A DNA stretch of 64,000 nucleotides from the NCBI RefSeq assembly GCF_036321535.1, contig NC_087436.1:31498001-31562000 (forward strand), given 5' to 3'. Source of the DNA: Camelus dromedarius. Lineage: Eukaryota. Shown here piece after piece: positions 1 through 64,000 of the stretch. Every line of letters begins with the position of its first letter. Position 1 is the stretch's first letter. Under the pieces are notes generated by a model. It was not told the DNA's origin and made no database searches. It saw nothing but the letters and a program-made list of their open reading frames with translations. Made by a program: the position numbers and the translations under genes.

Positions 1-345
1 TGCATGTCTGTACACTAACAATGAACTAATATAAAGAGAAATTAAGAAAAAAAACCCATTTACAATCACAACACTTATATGTAGAATATAAAAATAAATA
101 AATAAACAAGCAAACAAAACAAAACAAAACAAACACTTAGATACAGATAACAGACTGGTGGTTTTCAGAGGGAAAGGGTGGTGGGGGAAGACCAAATGGG
201 TAAAGGGGGTCCATGTATGGTGACAGATGGAAACTAGACTTTTGGAGTTGAGCATGCTATAGTGTATGCAGAAGTATAATTATAATGTTGTATAAATTAA
301 ATTTATATAATGTTATAAATCAATGTTACCTCAATTTTTTTTTAA
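1..345 (+). mobile_element. L1 fragments (ORF2 remnant and 3' UTR end)
   Basis: acagactggtggtt...gggtaaagggggt...aatgttacctcaat, typical of an L1 3' end. Confidence 0.7.
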
Positions 346-661
346 TGTGCAAAATAGTACCTGAACACTAATGGGGGGGGGGGTGCTGGAGGGATGCCAT
401 GGCTTGGAATTGCTCTGTTCCTCTTAGAGACCAAGTTTCAAGAAGAGAAAATGTAGACATGGTAGGTAATACATGCCTGGCACTCCTGCAGCTTTCTGTG
501 CTGTGGACTACAATGATTCACAGGCACATCACAGCATCTGTCTACCTACGGTGTGGCTACTGTTTGCTAAGCATGTACCACTTATTCTGGAAGAAAGATA
601 TATACACCATATCTGAACTATCAGAGAGTCTCAGGATGACATTAATTGTCAAAAATATAAA

Positions 662-1180
662 ACACAGATGACTGGATAAAGAAGTTGTGGTATATTTATA
701 CAACGGAATACTAGTCAGCCATAAAAATGAATAAAATAATTCCATTTGTAGCAACATGGATGGACCTGGAGATCATAATTCCAAGTAAGTAAGACAGAAA
801 GAGAAAGAAAAATACTATATGATATCACTCATATGTGGAATCTAAAAAAAAGAAAAAAAGATGACACCAAAGAACTCATCTACAAAACAGAAACAGACTC
901 ACAGACAAAGTAAATAATCTTATGGTTACCAGTGGAAAGGGAGTGGAAAGGGATAAGTTTCAGAGTTTGAGATTTGTAAATGATAACTGCTTTATATAAA
1001 AACAGATTAAAAAAACAAATTTCTTCTGTATAGCACAGGGAACTTATATTCAATATCTGTAATAATCTTTAATGAAAAAGAATATGAAAATGAATATATG
1101 TATACATATGCATGACTGGGACATTATGCTGTGCACCAGAAACTAACACATTGGAACTGATTATACATCAATTTTAAAAA
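662..1180 (+). mobile_element. L1 3' end (camelid-type), followed by (TA)n/(TATG)n
   Basis: gcaacatggatggacctggag...ctgtatagcacagggaac...gcatgactgggacattatgctgt. Confidence 0.85.
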
Positions 1181-2432
1181 ATATATATATATAAATGTGT
1201 GTGTATGTATGTATGTATGTATATATATACATAAAACAGTTGTCTCACTCTGCTTATTCATATGTTTTCTCTTAGAACCTAGAGTCTTCCAGGGACAGAA
1301 ATTGTGAGACACTTCTTAGGATTACCGAATGTGTGGTCTTAAAAGGTGAATGCAAATTCCAAAAGTTTTAAATTTAAGGTCAAGGTGTGCCTAAACCACT
1401 TGGGAAACCTGGCTCAATCTGTATTATCATTATTCACCATACCACTTTATGCTTGGTCTGTCTTGAAGTTTTCTTCTGAAGTACAGGCAAAGTTTCTGTC
1501 ATTAGGGGGCTACTGTTGTGTGAAGTCAGCAAGTGCAATTCACTTCAAAATATGCATTAAAGGCATTATATTTCCATTCAGTAATTGCAGTAAGCTATAA
1601 AACCCTGGCCTAACAGGTTCAAGGAGAATACTGTAGTGGTATTTATAAGACCTACTTGCTATGACAGCCTTATGTAAACACGCTCTCAAGTAAATGTTCA
1701 TTTCATAGTGACTTCTGCTATCAATACTTCTGGTAACTTAGTTACCAGAAACTGTCAATACACCCTTCACTTCACATGTTCTTAAGTGACATGTTCCACT
1801 TCTCTAGCTTGTTATTTATTCGTTAGCTTCATTGATTTAAATTCCTTCTCTGCTTCTACTTATATGTCTAGAGGAGAATGATATTAGCACAGACTTTGTG
1901 ACAAAGCTGCAATGAACAGCTTAAAGTGATCACTACTGGATCTCTCTGTAAGGTTGAGGGAAAATGGAAGGATATAAGTACATCAAGATGTGTTTGCCAC
2001 TATTCCTAATTTACACAAACCAATTGCCATGAATGTAATTTTTAAATTCAGCTAATATTTTCTTTTTAGATAATAAAGAACCCGTAATCCTGTCATTTAA
2101 CAAACATTTCTTAGTCCCTACTATGAGCTCACAACAGTATTAGGGATGGAAAGATAAATAGGGCATGCTCTTTGTTCACAGCCTAGTGGGGTAAAGAGAA
2201 TTTTTTTAAAAAATCACACTACAATGTAGTGAGTACCAAAGTAAACATTTGAATATTTCAGGTTGAATTTTTTGTTTTTGCTATATATAATAACAATTTC
2301 TTTCTAAGAGGAGCCTATAAAACAAAAGTTCTTGATGGGATCTGGTAGGCAAGTTTAAAAGAACATCAAGTGTTCAACTGCTTTGCAGAAGTGAGGAAGA
2401 AGAATTTGACAATTCAGGAAGGAAGTCTAGGA

Positions 2433-2751
2433 CAGCACAGTCCAGTAGAAATATAATGTGAGCCACATATATAATTTTCAAGCTTCTGGTGGCTACATTT
2501 AAAAAAAAAAACAAGAAAAAGGTGAAATTAATTTTAATAATATACTTTAACTCAATATACCCAAAACATTGTCATTTCAATACATCAAAATTTTAAAAAT
2601 TACTACCATGATATTTTACATTCTTTTTTCAAAGTCTTCAAATTCTGGTTTGTATTTTACATTTACAGCACATCTGATCCCAAACTAGCTACATTTCAAA
2701 TGCTCTAGAGCCACCACAGGTGGTCAGTGACTGGCGTATCTGACAGCACAG
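2433..2751. mobile_element. MER33-like hAT/Charlie MITE
   Basis: cagcacagtccag...gacagcacag ends, with 8-bp nTCTAGnn TSD-like flanks gtctagga and atctagca. Confidence 0.75.
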
Positions 2752-3364
2752 ATCTAGCAGGTAAGCGAAGACGGGAGTAACCAATGAGAGGGCAGAAGCT
2801 GTGCACTGTGTAATACAATCTTTCCCATAACCTCCCAGTCTTCAGTTAAGGATCCCATACTCACAGATAACTTGGTGTGAGGGATTTGCATTGCAGAAAA
2901 TGATGAAGCTAAATTTCACAAAAGTACTGATGTGGTGTGGGTCAAATGTGCAACAGTATGTTTGAAGACAAGGAGACCTGAAAGGGTGTGAATGTGTAGC
3001 TGAAGAAGTGAGGAGTTATCAAGAGATGAAGCCAGACAGATGGGCTAGGGTGAGAATGGAAAGGACTCTGTGTACCATGCAAAGGGATTTGGTTTTGTGT
3101 TGAACACAGTAAGGAACTATGGAGTGTGTTTGAAAGAGGTGATTAGACAGGCTTATTGACCCTGGCTAGTTATCAACAAAGGGAAGAAAATTTCAGGCTG
3201 TTGAAAAACAGGACATTTTCTCTTATCCCATAGCTGGCTCCTTGGTTCCAAGGACACAGCCATACAACAGGATGTTTTATGTTCTACAACTGCTGCATCA
3301 ATCCCAAGGACATACCCCCGTATCTCTTTCTTTTTTCTCTTTCCCACCGAATTTTCTGTTTTAG

Positions 3365-3718
3365 GGCTGAGCTACCCAGGAGGAAAAAGCTGTAAGGGAA
3401 GATGATGCGCACCACAGGAATGAAGATGATGGGAATGAAGACAATGATTGCAGAGCCTTCCAATAAAGACCCCGCGCCGGATCAGGGACGGGATCTGTCT
3501 CGACTTGACTGAAGGCTCCCCGCTCAAGCATTTTCTTTTCTGCTTTTTTTTTTCTCCTTTCTTCTCTAAACAATAGAGCAGGGTTTTTTGTTTTTTGCGT
3601 TTTTTTCCACTTTGTCCTTCTGCCTCTGCTGAGAATTCTTTCTCAACTGGTAGGCAAGGACTCACACATTTGTTGGGCTTGCCCACATATTTGGTGGTGT
3701 TTCCAATTTGGGGGTCTC
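3365..3718 (+). mobile_element. ERV1-type LTR R/U5-like fragment with degenerate PBS-like tail
   Basis: AATAAA at 3462, CpG-rich ...tctcgacttgact..., U5-like gctgagaattctttctc, ending gcccaca then tttgg/tttggggg. Confidence 0.4.
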
Positions 3719-3744
3719 TCTATCCACTAATATGCTTATGCCTG

Positions 3745-4580
3745 AGAATATATGATCAGATTTCTGTGTGTCTTCACTTGGATGTCCCACAGGCACTTCA
3801 AATTCAACGTGATCAAAATTTAACTCATCATTGAACCATTCCTTCAAACCTGCCATTTCTAATTCCTCCCACTCTTTTATCCGCCCCACCCCTACCCCCT
3901 GTGCCTACCTCCTAATGTCCTGCAAGGCTAACTACTTTTCCCACTTTTCATTTCCCTAACCCTGTTTCAGGTCATTACCATCTCCCAACTAAATGATTGC
4001 AACTGGACTCCCTCTTCAAACTTGATGAATTTCAGTCCATTCCCTACAGAAATATAAAGTTTTCTAAAACGCAAAGTATATCATGAAGTTTCTTGTTTGT
4101 TTCCTGCTTTTCTTAGAAGAAATTCCCAATCTCCTAAATTTGGTTTAGAAGGTGCTAAGTGATCTGGCTCTTGATTACTTCTTCAGCTTTACTTCAACCA
4201 GTTTTGTTCTCAGGTTCAGGTTCAGCTATACTGAACTTTACTTACAGTTCATCAAATGTGCCCACCACTTCAGAGCCTTTGGTGGGTGCTGTGTCTTCTG
4301 TATGGAACATATTCCCTAACATTGTGGTCTCTATATACATGACCTTGTAGGAAGTCTCTCCAATTGTCTCCAGGTGTAAGTTAGATTGCCCTCCTATATG
4401 GCTCTCTAGTACCCTGTATTTCTCCTATCATTAACTCATCACATAACACATTATGTTCGCAGTAAACTAATTTCTCCACTAACACAAAGGGTAACCATGT
4501 CTTTTTCTCAGTGGTACCTCCAAGTCATACCATATCTGTCACAGATTGAGTATTCAGGAAATGTCTGTTGGTTGATTGAT
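3745..4580 (+). mobile_element. L2 3' portion
   Basis: cacttggatgtcccacaggcacttcaaattcaac ... aaatgtctgttggttgattgat end. Confidence 0.65.
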
Positions 4581-6043
4581 TTATATCAATAGATTGGAGG
4601 CTTTGAGAGATCAGAAGAAGGTATCAAGTTAGATTACTGTGACAGTCTATATTATAATAGATGTTGAAAGCCTAAAAAAGGCAGGAGGACTGATAATATT
4701 TGGGGGATGACTATAATATACTGAAAAATATTTAGTAAAGTATACTGTAAAATATGAGTAACGTATACTAAAATTTACTTTAGAAAGTAAAATTGATATG
4801 ACTTGGTAACTAACTGGATGTAGGAGGCAAGAGAAAAGAGTTAAGGATGATTTCCAGTTTTAAATCTTAATGGTTAGTGATGCCAATAAAAGAAGCAACA
4901 CAAAAGAAATCAGCAAGCTTGTGTGTAGAATAGGTACAATAAGAGTGTAGAGGAAAAATGAGGTCAATTTTTAGTTTCAGGGAAATGTAGGACATACATC
5001 CAACTGCTGACTGAGAATCTCCTACTGGAAGTAAAGCTCCACAAGTTCAGGAAAGAAGTAGGATGAAGAAAAAATTTTGAAAGTCATTGATCTATTGATC
5101 ATAGCTGAAGTCATGGGAATGGATAAAATTATGAAGCAAGAGTATGTGGAGTGAAAAGAGAAAGAATGAAAATGGCACCTGAAGAGCATCAGTTTTAAAG
5201 ATGAGGCTAAAGAATGGAAGCCATAGTACCTCTGGCCAAAAATGGCAAACTGAACACACTCATCTACATTCTCCCCATCCAATCCACACTAAAATAAGGA
5301 TATAGATATTTTTACTTAAAAGTATAACTCATAAGGACAGGCATAACAGGAGTGTGATGAGAAGAAAAGAGCATACAATTTTGTAAGGATTTCAAACATT
5401 TGGACAAATGGTAAATAATTTAGCAAGCTGGAAAAAAAGAAATAGAAAACACCAAAATTTTATCCAGCATTAAGGGTGGCCAAGAACTAAGCCAATTAAT
5501 GTAACATCATCCCACAAGGATCAGTAAGACCTGGCAGCAGTATACACTTCAGAAAGTTGCAGTAATTCTCTCACATATTCAGTGCTTCCATGTAATTTTT
5601 TAGTTTTCAACTCTTAAGTATGAGCAGACAACCAAGTATTACCAACAACAGAGAATTTCTACTATGAAATACAAAAATTGAAACAGACAATTAAACGAAG
5701 GTTGGAGGAGACTGGTTTTGCAGGAAAAAAATCTCCAAAGAAAATTCATATTAATAACCTTAGGCAGAAAATAAATAAAACGCTGCAACCATGTACAAGG
5801 AACAGGATAACATTTTTTTTAAAAGGACATTCTAAGAACAAAAAGAGGGGTAAATTCCTAGAAGATTAGAACACTGACAGTAGAAATAATTAAAAAGATA
5901 AGTTTGAAGAGAAATTTAGAGACTTGTCTAGAAAGTTGGACAAAAAGATAAAAAGATTAAATAAAGATAAGAAAAGTGCCAGTGTGGTCAAGAAGTTATA
6001 CTAACACAAACAGTACAGAGAAAAGAGAGAAGGGACAACCATT

Positions 6044-6572
6044 TGTATGTTTACCATGGCTGCTGTAACAAAGCACCATAAACCTGGTGGCTTAAAATTA
6101 CATAAATGTCATCTCTTTCAGTGCTGTACTGGAGATTAGAAGACTGAAATCAGTGTCATTGGGTTAACATCAAGGTGTTGGCAAGGCTGGTTCCTTCTGG
6201 AGGCTCTAGGGAAGAATTCATTTCCTGCGTTTTCTTGCTTGTAGAAATCACTTGTATTTCTTGCCATGTAGTTTCCTTCCTCCATCCTCAAAGTACATTA
6301 CTCTGAACCTTGTTTCTGTCATCATGTGGCCTTCGCTCTTACTCTGACTCCTTCTGTAAACCTATTATAAAGGACCACTATGATTACATCTGGCCTAGCC
6401 AGATAATCCAGGATAATTTTCCTATCTCAAGATAATTAACTTGACCACATCTGCAAAGTCCTTTTTGACATAGACGGTACGACTTACATGTTCCAGATAT
6501 TAGGATACGGAAATCTTGGAGGTAAAGGGAGTGGTGAGGAGAACCAGAGAGAGCATTATTCAGCCAACCACA
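6044..6572 (-). mobile_element. MLT1 (MaLR) solo LTR
   Basis: TG...CA ends; gctgctgtaacaaa, gttccttctggaggctctagg, ataatccaggataat, cacatctgcaaag motifs. Confidence 0.8.
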
Positions 6573-6819
6573 CTGTTAATGAAATAAACCATGAAAACTT
6601 CCTGCAACTGAAGGATCTGAATTTGGAGATTAAATATACACATTACTTCCCAGCACATTAATGAAAACAGAGACACAATAAAGCACAATGTAGTGAAATT
6701 TTAAAATATCAGAAACATATGAAAATCCTATAGGCTACAGTGTAAACCATAATTACGTAATTCTTCTCAAGAGCACATTGGACATTAGAAAGCATTGGGC
6801 TTTTGCACCATAAACAAAA

Positions 6820-7880
6820 CAAGAACGGGAGAAAATATTTGCAAATGATGCAACTGACAAGAGCTTAATTTCCAGAATATACAAATAGCTCACACAACTT
6901 AATAACAAAAAAAAAAAAAAAAAAAAAAACAACCTAATCCAAAAATGGGCAGAAGACTTAAGCAATTCTTCAGTGAAGACATACAAATGGCCAACAGGCA
7001 CATGAAAAAATGCTCAGTATTGCTAATTATCAGAGAAATGAAAATCAAAACTACAATGAGGTATCACCTTACACCAGTAAGAATGGCCATCATTCAGAAG
7101 ACTACAAATGCTGGTTAGGGTATGGAGAAAAGAGAACCCTCCTACACTGCTGATGAGAATGTAGTTTGGTGCAGCAATTATGGAAAATATTATGGAGATT
7201 CCTCAAAAAACTAAAAACAGATTTACCACATGATCTAGCAATCCTCCTCCTTGGCACATATCCAGAGAGAACTCTAATTCAAAAAGATATATGTACCCCA
7301 ATGTTCATAGCAGCACTATATACAGTAGCCAAGACATGGAAGCAACTTAAATGTCCACCAACAGATGACTGGATATATATATATATATGCAATGGAATAC
7401 TACTCAGCTGTGAAAAAGAATAAAATAATGCCATTTGCAGCAACATGGATGGACCTGAAGATCATCATTCTAAGTGAAGTAAGCTAGAGAAGGAAAGAAA
7501 AAAACCATATCGTATTTTTGTATGTGGAATCTAAAAAAAAAACAAAACCATAAATGAACTTATTTACAAAACAGAAACAGATTCACAGACATAGAGAACA
7601 AACTTATGGTTTTCCAGGGGGGAAAGGGTGTGGGAAGGGACAAATTGAGAGTTAAAAATTTGCAGATACTAACTACTATATATAAAATAGATAAACAACA
7701 AGCTTCTTCTGTATAGCACAGGGAACTATAGTTAATATCTTATAGTAACCTATAATGAAAAAGAACATAGAAAGGAATATATGTATGTATATGTATGATT
7801 GAAACATTATGCTGTACACCAGCAATTGACATACTGTAAACTGACTATACTTCAACTAAAAAAATTTTTTTAATTAAAAA
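6820..7880 (+). mobile_element. 5'-truncated L1 (ORF2 C-terminus plus 3' UTR)
   Basis: ORF 7166-7423 translates to the L1 ORF2p C-terminus (WRFLKKLK...CTPMFIAAL..AKTWKQ.KCP), followed by 3' UTR and A tail. Confidence 0.9.
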
Positions 7881-8089
7881 CATAAAAATTGAGAGAAAAA
7901 AGAAACAGTTTATTGAGCATCTATAGTATGTTAGGCACTGTGCTAAGTACTGGGGAGACTACAGACATGGTAAAGGCTTCCGAAAAAAAAAAAAAGAAGA
8001 GGAAGAAAGAAAGAAAAAAGGCAATGGAAAGGAATTATTTCCAACCTAGTATTCCATAACTAACCAAACTACTATATAAGTGTCAAGTT

Positions 8090-9270
8090 AGTAACCCTGA
8101 TATCCATACCTGACAAAGATATGGCAAGAAATGAAAAGTTAAAGGGCAATATTTCTCATAAATTAAATACTCCTAAATGAAATATTAGCAAATCAAATAC
8201 AGCAATATAGAAATAGGATAAGATATTAACACCAAGTAGAATGCAAGTAGAATGCAATTTAACTCCTAGAATGCAAGGTTAGTTGAACATTTGAATGTAA
8301 TCACAACCAATGTAAATTACCACATTAAAGGAGAAAAACCATTTATCAATGAATTAAGAAGAAGCAATTGATAAAATTCAACATCTATTCATGATAAAGA
8401 CTCTTAGCAAACTAGCAATACAAAAGAACCTTCTCAATCTAATAATGCATTGTTTTGTTTTGTTTTGTTTTTTCTGGTGGACATTGGTAAGCTGATTTTA
8501 AAATTTATATGAAGATGTAGAGGACCCTGAATAGCCAAGACAACCTTAAAGAAGAATTAAGCTAGACGTACACTTCCAGATGTCAAAACTTACTACAAAT
8601 CTATAGCAATCAAGGCTATGTTGATGACGTAAGGATAAGTAAATAGATCAATAGGTCAGAACAGAGTTTAGAAAGAGATCTACACGTAGACAGTCATCTG
8701 ATTTACTCAAAGGTGTCACTGCAGTTTGGTGGGGTACACAATGTTTTTCTCAATAAAGGATGCTGGAGATAGGGTACTCATACGGGAAAAAATGAACCTT
8801 GATCCATACTTTACATCTATTCAAATAATTAATTCAAGTAGATCATAAACCTAAATTTAAATGTGAATATTTTAAAGCTTCTAGGAGAAAATATAATATT
8901 TTGTGATTTATTCATACAATGTAATATTAAGTACCAAAAAATTATAAAACATTGGTAAACTCAGTAATATGAATGAGTATCAAAAACATATGGAGTGAAA
9001 AAAACATAAATGCAAAAAAGCACACACTATATGATTCTATGTTTATGAGGTTCAAAAGGGCAAAATTAATCCAAGTCATAGTAGTCAGAATAATGGTAAC
9101 TCCCTAAGAGTGACTATTGACTAGGATCGGGCACTAAGAAACCTTTTGACTGATGGAAATGTTCTGTATCTTCATTTGGGTGGTGTATACAGGTATATAC
9201 ATATTTTAAAAACCGTACATTTAAGATTTGTGCAACTTACTATATATAAATTTTACCTTGATAAAATTTG
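8090..9270 (+). mobile_element. Old degenerate L1 ORF2 and 3' end fragments
   Basis: gataaaattcaacat..ttcatgataaa, aatagccaagacaa, cttactacaa..ctatag.aatcaag, gatggaaatgttctgtatctt. Confidence 0.65.
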
Positions 9271-12200
9271 AAAGGCTTAATTGATATTTCAGGGTAGAAT
9301 AAAAACATTTTTAGAGATGGAAAGTCACAAATATGCTTTCTGTGAAAGCTATTCGAGGGTGTACTCTACAAAATGAGAGAATACCAACAATGAGAAAGAC
9401 GTGGGATAGAAAAAAAAAAGGATATCAAACCAAGAAGAGAAAGTAAAGGATCCCCAGCATAAGGATAAATAAATCCCAGAGTGTCAGCTGTACCCCAGAT
9501 ATGGAGGGAGAACAGCACAAATTGGAGCAAGCTCTGAGAGAAATGAGTCCAAAAAGATTAATTTAATAGAATGCCTGGTACATCTGAATATATAGAGACG
9601 AGGCTTAGACAACTGCAGAGAATCTGTGGTTTCATTAACGAAAGGTACGTAGAAAAACAGAAACAATAAGACAGCTTATTTTTCCCCTGAGAAAACCATA
9701 AATTATATAGGAAAAATAATACAAACATAGTTTACTACTTAACTTGGCTCTTTGAAAAGCACTTGCATGGTTATAATCACATGTTCACTAAATATCTCAA
9801 CAACCATAATATAATAAAAAACAGGTTAAATAATCAGCTAAAGGGTGAAAGGGGTCCCTCTGGGATGGAGAGAATGGCAGAAGCTTGTCTGGAGACTGAT
9901 GTTTTTGTAGTAAACCTGGCAGCGTATTTTAATTTCTTAAGTGATGCGCATAAACAATTTTCTCTTAAATAAAATTTTCAAAGTTTTCAAAGACAGAATG
10001 AGAGGGATGCAAAAGAGATTAAGAGGTGATCAGTCAGGAGATGAACTTCAGAAGGACTAATGGTTAGACTGAGTGATAGATTGCTGCTGATCATGGTCTA
10101 GATGGAATATCCCAAGGTTTTCAAATTAGGTTTTCAATGCTATACCCTTGCATTTTAAATCGGTCATTTTTCAGAACAAGACCACTTTTGTTTTTGAAAA
10201 CATCCTTTTTTAAAATGCAAAATGCTTTAAATAATTTGTGAAGCATTCTGTCAGCATTTTATGCTTGCTGGGAAAAGAAATTTTCTTCTCTCTTCCTGTT
10301 ATTGCTCTCTCTCAACACATTCAGTAGAGAATTTATTACTTATGAAAGCAGATGACATTCCTTAAGAGTTTTCAGGAATTATAAACAATTACAGGAAAGA
10401 AAAGTGTTTCCTTCCCCAAAAGGCAATAATGATGGAATCCACTATTGAATATGCCAGCGAGATCATAGAGTTTAGAGAGCAAGCTCAGTGTTTTCACCTT
10501 TATTCCAGCTGATAGAAGATGATGCAGTATTCTATTATCCACAATGACAAGTGATTTATTGGGATACTTTCTTTTCTTCCAAACTGTTTTAAACCATTGT
10601 TTTTTCCTCCAATTGCACTGATTTTTCATCTTAGTGCATGTACGGGCTATAAACATTTGAGAGATCATTTTTTTTAAAAAAAAAACCAACAACAACATTC
10701 TCAGCTCTTAAAGACACTCACTTTGTTAATGCTAAGCCACAAATGGAGGTTTAGCTTGTTGCATGCCCAAACAGCTTTTATTTAGGCAGACTTTTTTAGT
10801 AGCCTTGTCTAAAAGTAACCAAAGGCTAGAAAGTTCCTAACATTTTCCCCAAAATTGGCTTTCTAAAATCTTCTTTTAGGAAAAGGCTTTGTGTGAGGAG
10901 CCAGATATTCTTGCTAAGAGAGAAAATTACTTTAAAATAGGCTTCCCAAACATTTAAGGCTGTAGGGAGCAGATTAAAGGTTGATAGTGGGACTGTGATG
11001 ATTATGTATGCACCATTTTTCAGGCTTGAAATCCAGATGTGCATTTTCCTTGCCCTCAAGGGAGGTGAGATTGTCTGTCTTATGGTAATTGTTTAGAAAA
11101 CCAACAGACAAACAGTTTTACTGAAGTTTTGAAATAAGAACAAAATATTTAAGAACCTTTCCTCCTAATGTTCTTCTCCAATGGAGAGAAAGACTCGTAC
11201 TTCAGGTCACTGCTTAGAGTGGCAGATTATTATTTAGTTTTCAGGTAGGGAGTCGGTGGGGAGTACTAGAATGCTGAGTCAAATGGTGCTTTGCAACATT
11301 GAGATCTTTTTGACAAATTGCCCAGATTTCATGGTTAATGAGCCATTGTTATCTGTGTTCTGTAGATGTACAAAATGAAAATTCTGAAAGACTAAAGACT
11401 GCCACTCAAGTGCATTTTCCATTATTGATTGCCACTTGTAATTTTGTTACATACTAAAACTTAGACCTGTGTATGCATGAAATGGGGCAAAATTTTAAAG
11501 GAAGAGTGTATTATTAAAGATAACAATCACTATAGTTTCAGGTTGCTTTTTGTTTTAAAACATATCATCTAGCAAGAGGGAACCTTAGATTAGGTAACAA
11601 AAGAATTGGATTCTGACTACAGAGTGATTTGAGTAAGTTACTTAATCTTTGTGCATCTATAGCTTTATCACCTGTCAAAAAATAAAGTGAAAAAATGAAG
11701 AGACATTAAAAATTCTTCTAACTCCAAAAATGTTTGGTTTTATTTTCAAAATACCATGATTTCCATGGGATGCTAGTCTATGATATTATCTGTTTAGAAT
11801 ATTAAAAGATTTTATCTATATTTTAATAATTTTATCCACTTGTTTTTAATATTAATCTTTTGATTTGATTTTAAAAATCACACTCAGAAGATATTGGGAA
11901 AATTTGTTGTGCACAGGCCAATGTCATAACTTTTTGTTTGATATTAAAATTATGATATTAAGATGCTGTCATTAGTCGTTTTAATTAATATTATGAAATA
12001 TTTTAGCTATATTTTAAAGTATACATGTAATAAAACATCTACCATATGTTATAACAATTTACTATGTTCAAGATGGAGCTGCTCCTACCTGGGGTGCCAA
12101 GTCAGCAAACCAAAACTTAGGAACCTTCTTATCCTTATAAATGTTCCACTTGACCAGAAACGCAGTATAACCAATCAGCCAATCCCCAAACATTAAGCCA

Positions 12201-12329
12201 GCTCTGGGCTCTATAGTTATTTTCTTCCACCTTCTCACCCCAATTAAAGTTGATTATGTGGCCCAGTCAGTATTTTCTAATTTTCTTTTCCTTGTTCTTT
12301 TTTCTTTATCCTATAACAACTTCCTGCTT

Positions 12330-13230
12330 TCCACCCCATTTGGCATTTCTCCAAATGAAGACCGTCTGCTTCACAAAGTGTTAAAAGTTCATTTGTATTA
12401 CCTAAATTGTCTCCTTTAAGCATTTTTTTTAACACATTCAATTTAAGAAAAAATTCCACTCATCTCCCTTTCTCTCTCAAAAGAGCCATTATCCTAAAGT
12501 TGGTGTTTATCATTTCTAATTATGTTCTTATAAGTTTACTACATAAACTCTGTATAAACTTATTGTGTATACAAAAAGTGTCATCTTGCATTGTTTATTC
12601 TTTATAACAGAGTAGCATACTGTATTTATGCTATATATACATGCAAGGTTATATTTTTGATATTATCTACATTGATTTAGCTATAACTCATAATTTTAAT
12701 TTTCTATTTTAATGAATTAATGTGAAAAATTGCTTATTTATTCTCCTGTGGATAGGTATTTGTTTCCAATTTTTGAAATAATATTTCAATAAATATCCAT
12801 ATATATGTGTATGTATATATATACATACACATATATATATACCTCCTGCACATATGTAAGGAAGTGTCCCTAGATTATATATGTAGGAGTGGAATTACTG
12901 AGTTCTAAGGTTATGTACATCTTTGAGTTTGTGCCTCCAATTGCTCTCCAAAGTGATTATACTAATTTATACTTTCATCTACAGTATTTACAGTATCCTA
13001 TGATGTACAGAAAAATTTTATTTAAATTAGTCAGTCCTTTTTATGCTTCTTGGGTCTTGTTTAAAGAAACTATATATAACATGAGGTCAAAAATATTTTT
13101 CTCTATATTTTCTTCTAAAAAGTTTAGTTTCACATTTCATATTTGAGTCTTTAATCCATCTGGAATTGATTTTTGTTTACATAATAATCTATGGATTCAT
13201 TTTTATTTCCATATGAATAACCAACTGACT
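12330..13230 (-). mobile_element. Old L1 (L1M-type) 3' fragment
   Basis: ggagtggaattactgagt, ctctccaaagtg, tttaatccatctggaattgattttt. Confidence 0.6.
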
Positions 13231-15769
13231 TAACATTAAGTTTGAAGTTAATCTGTCTCTCTGTCCTCCTCAGAAAAAAAAATATTCTACTCACCATTAA
13301 AATGTTCTAAGTTCTATGAAGCCTGGCTTCTAGAGTTATTTGTGGTTGCTTCAACTCAGTGTTCCCAGAGATATTACCAGCTGAAATCATGTTTTAGGTT
13401 AATTTCTCAATGTAGAAACCACCTAGATAGTGTAAACTTGAGCACCAAATGAATGTAAAGGCCGGCTCACATTTGTAAATTCTCAGAGGAAAATTCTGCT
13501 ATCCTAACTCCCAGCTCAGGCTGCAGTAAGTTGCTTGGTTGGCTCTCTGTGCCAGTGAATAGATATTTTTCTAATTCACCCTTGACTTTATTCACTGGTG
13601 GTGCAACTCTTCAACAGTTTTTCATTTTATTTTCTATTTCATTTTCAACTCCCGGACTCATGAATCCACAGCATCATTTCCTGTCCCCACAGGGCCATTA
13701 AATTCCAATTCTTGATAACTGAGAGATGGAACCAACCCCATCTGCCAAGGCAGCTGCCACTTCAGCTTTCACTCTGGGGCTTTGTTTCCTCATCATTTAT
13801 CTCCCCTGGCATTTTTGAAATTCTCTTGCAAGCAACCAGATGAATAGTTGTTAAGTTCTATCTAGTATTTCTAGGTATTTAATAACTGAAGGCTATTCAG
13901 GTTATCTAATTCCTGCCATCCAGAAAATGAAGCCCTTTAAGTTGTTTTAATATAAGTCAATATTGGGTATTATGTTTACTATTCAATTCAATGATGGAGA
14001 AGATAATTTTACAATTACTAAAAATGAAACCAAATTTGTCATATATGATCAGTGAGCAATCTTTATATTAATATCACATCCAAAATGGTTTAGCTCTTCC
14101 TTAGATCTTTTTAAAGCTTTTTTCTGAGGCCAAAGATGAAAAACCTGGTTGCTTTCAAAGCTCTATTATTTATAAACTTATGTAATTTATTATGTATTTG
14201 GATGTATATGGATATAATTATGATTAACTAGTTTATTTAACTCATCTCATCTTACATTTTCTTGACTTTTATTGAAATACCATGTGTCATGACCTATAAG
14301 AATTCAAAAAGTCAGTTATTTTGCCAAGTTTTCCTACTATTCCCCCATAACTAGCCTATATCCCCAGTAAAACAAACTAGAGGGCATTTTCCATCCCAAT
14401 GTGAAATATTTCTCTGTCTCTGAACCTTTGCCTATGCTTTAAACCATCCAGATACTATAATTTCTCAGTTCTCAGGTCCAGCTCTCAAACCCTACCCATC
14501 TTCAAGGCCTCTTTATATGTCTGTCATCTTCATGAAAGCAATCTTTATTGCCCCAAATATGACCTCCAGTCTCTTTCTGCATAACTCTTGTGGTTTTACC
14601 ATATTCTATCTCGGTTTACTGCTTTTTGGGATTTTATGTTTTGTTTTAGCTTAGAAAATAAGCATCTCTATCGTTTTTACTCTTATAGTCCAATGAAACA
14701 CTTTGAAAATTAGTGGAAAGTCAATAAATACTCATTGAATTTCAAGATAAACAAAAGCTCCTTTACAATTCAAACCAGATGTTTTAAATAATTACAGTGT
14801 CACTATTTAGAATATAAACCTTGAAAGGGAAGATTTAAAACTGTTACATGTATAAAAGGTGTGACAACACATGGAATAAACCTCTCTGGATCCCTACAAA
14901 AAGGAAGGTTTTTAGACTAGATGACTCCTGAGGTTTCTCCTACCTCTAAAATGCTGATATTCTTCTCCAACATCAGATAGATGTTCATGACTATTTCAGT
15001 TGGGGGCCCAGTGTTTGCATTCTCAGTGAGACGATCACCTGACGAGGACCAGGAATGCAAGCTCCTCTATTGTCTTAGCTTAACACTGTGCCCGTTGAAA
15101 ATGAGAAATGGTTATAGGATCCAGCTTCTCTATTGCAGAGCAGGTAATGCAGGATGGATTTGAAGCTGAGAGGCAATAAACTGATAACTGGCACAATAGG
15201 GGGTATAAATTTCATTGCATACATATTATCTTCAATTTAGGAACAGATTTCCTAAAATTTAAAAGATGGAATGGTCATGTTATGATGTGAGAAGGTAAAT
15301 TTGGATTTAAAAATTTGTATAATTCTTTCAAACACCAAGGTACTAGTTAATAAACTACAATTTCAGTATATTAAATTGTAGTAAAGTAGCTCAGTGCATT
15401 ATAAGATTTTAACTTTTTCTATAATTTTGCAAATGAAGAATACATTTCACCTTTCCAAATCGATTCCAGTTTGATATCAAAGTCTATTTGTAATAAATAC
15501 CATAAGCTACTCATTGGGGGGAAAAAAGACAGACTTGTGACTTAAAATGAAACAGCATCTCGTGGTTGGTGTGTTATAATAAATCTTTGACTCTAATCTC
15601 TAGGAATTTGAATAAACAGATATAGTATGATAGCACTGAAACATCATGTTCCTCAATCAACCGGATGAAGGTCTGTTCTTCTCTATAATTTCCTTTGGTC
15701 TCATCATTTACTTGTTCAAAAATTTTTTTCTATGATATTTAATAAATATAAAAATCCCTTGTACAACTT

Positions 15770-15995
15770 AGGCAGTATGCCACAGTGGTTAAAAGCATGT
15801 CCTTTAAAACTAGACTGAGTAGGTTTGAATCTTGACTCATACTTTTGAGAGTTTGGGGAACTTGCTTAACCCCTCTCTTTCTCAGTTTTGTCATTTGTAA
15901 AATGGGGACAGACTACCTGCCTCATAGGGTTTTTGAATGTATTAAATGAACTAACACAAGTAAAGTGCTTAGGACATTGCCAAGAACACAATAAG
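15770..15995 (+). mobile_element. MIR SINE
   Basis: cagtggttaaaagc...ggtttgaatc...ctcagttttgtcatttgtaaaatgggg...aaagtgctta. Confidence 0.75.
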
Positions 15996-17349
15996 TGACA
16001 GAAGTTTGTTGTTTTCCCTACTACCTATATCCTTGAGAACAACTGTCAAGCACTCTTGATTGATTATGGTGACTGGTTAAGAAACAACTAATTTTCCTTG
16101 AAACTCTCTTATCACCACATCAGAGAACAGAGGGATAAATATAAAATGAATGCCTTCTCCCCTTAGAATTCCAGGACCATTTGACTATTCCTTCAGAATG
16201 GGATCAAATATATTGTTCGTACTTGTCCTAACACTTGTCATACTGTTTTATCCCTGTCACTCAAGGTTTCAATTATCAATATGAAACATAATTTGTATGT
16301 TTAAATTTACATATTTCCTCACCCCAAATCACCCAACTGATCCTCAGAAAAATCTGTTAAGCCCTAAGGATAAAAATTACTTAGACATCTGATTTTAAAG
16401 CTTGCTAAATTTCCTGTTTCAAGCCATGGATACCAATCCTAAAGAAGTTATTGACATAAAGTTACTTTAAAGAATAATCTGGTCCTGAGAATATGCTATT
16501 GAGCAGACAAGTGGTAGAACATTTTTTCCTGCCAGCCTTCATACATTCGTGTATCTAGTAGTTCAATTCATAATCATTTAATAAAGTGAACATTTGCAGT
16601 CTTAAATATTAAGAAAGAAACAGGTTATTAAATGTTAAAACCCTACTTGCATTTAGCCATGTTTAAAAAAATAATCCCAGGAATATTGTAATGAGTGTAG
16701 GTTTAGGCGCAAGCATTGTGCAAGTTAATGTAAGTAAAGAACCTTTCATGTGAAATGATGTAGTGTCACAACTCATTTGCGTCCCACTTAAAGTGTAATT
16801 AAGTTTCTCTGACAGCATGGCTTATGGCTGAAAGAACAGACCTGGCTGCTAAATTAATCCAGAGTCCCTCAGTTAATAACACTCAGCAAAGAAAACTTTA
16901 CACACTCTTTCATTTAAAGTTCCCAAACTCCCATTCACAGAAGTGTATGACAATGCAGCCCTACAGAGAAACCTTGGTATGAAACTGATGGCCTTTTGCC
17001 AGACAGATTTAATCATCAAAACACCTGAAAACCAGACTTTGATGAATCAGGATGTGAGAATACACTATTTTCACTCCAGCTATTTTGGTCTGAAGGGGGT
17101 GGTTTCACATTTAAATTTCATTGCACCATATATTTAAACTGTAGTATGTTCTCAAAGTTAAATATGAAATGTTGGGAATTTTTAGATTTATAACAGAACT
17201 GGGGCTTACCATAGTAAGTGCTCAGAAATAATGGAATTTGGTTTTTTCATTCATTCTTTCAGGACCTGAGTACTTCATATAAGTGAAGATGCTGTTCATT
17301 AAATTTTTTGTTTGTTTGTTTGCTATTGTCATTGTTTGTTTTAAGAAAA

Positions 17350-17870
17350 GATATGATATATACGTATACATCAGAATACTATTCAGCCATAAAAAAGAAT
17401 AAAATAATGTCATTTGCAGCAACATGGATGGACCTGGATCATCTTACTAGGTCAGACAGAAAAAGACAAATACTCATACAACGTCACATATATGTGGAAT
17501 CTTAAAAAAAAAAAAAAGACTCAAATCAAATTATTTACAAAAAAGAAACAGACTCACAGACATAGAAATCAAACTTGTGGTTACCCGGGGGAAAAGGCTG
17601 AGGAGGGAGTGGAGAGATAAACTGAGACTTCAAGATTTGCAGATACTAACTACTATATACAAAATAGATAAATAGGAAGGTCCTACTGTATAGCACAGGG
17701 AACTATATTCAATACCTTATAATAGCCTATAATAAAAAAGAATACATATAATATGTATAACTGAATCATTATGCTGTATACCAGCAATACCACAACACTG
17801 TAAACTCACTATACTCAAATTTAAAAAAAATGAAAAAAAAATAAAATAAAAATAAAAGCAAAATAGAATA
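17350..17870 (+). mobile_element. L1 3' end
   Basis: gaatactattcagccataaaaaag...tactgtatagcacagggaactatattcaata...A tail. Confidence 0.85.
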
Positions 17871-17948
17871 CTCACTTTCTGCAATCCCTAGAACTGATTA
17901 TGATGTTGCCACAAGATTAGAACTACACTGTTACTTAGAACAAGTTTT

Positions 17949-18077
17949 GGGGAGTGGGGGGTATAGCTCAGTGGTAGAATACATACTTAGCATGCACAAT
18001 TCAATGGGTTCAATTTCCAGTACCTCCATTTAAAAATTAATTAATTAATTAAATAAAAATAAAAAACAAAGCATAAG
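17949..18077 (+). mobile_element. tRNA-derived camelid SINE (Vic-1-like)
   Basis: A box tagctcagtggtag, B box ggttcaatt, A-rich tail, TSD tagaacaagtttt at 17936-17948 and 18078-18090. Confidence 0.85.
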
Positions 18078-18886
18078 TAGAACAAGTTTTAACTAAATAA
18101 GGATTTAACTTATAAATAATCTAAACTGTTTTCAGAGAGGCAAACGAGAGGACAGGTAAATTTCCCAGGATCAGATTCCACTTCACCCCAGGGCAACATA
18201 AGATACTCTGGCCAACAGTTATGTGTGGCAACTGCTTGGTGCTACTACCTTGTTCTTCTTTCCCCTGCCACCTCAATTCAAAGGCTGATGTGGCAAAGAA
18301 GCAGTCTACCTTCAAGTTGAAGGTCTCAAAATCGACTCTTGTTGCCACCGTAAGTTAACTGGTTCCTCAGAGAGTCAGTGAAATGTTGGTAACTGGAGAA
18401 AGAACACTAGGTATACCCTTAACATATAAAAACATTCCTGAATCCAGGAAGTGCCCAATAATTTAATAATGTAATGCCTAATACACTTACCCTAGTCCCC
18501 TAAACCAATACTGTTCAGAGTATTTTGGGCTAAGTTAGCGTTTATTCTGACAGATGACCTACATGCCATTTCTACCAAGAAAATTGTTTTATTTAGAAAT
18601 TAAATAATCAAGTGTAACATTGAGTAGAAGCTATAATGGCCACCTCCGTGTATTTACAAAGCAGCGAAATGTCCTTAGGGCAAAATTTGCAGCAGTTCAT
18701 TTTTCTACTTCAGGTCTCAGCACTATACTGAGTATCACTGGTATTTCAACAGAAACATGCTCTTCCTTGATTTTCCAAAGATCTAGTCCAGGGAACAGAA
18801 ACTTGCCAGGAAGGATAAGTTGATGGGAAAGAAGTACCCTATCAATGTTTTTCTCTAAACATTTATTTTAAAAAATCATTATGTAG

Positions 18887-19029
18887 GCCACCTCTCTTGC
18901 CTTCTTAGATGGTCCACATTCTGACTATGGACTGTGTATATCCTAAGGCCGCTTGTTTTGCCTTCAGAGACCACCCGCATTCTGTGGATGGAATGTGTAT
19001 CTCCCTGAATAAATTTACTTTCACTTAAA
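18887..19029 (+). mobile_element. L1-retroposed, polyadenylated ERV1-type LTR 3' fragment
   Basis: TSD aaaaatcatt(a/g)tgtag at 18871-18886 and 19030-19045 at a TT/AAAA site. AATAAA at 19008-19013 followed by an A tail. Internal diverged repeat of about 60 bp. Confidence 0.65.
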
Positions 19030-19083
19030 AAAAATCATTGTGTAGTAAAAGATAAAGTGTAGAAGTCATGTTCAATTAAATGA

Positions 19084-19089
19084 TTTATT
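19084..19089 (-). terminator. Candidate poly(A) signal AATAAA of the C4orf33-like gene
   Basis: Minus-strand AATAAA about 100 nt after the stop codon. Confidence 0.4.
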
Positions 19090-19140
19090 TCTGGCATGTT
19101 GTTGGAACATTTACAGTGGTAGCAGACAATGATTTTACTT

Positions 19141-19173
19141 CAGCTGTCCAAATGAGGCCAAAAGGTGGCGGTA
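19141..19173 (+). promoter_or_regulatory. CTCF-like site (upstream motif plus core)
   Basis: cagctgtcc-N6-GGCCAAAAGGTGGCGGTA resembles the CTCF core CCASYAGRKGGCRS with the upstream motif. Confidence 0.5.
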
Positions 19174-19189
19174 TATGGAGTGCCTTTCC

Positions 19190-19325
19190 TTATGAGTTAT
19201 AGCCCATGTTGTCAGAATGTAAAGGATCGCAGCAAAGCTCTTTCCACAGCTCTGAGTCTGGCTGCTCCCAGTCGTCTCCGATAATCCACTTCAGGTTGAA
19301 AGGTTTAAAATACTCAAAGCGATGG
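19190..19325 (-). CDS. C4orf33-like terminal exon E: (F)HRFEYFKPFNLKWIIGDDWEQPDSELWKELCCDPLHSDNMGYNS*
   Basis: Acceptor ttttttcctatgtgacctgaag|C, TAA at 19192-19190. Matches C4orf33 FH.LEYFK.FN....G.EW.QP.S.LW. Confidence 0.88.
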
Positions 19326-20663
19326 CTTCAGGTCACATAGGAAAAAAAAAATTCAAATTTTAAGTATTCAGTACACAGCCACACTTTATTTGTTCATTAA
19401 ATACAAAGAAAATTAAAAAGAAAAACATATATGTTATTTAATTACTTTAAAAATTGTTCATTAATCTGCTATATTATTTTTAAATGATATAATATATATC
19501 AAATCTTTTTATATGCATGTATTTTTCTTATGCATACATATGCAGACCTTGCCACAATATTCATTGAGAAGTGAGAAATCATTCTTTCTATGCTAATAAT
19601 TATATATACACATATATTTTTTTCTTAATTCAAATCTCACCTAAAAAAGTTTATATGAGCAGTTTATTGAGTTCACATTTTAAGGCATATCCAGATAGTC
19701 TGAATCTAAGGTTCATCATGCAATAATAAAGGTATCCTCTCGTGTCTTACTGGTGGTTTCTGTGAGTCCCTGACTACTACAAACACAGTCACTCAAGTCA
19801 CAAGAAGTACTGTATGCTAATTAAATACTTTCATTCATATAACTCTCCTATAAAATGAGCTTTACCTATGGATTTTCAAAGTACATAAGCTTTTTTACAG
19901 AAATCATGCAGTCCTGTACCGTGCTTAGTACAGCCTGAAGGAAGTTGATTCAGGTTGACTGTTATGTAGATTCATTTTCAATTAGATGGGAGTTGATCGA
20001 AATGACAGAGTTGTTAAAGTATAAAAAAATAGGTCAAACAAAAATGTTGAAAATGATTCATCTGTGCTATACATAAAGAATATCAAAAACTGTACATATA
20101 GTACACTTACTTAAATATTTATAATTTTATATGTATGTGTAGTTTTTAAATTTTAGGTACTGTGAAAAAATGATGAATGCTTAAAGTATCTCTTCCCTCA
20201 AAATGTGTAGCATCTGAAATGAGTGGGTACCAAACCAAAAATCTCAAACATTTATAAAATATAATACATAGGGAATACTTGCAAAAAGTAAACCATATTT
20301 GGACTTTGAGTTGGAGTTATGTAGGGCTGAGAAAATAATGTAACTATACAAAACAGGTTACTTGGTAGATTTAATTCTACATTTTAGAAAGCTTAAATAA
20401 TTTACAATTGTTCCCTGGTATTTTCAGTTCCAATTAGCTCATACAATATAAATCAGAAAATGTTTTAAAATAAATTTGGTTAATATATCACTTATTTGTG
20501 AATAGGCTACTTATTCTTATTACCAGAAATACAATGAAGATCTTTCTGGGATATTAAAAAAAACTTAAGGAGTTGTTGTCAAAGCTCTTATCTGCCCCCT
20601 CTCACAACTCATTGTAGGTAAAAGTTGAAAGTAAATACATAATCAAATTATTTGCATACTTAC

Positions 20664-20863
20664 AAGTTAGGCCCTTGTCCATCCTCAATCTCTTCATGTG
20701 GTGTTGAATAAAAGGCTTCATAAATTCTTCCAATCCCCAATCCATGAATTGCATATAAATTCATTTTATCAATACCAGGTGGAAAATATTCCCAAGGAAG
20801 AAATTTAATCCCATTCCATTGCTTGCAGGTAATGTTGACTTTCAATTGTAAACTCAGCTCTTT
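20664..20863 (-). CDS. C4orf33-like exon D (200 nt): KELSLQLKVNITCKQWNGIKFLPWEYFPPGIDKMNLYAIHGLGIGRIYEAFYSTPHEEIEDGQGPN
   Basis: Acceptor cctaactatgaaag|AAA, donor AACTT|gtaagt. 66 codons plus 2 nt, open, with LPW.YFPP, AIHG and YEA motifs. Confidence 0.9.
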
Positions 20864-23800
20864 CTTTCATAGTTAGGAGGAAATCATCAAAAGAGCATAA
20901 TTTTCGAGAGGCAGATTTAATGGGTTAAATAAATAGAACCAAAGTTTAAATTAAGCAAAAATGATATGATTGCTTTGTAAGGCAAGCTCGTCAGTCATAG
21001 TTCCTAAGTTGAAGACCCATTAGTAACACCACTGAGTATTCACCCCATTCATAGTTTTACTATTTATAAAAAGTTGAAAGTATTTATGGTCTGCTATAAA
21101 ACATATAAAATGTTAGATTCAATTTATGCAAACAGCTAATTTTTATAAGGACATAATTATACTGCTGACCTAGGCACTGGTTCTTTATGCTTAGAGCTCT
21201 AAGGAAAAGCAAGTGAAACTGCTTTGTTTGCTCATTAGCTCTAACTTTATTGTAGTTGTTAATATTTATGCTAGACCCCTGGAAGGCAAACCTAGACTCT
21301 GGAGACCTGTTAAGCAGCCACCTTAGCTCAAGGAACCTGACCTGAATCACAGAGACAGTCTAATGGAACTTAGAAGCCCCTACCTGCTTGAGTTAGTCAC
21401 TTCGTTCTTTCTCACGATTTTAGAAGTTAATCATATTTATTATATTTGTCAGAGTCACTCATTCATCAACAACTATTTTACAATTTAATCAGTTTTGCAA
21501 TTTTTTAGAAACTTTTTTTTGCTGACATCAATTTTTACCTTTTTAAACTGTTCATCTTTTTATAAATGCTTATTAATAAAATCTTTTAACAGGGACAAGT
21601 CATAAAAGGGATAGATTTTAGAAACCATCCATGTTCCAAATAGAGAATATTGGATTTCTTTTTATTTAGATTATCTCCCTGAAGACTTCATTCCCCTGTT
21701 CCCAAACAGATCCTGTCAACCCTAATGAAGAATCTAATATTAAGCGAAGTCAGCCAGAATCACTGACAATCCCATTCTAAAAATTACCCATTTGGAAAAC
21801 AGTGATGGTCAAGAGCCAAATTACCTTCCCTGCTCTTCCAACTGCACTCCCTCAGAGATCAAGACAACTTAATTTAAAAAACTGTTCAGGGAACTGCTGT
21901 AACAATGTTCACTGGACAACTGACAACTTCTATGAAGCGACTCATAAACTAAAATCTATGGCATCTGATAAACACAATCCACTGACTACAGTCATTTCCC
22001 CTAACAGTCTACTCTGCATCTAGAGAAGAAAGTACATGAGGCATTTTATCCAGGGACGCTCTGGAACTAGTGGTATTGTCAACTCCATACAGCTAGCAAT
22101 AGTTGTCTGCATTTTAGGATTTTTTTAAAAAGAACTTTTAAAATAAAGGATCTATTGTCAAATAATTGGAACCCAATACACTATCCTGCTGCCAGGACAA
22201 ACTTGAGTAACGTGCTTGACCTCCTTTCAGAACAGACATTCCCAAAAGCTCTTCATTATGGCTATAATTTCCTGATTCACTTTAAGGTGATAAATGTATC
22301 ATAGGAACCAAGCATTGTTTGAGATGCCATTTTTCCAAAAACCATTTTCAAAAAAAGATATTTTTATAAGATCTGAGCCCAATGAGCTCCAACAGATGTT
22401 AGGATCTAAATAGAACATTCTTATACCTCTCTTCTTTCCACTTGCTTCTGTATCAAGAAACTTAAATTAATTCCTGACTTTATCAAGCACTGGATTGTCA
22501 TTCAAGGAGTGTTTACTAAGGGCTTGCCCTGTGGCAGACACTTTTCAAGGAACTGGGCACACGGTGTCCACAAAACAAAGTCCTTGCCTTCACAGAGCTG
22601 ATATTCTAGCTACATTCATAGAACAGACTCTTGAGTATGAACAGACACCTGAAGCAAGCATCTTAAATTCCTTTACCAATTTACCAGGAGGACAGGATAA
22701 CATTTTTGATTTGCTGAAAGCGCTGCAGAAAAACTGATTAACGTTTAGAACTCAGACTACAGCAGCAAGCCATTCTCCAGCTAAATAACCTTTATAGTTA
22801 TCGTCTGCTATTCCCTTCTGCTTGAGAATACAATTCTAAGAGGTCAAACATGAGGTCTACCCTGTACACCAGCATAGTCCCATTGTCTAGCCCACTTAAC
22901 GTTTGTTGAATGATTAATGAGTATTAGGCCAACTAATGAATGAATAAATGAGTATACAGAAGTAGCTATTCACAGGGAACTCTATAACTGTGGTTGATTT
23001 AACACCTTTAATTTTTCACACTATCATCCCTCTTCCTTCCCAAAGTGAATCTGTCAAGTGTCCTATTACATTAGGCAGCAGGCAAGTTCCTAAGAAAAAT
23101 TGTAAATGCACTTGTCACACATTGAGGTAGCTATTTCTGGGCTATTCGCACCCCCCTCCATCCTTTCCACCACCTCCCAATATTTGGATACACTGTGGCT
23201 AAATTCTTTAAATTTTGCCCTGAGTGGTGAAGCAAAAGATATAGTAGCTGCAGGAGGGCACCAGTATGAAATTTACATATTATCACAAGGGAGAGCTCCC
23301 TTGTTTCCCCAAACCCCAGCATTGCGTTAGCCTGGGGCCTACCCTCTCAAACCCTACTCCAATTTCTCCTACTAAATTGCTCATGGTTGGATTTTTTTTC
23401 ATTGGAAAAATTTAAACCTGGTTCAGGAGCCACATTAAAATCTGGTCCTCAAAATACTGCAGACCAATCTTATCCAGTTTTATGGCATCTAATTACACAC
23501 TTTCAAACAAGTGCTTATTTAAGCCTTTGAGTAGAACCAGAGTTGCTTTTTTGAGAAAAGCTTTGGCTCCAATGGAGGCATTCCTGCACAGCTTCTTTTT
23601 AAGTAGGGTGAGTTTTCATTCCAGCAAGAAAATAAGAAGCTCTTCAATGTTCCCCTGAAATACCATGTTGGCCATCAATTTTGTCTCATTAAGATTACAA
23701 CAGTCTTCTATCAGTCAGCAGCACAGAACAGAAGCCATCATCATAGTGTGCTTGCTGTTGCTACCCACTGAATTTTCTGCCATGTAGTTCTTATTACAAA

Positions 23801-24909
23801 CCTAGCTAAGATCACACATTCAAAAGGAACTGATTAAGGTGGTCATTTCAGAAAATTTGTGTGGTTATAAATTTACGCAGATTGCTTACAAAAAAGATAA
23901 ATTCCTAGGATCCATTCAAGATCTCCTAAATCTGAATATTAAGGGAAGATCCAATGCCTAGAACAATGCTGTAGACATAGTAGGTACATACTAAATATCA
24001 GTTAAAAGAGTAAATGTATGTGTTTTTAAGTCCCACACTGCAGTGTTTCATTTCCTGAAGACAGACAGTTCATTCTGTGGGACAAAATCATCAGGATTTT
24101 CCCCACCTGAACTCTTGGCTAGTTACCCCTGGAATGTGAGCTCCTTCAAGGAAGGAGCTTTGATTGTCTTGTTCACACACGTAGCCGTAGCCACATGAAC
24201 AACAACCTGTATGTGATAAATGCTTGCAGAATATTTGTTGCATAAATGAATCGGCCTGTGAATCCCCATATTTATTAAGCCGCATACGTAATCCCAAGAG
24301 TGTTCAATAAGATTAGAACTTATAATATTAAATACAGGTAAAACCGAGCCAGAAAAGTTGAAAGTTGACATTGGTGACTTCGATGCATTTTAATAGCCAT
24401 TTTCTTTCTTTAAACAGTAATATTTACAATTTGGGAAGGGTTGTAATGGTTCTCATTTAGAGATTAAATTCTTCTTATTTAAACCTGTACAATAATGTGC
24501 TGTAAAATTGTATACCTACAGCTAAAAGTGTGAAATGTATTACTATATTAACATTGTGCCAGATTTTGCAGGTGGCATGAGGATATCAATGAACTTCTAA
24601 CCCAAAGAACCACTCTAGAAGGAAAGGTACAGTTTTTAACATGGAAGAGAAGTTTTTTCTTCTTTTCAGAGATAAGAAGGTTTCCTTATTTTGCAGACTT
24701 CTAGTGTAGTAGAATGGCTTGGTGATATTTGCTGTTCCGTTTTGCTTTGCTTTTTATTTTTGTATTCCAAAATAGAAGCAGAGATATTTAAAGTAGATAT
24801 TAAGAAAATATATACCAAAAAAAATTCAGAGAAAACTTGGTTTGTAAGAAATCCAATCAGCATTAACTAAATTAACAAAACATTTTGAAAAAGTGAATAC
24901 ATGTCATTG

Positions 24910-25035
24910 GAGTGAAAGCTCCAAGACAGCAGAGACAGCACATTATTTGACTTTGTATCCTCTGCCACTAACACAGTCAGGTCCATAAAAGATACTCAAT
25001 GAAAGTCTGATAAATGAATGAATGAATGAATGAAT
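24910..25035 (+). mobile_element. L2 3' end with (TGAA)n tail
   Basis: gtgaaagctccaagacagcagaga...ctcaatgaaag...tgaatgaatgaatgaa. Confidence 0.65.
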
Positions 25036-28000
25036 TCAATTCTGCCTAATAAATACATTCAAATAGCTAATTTTGTCTTCGTTAATGAAAGGCATTTTTA
25101 ACATACGACTTTCAGTAGCAATTCGTTCAATCCTCAAGTGCACATACCTTTCTCCACATATCAAGACAAAATTATGTTCCAATTTTCAGTGCTGATTATG
25201 CTAGGTACTATGGAGCCAAACCACTTTAAGAATTCAGCAAAACATTTAACTCTATTTGACACTTAAATGGACAGCAGCATTTTAAATCTGTCACTTTATT
25301 TCTGTTGCCTCCACCACTGTTGATGGGATTTTAATCTGGTTGGCATCCACTTAACAAACAATATACTCACAGTTCTCAATTTTCATTTTTCCTCTTTTAC
25401 AAAGTAGAAAGTCAAATGGTAAAGTTAATAGAGCTGTAAAAAAAATACAGTACCAAATTTATTTTAATGACAATGTGATTGTCACTGATTTAGGGCAGCT
25501 GCTCTCTGAATAAATAGACTCAGGGTCTAATAATTTGTGAAGAAAAAGACCAAGGCAGATGTCATTGCTGAGGCCTGAAGACCTGTTGGCAGACCACTGC
25601 CCAGGTAAGATTACTGGTCTCAGCGGCATGTTCCCTACAGCTCAAAAAACTGCCCAGCTGCTTTTGTATGCAGAGGTTCCTAGATTGATTTCTTACTGGA
25701 ACAGATTCCTCACAAACAAGGTTTATTCTTTATTGGAGCTTTAGTCACTTGAATTCCTCTCTGTATTCTTCACTGTCAGGCTTTGCAATTTTTATTTATT
25801 CTTGGTAGAATGCACTTACTATTGTTATGGCACTTTTCACTCTAAGGCCTTCTTTTCAGTGTCTTTGAGAAAGAAAGGTCTTTAGCTAGACATTTCTCAT
25901 GCTTGTTGAAGTCTGGAAATGATTTATTTTAGAAGAGAACAGAGGTGAAAGGAGTAGAATAAAAGATCATTATTCCCCCACCTTTGAGCACTTATCAGTT
26001 AATCACATGTTTATTGTTAAATGAAATGTGATGGCTTTCAACACAATTTTATTGCTTTTTATCTTTGTTTAAGAAGTAACACTAAAATATTTTAAAGTCT
26101 CATAAATAGAGTAAATCCAATAGGCTAAAAAATTTCCCTGTGGCTAAATTAACTTTAATTTACTCACTCTCACATTAATATGGTAAAATGGATTACTGCA
26201 ACCCTAGACAATGAAAATATGTTTTGATCGTATATTATTTATAAACACATTTACAAATATATTTTCATGGATGGGTCTATAGACAAAGCCAGTATTATTC
26301 TGTGGGTACCCTTTCAGATGTTTTCAACACTAGCTTCTTCCACACACAAGAATGAGTCCATAATAATCAGAATTGTCACTCTTTCAAACTTCTACTTAAT
26401 ATCCTGACATTTTAACCCATTGCTTTCCAAAGCTTCTTCTCCATGAGAATTATTGCATATATACTTAGGACTAAATTCTAAAACGGTTACTGAAAGAATT
26501 ATTTAACAAATATTTCAAAATGTATTGAGCTTACTCTGGGGTTTTCTAATTTTGCTACACAGAAATAAAATATTTAGACTAATTCCTTTAGAGAATAGCA
26601 AGATTCAAGGCCATCTGGTGCTTCTGTCTCTTCTTTTTCCAATAAAAGAAATTCTTCGAAGTAAATTATTGCCAATTACAAGTTCACCCAGGGAGAGGAA
26701 GAGAAAAAATAGTGACTGGATTTCCTTAAAAGACTATTCCGACTTCCCAAGTGTGAAGTCTTCAATATAGACTATTAAATAGTAGAGACTAGAGTGGAGA
26801 ATATACAGAAACTAAAACTAGATACTGTAACTACTAAGAATTTAAAGGAAACTTGTCATTATCTTCTTAATTAGATGCAAAAGCAAGCTGCTTATGAAAG
26901 TTAAGCCCCCATACTTAATTTTGATTTCTTATGCTAACCTTAAAGACTCTACAATGAAAACCCACTGAAATATTGAATCTGCATGCAGATAATCATTTCT
27001 CAAAACCAAGTTTATATGTCAGAAACAGAAATAGAAGGAAAGCATACATAAAAATATGAAGGTATATATTGTGTTTACTATCATGTTTCTCTTATTTGAG
27101 CCCAGAACTTGATTGCTGCATTTTTGTAATTCCAAATGTAAAATTAAAATAAACAACCTGTATTTTTTTCCCCTAAGAATGTCTTACTCAGAACAAGATT
27201 AAGGATACACCATTACTAAATTTAAATTCCCCTTTCTCCTATTAGGGCAGGACCAATACGTAAAAAGCAAGCTGGACATCAGGAAGTCTCCCAAAGAACA
27301 TGCCATATTGAGGGAAGAACTCAGTATGTTATATAAACAGTGCACTGGAGCCAGCCTCACATGAACTGGAGTTGTCTTAGCTATTGCCCAGAAAGCATAA
27401 GCAAGAACATAAGAAAAGATTCTATTTTCTTCCTCCATATTCAGAATAACACACTGATATCACCACCCTGGGTACAAGGGGCAAACATAAGTGACTGTTG
27501 TCTAACTTCCCAATGTTGAAAACTATTATGCTCACTTGAAAAATCTTTTTTCAGCACAAGTATTAGTTCTCACAAATTCTTAAATGGTTTACAATTTTAT
27601 GTCCAATCAAACATTACTACTACTGTGTAAGGACCACAGTAGGACCATCGGGTAGGCATATTATTTGCGGCACAAATCCCAACCTGTGTTTTAAAAAAAA
27701 AAAGCATTACATAAAAAGCTCAGTTAGATGTTAGCCAGGGTTCATAATGTAAACATATGCATGTGCCATTCAGAACTCACAAATAAACAAAAATGGAAAG
27801 GTCAGCAATGGTCTTTCTTCCTCACTGTTACTAAGCCTTTGAAATAAGCTCACGAAATGTATGCAGGTGGTTTTTTGATTAATTTGATAGAGGTACATCC
27901 ATGGAACCAATTTACAAGTGATTTGCAGGCAGGCTGGCATTACTGAAATAAACGGTGCTATTACTATGATTTATACTACTATTCCCAACACAAATGATAA

Positions 28001-31000
28001 AGTGAAATTTACAGTCCTTAATTACCACCATGAAAAATTGGGAGGGAGAAAAAAGAGCAAAGATTGGCAATTTGCAAACTTGTCAGTAAGGCAAGATGCA
28101 AAAATCCATTTGCTTTACTTAAAAAAGGCACTGCATAATGGGTCTTACTATATTGTTATCAATCCATTTGAGAAGGCGAGGGAGTTCAAAAAACAAATGA
28201 CCAGAATATAACCTTGAGATGCCAGGAAGTATGGTTTAGGAAAACAGCTGACAAAATGTAGCCTCCAGTTTTGAAAAGCAGGGAAGTCACAAAATACAAC
28301 ACTACATTATACATTATTCTGGGCCAATCACATGGCCCAATTTACTCTTCAAATCACCTCCTTTCAAATGTTTTTCAAATGCTTCCTAGCAGAGGAAAAA
28401 GAAAATTAAAGAAATAATATCTGTAATTTTTAACTAAATGTTTTTCTCTTGTCCCATTCATATCTAAATAGTATTGGGAGTCTTTTAGGATATTCAAAGG
28501 TGTCAGCCACACTGCTATCAACAGAACTCAAACAAAGCTACCTGGAGGAACCTACTCTGAGAGGCAAGGCTCAAGCACTGCAGTTGTCAAGAGGTTGGAG
28601 ATGATGTGATTGCCCAGTTTCCTGGGCCCTTGGCTCTTTCCTCTCTCATTTATTATCACTTCCTACTTTAAAAGTCCAGCCAGGCTTTATTTACAATACT
28701 TATTCCCTCTCATGACTGACCTCCTATCAGGGAATGCCTAGGGTTCTAATGGACCTTCTAATCACCATTTGCTAAGTCTGATTTAAAATACAGTGATTCC
28801 ACGCACTGGTCATTCATAGTACTTCACAGACTGGCTCACGGGAAAACTCCACAAAGTTACAAGACATGGAGACTGACTGCATATAACAGGCAAGAGAAAC
28901 AGAACAGAGACAATTCTTGTCTACCTGAATTAGAAAATAATGGTGCAGTCTTAGATATTGGCACACAGCCAAAACTTGGGAATTGATATGTCAGTTTCAG
29001 TAATGTTAAGTTTGAGTTGCTGCCAGGACACTCAGACGCAGATATTCAGCAAACATTATCAGGAATGTAGGACTAAAGCTCTGGAGACAACTTAGGCCCA
29101 GATATATACAGATGTTGGAGAAATCTGAATAGAAATGAAGGTTGAAGACATCAGAGGGGATCAGATGGCCATAGTGGAGGATGTAAAACCGAGAGGCCTG
29201 AAAGCAAAAACAAAGAAAAGACAAAGTTGGAGGACCCAGAATAGAGAAAATAATGAGATCAGAAAGGACTAATTGGAGAACTAGGAGGAGTCTGAAAAGA
29301 ATCTCAAGAAGAGAGAAATGATCATCAATGTCACATGCTGCAAAGAAATCAAGACAAATGAGAAGATGCCATTAAGTCTGTTGAACAAGATAACGTCAAC
29401 AGACAGAAACCAAAATACAGGAGTCTAAGAGATAAACACATTTAAGAAAGAGGAGTTGCAAGTGTAGAGATTTCCTATTAGAAATCAAGTAGGAAAAGAT
29501 TTAAGAGAATGCTATGGAAATGGATTAGGAGAAAGCTTTTTATATAGTAGATATAAAGCATATATGTGTCTTATTGATTTCTGATTTCTTGCTACTCCTT
29601 AAAATTTCTTCTTTCATGACTGGTATGTTATCCTGTATGAAAAAGTCTTCAGATAAGCTTTTTATGGACTTTATCCCTTTTGTATGTAGAACTCAGTGAT
29701 TGTGATGGGTTATTTTAGCTTTGTCTTGTTCCCAGTGAGCCCAAGAGCATTTGGGGATTCTACGACCAAGGACTTTCTCCATTTCTACTTCCCATCAACT
29801 CAGGCTTCTTTCCTACTCCATAAATCTTCATTTTTTTAAAGCATCATTTTCTCCATTTCAATAACTTTCCTCCTGAGATTTTAAATTATAATAACATTTT
29901 CACACCTTCTTTAATAACCTCCTTACTTCAAATTCATAAATTTTACTTTTCCCTCGAAATTTTCCATACCTCCATTCATCTGTATTTGGATGGTATCTCT
30001 TTCTCATAAGCATTTTCTAAGTTACATTTTCATCACCATACTTGAAATTCAGAACATAGAATTTGCAATGCTCTGTTTCTTCTAATTTATATTTCTTTTA
30101 ATATTTTCATCAATAGTTAATATTAACTACCATTTGAGAGCTTGCTGTATGTATTAAACATTTAATAGAGTGTCTGACATTCACTGTCTCATTTCATCAT
30201 CTCTAAAAACCTTTGAAGTGAGTATTTTTATTCTCTACGATTCACAGATAAGGTTAAGTCACTCATCCAAAGTCACAAGCAAGTAAACAACAAAGCAGGA
30301 ATTTGTACCCACGTCCATTCAACTCCAATGTTCATCATTTACCTTGTAGAAAATTCTATCTTAATCCTTTTAGTCTTACTTTATAAGAATATCAATTGTC
30401 ATTAATGCATTTACATTATTGGAACACTGCACAAAACAATTAAACTCTCATTAGTGAAAGCAAGCCTCTGTCAATTCTGGTTCAGTCTAATGCAAAATAT
30501 TCAAAAGGAGAAAATTCAAGAATTGTTTTGTTCCTTCTTCTATCCTCTCTTCGCACTTTATCAAGCAGTACCCTGTTAGTCCCAAGAGACTCGAGTTATT
30601 TTAATGGGTCTTTCCCTCTGTTACTCCCTCTGTTTTTTCCTGTATCCTAATTACTCTGAATTCATTTTTATTGATAGATAGTGTAAGTGTGCATAAGATC
30701 ACCACAATTTGAAATTATTCCTTTATTTTCATTAATGTTACGATACCCACATCTTCTAGAGTTGATATTAGTACACATGTTCTTTCTTATCAGATATAAA
30801 ATATATCATGTATCTATAAGTATATATACACAGAATTTAATGACATTAAGTGAGTAGTATATCTTTATGTAACTTAGTGTGAATATGTTAAATTTTTTAT
30901 TTTTATCATATTTTATATATTTATATGTATATATATAATTTAATGGTATTAAATCAGCAGCTTGTTTTAGATTAAGCAGTTCTCAAACAATACATAGATT

Positions 31001-31165
31001 GGTTTCTTAAAATATTCCTTTTATAACTTTTCTCTCCTTTCCACTTTCACAATTGAAATGCTAGTCATATTCATATCTTCTCAAACACATTAAAGATTAA
31101 AAAGCACAATTATATTTAAAAGGAAAAAGAAGATGCCATACCTTTATGTGATACTTTCTCTAGAA

Positions 31166-31364
31166 CTTCACTGTCCAATATGGTAGCCATTAGCCACACC
31201 TGGCAATTTAAATTTATATTTGAATTAATTAAAATTAAATAAAAGTTAAAATTCAGTTTCTCAGTTGCAATAGCCACATTTCATGTGGCTAGTGGCTACC
31301 ACTTGGGGCAAAGCATATACAGAACATTTTCCAAAATCACAGGAACTTCTGCTGGATAGTGCTG
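31166..31364. mobile_element. MER3 hAT/Charlie MITE
   Basis: ctgtccaatatggtagccattagccac...gtggctagtggctacc...ggatagtgctg, flanks ctctagaa and atctaaga. Confidence 0.8.
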
Positions 31365-31434
31365 ATCTAAGACGACTCAATAGATAAGTCAATCTTTAGT
31401 ATGTTTTGCAAATTCTCTTAAGATTATTCCCCCA

Positions 31435-31848
31435 TCACGAATGGATAAAGGAAATGTGGTATATGTATACAGTGAAATACTATTCAGACTTTTAAAAAGA
31501 AGTAAATTCTGCAATATATAACAAAATGGATGGATTTTGAGGACATTATGCTAAGTGAAATAACAAGCCAGTCACAGAAAGACAAATACGGTAAAATTCC
31601 ATTTATGCGAGGTATTCAAAATAGTCAGCTTCACAGAATCAAAGAATAAAATCCAGGGTTTGGGGGAATGGGAATTGGGGAATTACTAATCAGTAAGCAT
31701 AAGTTTCAGTTTAGCAAAATGAATAAGCTCTAGAGATCTGCTGCACATTATACCAACAGTCAACAATAACATAATAAACACTTAAAAATTTAAAAGAGTA
31801 GATCTCATGATTTTTGTTCTTACCACAATATTTTTTTTTTTAAAAAAG
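31435..31848 (+). mobile_element. L1MA-type 3' end
   Basis: gaatggataaaggaaatgtggt...gacattatgctaagtgaaat...gatctcatg..gttcttaccacaat. Confidence 0.8.
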
Positions 31849-33784
31849 GGCTATATCCAGCATGGTTCTGAGGAAAACAAATGATAGATAATAAATTATT
31901 CTTTTACTATTAAGAAAAAGACTATTATCTTCCTTCCTATCTCTCTTTTTTTTTTTTATTGCCAATGCTTAGTCTTCTTAAATTTTTCTACTCACTACCA
32001 CTTTGAAGTAACAGTCCTGGAAATATTTTACAATGTAAGATCAATAATGCAAATGTCCTCCAATTCAAAAAGTCTCCCATTACTTTTTCTTAAACAAAAT
32101 AGCCAAGAGACCTTGGGTCAATTTTTGTTATTTCCCCTTGCTCCAAAACTTAAATAACAAATCAAAATAAAACAAGGCTTCCTAACAGAGTGTGCAATCC
32201 TTTGTAAACTCCAGGGGTTGAGACCACTGTTCCTGCAGTAGGTGTGGTCCTGTACTGAGAATTTTGCTTCTAGAGTTAGAAAAGAACTCCTCAATACTGT
32301 GTTACACTTTTTATAGACAGGTCATTGTTTCAGCTCTTAAATCCTGTATTTCTACCACTGTAAGCAAGTTTACAACAGGCTTCTGGTTTTTTCTTTGCTT
32401 TCCTATTTTCTGAAAAGTTTGAAACCAATAGAATACAAATGTGAAAAGCTGACCAAAGTTAGGATTGTAATCTATAGTCATGGACCACACAAAGGATCAA
32501 ACCTCTAATCTTGGCCTTCTTAGCACACTCTTTGACTGAGATATCCTTGACAACAAAAAGTTTATGTCTGAATATATTACTGCGAGAAAAAAGAGATACA
32601 TCATCTACTGTGTCTTTTCTTAACAATTAAAAAGGAACTACCAAAACACAGACTTAGTATTTCAATATGAAAACTAAAAAAAGCAGCTAAAACTCTTGAA
32701 AGCAATTGCCCATGGAAAGACTGCAGTGAAGAATAATGAGTCAAAGAAATATTGTATTTAGTCCTATAAGCCTTTTAGTTGATTTTTAAATCATGTGCAT
32801 TTTACAAATAATTTTTATAATAATAAAGTTGCTTTTTTAAAAATTATGGAAACTATCTGATTGTCCACCAGTTGAGGAACATATGATTTGATGTCTTATA
32901 ATAAGATATGTGAACCATTACAAAATATATGACTTTGCAAAATATTTGACTTTTGCCATATTTATATATAACTGACCTAGATTACATTTACAAAAACATC
33001 TTAGTTAATGGCTCTTCCCAATTCATTAAGAACAGACCATTTCACAAACTTTTAAAATATTTTTTAAAAAAACAATTTATATGGAAACAAACATGTTAAA
33101 AAAGCAAGAAAATACTATAGAAATGATACTGACCAACTTTAGACTAATGAAAGTCACAAAAACTGGAAAAGGTAGGAAGAAGGAAAAAAAAAAGGAATGG
33201 TAAGGGATAAGAGTAGGGTATTGGCTGCATCTATAAAGATTTATTTTTTAATATCTGTCAAATCCTTTTGATGGGGAATGTTAGATCTAAGTGGTAGATG
33301 TCATATTTACTGTACTTTTCAGTTATTTTGAAATATTTTTTCACTTCTTAAAAAAATTCCACCTTCATTGTTCAAAGTGTCCTCAGTTTATATGAAATTT
33401 TCCAACTAAATACACTATTCTCTGCTGCTCCTTTTAGAGAAGTGTGTAGAAACTTCAATCTCAGAAGAGCAGTTATCATTACTAAACACAATGTGCAAGA
33501 GCACATGTAAAACAACAAGCCGTATTAATAATCTACCCGTATACCAGCCACACCAGTGATATATCAAAAAATATATCTATATTTGCCTCATGCATTTCAG
33601 CCCTACTCAAGCCCTTGGCCTCTCTTATTTTGCTTCCTCTTCCCCCAACTTTGAGAAGGAAATGAAAGTTAAACACCAAGTATGTAAAAATTCAAATTTC
33701 CAAAATCATGCAAACCTACATTTTAAAATATAGCCATTGTAAAACAAAGGTAGATTTTATTCAGTAAAGATGTGTTGTACTCAC

Positions 33785-33833
33785 TGCAAATGCATCACCA
33801 CTGGAGAGCAGTAAGACCAGGTGCTGTCTGTGC
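33785..33833 (-). CDS. C4orf33-like exon C (49 nt): (L)HRQHLVLLLSSGDAFA
   Basis: Acceptor tctttttgtttgcttag|G, donor GCA|gtgagt. Matches C4orf33 PHGQHLVLLLSG. Phase 2 to 0. Confidence 0.88.
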
Positions 33834-34889
33834 CTAAGCAAACAAAAAGAATCATGACAGAGTTGAAACTAGGCTGACAGTTCGGGTATTTTCAGATTAA
33901 AAAGTCACCCAGCTGTAATTTTTATCTAATCTTATTTGTGATTTTCTAGTAGCTCATTCTCAGAAAACTGCAGGTTACTTAATTGACTATAGCTAAGAAT
34001 GAGTAATGGTGGGACCCAAAACACTTACAATTACACAGTTAAAAGGAAGATGTTTGTCTTTTTCCATTTGTACAGGTTATGCAGACTTACTCAACTTTTA
34101 GAAAACCTACTATTAAAGGTAGCCTAAACATTGTCCATAAATCTAAACTTTATCTAAATTTTCAGCTCTATTTCTATTAATGGGGAAGTTGTCAGATAAA
34201 AGAACATTAATTTCAGGACCGGCTGTTAAGATTCATGTTAAAAATATTCAACACACTGTTCATAATATGCTAAAGGATTATGCTCTTAAAATGGAGATGC
34301 CAAAGTATCAGCATCAATTCAGCCCTCAATTTACTGCCTTTCATACAAGAGATGTGTGCCTTTCATCCAGTCTAAATTGAGTACATATTTGCCGTTATGT
34401 CATATTCACAAGGTCAAAAACTAAACTGCCTCGTCCAAAATGTTAAGAAATGAACATCCTAGAAGTATCTCTTAAGAATTCAGCTTGCCAATAAAGATGT
34501 TTTAAAATTGAAAATTTAAATTAGTAATGTTCAAAGTTGGTAACATAAGCAAATTAAACTGGAGAATTTTGATACTTAATTTCTTTAAATTGTATTATTT
34601 ATCACACTTAGTTCATTTGTAATAGTGGATAAAATATAACGATGCTCAATTTAGCACTATTTGATCTACATATTTAATTTCTTATAGAGATGCATATTAT
34701 TTATATTTTTAAAAAATAAATTACAGTGACTGGTAAAAATAACAAAGAACATATTTTTTGAAAATAAAATTGTATATACTTTCTACATTTCTCCATCACT
34801 TCACTGACATCCTAAGAAACATCTAAGGCACATAAATTCATACTTTTTAGAAAGAAAAATACACAAAAGTGTATCTTAATTTTTTTTTG

Positions 34890-35545
34890 TTTTCTTTCTT
34901 TTTAAATTCAATTTATTTAAACTTAAAAAAACCCAAAACAGTTCATCCATTTCTCCCACCCCCCAACCCCCACCTCTGGCAACCGCCAATCTATTTTCTG
35001 TATCTGTGAGCTTAGAACATCTTTCTGTCTCTTTCCATCTATCAATATAGACAGATAGATAATTTTAGATTCCTCATATAAGGGAGATAATCAGATAATT
35101 GTCTTTCTCTATCTGACTTATTTCACTTAGTATAATGCCCTTGAGGTCTATTCATGTTGCACAAGTGGCAAGACTGTATTCTTTTTTATGGCTGAATAAT
35201 ATTCCATTGTATATATATGCCACATCTTTATATATTCATCTATCAGTGAACACTTAGATTATTTCCATGTCTTGGCTGTTATAAGTAATGCTACAATAAA
35301 CATGCAGGTGCACGTATTTTTTCAAATTAGTGTTTTCATTTTCTTCAGATAAACACCCAGAAATGGAATTGATGGGTCATATGATAGTTCTACTTTCAAT
35401 TTTTTGAGGAACTTCCATATTGTTTTCCATAGCAGCTGCACCAATTTACATTCCCACCAACAGTATGCAAGGGTTCCCTTTTCTCTTCATCCTTGCTAGT
35501 CTTCTTGATAACAGCCATTCTAAGAGGAGTGAGGTAGTATCTCAT
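34890..35545 (-). mobile_element. L1 3' end
   Basis: tctgacttatttcacttag, ttttttatggctgaataatattccattgt, catttacattcccaccaacag. Confidence 0.8.
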
Positions 35546-35975
35546 CGGGCTCCCAGGATACCTCTGATATGTAAACTAATCAACCCAGAGCCATACCTCC
35601 TTTATCTGGCTGTATCAACCAGGAGGCAGAATTCTTCTGCCTTAATCATCTGAAGGCCAGGTCCAGGTAGCAGGCAAGTAGGGAGCACCCTTAGAGCTTA
35701 GAGACTGCCAAATTTTTTCAAACTAACCAAACCTAATCTGTTTATCCTGCCCTGCCTTGCCTTTCCCTCAGAAAATCCAAGCCTACATGCCCCCCTCTCC
35801 TCTGCCCCTTCTGGCTCCTGACCCATACCAGTGCTTCCCCATGTTGCTCTTCATGGTATACCATGCCTTCTCTTTCTAGGACCTATGAGTATAATAAACT
35901 TTGTTTTTCTGACCTCCTCCTGGGTCTCCTCTTGTAGCCGTATCTGAATGATCATTACATACAAGAACACAGAAC
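35546..35975 (+). mobile_element. ERV1-type LTR fragment
   Basis: aaactaaccaaacctaatctgtttatcctgccctgccttgcc...aataaactttg. Confidence 0.5.
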
Positions 35976-37134
35976 ATGATGTTTATGTTTCACTTGTGTT
36001 CCTGTTTTATACATGCAGCATTACTGCTAATTGTCCATCAGGCTCTATTCTTCCTTGCTACCTTTTAATAACAGACATTATTAGGTTTAGCTGTATGTGA
36101 CTGCCTGGCTAGAGGTGACATTTCTCAGCCTCCCTTGCAGCTAGATGTAGCCCTGTGATTAGGTTTTTGCCAAACTTATCATATAGATGAGAAATAAAAC
36201 TTGCTTTCGTGCATCTAAAAGGCAAAATTAGGAACAACATCTAGCAAGTATATAGAAATGAGTTTCAATTAAATATAATTACTTTCTAACAATAGCATTC
36301 TTTAGAGGCTACTGCCCTTTCAACACTGTATCTTCTTTTCAATCAAAGGTTGGATACAATAGGAGAGACTTCTAAACTGAATAAAACTTTGGAATAGATA
36401 TTGCTTAAAGTTTCTTCCAGCCCTAATATTCTACAATTCTAGCCAGATAGGAAAAGAAAAGTTGGGACAAGGAAGAGAAAGTAGGAGGCAGGACAAAAGG
36501 GTCAGAGAGAATGAGGGAAAGAAGAGGAAGGGGTAAAGAAAAGGCAACCTTTAGAACCAAGAAATAAGATTACTGGGAAATACATCTGAGTAACTAGAAA
36601 AAATGTTCTTGAATTTTCATTTTTATACAATATCAAATTTACATATCCCTACCCTTAAAAAAACCCACAAAATCTTTCAAACAAATATATTTTAAAATCT
36701 AAAGGGTAAGCTCTAGATTCAGAGTATAGACATAAAATTATGTTTCATGGTTTCGAGATTAATTTTATTGGAACTGAAAATTCCTCTTATTCATCATTTA
36801 TAATAAGTAGCAGTTTTACACTGCTTGATTGATTCATGTTATAATCATGGAGTAATTTACTATCCTAATTTATAACATGACATCTGTTGACATTTGCCAT
36901 ACTTACATCTGCTCTAAATTCTGTCACTTTACAAACATCTTAGTTAATGGCCCCCTGCAAGTTATTAATAAGTTTAATTAAAGCAAATAAGATAAAGGAC
37001 TTTGTCACACTCATCTCTGCATTGTCTCCAGTGCTTAACACAATGCCATTACTTTAAGTGTGGCTCAGAAATACTTTCATGCAATAATCATTTATTGAGG
37101 CCCCAGTCTGTTCTTGCTAATGCTTTGGGCACTG

Positions 37135-37360
37135 GAAGCAACACAGCATGGTGGTTAAGAGTGTGGGCTTCCAATTAGGATGAGTCTGTGTTTGAATCCC
37201 TCCTCTGCCATTGAGGACATCTCAGTTGCTTATACCTCAGTTTCCTTTCCTGTAAAATGAGTAAAATAATGATACTTCCCAGGTGAAGCCTGAATAAGAA
37301 TAACGTGCAGTATGCTTAGCATAGCCTAGCATATGTAAGTCCTCAATAAATGTTATTTAT
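37135..37360 (+). mobile_element. MIR SINE
   Basis: gtggttaagagtgtggg...ctcagtttcctttcctgtaaaatg...ctcaataaatgt. Confidence 0.7.
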
Positions 37361-39019
37361 AAGTCAATCACATAGTGTCCATAAAATTATGTCAATAATA
37401 CAACCATTCATATTATAATCTATGTACTATAATTCACTGAATAAACGTTCCATGAGGAAAGGACTTTTTGTCTATTTTTTTCACTATTGTATCTTCAGTG
37501 CTTAAAACAATGCCTGGAACACAGTGAACATCCCCCTAAATAAGTGTTTTAAATAAGTTAATCAGTAATCACGACATATTTTACATTAAAATAATTTCAT
37601 TCTCTTAATTACATTCATTTTAAGAATTATAAACGACATGCTAGAATGCTCTATTAAGATTAATTGAAGTGGGACTTCCAACATAACAAGATAATCTAGT
37701 TCCTTCCAGGATCCTGCCTTAGAAAGACAATATAGGCAATAATGACCTAGAGTAAAATGCCTACCTTTATATAATCTAAATAATAAAATCTTCAAATTGG
37801 CAATATATGTGGTGAGTTAATGAAGCATATCTATTAAGACATTCAGAGAATTCTTAACACGTGAGAACTTGAAAACCCAAAATGATAAATTCTCGATCTT
37901 CTTATTAATCTCGGGACTACACAAGACAAATTCTTTTAACAGAAGAAATTAAAATGCTAATAATGTCTGTCTTATCTCCAGACAACATACTTTAGTGGTT
38001 CCTAGTGTATGGCAAAATAGCTTATGCACATTTGTTTGTCCATTCAGTACCCCAGAAAGTTTGCCTAAAGGCAGGGGTCCAGGTAAACAAAAAAGAAAGA
38101 AAACATAAAGAACTTGAATAACCCATAAGGATTCATATTTAAGAATTACGTAATAACTGTTCTGGAGATACAGAGATATCATGGACACTAGCCACGTCCC
38201 TCTGCCAGATTTTCCTTCTCTCTTTTTCTCAGAACTCTCATTGCCTCTGAAGAACTTCACCCTTTGAACTATGTGGTTCTGGCAGGGCTGCCAATGACAG
38301 TATCACAGTCTCCTTACATACTGAAGCGGGAAGAAGCAATCTGGTTCCTTCAAAGTGGCTAAATTAGGATTGCTACAGATTTTCAACTGCTGAGTCACTC
38401 ACTTCCTCACTACCTCATAAAGGAAATCCCTCTCTATAGGAGGAAAGAGTAACACAGTCACACATGGATGTGGAAGGCATTTAGAGATGAATTTGAGGAG
38501 AAGGGGGTGGGGAGGATATGGAGGTGTGAGAAGAGAAAAGCTCAAGAGTGAATACTCATTGACATCACTTTATTCTTTGGATTGAGGCAAACTAAAACAG
38601 GCCAGCAAGTCCAACTCTGATTTTAAGTATCTGAACCAACAATTCTTTCTCTCTGCCCAAATTTCCTTGAGTTGTAGTTTCCTCACCTTAAAAGAATTTT
38701 GATGAATATAGGAGAGCTTCAATTTTACTTAGTCACAAAATATCTAGAAGTATAGAATTAGTTTATACATCAAAATATTTGGTCTTATAAATAATCAAGG
38801 TTTTCAATGTTGAGCCCTATTTTTTTGTTTTCTTTTTTTAATGTTTTATGCATTTATATGATTAAAACTACAAAACATTTGGGTTTTACTCAATGAAACT
38901 ATTCTCCTTTTTGAGATGTGAATGTCCACACAATTAATATAAGTGAAGAAAATAACTGATTCATTTTGAAGAAATTACCTTAGCAACTTAAGTTAATGAA
39001 ATTATTAAGCTATCAACAG

Positions 39020-39245
39020 AGACAGCACAGTGATTAAAGAGCACAGACTTTAAAAACAGACTGCCTGGATCCAGATTTAGACTCTGCTACTAACTAGCTG
39101 TGAAACCTTGGTTAAGTTATTCAACAGAGATATGTTTCCTTACCTATAAAATGGATTACAGTGTGGCGAAAGGACTTAACAAGTGAAAAGTGCTTAGAAT
39201 AACACCTGACACAATGTAAGCATTACATTAGTGTTAGTCACTATT
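39020..39245 (+). mobile_element. MIR SINE
   Basis: cagcacagtgattaaagagcacagact...tactaactagctgtg..ccttgg.taagtta...tttccttacctataaaatgg. Confidence 0.7.
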
Positions 39246-41033
39246 GTTGCCATTCTCATTCTCTAAAACAACTGATGCTGCAATTAGCAGATCCTAGGTT
39301 TCACCAGCGTGACTTGGCAACAACAATACAGTGCTTTAAAATGCCTCGTTGATTAGCTTATTTTATCATCTCACACTTTGCTTCAATGAAAGGATCAGAA
39401 CTGCCTGATTGGTGCACAAAAGTTCTGGTGTACATATCCAAATTGATGAAGCATTTTAGCAGTGTGAGTAATGCCAAAGCCAAGAGTAGAATGGTGGTTC
39501 CCTCTGCCACTTATCCTTTTTCCTCTAAGGGAAAGGAATGCAATGGAAAGCAAATTTTTACTGGGAACTTGGGATTTGAGACAGAAGGACTCTAATGCTG
39601 ATTGCTTCCTGCTCATTTTCTACAATATGATAGTGTGCTCAAAAAAAAAAAAAAAGCTACACTGTGATTCCAGAGATCACATGCTGAAATATGCAGAAGA
39701 CCAGGCATGCACTGTAACTACGAGAAGCACTCTTTGAGTATAAGCACTTAAATTCAAAATTGTAAAAACACACTATAAAAAACATACTATAAGCAAAAAC
39801 AAAAAACAAAAAGCAAAAAACAAAAACAAAAACAATCTGTTGGTCACATTCAGCCACTGAGATGCCTGGTTATACATCCAAAGGGTGAACAGTGATTTTA
39901 TCTGGGTAGTAGTATCACAGATGATTTTCATTTGTATATGTGCCTTTTATTATCTTTTAAGTGCTTTACAATGTATATGATTTTCTTTTATCATCAAAGG
40001 AGAAAAATCCCACAAAATATGTGATTTAAAAAAAAAAAAATAGGTTCAGTGACTTGGCTACACCTAACTGAAGCTGCTCATTTGTTACATTGAAGAAAAT
40101 CACAAAACAAGCCTTGCGAGAAGAGGCCAGAATGAACAAGCACCCTAAGGAACAACTTTTACCAAAATAGATGACCAAAATACCATGATTTAGATGACTG
40201 GCTGTCACAGAGAGAAGTCCAGTACCGCACTTTCACAGGCAGAATGTGGAGTGATTCAAACAGACCGAACATGCTAAGTGCTGTTTAAGTGTGGTAAAAC
40301 TGCATTTAACAATCCAAAATTACTACCTAAAGAGTTCTTTCTTTCTTTAATGCTATACCCATGCAATATGTCTCTAAACCGTACTCCTTGACTGAGCATC
40401 TTTACAGATAGCAATACTGTTTTTCCAGCACAGTAAGGGCCAGAAGAATCCATAAAGTCTTTACAGACTTCGTGAAGAAATGGGTGACGCCCTGGACAGG
40501 GTTAAATAGATGGGTTTAAATTTTAAAAGTTTAAAGTTTAAAAAAATGCTTTAGAGCACAGAACTCATCTCATTAGGAAATTAGCTTCTAAACTTGGTTT
40601 GCTTGTTGGCTCAGTCTATAAAGCATATAGATGGGTTGGCGTGTGTGTGTGTCAAACTTACTCAGTGGAGTTGAATTAGGGATTACAAATATCCTAAAAA
40701 ACATTGGGTATCATAACTATGTGAGAAGCTCTCTCTAATTTTGATATCTGTAAGACTAGTTTCATGAAAAAACATCAATTATGATGAATTTAAATCAGGA
40801 AGTAGGTCAACCGTAAGGAAATATCATCATCTCAGTCACCTGTGTGATTCTGCATAGTCTACCTACTTTAATGCTTCTAACTTTGTATGATGTCTATAAT
40901 AATAAATGTGGGTGGGACTCACATACATTTTGCAACCCAAATAGAATGTTTAAGAGTTTAATGTTTTTTTAAAACTATTTGGAAAGCTAGCCTAAAGTAG
41001 CAAGCAGTCTGTGTGAGTTAAAAGAGAACTTAC

Positions 41034-41093
41034 AGGTAGAGTTCCACCTCCAGGTACTGTTTAGTCTTGCTGTTCAAAAAAAAAATTCAACAA
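41034..41093 (-). CDS. C4orf33-like exon B (60 nt, 61 needed): VVEFFF[fs]LNSKTKQYLEVELY
   Basis: Acceptor ttttttatttgcag|TT, donor TACCT|gtaagt. Matches C4orf33 VVEAFFLN...QYLEVELCP. The T10 run (+ strand A10 at 41076-41085) gives in-frame TGA at 41076-41074. Confidence 0.85.
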
Positions 41094-41160
41094 CTGCAAA
41101 TAAAAAACAATCATCGTATTGAGAAATTTAATCTGGAAAGAGTCGAGAAAGTAAACATTT

Positions 41161-41722
41161 AGAGAGGTTGCCAAGTGGGAACTCAGGAAGCCAGACTGGG
41201 AGAAGAATTGCAGAGCATGGATGTTGTCAGAGGCTCCATCTCCTGCACTGGCCGTTCACGGAGGGGGACCACCTGCCAGACGCAGACCTTGGTGCTCAAA
41301 CATCCCCGCGGGCATCTGAGGATAACATCCTGAAACCACAAAGAGTCAGGACAAGAATCCTGACTGTGTGATCCCCACCCCTCCCTCCTGGCCATGGAGT
41401 CTGCTGTCACCTCATGTCCTCCACACCTGGGTTGCTATTTTCAGTCCTTGCCTAACATCTGAGGGGAAATGGAAGCTCCGGGGACTCCAAGTGAGTTCAC
41501 CGATGCCTTTAATTACACTTCAAATCCAGAAGGGGTCTGCCCTGACAGTGCACTCTGTTAATTCACCCTTACCGTGGTGACGACCCAAAACGTGAAACAC
41601 CCCACAGGAATTCTGTTTTAGTCAAATAGAAAAAGCTAATTCCAGTAGGGCTATCATAAAAATGTTACAAGGCAAGTTCATAAATTTTGATTAAAAAAAT
41701 GAATTCCTCTTTAAAAAAAAAG
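41161..41722 (+). pseudogene. Processed retrocopy of the 3' end of an unidentified mRNA
   Basis: GC-richer 560-bp block, ATTAAA at 41690-41695, A9 tail at 41713-41721, 14-bp TSD gaaagtaaa(c/t)attt at 41147-41160 and 41723-41736. Confidence 0.75.
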
Positions 41723-41979
41723 GAAAGTAAATATTTGTAAAGAGTCACATTTTGAAGAAGGAAAATCTAGTGGCTTATAAAAATTAAAGTTTTATATTCA
41801 ACGTTACTGCACACTATTTTAGAAAATCCAGCGTAACGTTCTTGGGACCTTGTGAATATTAAAAGTTAAAGCAATTTATCTGTTGTCTATGCAAAACATT
41901 CTGCTTCAATTCTTTCCCAAAGTAATTTCATTGAAACATCAATTCCACAGAATTTCTATAGACAGTAGATATTTAATAT

Positions 41980-42200
41980 GGGAGGCAGCTTAGAATCATA
42001 GTTGATTTCAAATTGTGCCTAAGCCACTCACGTGACCTTGGACAAATTTCTCAACTGCCTTATGTAGCAGTTTCCTAACCTGTGAAATGGAGATAAAAAT
42101 GATATCTACGTCATAGAACTAATGCATGAAGTTCTTAGAACAGTGTCTGGCACATAGTAAGTACTTAATAAATTGTAGTAGTCATTGTTGTTATTAGTAT
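41980..42200 (+). mobile_element. MIR SINE
   Basis: gtgaccttggacaaat...cagtttcctaacctgtgaaatggag...agaacagtgtctggcacatagtaag. Confidence 0.7.
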
Positions 42201-42609
42201 TACTGATATAAAAAGAATATATAATATATAAAGAATATATATAATATACAAAGACTAAATATATAGTTTATATATTAAGTATTTATATATATAAATAACA
42301 AAGGAAAATATATTCGTGTATGTTGGGTTAATAATATGAAACAGATGTCTCTTCTGAAAGATTTGGGAATTACTAGTTTATTAATAATATTCATAGTGAC
42401 TCTCCAAGGGACAAATAGAGTTTGCAGTGTTTTCCAAAATTTCTTCCACTGGGATCTTTTTTCCCCCTCAACATATTTCTCAAAACTAATGTCAATGAAC
42501 ATACTTGAGGGATGTAAGTAAATAAAAAGAGGATTTCAAAAATAATTTTTTAAAAGATAATACAAACTAATTCATCTACTATAAGGAATTTCTAACATTC
42601 TAGTTCTAA

Positions 42610-42795
42610 AATCAGACAACCTGGCTTTTTGAGTACTAGCTCCATTATTTATGTACTGTGTGATCTTAGGTAAGATAATGAACTTCTCTGAGCCTCTGCT
42701 TCCTCATTTGTAAAATGGTGATAGTAACCATGCCTATCTCACAGAATTGCCATGACGATTAAATGAAACAATACTTGGAAAGCACTCACCAGAAT
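42610..42795 (+). mobile_element. MIR SINE
   Basis: ctgtgtgatcttaggtaag...ctctgagcctctgcttcctcatttgtaaaatgg. Confidence 0.7.
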
Positions 42796-43338
42796 GCTGT
42801 CCAGCTGAGGACAGAGATTCTGCTCAGGGCATCCTACGCACTGGAGTGTCTCCATTCTTCTACCCCTACCTTGTTAAGACTGTGACTTTCAAATGCCAAG
42901 AAGGCTTGAGAACCAGGAGAATTCATACATCTCCAAATATTTCTGGTTAAGGACACGTTACTGCTAGTGTAAGATTTTCTTGAATGATAACTTAAATCCC
43001 AACCATAAAAGGCCACCGCATAACAAATCATTCACCTTCTGAGACCCTTCATGACTGAGCCCTGCTAGGACTGTGTCATTACCAAGACTTTGGGGTCCAA
43101 AAGAAGCTGCTGAGAGAGCTCCTGTATTTTCTCCTGCTTTGTATGTGCTTGTTTCTGCCAGATTTCTGTATTCATTGTTTTTACAAATAAGGAAATTAAT
43201 GTAATTAATTATATTGGGATTTGAATGGCACAGAGGAGGGGAGTTCTTTCTATCTGTAGCTAAACAGATACACTATAGCAAAAAAGTGCCACAACATATG
43301 CACAAAATGAATATTAATTGTTAGCTTTCATTCCCATT

Positions 43339-43513
43339 CAGAGGTGGATCTAGGACTTATGGGACTAGAAGCTTATACAATTTGGGAGGACCCTGTCTGA
43401 AAGTAAAAATACAAAACTATGAAAACAAAATTAGACAGAGAACTTTAGAAGGGACCTATGCAAGTATAAGCCCTGAAGCATAACCTTCATTAGCTTTATA
43501 GTAAATCCACTCA
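43339..43513. mobile_element. MER53-like hAT MITE
   Basis: cagaggtggatc...gaagcttatacaatttggg...ccttcattagcttt..gtaaatcc. Confidence 0.7.
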
Positions 43514-43519
43514 GGGGAC

Positions 43520-44440
43520 AGAAAATACATGTTCCTGCCTTCAAAGAGTTTTAAATATAATAAAGGAAACAAGATAGTACCTAAGAGTTTAAACTGCAGG
43601 CAAAAATACTACAGAAAATTCAATATGGGGATATGTAAATGCCACAAAGCAGCATATAATAAATTTCTAAAAAAAATGGAACAGCACATCTCTCTCTTTT
43701 TATATGTATAGTAGGAGTTCAAAAGGTAGAGTAATCACTATGAACTGGATTATCTTAGAAGGCTTCACAGGAGAGGTAACATTTCAGTCAGGTCAAAAAG
43801 AGAGGGTTTGGGTAGGCAGAAAGAAAGGAAAACTCTGTGTGCTCAAAGGTTCAAGTTATTTAACTTAAAATGAGCAGATCTGCTTAGTTGAGGCAGAGGT
43901 TTCTGGAAGGACAGTAATTGAACACAATTTGAGGAAAAGCCAATCAAATGCCTTGAATAGCAATCTAACAATTTGGGGCTTAACCCTGCAAGCAAAATGG
44001 AGCTATTAATCTTCTTGAAAAAATGGAGTAACATAATCAAAACAGCATTTTAGAAGCACCAGCCAGGTCATTGTGGATAGGATAATCAGGATCAGGAAGA
44101 CTCTGGGAGCAGAAACACCACCTGAAAGCACACTATAATAGTCTAGACAATCCTTAAGAAGTCATGCTGAGGATGGACACGAAGGGGCATGGTCAAGAGA
44201 CATCCACAGAGAAGAACCAACAGAACGCGATAAATGTTTGAGGGGGAGAAAAAAAGAAGAGATCATGATGACATCAGGATCTCAAGGCTGGTAACCTGGA
44301 GAATAACTCAACAGAAACTGGAAAGTCAGAAATAAAAGTGATTGTGTATGAGGACAAGCTCAGATTTACCATGAGAAGTTTGGGTAAAGAAAGAATATAT
44401 TCAGGTTTTGATGTCCACAACAAAGTTGTAAATATGGTTT
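43520..44440 (-). mobile_element. L2 fragment
   Basis: cctgccttcaaagagttt, gaaggcttcacaggagaggtaacattt, agcattttagaag. Confidence 0.55.
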
Positions 44441-45182
44441 CAAGAGAGATTTTAGAGAAAGAATTTCTTATTAAATTCTAGTACATCAAGAAGTGAATTT
44501 TTAAACAGGACAACAGCATATATTGGAAGGTTTTGGATTTGGAATCAAGAGGCCTCAGATGTAGACACAAGTACGTTTAAGGTAGCAAGACTAATAGATC
44601 CTCACAGGTAGAATTTCAGTACACTATGATTCCATGAAAAGATCATCTTATTTCCCCTAAGTTATTCAACGAAAACTGTAAATTACAAAAACATAAAATA
44701 TCTGGATGGAAAATCCTTCTCAAAATATACAGCTACTTTTTTTTAGAAATAAGTATCACAGTACTACTATGAAGTTTTTAAAAAATAGAGTTTTATAGTT
44801 CTAGAACTTAGAAGATACCATCAATTTAAATTTAAAGATGCATGCTTTACAAATACCACTCAACACCTGAAATAAATCAATTATCTATATTTAATACTTG
44901 GACTAACATTTTCACATGAATTGCTAATTAATACTGTTTCACAAGTAATTTTCTTAAGTGCCTATCAGATATAGACTGTTCACTCCAAAATCTCTAATTC
45001 CAGGTCATACAATTTTTGACACCATCTTTCTATGTCATTGAATTTTCAGATATTCAGGATGTGGAGCATGAGGTATTTGGAAACTCTGAGAAGATGAATA
45101 GATATTATAAGAGAACACTACCATATATCACAAAATCTGCTCTTTCTCTCAGCTTTGGCACTCAAAATAGGAAATGTCTCAC

Positions 45183-45363
45183 CTTCATACTTCCAGAGTC
45201 CATCAAAAGGTTGTCCTGCTTCATGATGTGGTGCTGGGGGATCATCAAAGAAAGGAGCATTCAGGTCCATCAGTAAGCCTTGGACCCCAGATCTAAACTT
45301 GGGAGTCATAGGCCTTTGCAGCACTGGTAAACTGTCCCACATGGTGGTAATTCTATATTCCAA
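45183..45363 (-). CDS. C4orf33-like exon A (181 nt): LEYRITTMWDSLPVLQRPMTPKFRSGVQGLLMDLNAPFFDDPPAPHHEAGQPFDGLWKYE
   Basis: Acceptor ctgtttcattttgacag|TTG, donor GAAG|gtgaga. 60 codons plus 1 nt, collinear with C4orf33 residues 1-60. Confidence 0.9.
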
Positions 45364-45668
45364 CTGTCAAAATGAAACAGAAGAGCAAATGCCATGATAT
45401 AAGTGAAGCAATGTTTTTCTTGCTCCCCTGGTCTTGATCAAATTAAACTGAAATAACATCTTTTACTAATATCCTCAAGGCAATCAACATCCCATTACAT
45501 ATTAAAGATTTCTATTAATTGCAGTAAAACGTTTTTGTGTGGTATTCAGCCATAGCAAAATTCATACAAAAATATTTAGAGGAATTGCTTTTTGTGACTT
45601 AATACACAGGTGCATTTATTTTTGTAGTATTTACAGTGTTTAATGATGTGAATTTGCTTTTATTCATT

Positions 45669-46142
45669 TGTTGGGGAGAAAGAAAACTTTCTTCTACACT
45701 TTTAGGTTCTTCTGGCTGGTCTAAGAATTAAATTGACATGAGACATTAACAGGAGAAAATAAAATTTAATTTGGCACATACAGGAACTCTACCTACATGA
45801 GAGATTTGAAGACAGAAAGGTAAAATGAGGTAAAGATGCCAAACTGAGCTAGAGGATGGGAGGGGGCCCCAGGTTTCCAAGGATAGGAGGGTTATTCACA
45901 GGATGTTAAGAAAAGTTTGGTAGTTAGATGTTTGCCCTGCCATATACATGTGGCCACTTAGATAAAATTTATCTCTGGTAATAACTCTTTTCTGGGAAAA
46001 ATTTCCAATTTAATTTCTTTTAGATAATTAAGGGAGAGGCAATATTTTCTCTTGAACTTGCAGGGACTTGACTAACCCCAGCTCAAAATAATCTTCATAC
46101 AAAAGTGACACATTCTGAGGAGGTTCATTCTGTACCCCTACA
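45669..46142 (-). mobile_element. ERV1-type solo LTR
   Basis: TG...CA ends with 4-bp TSD catt (45665-45668 and 46143-46146); aattaaattgacatgagac..taacaggag motif. Confidence 0.75.
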
Positions 46143-48659
46143 CATTCCACAAATAATCAGTGAGGACGTACTATGTATGCCACTTCTCACTAGGTTCTGC
46201 AGATAAAGTTCAAAGTAGACAATGTAACCCCTGTCCTGCCTAAAAGACCATATAATCTTTATAATCAGAAAGAAAGACAAAATGTACATCCAAAAACTAA
46301 TGAACAGTGAGTGAAGCATAGATTTAGAACCTGACTAAATAACACAGAAAAGTAATAGAAACATGGAGATAAATATAGGTTGCAGTAGTTGGAAAATGCT
46401 TCTTGGGACTTAAGGTTGCACAAGAAAGGAAAATGCATATGTTGAATATACCTATCTTGGATAGTTTATTCTGGATGTTTATCTTGCCTACTTCAATTTC
46501 AAGCTTTTTGAGAACTGAAAATAATGACGACAATCATTCAGCATTTATTCACATCCCATGCTAGCGTCTGACTATCCCCCAAAATGTATTAGAATGCTGC
46601 TCTTACCTGGGTACTCATTAAATGCTTATTGTAAATCAATTAATAAAACAAGTATTTCTTGTGTAACCACTATCTGCCTTTTCTGTGCTAGACGTTTGAA
46701 CTATGGAAACAAGACACTTCCCTTGCACTTAGGTAACTCACAATCTAGTGTAAAAGAAAACTGTGAACAACTAATGAGAAAACTGTGAAAGTGCTTTAAT
46801 AGAAGTGTGCAAGCACAGAGCAGGGAGCCTCTAGTTCTGACAGCGGGAAATGGAAGAGTAGAGCGTGTATGCAAAGACCTCACAGAAGTTACAATTGAAA
46901 GATGTGTAGGAATAGGAGAGGAAAGGAAACAAATGTATTATAAATGGAGGAAATTGCTTAATCGCAAGCACACAGCCATGTGAAAGCTGAAAGGAGACGG
47001 GAGATCAGATATAAACGGAATGTAAGGTGCGTGGTGGGAGGTGGGGGATATAGTGAGAGAAATGACACTGGTGGGAGGGGGTGCAGATACTGAGAGTGAA
47101 CATTAAAGTTTATGCTGAAGTCATGTAGAACTGATGTCAGGTTTCAAACAGAGAATTTACTGATGAGGTTTATGTTTCAGAAGAATTACTCTGAAGGATG
47201 TATAGAAGAAAAAAATACTCTAAGAAATTTGAAGTCTTATTCAAAATTTATTTTTCTATTCCAATTTTATCTAATTACAATGGTAAGCTTTTATTTTCAA
47301 AGTTATAATCTTTATTTCAAATGATTCTGTGAAATGTTTGTAAGAGAAAAGGATCTTAAAGAATACAACTGAACTCAATTCAAGTAACAATGGAACTCTT
47401 TATTCCTTATCTACAACATAATACTTCTTGAATCTCCCAGTATTAGAAACACTCAGGCTTTCTCAATTATTCATTTCTCATTATGCAAAGAAAATTAACC
47501 AAAGTGATTCTGACTGAAGGAAAGAAAGGAAAATTTGGAGCCAGGAATAAATTACTATAAGCACTGAATGCTATAGGTTTAAACAGCCATTTAGAAAACT
47601 ACCCCATCATAAAAGCAAAAGAAATTTAATCTGCACAAAAGTTTAAAACTCCATATGCTCACTGGGATGATAACTCTTTTTTTCTTAAATATTCTCAAAT
47701 TACGTGTAGCTCTGAGCTACTTTTGCTTAGAAAAAGAGTTGGAGCAATTTTTTTAATGTATTATGTTTAAGGATTTTTTTTTCTTTTCTTATAAATAGAT
47801 CACATTTTTTTCTAATATCCCAAAATAGTCAAAGGCATTCTTCTGGCACTTTGCAAATTTCAATAAAAATAACATCTTTAGTAAAATTTCAAAATATCAA
47901 AGTTATCATAATTTTGTAGGAAATTTTAGTTGTTTTGTTGTATAGTTTAGAAATATCAAATGCCAACAAGAAAATTTATAGGACGAAATAAAGTTAATAT
48001 GCATAGACAAGAATCACATGCTTTTTATTCTAGTATTCAAATACTGTCCGGTATGAAACTTCTGACGTGAGATATTTATTTAAAAAAATCTTAAATGCAA
48101 AAAACAAAACAAAACAAAACCCTCACAATACCATACACAACAGTTTTAGATATCCTTATGCTCAACTATTGATATAATTAAGATGTAGCCCCTCCTCTTT
48201 CTAAAACAGCTTGATGTTTACCAAATTCTCAGCTGCTTAAAGTCTGCTTTCTGTTAAATTTATTAAATTTCCACTGATGCCAGCACCACCAAGGACAGAA
48301 TTTGGACTGATGGGCTTTGTTTTATTTTGTTTTAATCAGGCTTCCACAAAGGAATATTACACTACCTGTAGTAACAGAGAGATGTTTTTTGGCCCCAAAT
48401 GCTATGACACTTGAAAGACTCCTACATTTTTCAAACTGGAAGAAATAAACTTCTAAAAGTCAATAAAAGACCAAGTAACACTTTTAATGGGCATGTTTTA
48501 TTGAGCTATATAAACTTTTCTTGTTAAATTTCTTTTTAAAAAGTCTCTATAGAAAAATCACCAAAAATTTTCAAGTGATAATAATAGGAAACCAAGCTGT
48601 ATTAAAGGTAGGACCAGGTTGTATCAAAGATTAGAGAATTTTATTTCTAGATTCCTTAC

Positions 48660-48665
48660 CCACAT
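48660..48665 (-). CDS. Candidate 6-nt microexon (or 3' end of a first exon) ATG TGG
   Basis: ctctctgtaactctttacccttacag|ATGTGG|gtaagg. Phase 0, in frame with exon A. Confidence 0.3.
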
Positions 48666-49924
48666 CTGTAAGGGTAAAGAGTTACAGAGAGTTAATGCAA
48701 TTACGTTGCGTCGATAGAATCAATGTAAATACACAGTCTGGGTAACCACACTACAAACTGCTTACTGTATCATTTCTTCAATTACAGGGCTTAAAATTTA
48801 TGCCCAGCTCTTGTTAAATAAGTACCTCTATTCTCTACCTTGCCTATGCAGACAAAGCCCTAAAAGAGAGCCAATAACTTACATAGGCCTCTATAGCCAT
48901 TTTTTATCCTTCTGATAAATACCTTTGAAGACATATTTTTTTTAGATCTAATACTACCACTGAGTTATGACTCTTTTTTTAAGATTTAACTGTAGATGGG
49001 CAAAAAAGTTATAAAATCAAACTGATGTCATTCTCCTTGTAGGGGACTCAGCTTATGTTTTATAAAGTATATGAAGTGTCAAAAACAATAAAATTTTTAG
49101 CTTTACGTAATAAGATCTAAACATAGTTAATATTTTATATGTTTATTAAAATCACTGAGATTGTTATTTTGAATCTGGGAAAATATGCATGTATTTAGCT
49201 ATTACTGCAAAGTTGCTCTGTAGAACAAAATGGTGAGGCTATTCATAATCTAAATTTAAACATCTGAAATACAAATATATAAAAGCATACATGTACATAT
49301 ATACTAGGTAATCTAGTAATCCTATGTACTGACACACATTTATCAAATTTAGATAGGACTTAAATGTATAACATTTTTACTCTCAAGATATAAAACACTA
49401 TTTAATTTTAAATTTTAATTATGCTTTACTTATAAGAAAGGCATAGAACAAAATAAGAAAATAAGGCTTAAAATTATAGAAGATCTCCTACACACATTTT
49501 TAGCAATTAAAATAGTGATGATCTAGATACAAATAATATTATCAAAATAATACAGAATCTGAATCTGGAAAATAAAAAGTTGCAAGATCTTCACTGAACT
49601 GTACAAAATTAAAACACCATAAAGCTTGTCCCGCTGTAGAACAAGGTGATCTCTGAAATTACAAGGCAGTGAATTCAGAATCATAAAAAGGAAATATTAC
49701 TTTATAACCTTTAGTTAACCTGTAGCTACAGTTCCATAGGAGGTCATAAAATCAAATTCTGTGGTTGGATTTAAAAGCTGGATAATTTTATAGCCACTCA
49801 TAATACCAGGGTTCAAGCTCATTGCCTTCAGCAGCTGGAATGGAATTCTTTGATCATTCGTATCAATAAACCACAAGGTATGAAGGTACTGGTACTATGT
49901 GTTGTTTTAAAGATTAAACACTGT

Positions 49925-49930
49925 TTTATT
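49925..49930 (-). terminator. Candidate poly(A) signal of the upstream gene
   Basis: Minus-strand AATAAA about 220 nt after the TGA at 50149. Confidence 0.35.
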
Positions 49931-50148
49931 GGAGTCAAATAACACTGTTTACCACATTAGTCGCCTTTCTCACATGTGTAGAGGCCTGAAGGGGCATAGA
50001 AGCCACAGGCAGCTGCCCTCATAATTCAGAATTCATCATTCTTTTACGGAGTCTTCCCATCAACTTACAGACCCACGTGCCCAGTAAGCTTACATTTGCT
50101 ACAACACTGGCATCAGATGGATGCTAGTATTCCCATTTCCAGGTTATT

Positions 50149-50251
50149 TCACCTGAGCGATCTGATGTTTCCAAGCGGAAGCTTTACTTTTCCAGAATAC
50201 CCACGCTTCTCCCTTACCTGGTGCTTTAGCTTGTAAAGACACTTCTTACTG
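50149..50251 (-). CDS. Probable terminal coding exon of unidentified upstream gene: (S)SKKCLYKLKHQVREKRGYSGKVKLPLGNIRSLR*
   Basis: Acceptor aaatgttag|C (TAGCAG tandem acceptor), phase 2 compatible, TGA at 50151-50149, several retained CpGs. Internal donor CAG|gtaagg at 50218/50217. Confidence 0.5.
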
Positions 50252-50846
50252 CTAACATTTGCCCAAAAAACACATTTTACAGTGTTCTATCCACACAAAT
50301 ATTTAAATTGCTTTTTAAAATGCACTGTCCTTTCATCATTAAATATGTTTTTAAACTGGTATTTCCTGCCTCTGTGCCTTTTTTCATTCTGCCTCTATCA
50401 CCAGAATTCCATTCTCTGCCCCTCCCAAGTCAAGGCTTCATTTAAATTCTAGTTTCTCCATGAAGTGATCCCTGATCTTCTCAGATGAAAGTGATACTCT
50501 AAGCTCACTCTCCCCACCCACTCTGTATGTCCAAAATATTACAACTGTATTTCTAATATTTATCCATTTCTACCTTATTTTAAATGTACGCATAAATCAA
50601 TGTGACTTACATCTTGCTTAGCTCTCACAGAATGTAAAAATTTTATAAACAGTTGCTGTACCTAAGTCATCCCTTGTGTGCTTCTCAGCATCTAGTCTAG
50701 TATCTTCAAGGTGCCAACTGCTCAGCAAGCACTTGTGGCACAAAAGAATAATTAAACGAATGAGGCTTGTTATTTATTGCATAATAACACATGTGAAAAA
50801 TCACTCTGCAACGTACCTGTTACCAATATTTTTATATAATTCTTAC

Positions 50847-50904
50847 CTCTCCTCTTCCAGTTGGCAGTTGTTCTCTTTCTTGGTTACTTTTGAAAATTTC
50901 AGTC
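50847..50904 (-). CDS. Internal exon of unidentified upstream gene: (G)LKFSKVTKKENNCQLEEE(S)
   Basis: Acceptor ttttcttatcattattttaaag|GA, donor GAG|gtaaga. 58 nt, phase 1 to 2, open, purine-rich. Confidence 0.7.
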
Positions 50905-51114
50905 CTTTAAAATAATGATAAGAAAATTAATCCCCATAAAAAATACAGAAATAAATATAATTTGTACATCCAGTATTTATATGAAAAGAAATATGGCAGT
51001 AAAAATATATAAATAAAAGAATGCTGAGACTGTCATTATTTTAAACACAGTCTTGTGGTTGTTTCTGGGTAGAGTTGAATAAAGCACCAAAAATACCATT
51101 TTGTTAACCTGCTT

Positions 51115-51131
51115 CTTCCATCTAGTGGCAA
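51115..51131 (-). promoter_or_regulatory. CTCF-like site
   Basis: Minus strand TGCCACTAGATGGAAG. Confidence 0.45.
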
Positions 51132-52811
51132 AAAGCAGTAAGAAACAATGTCCTAGAAAAATACTGTGAGCAAATGGTTCTAAGTGCCATTTCAGGAATT
51201 ACTTGATGGTGAGAGTCCAACATCCAAGCTTTAAGTTATGAGTATATATTAATTATAAAAAAATAATTCTAGCAAATTGTCAGGGTTCAGCTGGGATAAC
51301 TGTTAAATTTACTTACATTCAGGAATGTATTTATATGTTTTAACAAAGACTTCTGCAACATATATAAAAGTGTATATAAAAGTATATACCAACTACCCTG
51401 CATTAAATTGAAATGGATTTGTTTTTGTATATATAATTATATTTCTGGATCAAATTGCTGGATAACTATTTAGAATTCCATTATTTCATCAGCTATTACC
51501 ACAGGGCTACGGTGCTATTATAAGTTTCAAGAAGTACAATTGAGAGCCACTAAAAGTGACCTGTCCCATTGGAATTACTAGTTAAAATGCTTTTGCAATA
51601 ATAGGCAGTGAAATACTTTGTGACTTGAAGCATGGGGTTAATTGGAGGGGGAAAAGAGGAAAAGTTTAAAGGAGATACAATCATCTGTTCAGCATCGTTA
51701 GGGCTGCTTCAAAGGCATTAATGAAAAGTAACATGCAATACACAACATAATTGTGCATTCTCTGCACTCTCAAAGGCCACCAGCTAATCCCTAATACATG
51801 AAGTTTGACTGCCCTTCTAACACTTTCTGTTCGCCTCGCTGCAAATATAATTAATGTTCTAGAAGTTAAATATGGGTTACACAGAAATGGCAAAAACATT
51901 CTCCAAGACAACAAGCTTTTCCCCCTCCCCTATTCAAGTGAGCCAGCTAACAATGTGTAATGGTAATATAAATGAAAGGTGGTCAATATATTAAATCAAA
52001 AATATATTAAGACTACATAAAGGAAAATAAAAGTATTAGTGAATGCCATGATTATTTAAAATTCAAGATTTTGTATTAAAAGAAGACTTTTTGTTTGTTT
52101 CCTAATTTTCAAGAACTGAAAAATCCTGTCTTAACACCTTCAACCCCCAAAGCAAATTTGAGTATAGGATTGAGTAAGGATTGGCTGCTGGGTTTTCTCC
52201 TCTCCCTAGCCATCCTCCCTGCTCAAATGAAAGCAGGCTAAAGTTTTATGTTCTGCTATATGTGGGAGAGAAGGAGGAGAAATACAGTGATGACACAGAG
52301 AAGGTGTGAAGCAAAGAAGATGAGATCATAGGGCAAAGCTATCTGGGAAAACAACAGGCAGAAGGTGGTTTCTGCAGTATTCTTGTGGCCAGTCTCCCTG
52401 GATTAGGCCAAGGAAAGGGTGCCAATTAACTGGAATATCCCAAAAAGCCACAAGATCTGAAGCCTCACCCCGAATAATTAAATTGACACAAACAATTGTT
52501 GCTATATGATACCAGCAAGAGCCAGGATAGGGATGGAATCCGGTGGCCCAGTAGGACTCCTGGAACCTGTGGTGGAACCTAGCCTGGTACTCATCATTAC
52601 ATTTACTTCACAATCATGTGTTTCCAGATTATAAGCAGCTGAAATGTGTGGATCTCTCTTATGGTATTATAATATAATTTTACTAAAACTAGAGATCTTG
52701 GTATTTAAAATTTTGTTTCACAATGAACAAATTCAGTTCCTGAGAAGTGAATTTCAGGCAAACTGTATACATAGTCACTGGCATTAATATTTTATTCATT
52801 ATGTTTATCAG

Positions 52812-52970
52812 TTCTTTGACCTTGGTCAAATTATGTAACTTCTTTGAACCTCAGTTTCCTCATCTATAAAATAGGGATGATAACACTCACCTGATAAGGT
52901 TTTTATGAGGAACTATGAGAAAATGCTTATAAACTACTTGGCAAGTAGTAGGTGTTCAATAAATATGAAA
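52812..52970 (+). mobile_element. MIR SINE
   Basis: gaccttggtcaaatta...cctcagtttcctcatctataaaatagggat. Confidence 0.7.
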
Positions 52971-54481
52971 TATTATCATTTATGGGATACTTAGTATATA
53001 CTAAGAATTTTTTGTACAGTATCCTGCATATAGTGTGGTATGTAACATTTGTTTATATGTGCTTGTAAAATAAAATTAACAATGTTCCCTCTGGTGCAAA
53101 TACTTCCTTATCATTGATTACTTTTGTAAATAGGCATGGAGATTTTTGTAAACAATTTTCAAAGTTGCCTCCAAGTGCTTGAATATCCAATAAACAATTA
53201 CAATTAAATATATGTTAATATTTTTGTCTTGCTTTTTTTGGAGTTTTTTAGAAAACCTTAGCTGAAAAGCTCAAGATTAGTACAGGAAATTTAAAAATAC
53301 ATAATTTAAAACAAAAGGGACAGATGAATAATAAAAAGAAAACATCTGTTAAAGAACAAAAAGAAGGTAAAATAATTATTAAAAACTTCTAATCCCTGAA
53401 GAATTGAAGTACTCATGCATTTCTGAAAGTCTTGCAACCTATGTTTATATGAAGCCATGAGCTCAGAGAAAGAAAAACAGGTCATTTCAAAGCACCCAAT
53501 TGATTTTTTTGTCCTATGTGAATCTGAGTTGGAGGGAGGCTATAATATGGTAACATTTTTTATAAAAACTTAGAGAACAGAGACATATTTTCATATTTGG
53601 ATAGAATACATTCAATACTAAATGCCTATTCATGATTTGCAGCTTTATACTATGTACTTAAAGAGGAAGATATACAGAAGGAATTGTCATAATTTGCACA
53701 CAAATACATCTGAGCTATAAAGCCCATTCACTCTTGTTTACTCTTCTGAAGCCAACTTGAAATTATTAGTTGATCACTTTTAACTTGGAAAATATTTCTG
53801 AAGGACTCCCAATATTCCCAAAAAATACAAGATAACTTTAAATTATTTTAGGCTTCTAGATAAAAGGTCTTTCTTTCCATGTCACATACTTGCTTTTTCT
53901 TCCTGAGTCTACATACAGTTTTAAATAAAATCTAGAGTAACAAATATGCTCCAGTTCTGACTCAAACTACGGGACTTTAGTGTAGAATTTTTTTTTACAG
54001 AACATCAAACCTCTCTGATTTACACATACCAATCTACATGTCCCATGGAACACAAGATTTGATGCTGAACATTATTCAACAGTTCTAACCTATTCTAATT
54101 ATTGACTAGCAAAAGGGCCTCTGGCATCCAGCTTTCTTTCTCATCTTTTGAAATAAAATTCTTCTAGAATTTTCTGCACATGCTCCAGAAAAAGTTTACT
54201 CCAACTTCACAACCACTTAAATGTAATTCTTTCACGATAAAACTTTATCTGAAACTCTAGTAATTAGAAATATTTACTAGTATAACCAATATATTCCATT
54301 TTCTGTAATACCTATTAGAAATTTTACTGCACCAATTTTATTGTAAACACATGGTAAAAAAGAAAAAAAACACTCAAACAAAGTTTTTATAGGACAGGAA
54401 GAATTACCACCCTCTCTAACAAATGGTCACATCCCTGCAGAATTGAAAAATGTTAAAAAATTAAATAATTGAGTCAAATAC

Positions 54482-54521
54482 CTGTTTGGTAAAGAGCAGC
54501 ATGCAGGGACTCAACAGCATG
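54482..54521 (-). CDS. Internal exon of unidentified upstream gene: HAVESLHAALYQT(G)
   Basis: Acceptor cctaattcttattgcag|CAT, donor ACAG|gtattt. 40 nt, phase 0 to 1. Only this frame stays open into the next exon. Confidence 0.65.
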
Positions 54522-55527
54522 CTGCAATAAGAATTAGGATCAAGACTGCCTTCATTTTAAAAAATTTAAAACAAAAATACATTTTGAACATTATTTATAT
54601 CTTAATATATCTCAGCAAGGTTAAGGCATTAAGTTTCATTATTTACTAGAAAGTTTATGATTGATAATGTTTACTGTCCTTGGTTGTGTTCATTTATTGG
54701 TAATGATATCAGATCAGTGTGGCAAATATATGGTCAGAACAAGGTGGCAAGACTAATATCACACAGCTTAACTCTGAGAGGGCCACTATATAGTCAATAT
54801 AAGCAATGCTTACTTCTCTTAATATTGTTTGTTCTTTTAAAACATTATGAGAGTGTTATTAATGGAGGGAAACTCTCCGTTTATCTTCTCATTATTTGAG
54901 TAAGTCTAGGGGAAGTATTTTCAGCAACTCTTAACTTACAACCAGCCTTTAGCCTTATTATGATATTTGTTGTAGCTATTGCACTAAAATCTTCATTAGG
55001 AAACAGATCATCATTAATTAAATTATTTTCATTTATTCAAAATTATTTCTAGGGCCTATTGAAACAAAGCATTTAGCTTATACTGCAGTGGGGAAAAAGC
55101 AAATTAGGCACTAATCACGTTCCCAAGAAGCTCACAGTTTAGTTGAGAGATAACTGAATAGATAAATCAAAATGCAAAAATGATAAAATGCAGTAAGAAA
55201 GATATACAGAAATAAAGCTTACAAAATTTGGGGGAAGAGAGTTTACTAGCAACAGAACAAGAACATTGAAGGTTGGATGGGATGTGGGCATGTTCTAAGA
55301 AAAACGATTTAATTCACTCATGTTTGGGCAAATTACTCTATTGGACACTAATTTAGATTTGTCCACTCTGTGAGAGAAAACTGAAAAAAAAAATGTGGTA
55401 ATTTCCTTCCCCACTAACCAAAATATGGTCAGGCTATATGATACAGTTTTGAACTTCTTCACTCTTGCACTGCAGGGCCTAAAGCAGAAGTTACCAGGAA
55501 CCTAGAATTCAATCAACACATCCAGTT

Positions 55528-55543
55528 GTGTGTGTGTGTGTGT
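55528..55543. repeat. (TG)n microsatellite
   Basis: tgtgtgtgtgtgtgtg run. Confidence 0.8.
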
Positions 55544-56834
55544 ATGGAAAGATAGGTAAGACTAGGCTCAGAGGCACTGAAGTGTTCAATTTGTAAAAAA
55601 GGGAGTGCTTGGAGAGTTTTCTGAATGAGAACTATAGAGAGAGATTTAGGGAATTAAAAGATTTTGTATGGAGGTAGAGAACTCATGCCTCACTCCTATG
55701 CAGAGCCCTGGGATGTGACAGAGCCTTTGACTGGGTGGGATGGAAATTTGAGGAGAATGACCACAAAGAGAATAAAAGATTTCTGTGTCCAAACTTGGAC
55801 AAGAAGCAGTGGAGTCATGAGTTCAAGGGAATATTGTGGTTTGTACTATAAAATTAATAATGGTAACCAGTGTAGATGAAAGAAGAGAGGACCCTTCCTT
55901 CCAAAAATATTTTGCACTAAGCAAGACTCCCAGAATTCTTAAAGCATCCCAGGAAAAGTGAAAAGACACTTGAAACATGATTGATACAGAGTATCCTGTC
56001 AACAAGGTACGTGTGGTCTGGGAATAGATTATCTGTTTTAGATAAATAATGAAATGTAATATTTCTTTACCCCTGTTATAAAAGCAAAGTTTCTATCTGC
56101 TACATGTTCAATTATTCAAGAAATATGTCAAGTTCCTACTTTGTCAGGCATGATCCTGAGGAATATCTCACTTGGAGGTCATACTTGAATGAGGGGAATA
56201 TACATACATTAAAATATGTTTAATATGCTAGGTGGCAATAAGTGCTAAAACAAAAGTAAATCAGAGTAAGCAAAATAAAGAATGAGCAAGAAGTTGCTAT
56301 TTTATATGACACAGTCAGAGAAAGCCTGTGTGTTAAGCAGACGTTTAAATTCAGATGAGGAAACTAGTCCCACAGACATCCAGGGAAATGTGTGTTTTAG
56401 ATAGCATTACTAGTGAGAACAAAGATCTTGCAGCAAGACAGTGCTAATCATATTTGGATAACAGTGGAGTTGATGAAGCTGGAATGGAGACTATGAGAGG
56501 AAGACTAATTACACATGAGGTCTGAGAAATAAATGATTGAGATGGCAAGCCTTTCGTATTGCTGAGCACAGGTGTGGCATGACCTAACAGTACCTGAAAG
56601 TCTGTTTCTACCCATGAATGTGGTAACTCCTATGGGACTTGCTATGGGTCCTGCCATAAACAAATAGAAAAACTGAATAAATTACATGAAACCACCACTG
56701 TCAGATATTAGACAACAAGCAGTACAAGAAAAGGGAAACAAAGTGAGCCTGTAACTACTGTGGCTGTTGGCCTGAAAGCAATTTCTAGAACTTAGCACAA
56801 GGAGAGATTTTTAAAGTTTCAAAAGGATCAAAAT

Positions 56835-57235
56835 GGTAGTAATGGGATGTCACTTCTGACAGTAGGCTATAAAAGGACTGCATTCTGTCTTGGGCGTGCA
56901 CACTTGCTCTCTTGCTCTCCAAGATTGCTTGCTGTGGAGGAAGTCAGCAGCCATGTCACAAGGCAGCCCTGTGGAGAGGTTCATGTGGTATGGAACTGGG
57001 TGTCAACAGCCAGTTGAGTGAGCTTGAAAGCACATCATCCCCTAGTCAAGCCTTCTGATGAGACTGCAGACCCTATAAAGAGCTTGACTATAATCTCATG
57101 GGAGACCTGGAGTCAGAACCACCCAGTTAAGCCATTCCCAAATTCCTAACCCATAGGAATTAAGAGATAATAAATAATGTTTTAAGATGCTAATTTGGGG
57201 AGTAATTTTATATTCATCAATAGGTAACTATTATA
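56835..57235 (+). mobile_element. MLT1 (MaLR) LTR nested in an old L1
   Basis: gccttctgatgagactgcag...gagacctggag...aattcctaacccatag...ttttaagatgctaatttgggg. Confidence 0.7.
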
Positions 57236-57239
57236 ATAT

Positions 57240-59010
57240 CCAGAATGAAAATTTAACCTGATGGGGTTGACAGCAGACTAGACACCGCAAAGGAAGGTTC
57301 AGTGGATGTGAAGACACTCTTAAATAAGGCACAGAGAAGAAAAGACTGGAAAAGAAATGACTGGAATCTCAATGACTTATGTAACTAAATTAAGCAGGCT
57401 TGACTGAGGAGAAAATAGAACAGAAAAAAGTATTTTTTAAAATTAATGGCTAAAAGTTTTCCAAGTTTTATTAAAACTACAACTCAGAGATCCAAGAAGC
57501 TAACAAAACCCCAGTTAACATAAATACCAAGAAATCCGTACCATGGCACATCATAAACACATTGCCAAAACCCTGTGATAAGAGGAAAATCGCAAAAGTG
57601 AGTGAGCAAATTAAAAAAAGATTACAAACAAAGGAAAAAAGAATATAGCACACTGTATTAGAATATGCATAAATAAGAAGGAAGTGCGGTCGTATCTTTG
57701 TAACACTGAAAGTAAAAGTCAACTGAGAATTCCATGACCAGTGAAACTATCTTTCAAAAATTAAAGTAAGATAAAGACTTCTCAGAAAAGAAATTCTATG
57801 AGAATTCATCTCAGCAGACCTATACTCTAGTAAATATTAGAGGAAGTTCTTGAAGCAGAAGAAAATGATGCCAGAGAGGGGGAAAAAACACCTTTAAAAT
57901 TCAAAAGAGTGAACAGTGCTAGAAGTGGTAAGTGTGTGAGTAGATACAAAAAAACTTACTATTCTCTATTTTTAAAAAATTTATAAAATATAATTGACTA
58001 ATAGAAGCAAAAATAAAAACAATGTTTTATGGATAGAAGAGTAAAATAATGTATTCTAGTTGTATATTATATTGTGAATTCGAAGAGTAAAAGTTACAAA
58101 GCATTTACTCTTTGAAAGATATGTTTAAGAAAATGAAAAGGCAAGCCAAGCCATAGACTGGGAGAAATTACTTGCAATACATATATTTGTCTAAGGACTC
58201 GTATCCAGAATATATTTTTCAAAACAGCTGAATTATAAAAAGACAAACAAAAATTGGCAAAATATTTGAATAGACACTTCACAAAATAAAATACATGAAT
58301 GGCCAGTAAGCACATGAAAACACAAATCAAAATTATTGGTCAGCCAAGAAATAAAATTTAAAATCACACTTGAGAAACCAGCCTACCCATACTTGAAGGT
58401 TTAAAATTTAAAAGACTGACAATACCAAGGTTGGTGAAAATGTGAAACAACTAAAATTGTCATGTATTGTTAGTACTATAAAATGGTAAAGCCACTTTGC
58501 AAATAATTTATCATTTTCTTAGAAGGACAACATATAGTTACCACATGATCCAGTAATTTCGCTCTCAGATATTTACCAAAGAGAATTAATAACATGTTTG
58601 CAAAAATACTCATATACAAATGTTCATAGCACCTTTATGCAAAATAGCCAGCATCTGGAAGCAACTCAAATGTCTACCAATAGGTGAATCAATAAAGAAA
58701 TTACAGTATATCCATACAATGGAATATTTCTGAGCAATAAAAAGGAACAAACTACGGACATGCAACAACACAGATATATTTCAAAAACATTGTGCCAGTG
58801 ACAGACCCCAGACAGAAAAGATTGGAACTACAGTATATAATTATAATTATATGAAAGTTCTAGGAAAGGCAAAACTGTACGGAAAGAAAATAAACTAGTT
58901 GTTGCTTGCGTATGAGGGTGGGAGCAGGGATTGGCTACAGACAGGCACAGGAGATGTTTTAAAGTAATCAAATTATACATTTTATTTTTTGTAAATTTTA
59001 CCCAAATTAT
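57240..59010 (+). mobile_element. Old L1 (ORF1 remnants and 3' end)
   Basis: tctttcaaaaattaaagt, agcagacctatact, tatttgaatagacacttcac, atgttcatagcacctt, atccatacaatggaata. Confidence 0.7.
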
Positions 59011-59218
59011 ATTGTTTTTAAAAAGTAGAACCTGCCTTCTGTTTAGAGAACAGGTATGGGGTGAGGATACAAGGGAGCAGGGCAAGGGGAACAGCAGGGA
59101 GACTCGTTCTTTTCAAAGACGACAGTAATAATTCAGGGTTGCAAAATTGCAACAATCCAGGAAAGATGATAGTGGTTTGGGCTACAGTGGTAGTAATGAA
59201 GGTGTTAAGAAGTGGTGA

Positions 59219-59321
59219 ATATGAAAATGAATATATGTATGTATATGCATGACTGGGACGTTGTGCTGTACACCAAAAATTGACACATTGTAATTGACTG
59301 TACCTCAATTAAAAAAAAAAA
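59219..59321 (+). mobile_element. Very short L1 3' end inserted in an L2
   Basis: L1 terminal sequence plus A tail, 12-bp TSD aagaagtggtga at 59207-59218 and 59322-59333. Confidence 0.85.
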
Positions 59322-60149
59322 AAGAAGTGGTGAGATTCTGGATATATTTCAAAAGAGGAGATGATTAGATTTGTCAATGAATTGGATTTGGGTCAAATGA
59401 TAACTTTTCATCCTGAACTGCAGAAAGACTTGCCATTTAAGATAAGACAAATTTGGGGAGTATCAGGTATGGTGGCTAAAAAGAGTTTAGTTTTAGACAT
59501 GCAAATATGAGATGCTCATTTGACAACTTAGTGGCAATATGAAGAGCTGTATACATTCATGCACACATTAGGAGGATGAAGATATACCTTTGGGAATCAT
59601 TAGCACATATAATGTATTTTAAATCATGATACTGACTGAAGTGACCAAAGGAGAAAATATATAAAAAGAAAAGGTCTGAAGATTGAGCCTTGGCAAATTC
59701 CATTGTTAAAGTCTGAAAAGAGAAGGAACAAGCCAAGAAAAATTAGGAGGAGAACTGAGAAAGTGACATTCCCAAGATAAGTGAGGGATATCCAGGAGGG
59801 AACAATCAATGTTGTCAAATTCTGATATATAAGCAAGATGATGTCCAAAAAGATTATAACAACATAAGAGCAAATCATCTGAGATAACATTTCTTGCCTC
59901 TCAGAATAGCTAAATCTTGAAAGCATGATAACATACTCTGGTAGAGAAGCTGTCTCATAACAGGAACTATCATACTTTAAAGGTGGAAATGCAAATTTCT
60001 CTATGGCACATGATTCTGTACTTTCTAGCAAAATTGTATATGGCATATGTGTTTGACCTTTGACTCAGAAAATACTATTCCTAGGATTATAGTCCAAAGA
60101 TATTCTGGCAAAAATACAAGTCTTTATGAAGTAAATAGTTAAGCAGCAG

Positions 60150-62460
60150 AACAGCAATCTATTTCCTTCTTTTCTATGGGGATGGCCTAGGTAAAAAGAA
60201 AGTGACCCAGTCAAATCTCCTTGTAAACCAGATTATGACAAATCTGGTGAAATAATGATATTTGCTAGCAAGATATTCCTTGTCAATGGAATGCTTTTGG
60301 CAGGATATATTTGGTTGGCTTAAGATTGCTTATGATTAAAATAAAATCCTAGATTTGGATTTGTGGGGCATATGTCCCTGGAAAATGTCACATAAGAAAT
60401 GTAAAAATCTGAATATAAAATGGAGATGTTTATTGACTAAAATATAGCCCCCTTTGGTGTTAAGTCCTGTAGCTGAAAACACAAGGCCTGTTGCCTCTGC
60501 CCTTTTCACAGGGGATATTGTCTAAGTCTACCCCTCACCCAGTTTTAATTAGCCGTGCTAAATGAGAACCTTTGGAATTGCCTAAATTCTCCGCAGTCAT
60601 TAATACTAAGCAATACAGAATTCCAGGAGGGCAACAATAGATCACTGTTCAAATTAAGGAAAAGGTTAAGACGGGAGTTTTGATTCCCATTGACCCCCTT
60701 TTTAACAGTCCTAGCTACTATATAAGGCATAAGGTTCCTGAAGGTAGGCAACAGACTGTCAAGGATGAAACAAGGTGGTTCCTCTGATTGCTTCAGTTAC
60801 ACCTAATACGGTGAAAACTATGTAAGAAGTGCAACAGGCCAAAGGGGCCTGGGATGCCATTATGCATCTAACCTAATATCTAACGTAATGCCTTCTTATC
60901 AATCCTAAATTCACACTCTAGCTAGACACAGTTTGCATTTTTATGGAATGGAAATCAGTGTAAATTTACGGTATTGCCAGAGCCAGAGAAATACAGTAAA
61001 TTCCCTGACATATTACCATAATCTAGTGAGTCAGGACTTGTACTAAAGAACCATAAAGAACAAGTTAACGCACTACATTGATGCTATTATGTTAATTGAC
61101 TCCTCAGAGGAAAAAGGTCAAGAAGAATTAAGAACCATAGTCACCTTTATGACAAATAGAGGATGGCTGATAAATCCAGCTAAAATTCAAGTCCAGCCCA
61201 ACATAAGAAATTCCTGGAGTAACCTGAGACATTCCTCAAACTGTGGGGAGTAAGTTACTGTCTCTAACAGACACTTTCAACAAGCAAGAAGAGCACAGCT
61301 AGGACTATTTGAGTTTTGGCAAAATCACATTGTTCCTGTTAGAATACTGTTAGCTCCTGTCACAAAGTCATCAAAAATAAATTTTATTTTAGGTGGGGTG
61401 GTAAGCATAAAAAAAAGATTTGCGGAGGATGGTGGCACAGGGAGCCCAACTATGACCTCGTGATCCAACTTCTCAGATTATATAATATTCACCTCCTAGA
61501 ATATATGCAGATGTGAAGCCTTTGGGAGAAATTAAACAGGGCTACTCAGCAAAGACCTCTTGGGTTTGGACTTGAAAAATTACTGAGGCAGCTGCTCTTA
61601 ATGAGCCCATTTGAAAGACAGATGCTAGTTTGTTTCTGGGTATTGGTCAAATGGCCACCCGGCTCCTACCACCACAGAAGGGTATCAAATAATTTTGAGG
61701 CTGGATATCAATCCTGCCTTGAATGACACCAGAGAGACATTGAACAGAGAAAAGGCAGCACAGCAAATCTCACTGACCAGGAGGAAATGCTACGTGGAAG
61801 AATACACTAGGTGGGAAGTTCAGGGGAAGTGTACTGAATATGAGAGCAAGTTGCTCACAGAGCCAGTGAGAGAGCCCTCCAAGGATCTCCCTTCCCCACA
61901 GTGCTCAGTGGTCCAAGCCCTGTGATTCTTTCCCAGCCAAGAAGCAGCTGCCTGGTTCACTAATGGGAGTTCCTGCCTTGAGGACCACATTACTGTTTGG
62001 AAATTGGCAGCTATGTGCCTTACTGATATAAATAACCTTGAGGGGAGGCAAGTCTGCAAATTTGGCAGAGTTGAGAGCTGCCAGTTTAGCAGCCGGAGAA
62101 TTAGGCTCCTGATCTCAGAGGAGCATTTGGATATTCATAGACTCTGGGTTGTAGTCAACCACAAATGGGTCCTAGATCGTTAGGCAATGGAGGAATATCC
62201 TTACGTGGCACTCAATTAAGAAAACCCCTGTGGGAATTAAGAAGAATTAAAGTGGATCGTGTGGATGTTCACAAAAAAATCCAGTTCCCAGCTCAGAAAG
62301 GAGACTGGAATGCTAAGGCAGATGCCTTAATCAGATTCCTGAGCTAGCTACCTGGGTTCTTGCACTCAGCAGGTATGGAGGTTTGGATACCAAAGCAACC
62401 TATGTCTTACCTAGCACGGGTAAATGTTACATGACATCTGTAAAAACCTGTACCATAACA
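60150..62460 (+). mobile_element. Decayed class III (ERV-L-like) pol: RT, RNase H, start of integrase
   Basis: Frameshifted peptides QFAFLWNG (60929), HYIDAIMLI (61071), RGWLINPAKIQ (61158), AWFTNGSS (61950), SANLAELRA, WNAKADA. Confidence 0.8.
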
Positions 62461-63537
62461 CCTGGAATAAACCAAATGGGACCCAGAATTTACTGAACAA
62501 TGGACTCTAGTCACCACCCTTATAAAGGGGAATGTGGTATAGGAGAAGACATTTCTATTGAGAACAGAATGATCCCATAATATTAACAAATACACGATGT
62601 GTCAAATGTTACTTTAATCTCTCTTCTACAGCTATATGGTATAACAAAGAATTTGTAAATTTATTTATACAATTAAATAAAAAGGAAGATTTATGTAAAC
62701 AATAATTTCCCAGGATAAGAAAATATTTAGGGAAGTTGAATTAAATCTCCCAACAGATATAACACTTATGGAAACAAATTGGCCGGAGAAGGCAATGTAT
62801 TTGGCCTTAGAAAAATTATACACTCAAGTTAAATTCTTAATTCAGCACATTATTTTAAAAGTTCAAATAACTGTGGATAAACAAGGGGAAAAGAGTAACT
62901 GAATTGGTAAAAGACTTATGAAGCAGTATGGTCATTGTTAAGGTATTCTGTAGAGGGAATTCTTGCTCCTTATTAAAGCTGCTGGCTGAAATTTGTTTCT
63001 CTCTGATTACCAAGGGAACATACTCCAGGAAAGAAAAAAAGACAGGTGTCCCAGTCTTAATATTTTTGTAAACATGCTGATAACTGACTTCTTTAGGCTA
63101 AGGATATGTGCTATCAGGTGAGTCCTTATCTGTGGAATTCTCTTAGCAAGATTGTCCCTGGAATCTATGGATTTATAAGGCATGGCCAAGGGAGAAATGG
63201 CATATAAGGCCTTAACTAATCTAAATATAAAATGGGAATGGGCAACCCTTCTCTTACTATGTGAGATCAGCCACAAATCTCACTAAAAGACATCATCTAT
63301 CACTGGCCAGAGAAAGTCTCTTACGCAGAAAGGAAACACCAAGATAGCCATATAGAATGAACTAGCTTTCTTTCTGACTTGCCTGAGCTTTTGGTTATTT
63401 ATATCCTTGAAATTATTAGTAAGTCTAATTTGACAGTGAAATTTTCTGTTAGCTCCAGGATGCTAACATTTATATCTAAGATGGGAGGATATGACAATTT
63501 ATACATATTTGCTTATATTAAAAAATGGAAGCATGAA

Positions 63538-63690
63538 GGGGGACGGTATAGCTCAGTGGTAGAGTGCACACTTAGCATGCACAAGGTCCTGGATTCAGTT
63601 CCCAGCAGCTCCATTACAAAAAAAAAAAGTAAAATAAATAGATAAATCAAATTACCACCCCCAAAAAAGTTTAAAAAATAAATTATTTTT
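63538..63690 (+). mobile_element. tRNA-derived camelid SINE (Vic-1-like)
   Basis: ggggacggtatagctcagtggtagagtgc head, A-rich tail, 17-bp TSD aaaaatggaagcatgaa at 63521-63537 and 63691-63707. Confidence 0.88.
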
Positions 63691-63903
63691 AAAAATGGAA
63701 GCATGAATTATAATTTTTTTAAATGGTTATCTATAGGGGTAGAGAGGTGATGGGTTGGAGGGAATCAGAATAGAGGCCAGAGTTCTCTGAGTATATCTTC
63801 ATTTGTAGATTTGAATTTGAGACCTCTTAATATTTTAAATTATTAAAAAAATTTTTAATTCCCCCAAAGTAAAAGGGGAATTAAACCAATGAACTTAATT
63901 GTG

Positions 63904-63936
63904 TATTGACTTCAGTGCATATTGACTTCAGTGCAT
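63904..63936. repeat. Tandem duplication of tattgacttcagtgca
   Basis: Two adjacent exact copies. Confidence 0.8.
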
Positions 63937-64000
63937 AATACATAGACAGAAACTACTTTCAAGTGACTTTAGAGACAGGAATTGGACTGTATATTTTTGG

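Follow-up and report, generated by a model that had tools for sequence, protein, structure and literature searches.

With a probability that we put at roughly 0.86, the dromedary locus described here is the disabled seven-exon camel version of an ancient paralog, termed clade B below, that stands in tandem with C4orf33 and is predicted to be secreted, where intact, with a CBM9/DOMON-like fold. An ancient duplication produced C4orf33 and, downstream of it, the clade-B paralog; the latter would have outlived the boreoeutherian ancestor before being lost separately in several lineages. The intact gene is predicted to encode a protein of ~236 amino acids, made up of a signal peptide and one CBM9/DOMON-like beta-sandwich.

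The paralog comprises seven exons and six introns spread over 35 kb of the window (the whole 64-kb stretch of DNA that was analysed), and amounts to 252 codons and a stop (Table 1). A preliminary description had reported exons 3 to 7 on the minus strand; all five were recovered with the sizes and positions given there, each with an AG acceptor and the first four with a GT donor. Exons 1 and 2 were found by searching with full-length relatives, and their phases join correctly to position 45363. All 12 splice dinucleotides are intact, and the product aligns without gaps to the Tamandua protein P0004 (189/252 residues, 75% identity), exon 1 matching residues 1-25 of the latter at 72% identity in tblastn. 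The description had also proposed that a single 1-nt change of frame turns the five exons into a 208-aa protein. The change was located at the T run in exon 4 and the join itself stands, but the gene is not thereby made whole: the peptide from the five exons lacks an initiation codon, opening with TTG after the acceptor, and two further exons lie upstream, the first of which carries an in-frame TGA. Two points were absent from that account, namely the tandem neighbourhood and the exons for the signal peptide, in which the paralog departs most from C4orf33.

Table 1. Exons and lesions of the clade-B paralog in the dromedary window
Feature	Position in window	Strand	Remarks
Coding exon 1	54482..54555	(-)	74 nt, GT donor; ATG and signal-peptide-like hydrophobic stretch; tblastn and hydropathy
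Coding exon 2	50847..50904	(-)	58 nt, AG/GT; links signal peptide to domain
Coding exon 3	45183..45363	(-)	181 nt; counterpart of the first coding exon of C4orf33; T52M, H60Q, G91H
Coding exon 4	41034..41093	(-)	60 nt, against 61 in C4orf33; C124Y, P125L (codon 125 straddles exons 4 and 5)
Coding exon 5	33785..33833	(-)	49 nt, against 52 in C4orf33; G127R
Coding exon 6	20664..20863	(-)	200 nt, as in C4orf33; contains clade-B marker M175
Coding exon 7	19190..19325	(-)	136 nt, ends at TAA
In-frame TGA, codon 15	54511..54513	(-)	limits the ORF that opens at the ATG to 14 residues; seen in one assembly
10-T run, one base short of frame	41076..41085	(-)	exon 4; frameshift and immediate stop; homopolymer, one assembly

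Downstream of the coding region, AATAAA motifs occur 100, 322, 596 and 643 nt 3' of the end of exon 7. A TATA-like TATAAAT lies ~45 nt 5' of the ATG (window 54556-54610), followed by a T-rich tract that ends in AAA and not in AG; together these may represent a promoter or an acceptor that has died. The 64-kb window contains no CpG island, and a search of the window against Rfam returned no match.

Exon 6 alone matches named vertebrate proteins with E values of 5e-27 to 9e-20, so the similarity is far beyond chance. When the genome was searched with this exon, two matches were returned, the exon itself and G000:C1:31577908-31578099, while P0004 gave seven exon matches at the same two loci and one weak match elsewhere (E 0.45). 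Only two loci of the family are thus present in the genome at E<0.3. The second is the canonical C4orf33, which lies 23 kb upstream of the paralog on the same strand and whose product is identical to Camelus dromedarius XP_064352183.1, one residue different from the Bactrian protein; the possibility raised beforehand, that the locus is the only C4orf33 copy in this genome, falls away. The two products are identical at 96/191 positions (50.3%), in line with the earlier estimate of about 45-50% along the full length, and they have the same conserved motifs and the same intron positions and phases. The core exons measure 181/61/52/200 nt in C4orf33 and 181/60/49/200 nt in the paralog, and the one-codon gap in exon 5 is also visible in the protein alignment. 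Unlike C4orf33, the paralog has two additional 5' exons with a signal peptide, carries M175 (F in clade A), lacks a CpG island and is disabled here. The canonical C4orf33 is best explained as a leaderless version of the paralog protein.

The camel C4orf33 itself ends six residues early, at 193 aa instead of 199, in both the dromedary and the Bactrian records (G000:C1:31575918-31576002, L004), and the apparent cause is the deletion of one nucleotide from the last exon; as it recurs in the Bactrian camel, the indel is real.

The age of the duplication was addressed with a tree of 46 rows and 193 columns (LG+C20+F+G4), a subset of 81 rows from which the pig fragment and the chimeric models were left out. 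Tetrapod C4orf33 forms clade A (support 100/95), while clade B (100/97) unites the camel copy with proteins from Tamandua, aardvark, tenrec, marsupials, turtle, alligator, lizards and amphibians and with one of the two coelacanth proteins. Holding tetrapod A and B together, as a tetrapod-only duplication demands, is rejected (p-AU 0.0024), and the duplication therefore predates the split between coelacanths and tetrapods. The membership of the camel copy is agreed upon by its position in the tree, its signal-peptide exons, its marker residues and its site downstream of C4orf33. At the eight columns that tell A from B it has the B state in six, one A-like residue (V150) and one that is neither (T195). 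Chimeric models in turtle, frogs and a lizard run from an A domain into a B domain, the same tandem order as in camel. The proposal that the locus is an old DNA-level duplicate, and neither the orthologue nor a retrocopy, is borne out by the shared introns, by the presence of C4orf33 23 kb away and by this ancient split.

The ray-finned fish proteins called 'c4orf33' are sister to clade B in all ten tree rows (98/96), although a constrained tree that places them with clade A is not rejected (p-AU 0.068). M175, a marker specific to clade B and ray-finned fish, is present in 17/17 ray-finned rows of the larger set. In a metagenome scan, 13 loci were found; of the vertebrate-like ones a single locus was examined, L014, which belongs to clade A and has no bearing on the paralog. 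The family extends beyond animals, with Atlas clusters at 0.96-0.97 bacterial. In L016, the domain occupies the N-terminus of a 430-aa protein that has a further C-terminal domain.

A hydrophobic N-terminus, scored with a hydropathy window and not with a signal-peptide predictor, is present in 20/30 clade-B and 0/24 clade-A proteins, and in 22 of 31 hand-picked ray-finned fish rows. The structure model of the wallaby orthologue (pLDDT 87) is a DOMON-like beta-sandwich, for which only 3 of 48,161 chains reach Z 8; Foldseek agrees on the fold (E 7e-6). The closest structure is BACUNI_03838 (4jpq), a putative carbohydrate-binding protein (Z 14.2, rmsd 3.6, 172 aligned residues), followed by the CBM9 module of Thermotoga Xyn10A (1i82; Z 11.7, rmsd 3.7, 157 aligned). 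At the level of sequence the resemblance to CBM9 and CBM9_2 (PF16011) amounts to 10-16% identity, below the Pfam cut-off, and clade B differs from these in being, as predicted, a standalone secreted protein of vertebrates. Weak CBM9_2 matches (E<=1) were obtained for 8/65 diverse members (best E 0.0048) and for none of three mammalian orthologues, and CBM9_2 appears in one Atlas cluster, in 11% of its members. Pfam gave no family for three single-exon peptides and only one chance match (E 0.17) for three orthologues, and the PDB gave no match by sequence or by profile.

Across the family W53, W101, E104, E107, E120, E122, N176, R187 and H209 are invariant or nearly so. The odds are about even that the intact protein is a secreted glycan binder acting through such conserved Trp, Glu, Arg and His residues; that chitin in particular would be its ligand is improbable. 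The main rival on function, which we consider doubtful, is that the intact orthologue is an enzyme or a heme- or metal-binding DOMON protein instead of a lectin. E104, E107, E120, E122, N176, R187 and H209 could form a catalytic or a metal-binding site, the model matches heme DOMON domains at Z 6.5-9.2 (9.2 for the heme DOMON subunit 2ivf_C), and M175 occurs specifically in clade B and ray-finned fish. However, carbohydrate-binding modules take the first two places among the structural matches. In heme-binding DOMON domains a Met/His pair of axial ligands is conserved; here H209 is invariant, but no Met is conserved family-wide. The fusion partners of the domain, moreover, include the chitin-binding CBM_14, which was detected in 5/52 scanned homologues (one above the cut-off and four below), alongside ShK in 2/52. 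Seven such homologues (P0132, P0133, P0135, P0137, P0148, P0151 and P0158), probably invertebrate, combine one to five domains of this kind with CBM_14-like or ShK modules, and most of them begin with a hydrophobic leader.

Full-length clade-B proteins are found in anteater, marsupials, reptiles and amphibians. Tamandua XP_076995709.1, Notamacropus XP_072477114.1, Alligator XP_019349817.1 and Anolis XP_008110237.2 are clade-B orthologues named only 'UPF0462 protein C4orf33 homolog', a shared name that hides the paralogy; their frames are open, unlike that of the camel copy, which is 75% identical to Tamandua and 58-67% to the others tested. The Tamandua orthologue has the same leader and C-terminal extension as the camel copy. 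No leader is present in the models from aardvark, golden mole and tenrec, and those of golden mole and tenrec are also without the last exon, so that all three genes are only putatively intact. No full-length boreoeutherian or bird member was seen among annotated proteins (not genomes), in the best 120 of 349 and the best 120 of 610 matches, and no camelid clade-B protein is among the matches listed. Pig has a broken 158-aa clade-B model, and in cats C4orf33 isoforms are spliced into decayed clade-B exons. The suggestion that the locus might be a poorly annotated or patchily lost family member thus holds in part: patchy loss in mammals fits, but a working gene in the camel is not supported, given the two lesions and relaxed constraint.

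How recently the camel copy died can be gauged from its lesions and residue changes. In a simple neutral simulation with an assumed indel rate, a divergence of 0.02-0.05 substitutions per site is expected to bring 2-5 lesions. Of the conserved residues, a fraction of 0.11-0.17 has changed, which corresponds to about 0.05-0.09 substitutions per site. Combined, lesions and residue changes suggest a decay of about 0.04-0.08 substitutions per site. On an assumed clock of 2e-9 substitutions per site per year and the assumed indel rate, the figures suggest ~20-40 million years of decay. Boreoeutheria is older than this, and the gene would thus have been lost repeatedly. The camel copy and the broken pig copy have eight residues in common, H60Q among them (one of the eight also occurs in Tamandua). 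Constraint may therefore have begun to relax in the artiodactyl stem, before pigs and camels split, which makes it harder to say how many losses were independent.

It could be argued instead that the gene was lost once, in a boreoeutherian or laurasiatherian ancestor, and that the camel, pig and cat remnants descend from one dead gene. The lack of a full-length boreoeutherian member in the best 120 of 349 or of 610 matches fits such a history, as do the residues common to camel and pig, one change (P69S) being found in cats as well. Many insect-eating boreoeutherians have annotated genomes. We nevertheless regard a single loss as unlikely. At 0.15 substitutions per site, the same simple simulation predicts 11-13 lesions where two are observed (P<=0.001). 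The pig model, as far as can be inferred from protein, is in frame across the T run of the camel and broken elsewhere, while cats retain H60 and have a more decayed remnant, 50% identical to Tamandua.

A parallel for repeated loss in placentals is offered by the CHIA chitinases. According to PMC5955627, Tamandua keeps four and aardvark five of these genes, and Cetartiodactyla and Carnivora have lost most; clade B is similarly retained in anteater and aardvark and decayed in camel, pig and cats. The likeness breaks down in that wallaby and wombat, which are herbivores, keep clade B, whereas no copy was seen in birds, bats or treeshrews that eat insects. Diet as the driver of retention would therefore fit poorly by itself and is a weak lead; low body temperature, a lead equally tentative, would fit as well as diet does. 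A broader reading, which we consider less likely than not, is that bony vertebrates possess an unnamed secreted CBM9-like lectin beside C4orf33, which was still present in early boreoeutherians and disappeared several times thereafter (in camel, pig, cats and probably also in human and mouse), with a separate loss in birds, the losses tracking diet (chitin) or high body temperature, and that the c4orf33 of ray-finned fish is its orthologue and not that of human C4orf33.

That the camel copy is disabled follows from more than its frame. Constraint on it has been relaxed. Among columns at least 95% conserved in the vertebrate rows, 11/66 are changed, against 0/67 in the camel's own C4orf33 and 0-2 in the Tamandua, aardvark, wallaby, tenrec and golden mole orthologues. 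Columns otherwise invariant in clade B are changed at 8/72 positions, compared with 0-3 per member when 24 members were left out in turn. A Fisher test against Tamandua gives p=0.009. The terminal branch has a length of 0.24, whereas that of Tamandua is 0.075 and that of camel C4orf33 is 0.022. The CPHG motif has become YLHR. Counting against relaxation, 12 of 13 deeply conserved residues checked are unchanged, and the splice dinucleotides all survive. Neither exon skipping nor a downstream ATG (M52) rescues the frame. With two lesions, each seen in one assembly, and no second clade-B locus in the genome, the best explanation on sequence grounds is that the locus is a unitary pseudogene from which no protein would be made.

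It is very improbable that the gene is intact in camels and that errors of assembly account for both the stop and the frameshift, or that a single null allele was assembled. In favour of this reading, the frameshift sits in a T homopolymer, the splice sites are intact and identity to Tamandua is 75% over 252 residues. Two RNA-Seq runs from one study also contain 53-55% of the words from 19000-21200, but this region is mostly intron, so that these words may be DNA background and carry no weight. The stop, however, is a substitution independent of the frameshift, and conserved columns show an excess of change. DNA runs, two of them from a study with no flag as a possible source of the assembly, contain 100% of 221 sampled words at 19000-21200; this and the short C-terminus of C4orf33, shared with the Bactrian camel, are indirect support for the accuracy of the assembly, and again no camelid clade-B protein appears among the matches listed.

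Similarly remote is the idea that the decayed exons persist as alternative 3' exons of read-through C4orf33 transcripts, with a regulatory or neo-coding role. Isoforms of this type are recorded in RefSeq and UniRef for Felis, Puma and two Lynx species (P0103, P0315-P0328), in which C4orf33 is spliced to exon 3 of the remnant, itself decayed, and to part of exon 6 in the wrong frame; the splice sites of the camel paralog are intact. Yet the felid tail is degenerate, and the last exon is the usual one in all three camel C4orf33 models that were seen. Other origins are ruled out: a retrocopy by the six introns over 35 kb and the tandem position beside C4orf33, an orthologue of C4orf33, fast-evolving or not, by the grouping in clade B, the leader and the separate clade-A gene 23 kb away, and a recent duplication by the tree and its p-AU of 0.0024.

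A literature search by gene and family names, covering titles and the openings of abstracts, showed no work on the paralog or its fold among the papers listed; in the supplements of screens for gene loss, the locus may figure by a LOC number. In the portions of PMC9004415, PMC10142993, PMC4758249 and PMC10253896 that were available, C4orf33 is mentioned only in tables or lists. The camel locus is apparently an undescribed unitary pseudogene of an ancient secreted paralog. While the camel copy itself is a fossil, the hidden paralogy matters more widely, one database name covering two genes that split before coelacanths and tetrapods diverged. Fish 'c4orf33' models may address a gene that most placentals have lost, and if both human and mouse are without it, this candidate loss is invisible to screens referenced to either species. 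The UPF0462 family also gains a testable function, the predicted secreted form with its CBM9-like fold being suited to a glycan array.

Some minor features of the surroundings may be added. Three exons on the opposite strand beyond C4orf33 were recognised as what we take to be SCLT1, head-to-head with C4orf33. A genome search with PF15964 as a proxy for SCLT1 gave a match on another contig only. The putative exons lie on the + strand of G000:C1 at ~31592868 (L006), near 31604084 (L007) and at 31612481 (L008). The expected start position reads ATA, an upstream ATG is followed by a stop, and an in-frame Met is present in exon 2; camel SCLT1 may use a downstream start, or the gene may be degenerating. 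Within the window, self-comparison revealed fragments of interspersed repeats, 67-78% alike, at 664-1195, 6831-7878, 17347-17849, 35063-35545, 31439-31593 and 58540-58770.

Follow-up and report, generated by a model that had tools for sequence, protein, structure and literature searches.

The 64,000-nt stretch of dromedary DNA analyzed here (the window) very probably holds the camel ortholog of an unnamed tandem paralog of C4orf33, a member of the UPF0462 family, which has long since decayed into a unitary pseudogene of seven exons with two lesions: a TGA at codon 15 and a frameshift in exon B. As expected of a unitary pseudogene, it has ORF-disrupting lesions, a preserved exon-intron structure, and an intact ortholog in outgroups (tamandua, marsupials, turtles, alligator, lizards, and amphibians). 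The lesion is ordinary, and the interest lies in an undescribed paralog and its pattern of loss. Human- and mouse-based catalogues would miss this gene, which is hidden under the automatic name of C4orf33. The locus also carries a caution: read against C4orf33 alone, it appears as a five-exon gene with one doubtful lesion.

Gene structure and identity of the locus

A query with exon D returned four proteins among nine candidates (from pig, tamandua, wallaby, and opossum), three of which carry the name "UPF0462 protein C4orf33 homolog," and was followed by tblastn against the window. An earlier note on this DNA had described a five-exon gene; with the tamandua ortholog (P0003) as the query, tblastn added two upstream coding exons. 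The seven coding exons lie on the minus strand and span 35 kb, with six GT-AG introns, matching phases, and all 12 splice dinucleotides intact. Given seven exons separated by GT-AG introns, the locus is not a retrocopy.

Coding exon 1 (54482..54555, 74 nt; 72% to tamandua residues 1 to 25, E 9e-5), absent from the first model of the gene, comprises an ATG, a hydrophobic, signal-peptide-like segment, and a GT donor. It contains the TGA at codon 15 (54511..54513, minus strand, in a single assembly), a second ORF-breaking lesion beside that of exon B, which had been taken for the only one. Coding exon 2 (50847..50904, 58 nt), also previously unnoticed, has intact AG and GT borders and is used in camel RefSeq models P0278 to P0281 and P0319. 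Exon A (45183..45363, 181 nt) is the first exon of the UPF0462 domain and carries T52M, H60Q, V63M, V78L, G91H, and E102K. In exon C (33785..33833, 49 nt), the C-P-H-G-Q-H motif that crosses the B/C junction reads Y-L-H-R-Q-H. Exon D (20664..20863, 200 nt) carries F148L, A161K, S183L, L192F, and I195T, and exon E (19190..19325, 136 nt) carries L211F and M223I and ends in a TAA five codons before that of tamandua. This early stop may be harmless, as marsupial and reptile proteins are even shorter. Exons A, C, D, and E hold no stop or frameshift, as had been reported. Elsewhere in the window, dispersed repeat fragments that are 69 to 85% alike occur at 664-1195, 7056-7878, 17347-17831, 35063-35545, and 58619-59318, and a peptide at 35486-35325 resembles LINE-1 ORF2.

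Pfam searches of eight window ORFs gave nothing save one match at E 0.15. The locus is recognizable as a UPF0462 member by similarity over the whole domain and by common exon phases. In a quick IQ-TREE phylogeny of 41 rows, the family splits into canonical C4orf33 and a second clade, and the window groups with pig, cat, and tamandua among the mammals of the second clade (SH-aLRT 99) and not with mammalian canonical C4orf33. The intact paralog resembles C4orf33 in its five-exon core, the phases of that core, its 61-nt exon B, and 55 to 60% protein identity. It differs in its separate clade, in having two extra 5′ exons and a hydrophobic N terminus, both of which canonical C4orf33 lacks, and in the absence of a full-length boreoeutherian model among the matches listed. 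Databases place both genes under the one automatic name "UPF0462 protein C4orf33 homolog." No C4orf33 exons were found within the window, where canonical queries match only the exons of the paralog. C4orf33 and the paralog lie on one contig in coelacanth, caecilian, lizards, and dunnart, and read-through models (turtle, frog, lizard, and cats) put C4orf33 upstream; from these other species, we infer that the paralog lies in tandem downstream of C4orf33.

Proteins of ray-finned fish, which lack a hydrophobic start, join the paralog clade (SH-aLRT 99) and not tetrapod C4orf33; the duplication may be older than the split of bony fishes, unless this quick tree is wrong. In a scan with a pig exon-A fragment, 72 candidates yielded 2 loci, and neither is a mammalian paralog. 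A five-exon, bird-like canonical C4orf33 gene lies at 3796-8236 of a JGI metagenome contig (L001); it is probably host carry-over and served solely as an exon-length control. In the literature on C4orf33 and UPF0462, we found no account of the paralog, and gene-loss supplements may list it under a LOC number. The supplement of PMC11789784 does not mention the gene, and the consulted sections of PMC9004415 mention C4orf33 just as the gene closest to fossil transposons.

Exon B and the A10 run

On re-reading, we found both the A10 run at 41076..41085 (plus strand; T10 on the coding strand) and the reading of exon B that had been reported around it. Exon B (41034..41093, minus strand) begins ag|TT GTT GAA TTT TTT TTT TGA and has GT-AG ends, with an AG acceptor before 41093 and a GT donor beyond 41034. 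The claimed 1-nt shortfall also holds, as the exon measures 60 nt where its canonical C4orf33 counterpart (L001 5870-5930) measures 61 nt, and one more base would link exon A (phase 1) to exon C (phase 2), restoring the phase as proposed. The frameshift leads into a TGA at codon 111 (41074..41076, minus strand), about 290 nt upstream of the last junction, and a transcript with this stop is predicted to be a decay target. The length of the run is unremarkable for this window, where 20 of the 44 homopolymers of at least 8 nt reach at least 10 nt.

The lost base was probably a C in a Ser codon, not an eleventh T. The earlier note had supplied an eleventh T and read V V E F F F L N, which places Phe at column 108. 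None of 97 homologs has Phe there (57 have Ser, 35 Ala, 2 Thr, 2 Cys, and 1 Val), and the residue is Ser in pig and tamandua. By the simplest route, an ancestral GAA TCT TTT TTT TTG, reconstructed from these residues, would have lost the C of TCT, which gives exactly T10. Because pig exon B stays in frame, with its Ser at column 108, the frameshift is specific to the camel side, and we propose a real 1-nt deletion there that would have left the A10. The suggestion that reads with A11 would refute pseudogene status is too narrow, because A11 yields a Phe unseen in the family and leaves the codon-15 stop in place. In support of the earlier note, camel transcripts that begin with MLQPL bypass exon 1, and in these the run is the only frame break.

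Counted from exon 2 in a translation of the window, the product has 85 residues when exon B is retained and 90 to 98 residues when B, B and C, or B through D are skipped. Rescue through exon skipping was rejected on the shortness of these skipped products. A degenerate exon-B motif gave no matches in metagenome contigs.

The window and dromedary RefSeq model P0280 agree at every residue across exons 2, A, and C; wild camel models differ from the window at two residues. All seven camel-type models (six read; P0325 only listed) skip exon B or stop before it. The camel models are stubs of 103 to 128 amino acids in which exons 1 and B are skipped, and the wild camel models likewise lack exon B. 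Because wild camel model P0279 joins A to C to D exactly at the exon boundaries of the window, the camel locus is likely still transcribed. Camel models have an alternative first exon (MLQPL) in frame to exons 2 and A, which was sought and not found in the 64-kb window. The protein collection contains no camelid model with exon B or D in frame and no full-length camelid paralog from any assembly.

Camel RefSeq models also use a cryptic terminal exon at 31785-31866 (minus strand), where the dromedary model, like the window, ends after TMLDIALF and the wild camel model continues; the difference lies at a T/A homopolymer junction near 31831-31847. Cryptic exons at 41259-41330 and 42901-42954 (both minus strand), in the A-B intron, occur in camel model P0319 and match pig P0322. 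We take those in the A-B intron to indicate that this dead gene is loosely spliced.

Public sequencing runs bear on whether the A10 is real. We sampled 136 31-mers from positions 40500-41700, and 6 of the 14 runs of organism A, from four studies, contain all 136. Five of these six carry a flag that marks them as potential sources of the window's DNA. The other eight runs stand at 0.98, with about three words missing somewhere in the 1.2 kb, and some of them come from samples with other runs at 1.00. This pattern points to heterozygosity at one site or to a gap in coverage within the 1.2 kb, at the run or elsewhere. An A11 allele would remove twenty 31-mers, 2.3 of the sampled words on average, and if sampling is random, the chance that no run-spanning word was sampled under A11 is 0.085. 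These k-mer shares, in which run length is not counted directly, favor a true A10.

It is improbable, in our estimate, that the gene is dead but the run itself is a slippage polymorphism (A10/A11 or A9) or a miscall in the assembly. Ten-base homopolymers slip easily, and the number of words missing from the eight runs at 0.98 is near the number that A11 would remove. A SNP anywhere, however, costs an average of 3.6 sampled words, and many other sites in the 1.2 kb are candidates. Run X6, the one of the six not flagged as a source, has every word, and a T11 would require the Ser-to-Phe change that no homolog has. Low-share runs X19 to X23 were excluded as evidence; among them, X19 and X20, RNA runs labeled reproductive system, contain fractions of 0.67 and 0.41 of the words from this mostly intronic interval, which could be read as pre-mRNA or DNA carry-over.

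Probable loss of constraint and age of the decay

Independently of the two lesions, the coding sequence appears to have lost its constraint. Departures were counted with X placed at breaks and with each intact protein left out in turn. Of 60 columns that are invariant in 31 intact paralogs, the window is altered at 6, and of 103 with conservation of 90% or more, at 19. The corresponding counts for intact proteins are 0 to 3 and 0 to 7, with the aberrant turtle model P0033 an outlier (7 and 10). Residues H60, C124, and P125, invariant in 97 of 97 homologs from both clades, read Q, Y, and L in the window, and the near-invariant G127, L192, and L211 are also changed.

Differences between window and pig fall at 14 of 87 conserved and 14 of 73 variable columns (ratio 0.84, p 0.68). 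The ratio is 0.95 without two artifact columns, 45 (the pig start codon) and 108 (the break), which were dropped in second tests. All eight intact pairs give ratios of 0.10 to 0.24 (p at most 0.014), with P0033 left out of this comparison for its aberrant exon C. By this protein-level proxy, purifying selection seems to have been lost.

The changes found only in the window point the same way, with 9 of 13 at conserved columns (p 4e-5 under intact-type constraint). Nine further changes are common to pig and the window and absent in nine intact mammals, and five of these (H60Q, V63M, P125L, G127R, and A150V) are at conserved columns (p 0.009 to 0.03). Because the cat keeps H60 and V63, at least H60Q and V63M postdate the carnivore split. 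Loss of constraint probably began before the pig/camel split: it likely slackened on the artiodactyl stem, as H60Q, P125L, and G127R in common with pig suggest, after which drift of the camel copy is likely. In exon A, six of the seven window-only changes occur also in Camelus ferus, and the wild camel and the dromedary separated 4.4 to 8 million years ago, according to the consulted part of PMC5577142. These comparisons support a loss of constraint that predates the dromedary/wild-camel split.

Compared with pig, 28 of 160 exon codons differ, against 28 of 85 triplets when the neighboring intron is treated as coding (p 0.01). Two to three lesions are seen versus about 10 expected had the camel branch been neutral since the pig split, an expectation that assumes an indel rate of 0.08 per substitution. 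With so few lesions, intact splice sites, and exons that diverge less than the intron, the gene has not been dead since that split; death before the pig/camel split was downgraded because too few lesions are present. If roughly half of the camel branch (d 0.051, interval 0.033 to 0.084, of about 0.095) was neutral, 5.6 lesions are expected, which is compatible with the number seen (P(<=3) 0.19). Given a pig/camel split of 55 to 60 million years in the consulted part of PMC3514880, drift of the camel copy likely occupied about half of the interval since then, on the order of 20 to 45 million years. The figure is rough, as it derives from protein sequences, a yardstick of 85 codons, and Logan fragments that we took to be from pig. 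These fragments supply pig exon C and, over exons A and B, differ from the named pig protein at one residue.

The earlier note had proposed recent pseudogenization. The pseudogene stands; "very recent" does not, because invariant sites are altered and most exon-A changes are common to the wild camel, and neither does the run as the only lesion. We accordingly consider it very unlikely that a signal-less protein from the alternative first exon worked until the T run slipped. Such a history would account for the intact splice sites, the few lesions, exon divergence of about half the intron yardstick, and the in-frame joining of the MLQPL exon to exons 2 and A in camel models. It is at odds with the changes at H60, C124, and P125 and at G127, L192, and L211, with conserved sites that are not spared, with exon-A changes shared mostly with the wild camel, and with wild camel models that also lack exon B.

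Least credible of all is a long-read homopolymer error in an intact gene: homopolymers are the usual place of assembly errors and the shortfall lies in one, but exon 1 has a second, substitution-type stop, six runs hold 136 of 136 sampled words, the protein collection offers no full-length camelid model, the pattern of change is neutral-like, and a gene with altered invariant residues is not otherwise intact.

Predicted product and pattern of loss

An intact product of 234 to 257 amino acids is predicted to have a signal-peptide-like start followed by one CBM9/DOMON-like beta-sandwich; we infer that it would be secreted and would bind glycans. The signal peptide was judged by a hydropathy proxy and not by SignalP. 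All 17 full-length members of the paralog clade that were tested have a hydrophobic N terminus (window-of-9 hydropathy, 2.2 to 3.3), versus 0.0 to 0.9 in nine canonical or fish proteins, and exon 1 of the window reaches a maximum of 3.63.

AlphaFold2 modeled the tamandua ortholog from a 97-row alignment as a twelve-strand sandwich with a low-confidence N terminus (mean pLDDT 86.6). Foldseek and VIA-align agree on the likeness of this sandwich to CBM9/DOMON folds. The putative carbohydrate-binding Bacteroides protein BACUNI_03838 (4jpq) matches at Foldseek E 6e-6 (VIA-align Z 14.2, rmsd 3.5, 172 aligned), the CBM9 of Thermotoga Xyn10A (1i82) matches at E 2e-3 (Z 11.6, rmsd 3.7, 157 aligned), and heme-binding DOMON domains come next (Z 7 to 9). 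Identity to the UPF0462 paralog is low (8 to 15%), and a common fold alone proves no function. By sequence, Pfam assigns no family to three of three paralogs and gives CBM9_2 at E 0.43 for bat C4orf33, a PDB sequence search with P0003 gave no match at E 1, and CBM9_2 occurs on 11% of the members of the Atlas neighbor cluster.

Domain partners offer only a hint of carbohydrate binding. In a scan of 32 long homologs, CBM_14 matches occur in five (one above the cut-off), GNAT in four, and ShK in two. Proteins P0131, P0132, P0134, P0139, and P0150 combine UPF0462 with chitin-binding peritrophin-A matches, with up to five UPF0462 copies per protein; P0227, P0241, P0243, and P0257 combine it with GNAT, and P0151 and P0161 combine it with ShK repeats. 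A secreted, CBM9-like member would offer a route to a ligand for the uncharacterized UPF0462 family.

A search with P0003 gave 254 matches, and the distribution of the paralog, which rests on annotated proteins and not genomes, is drawn from the best 120. Among these, full-length paralogs occur in amphibians, turtles, alligator, lizards, marsupials, and tamandua, and aardvark, tenrec, and golden mole have partial models or models that are odd at the 5′ end. No full-length boreoeutherian paralog is present in these 120, though one would be expected near the top. The paralog thus appears to be conserved from amphibians to anteaters and broken in all boreoeutherians seen, and its loss map would be a new marker for placental gene loss.

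More speculatively, and with considerable doubt, we suggest that the gene could be an overlooked vertebrate secreted CBM9-like lectin, the tandem twin of C4orf33 with chitin-binding partners in invertebrates. Xenarthra, Afrotheria, marsupials, reptiles, and amphibians would have kept it; boreoeutherians (cats, pig, and camels) would have lost it separately and at different times, tracking diets that left insects behind, which would place it in the class of CHIA and TREH. Tamandua and aardvark retain CHIA copies, whereas cetartiodactyls and carnivores have lost them (PMC5955627, in the part consulted), and TREH (PMC6759077) likewise belongs among the diet-linked unitary pseudogenes of placental mammals. 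The paralog is similarly intact in tamandua, modeled in aardvark, tenrec, and golden mole, and broken in camel and cats; unlike these genes, it is also intact in the herbivorous wallaby and wombat. Because these two keep the gene and no insect-eating boreoeutherian model is among the matches listed, a clade-wide relaxation would fit at least as well as diet.

The boreoeutherian traces consist of a pig fragment, the camel stubs, and the tails of cat read-through models. Cat exon A has one codon deleted and departs at 11 of 28 conserved columns. Pig exons A to D (P0002, P0158, and P0226) have no stop or frameshift, and in them P89, F109, and P164, invariant in 97 of 97 homologs, are changed.
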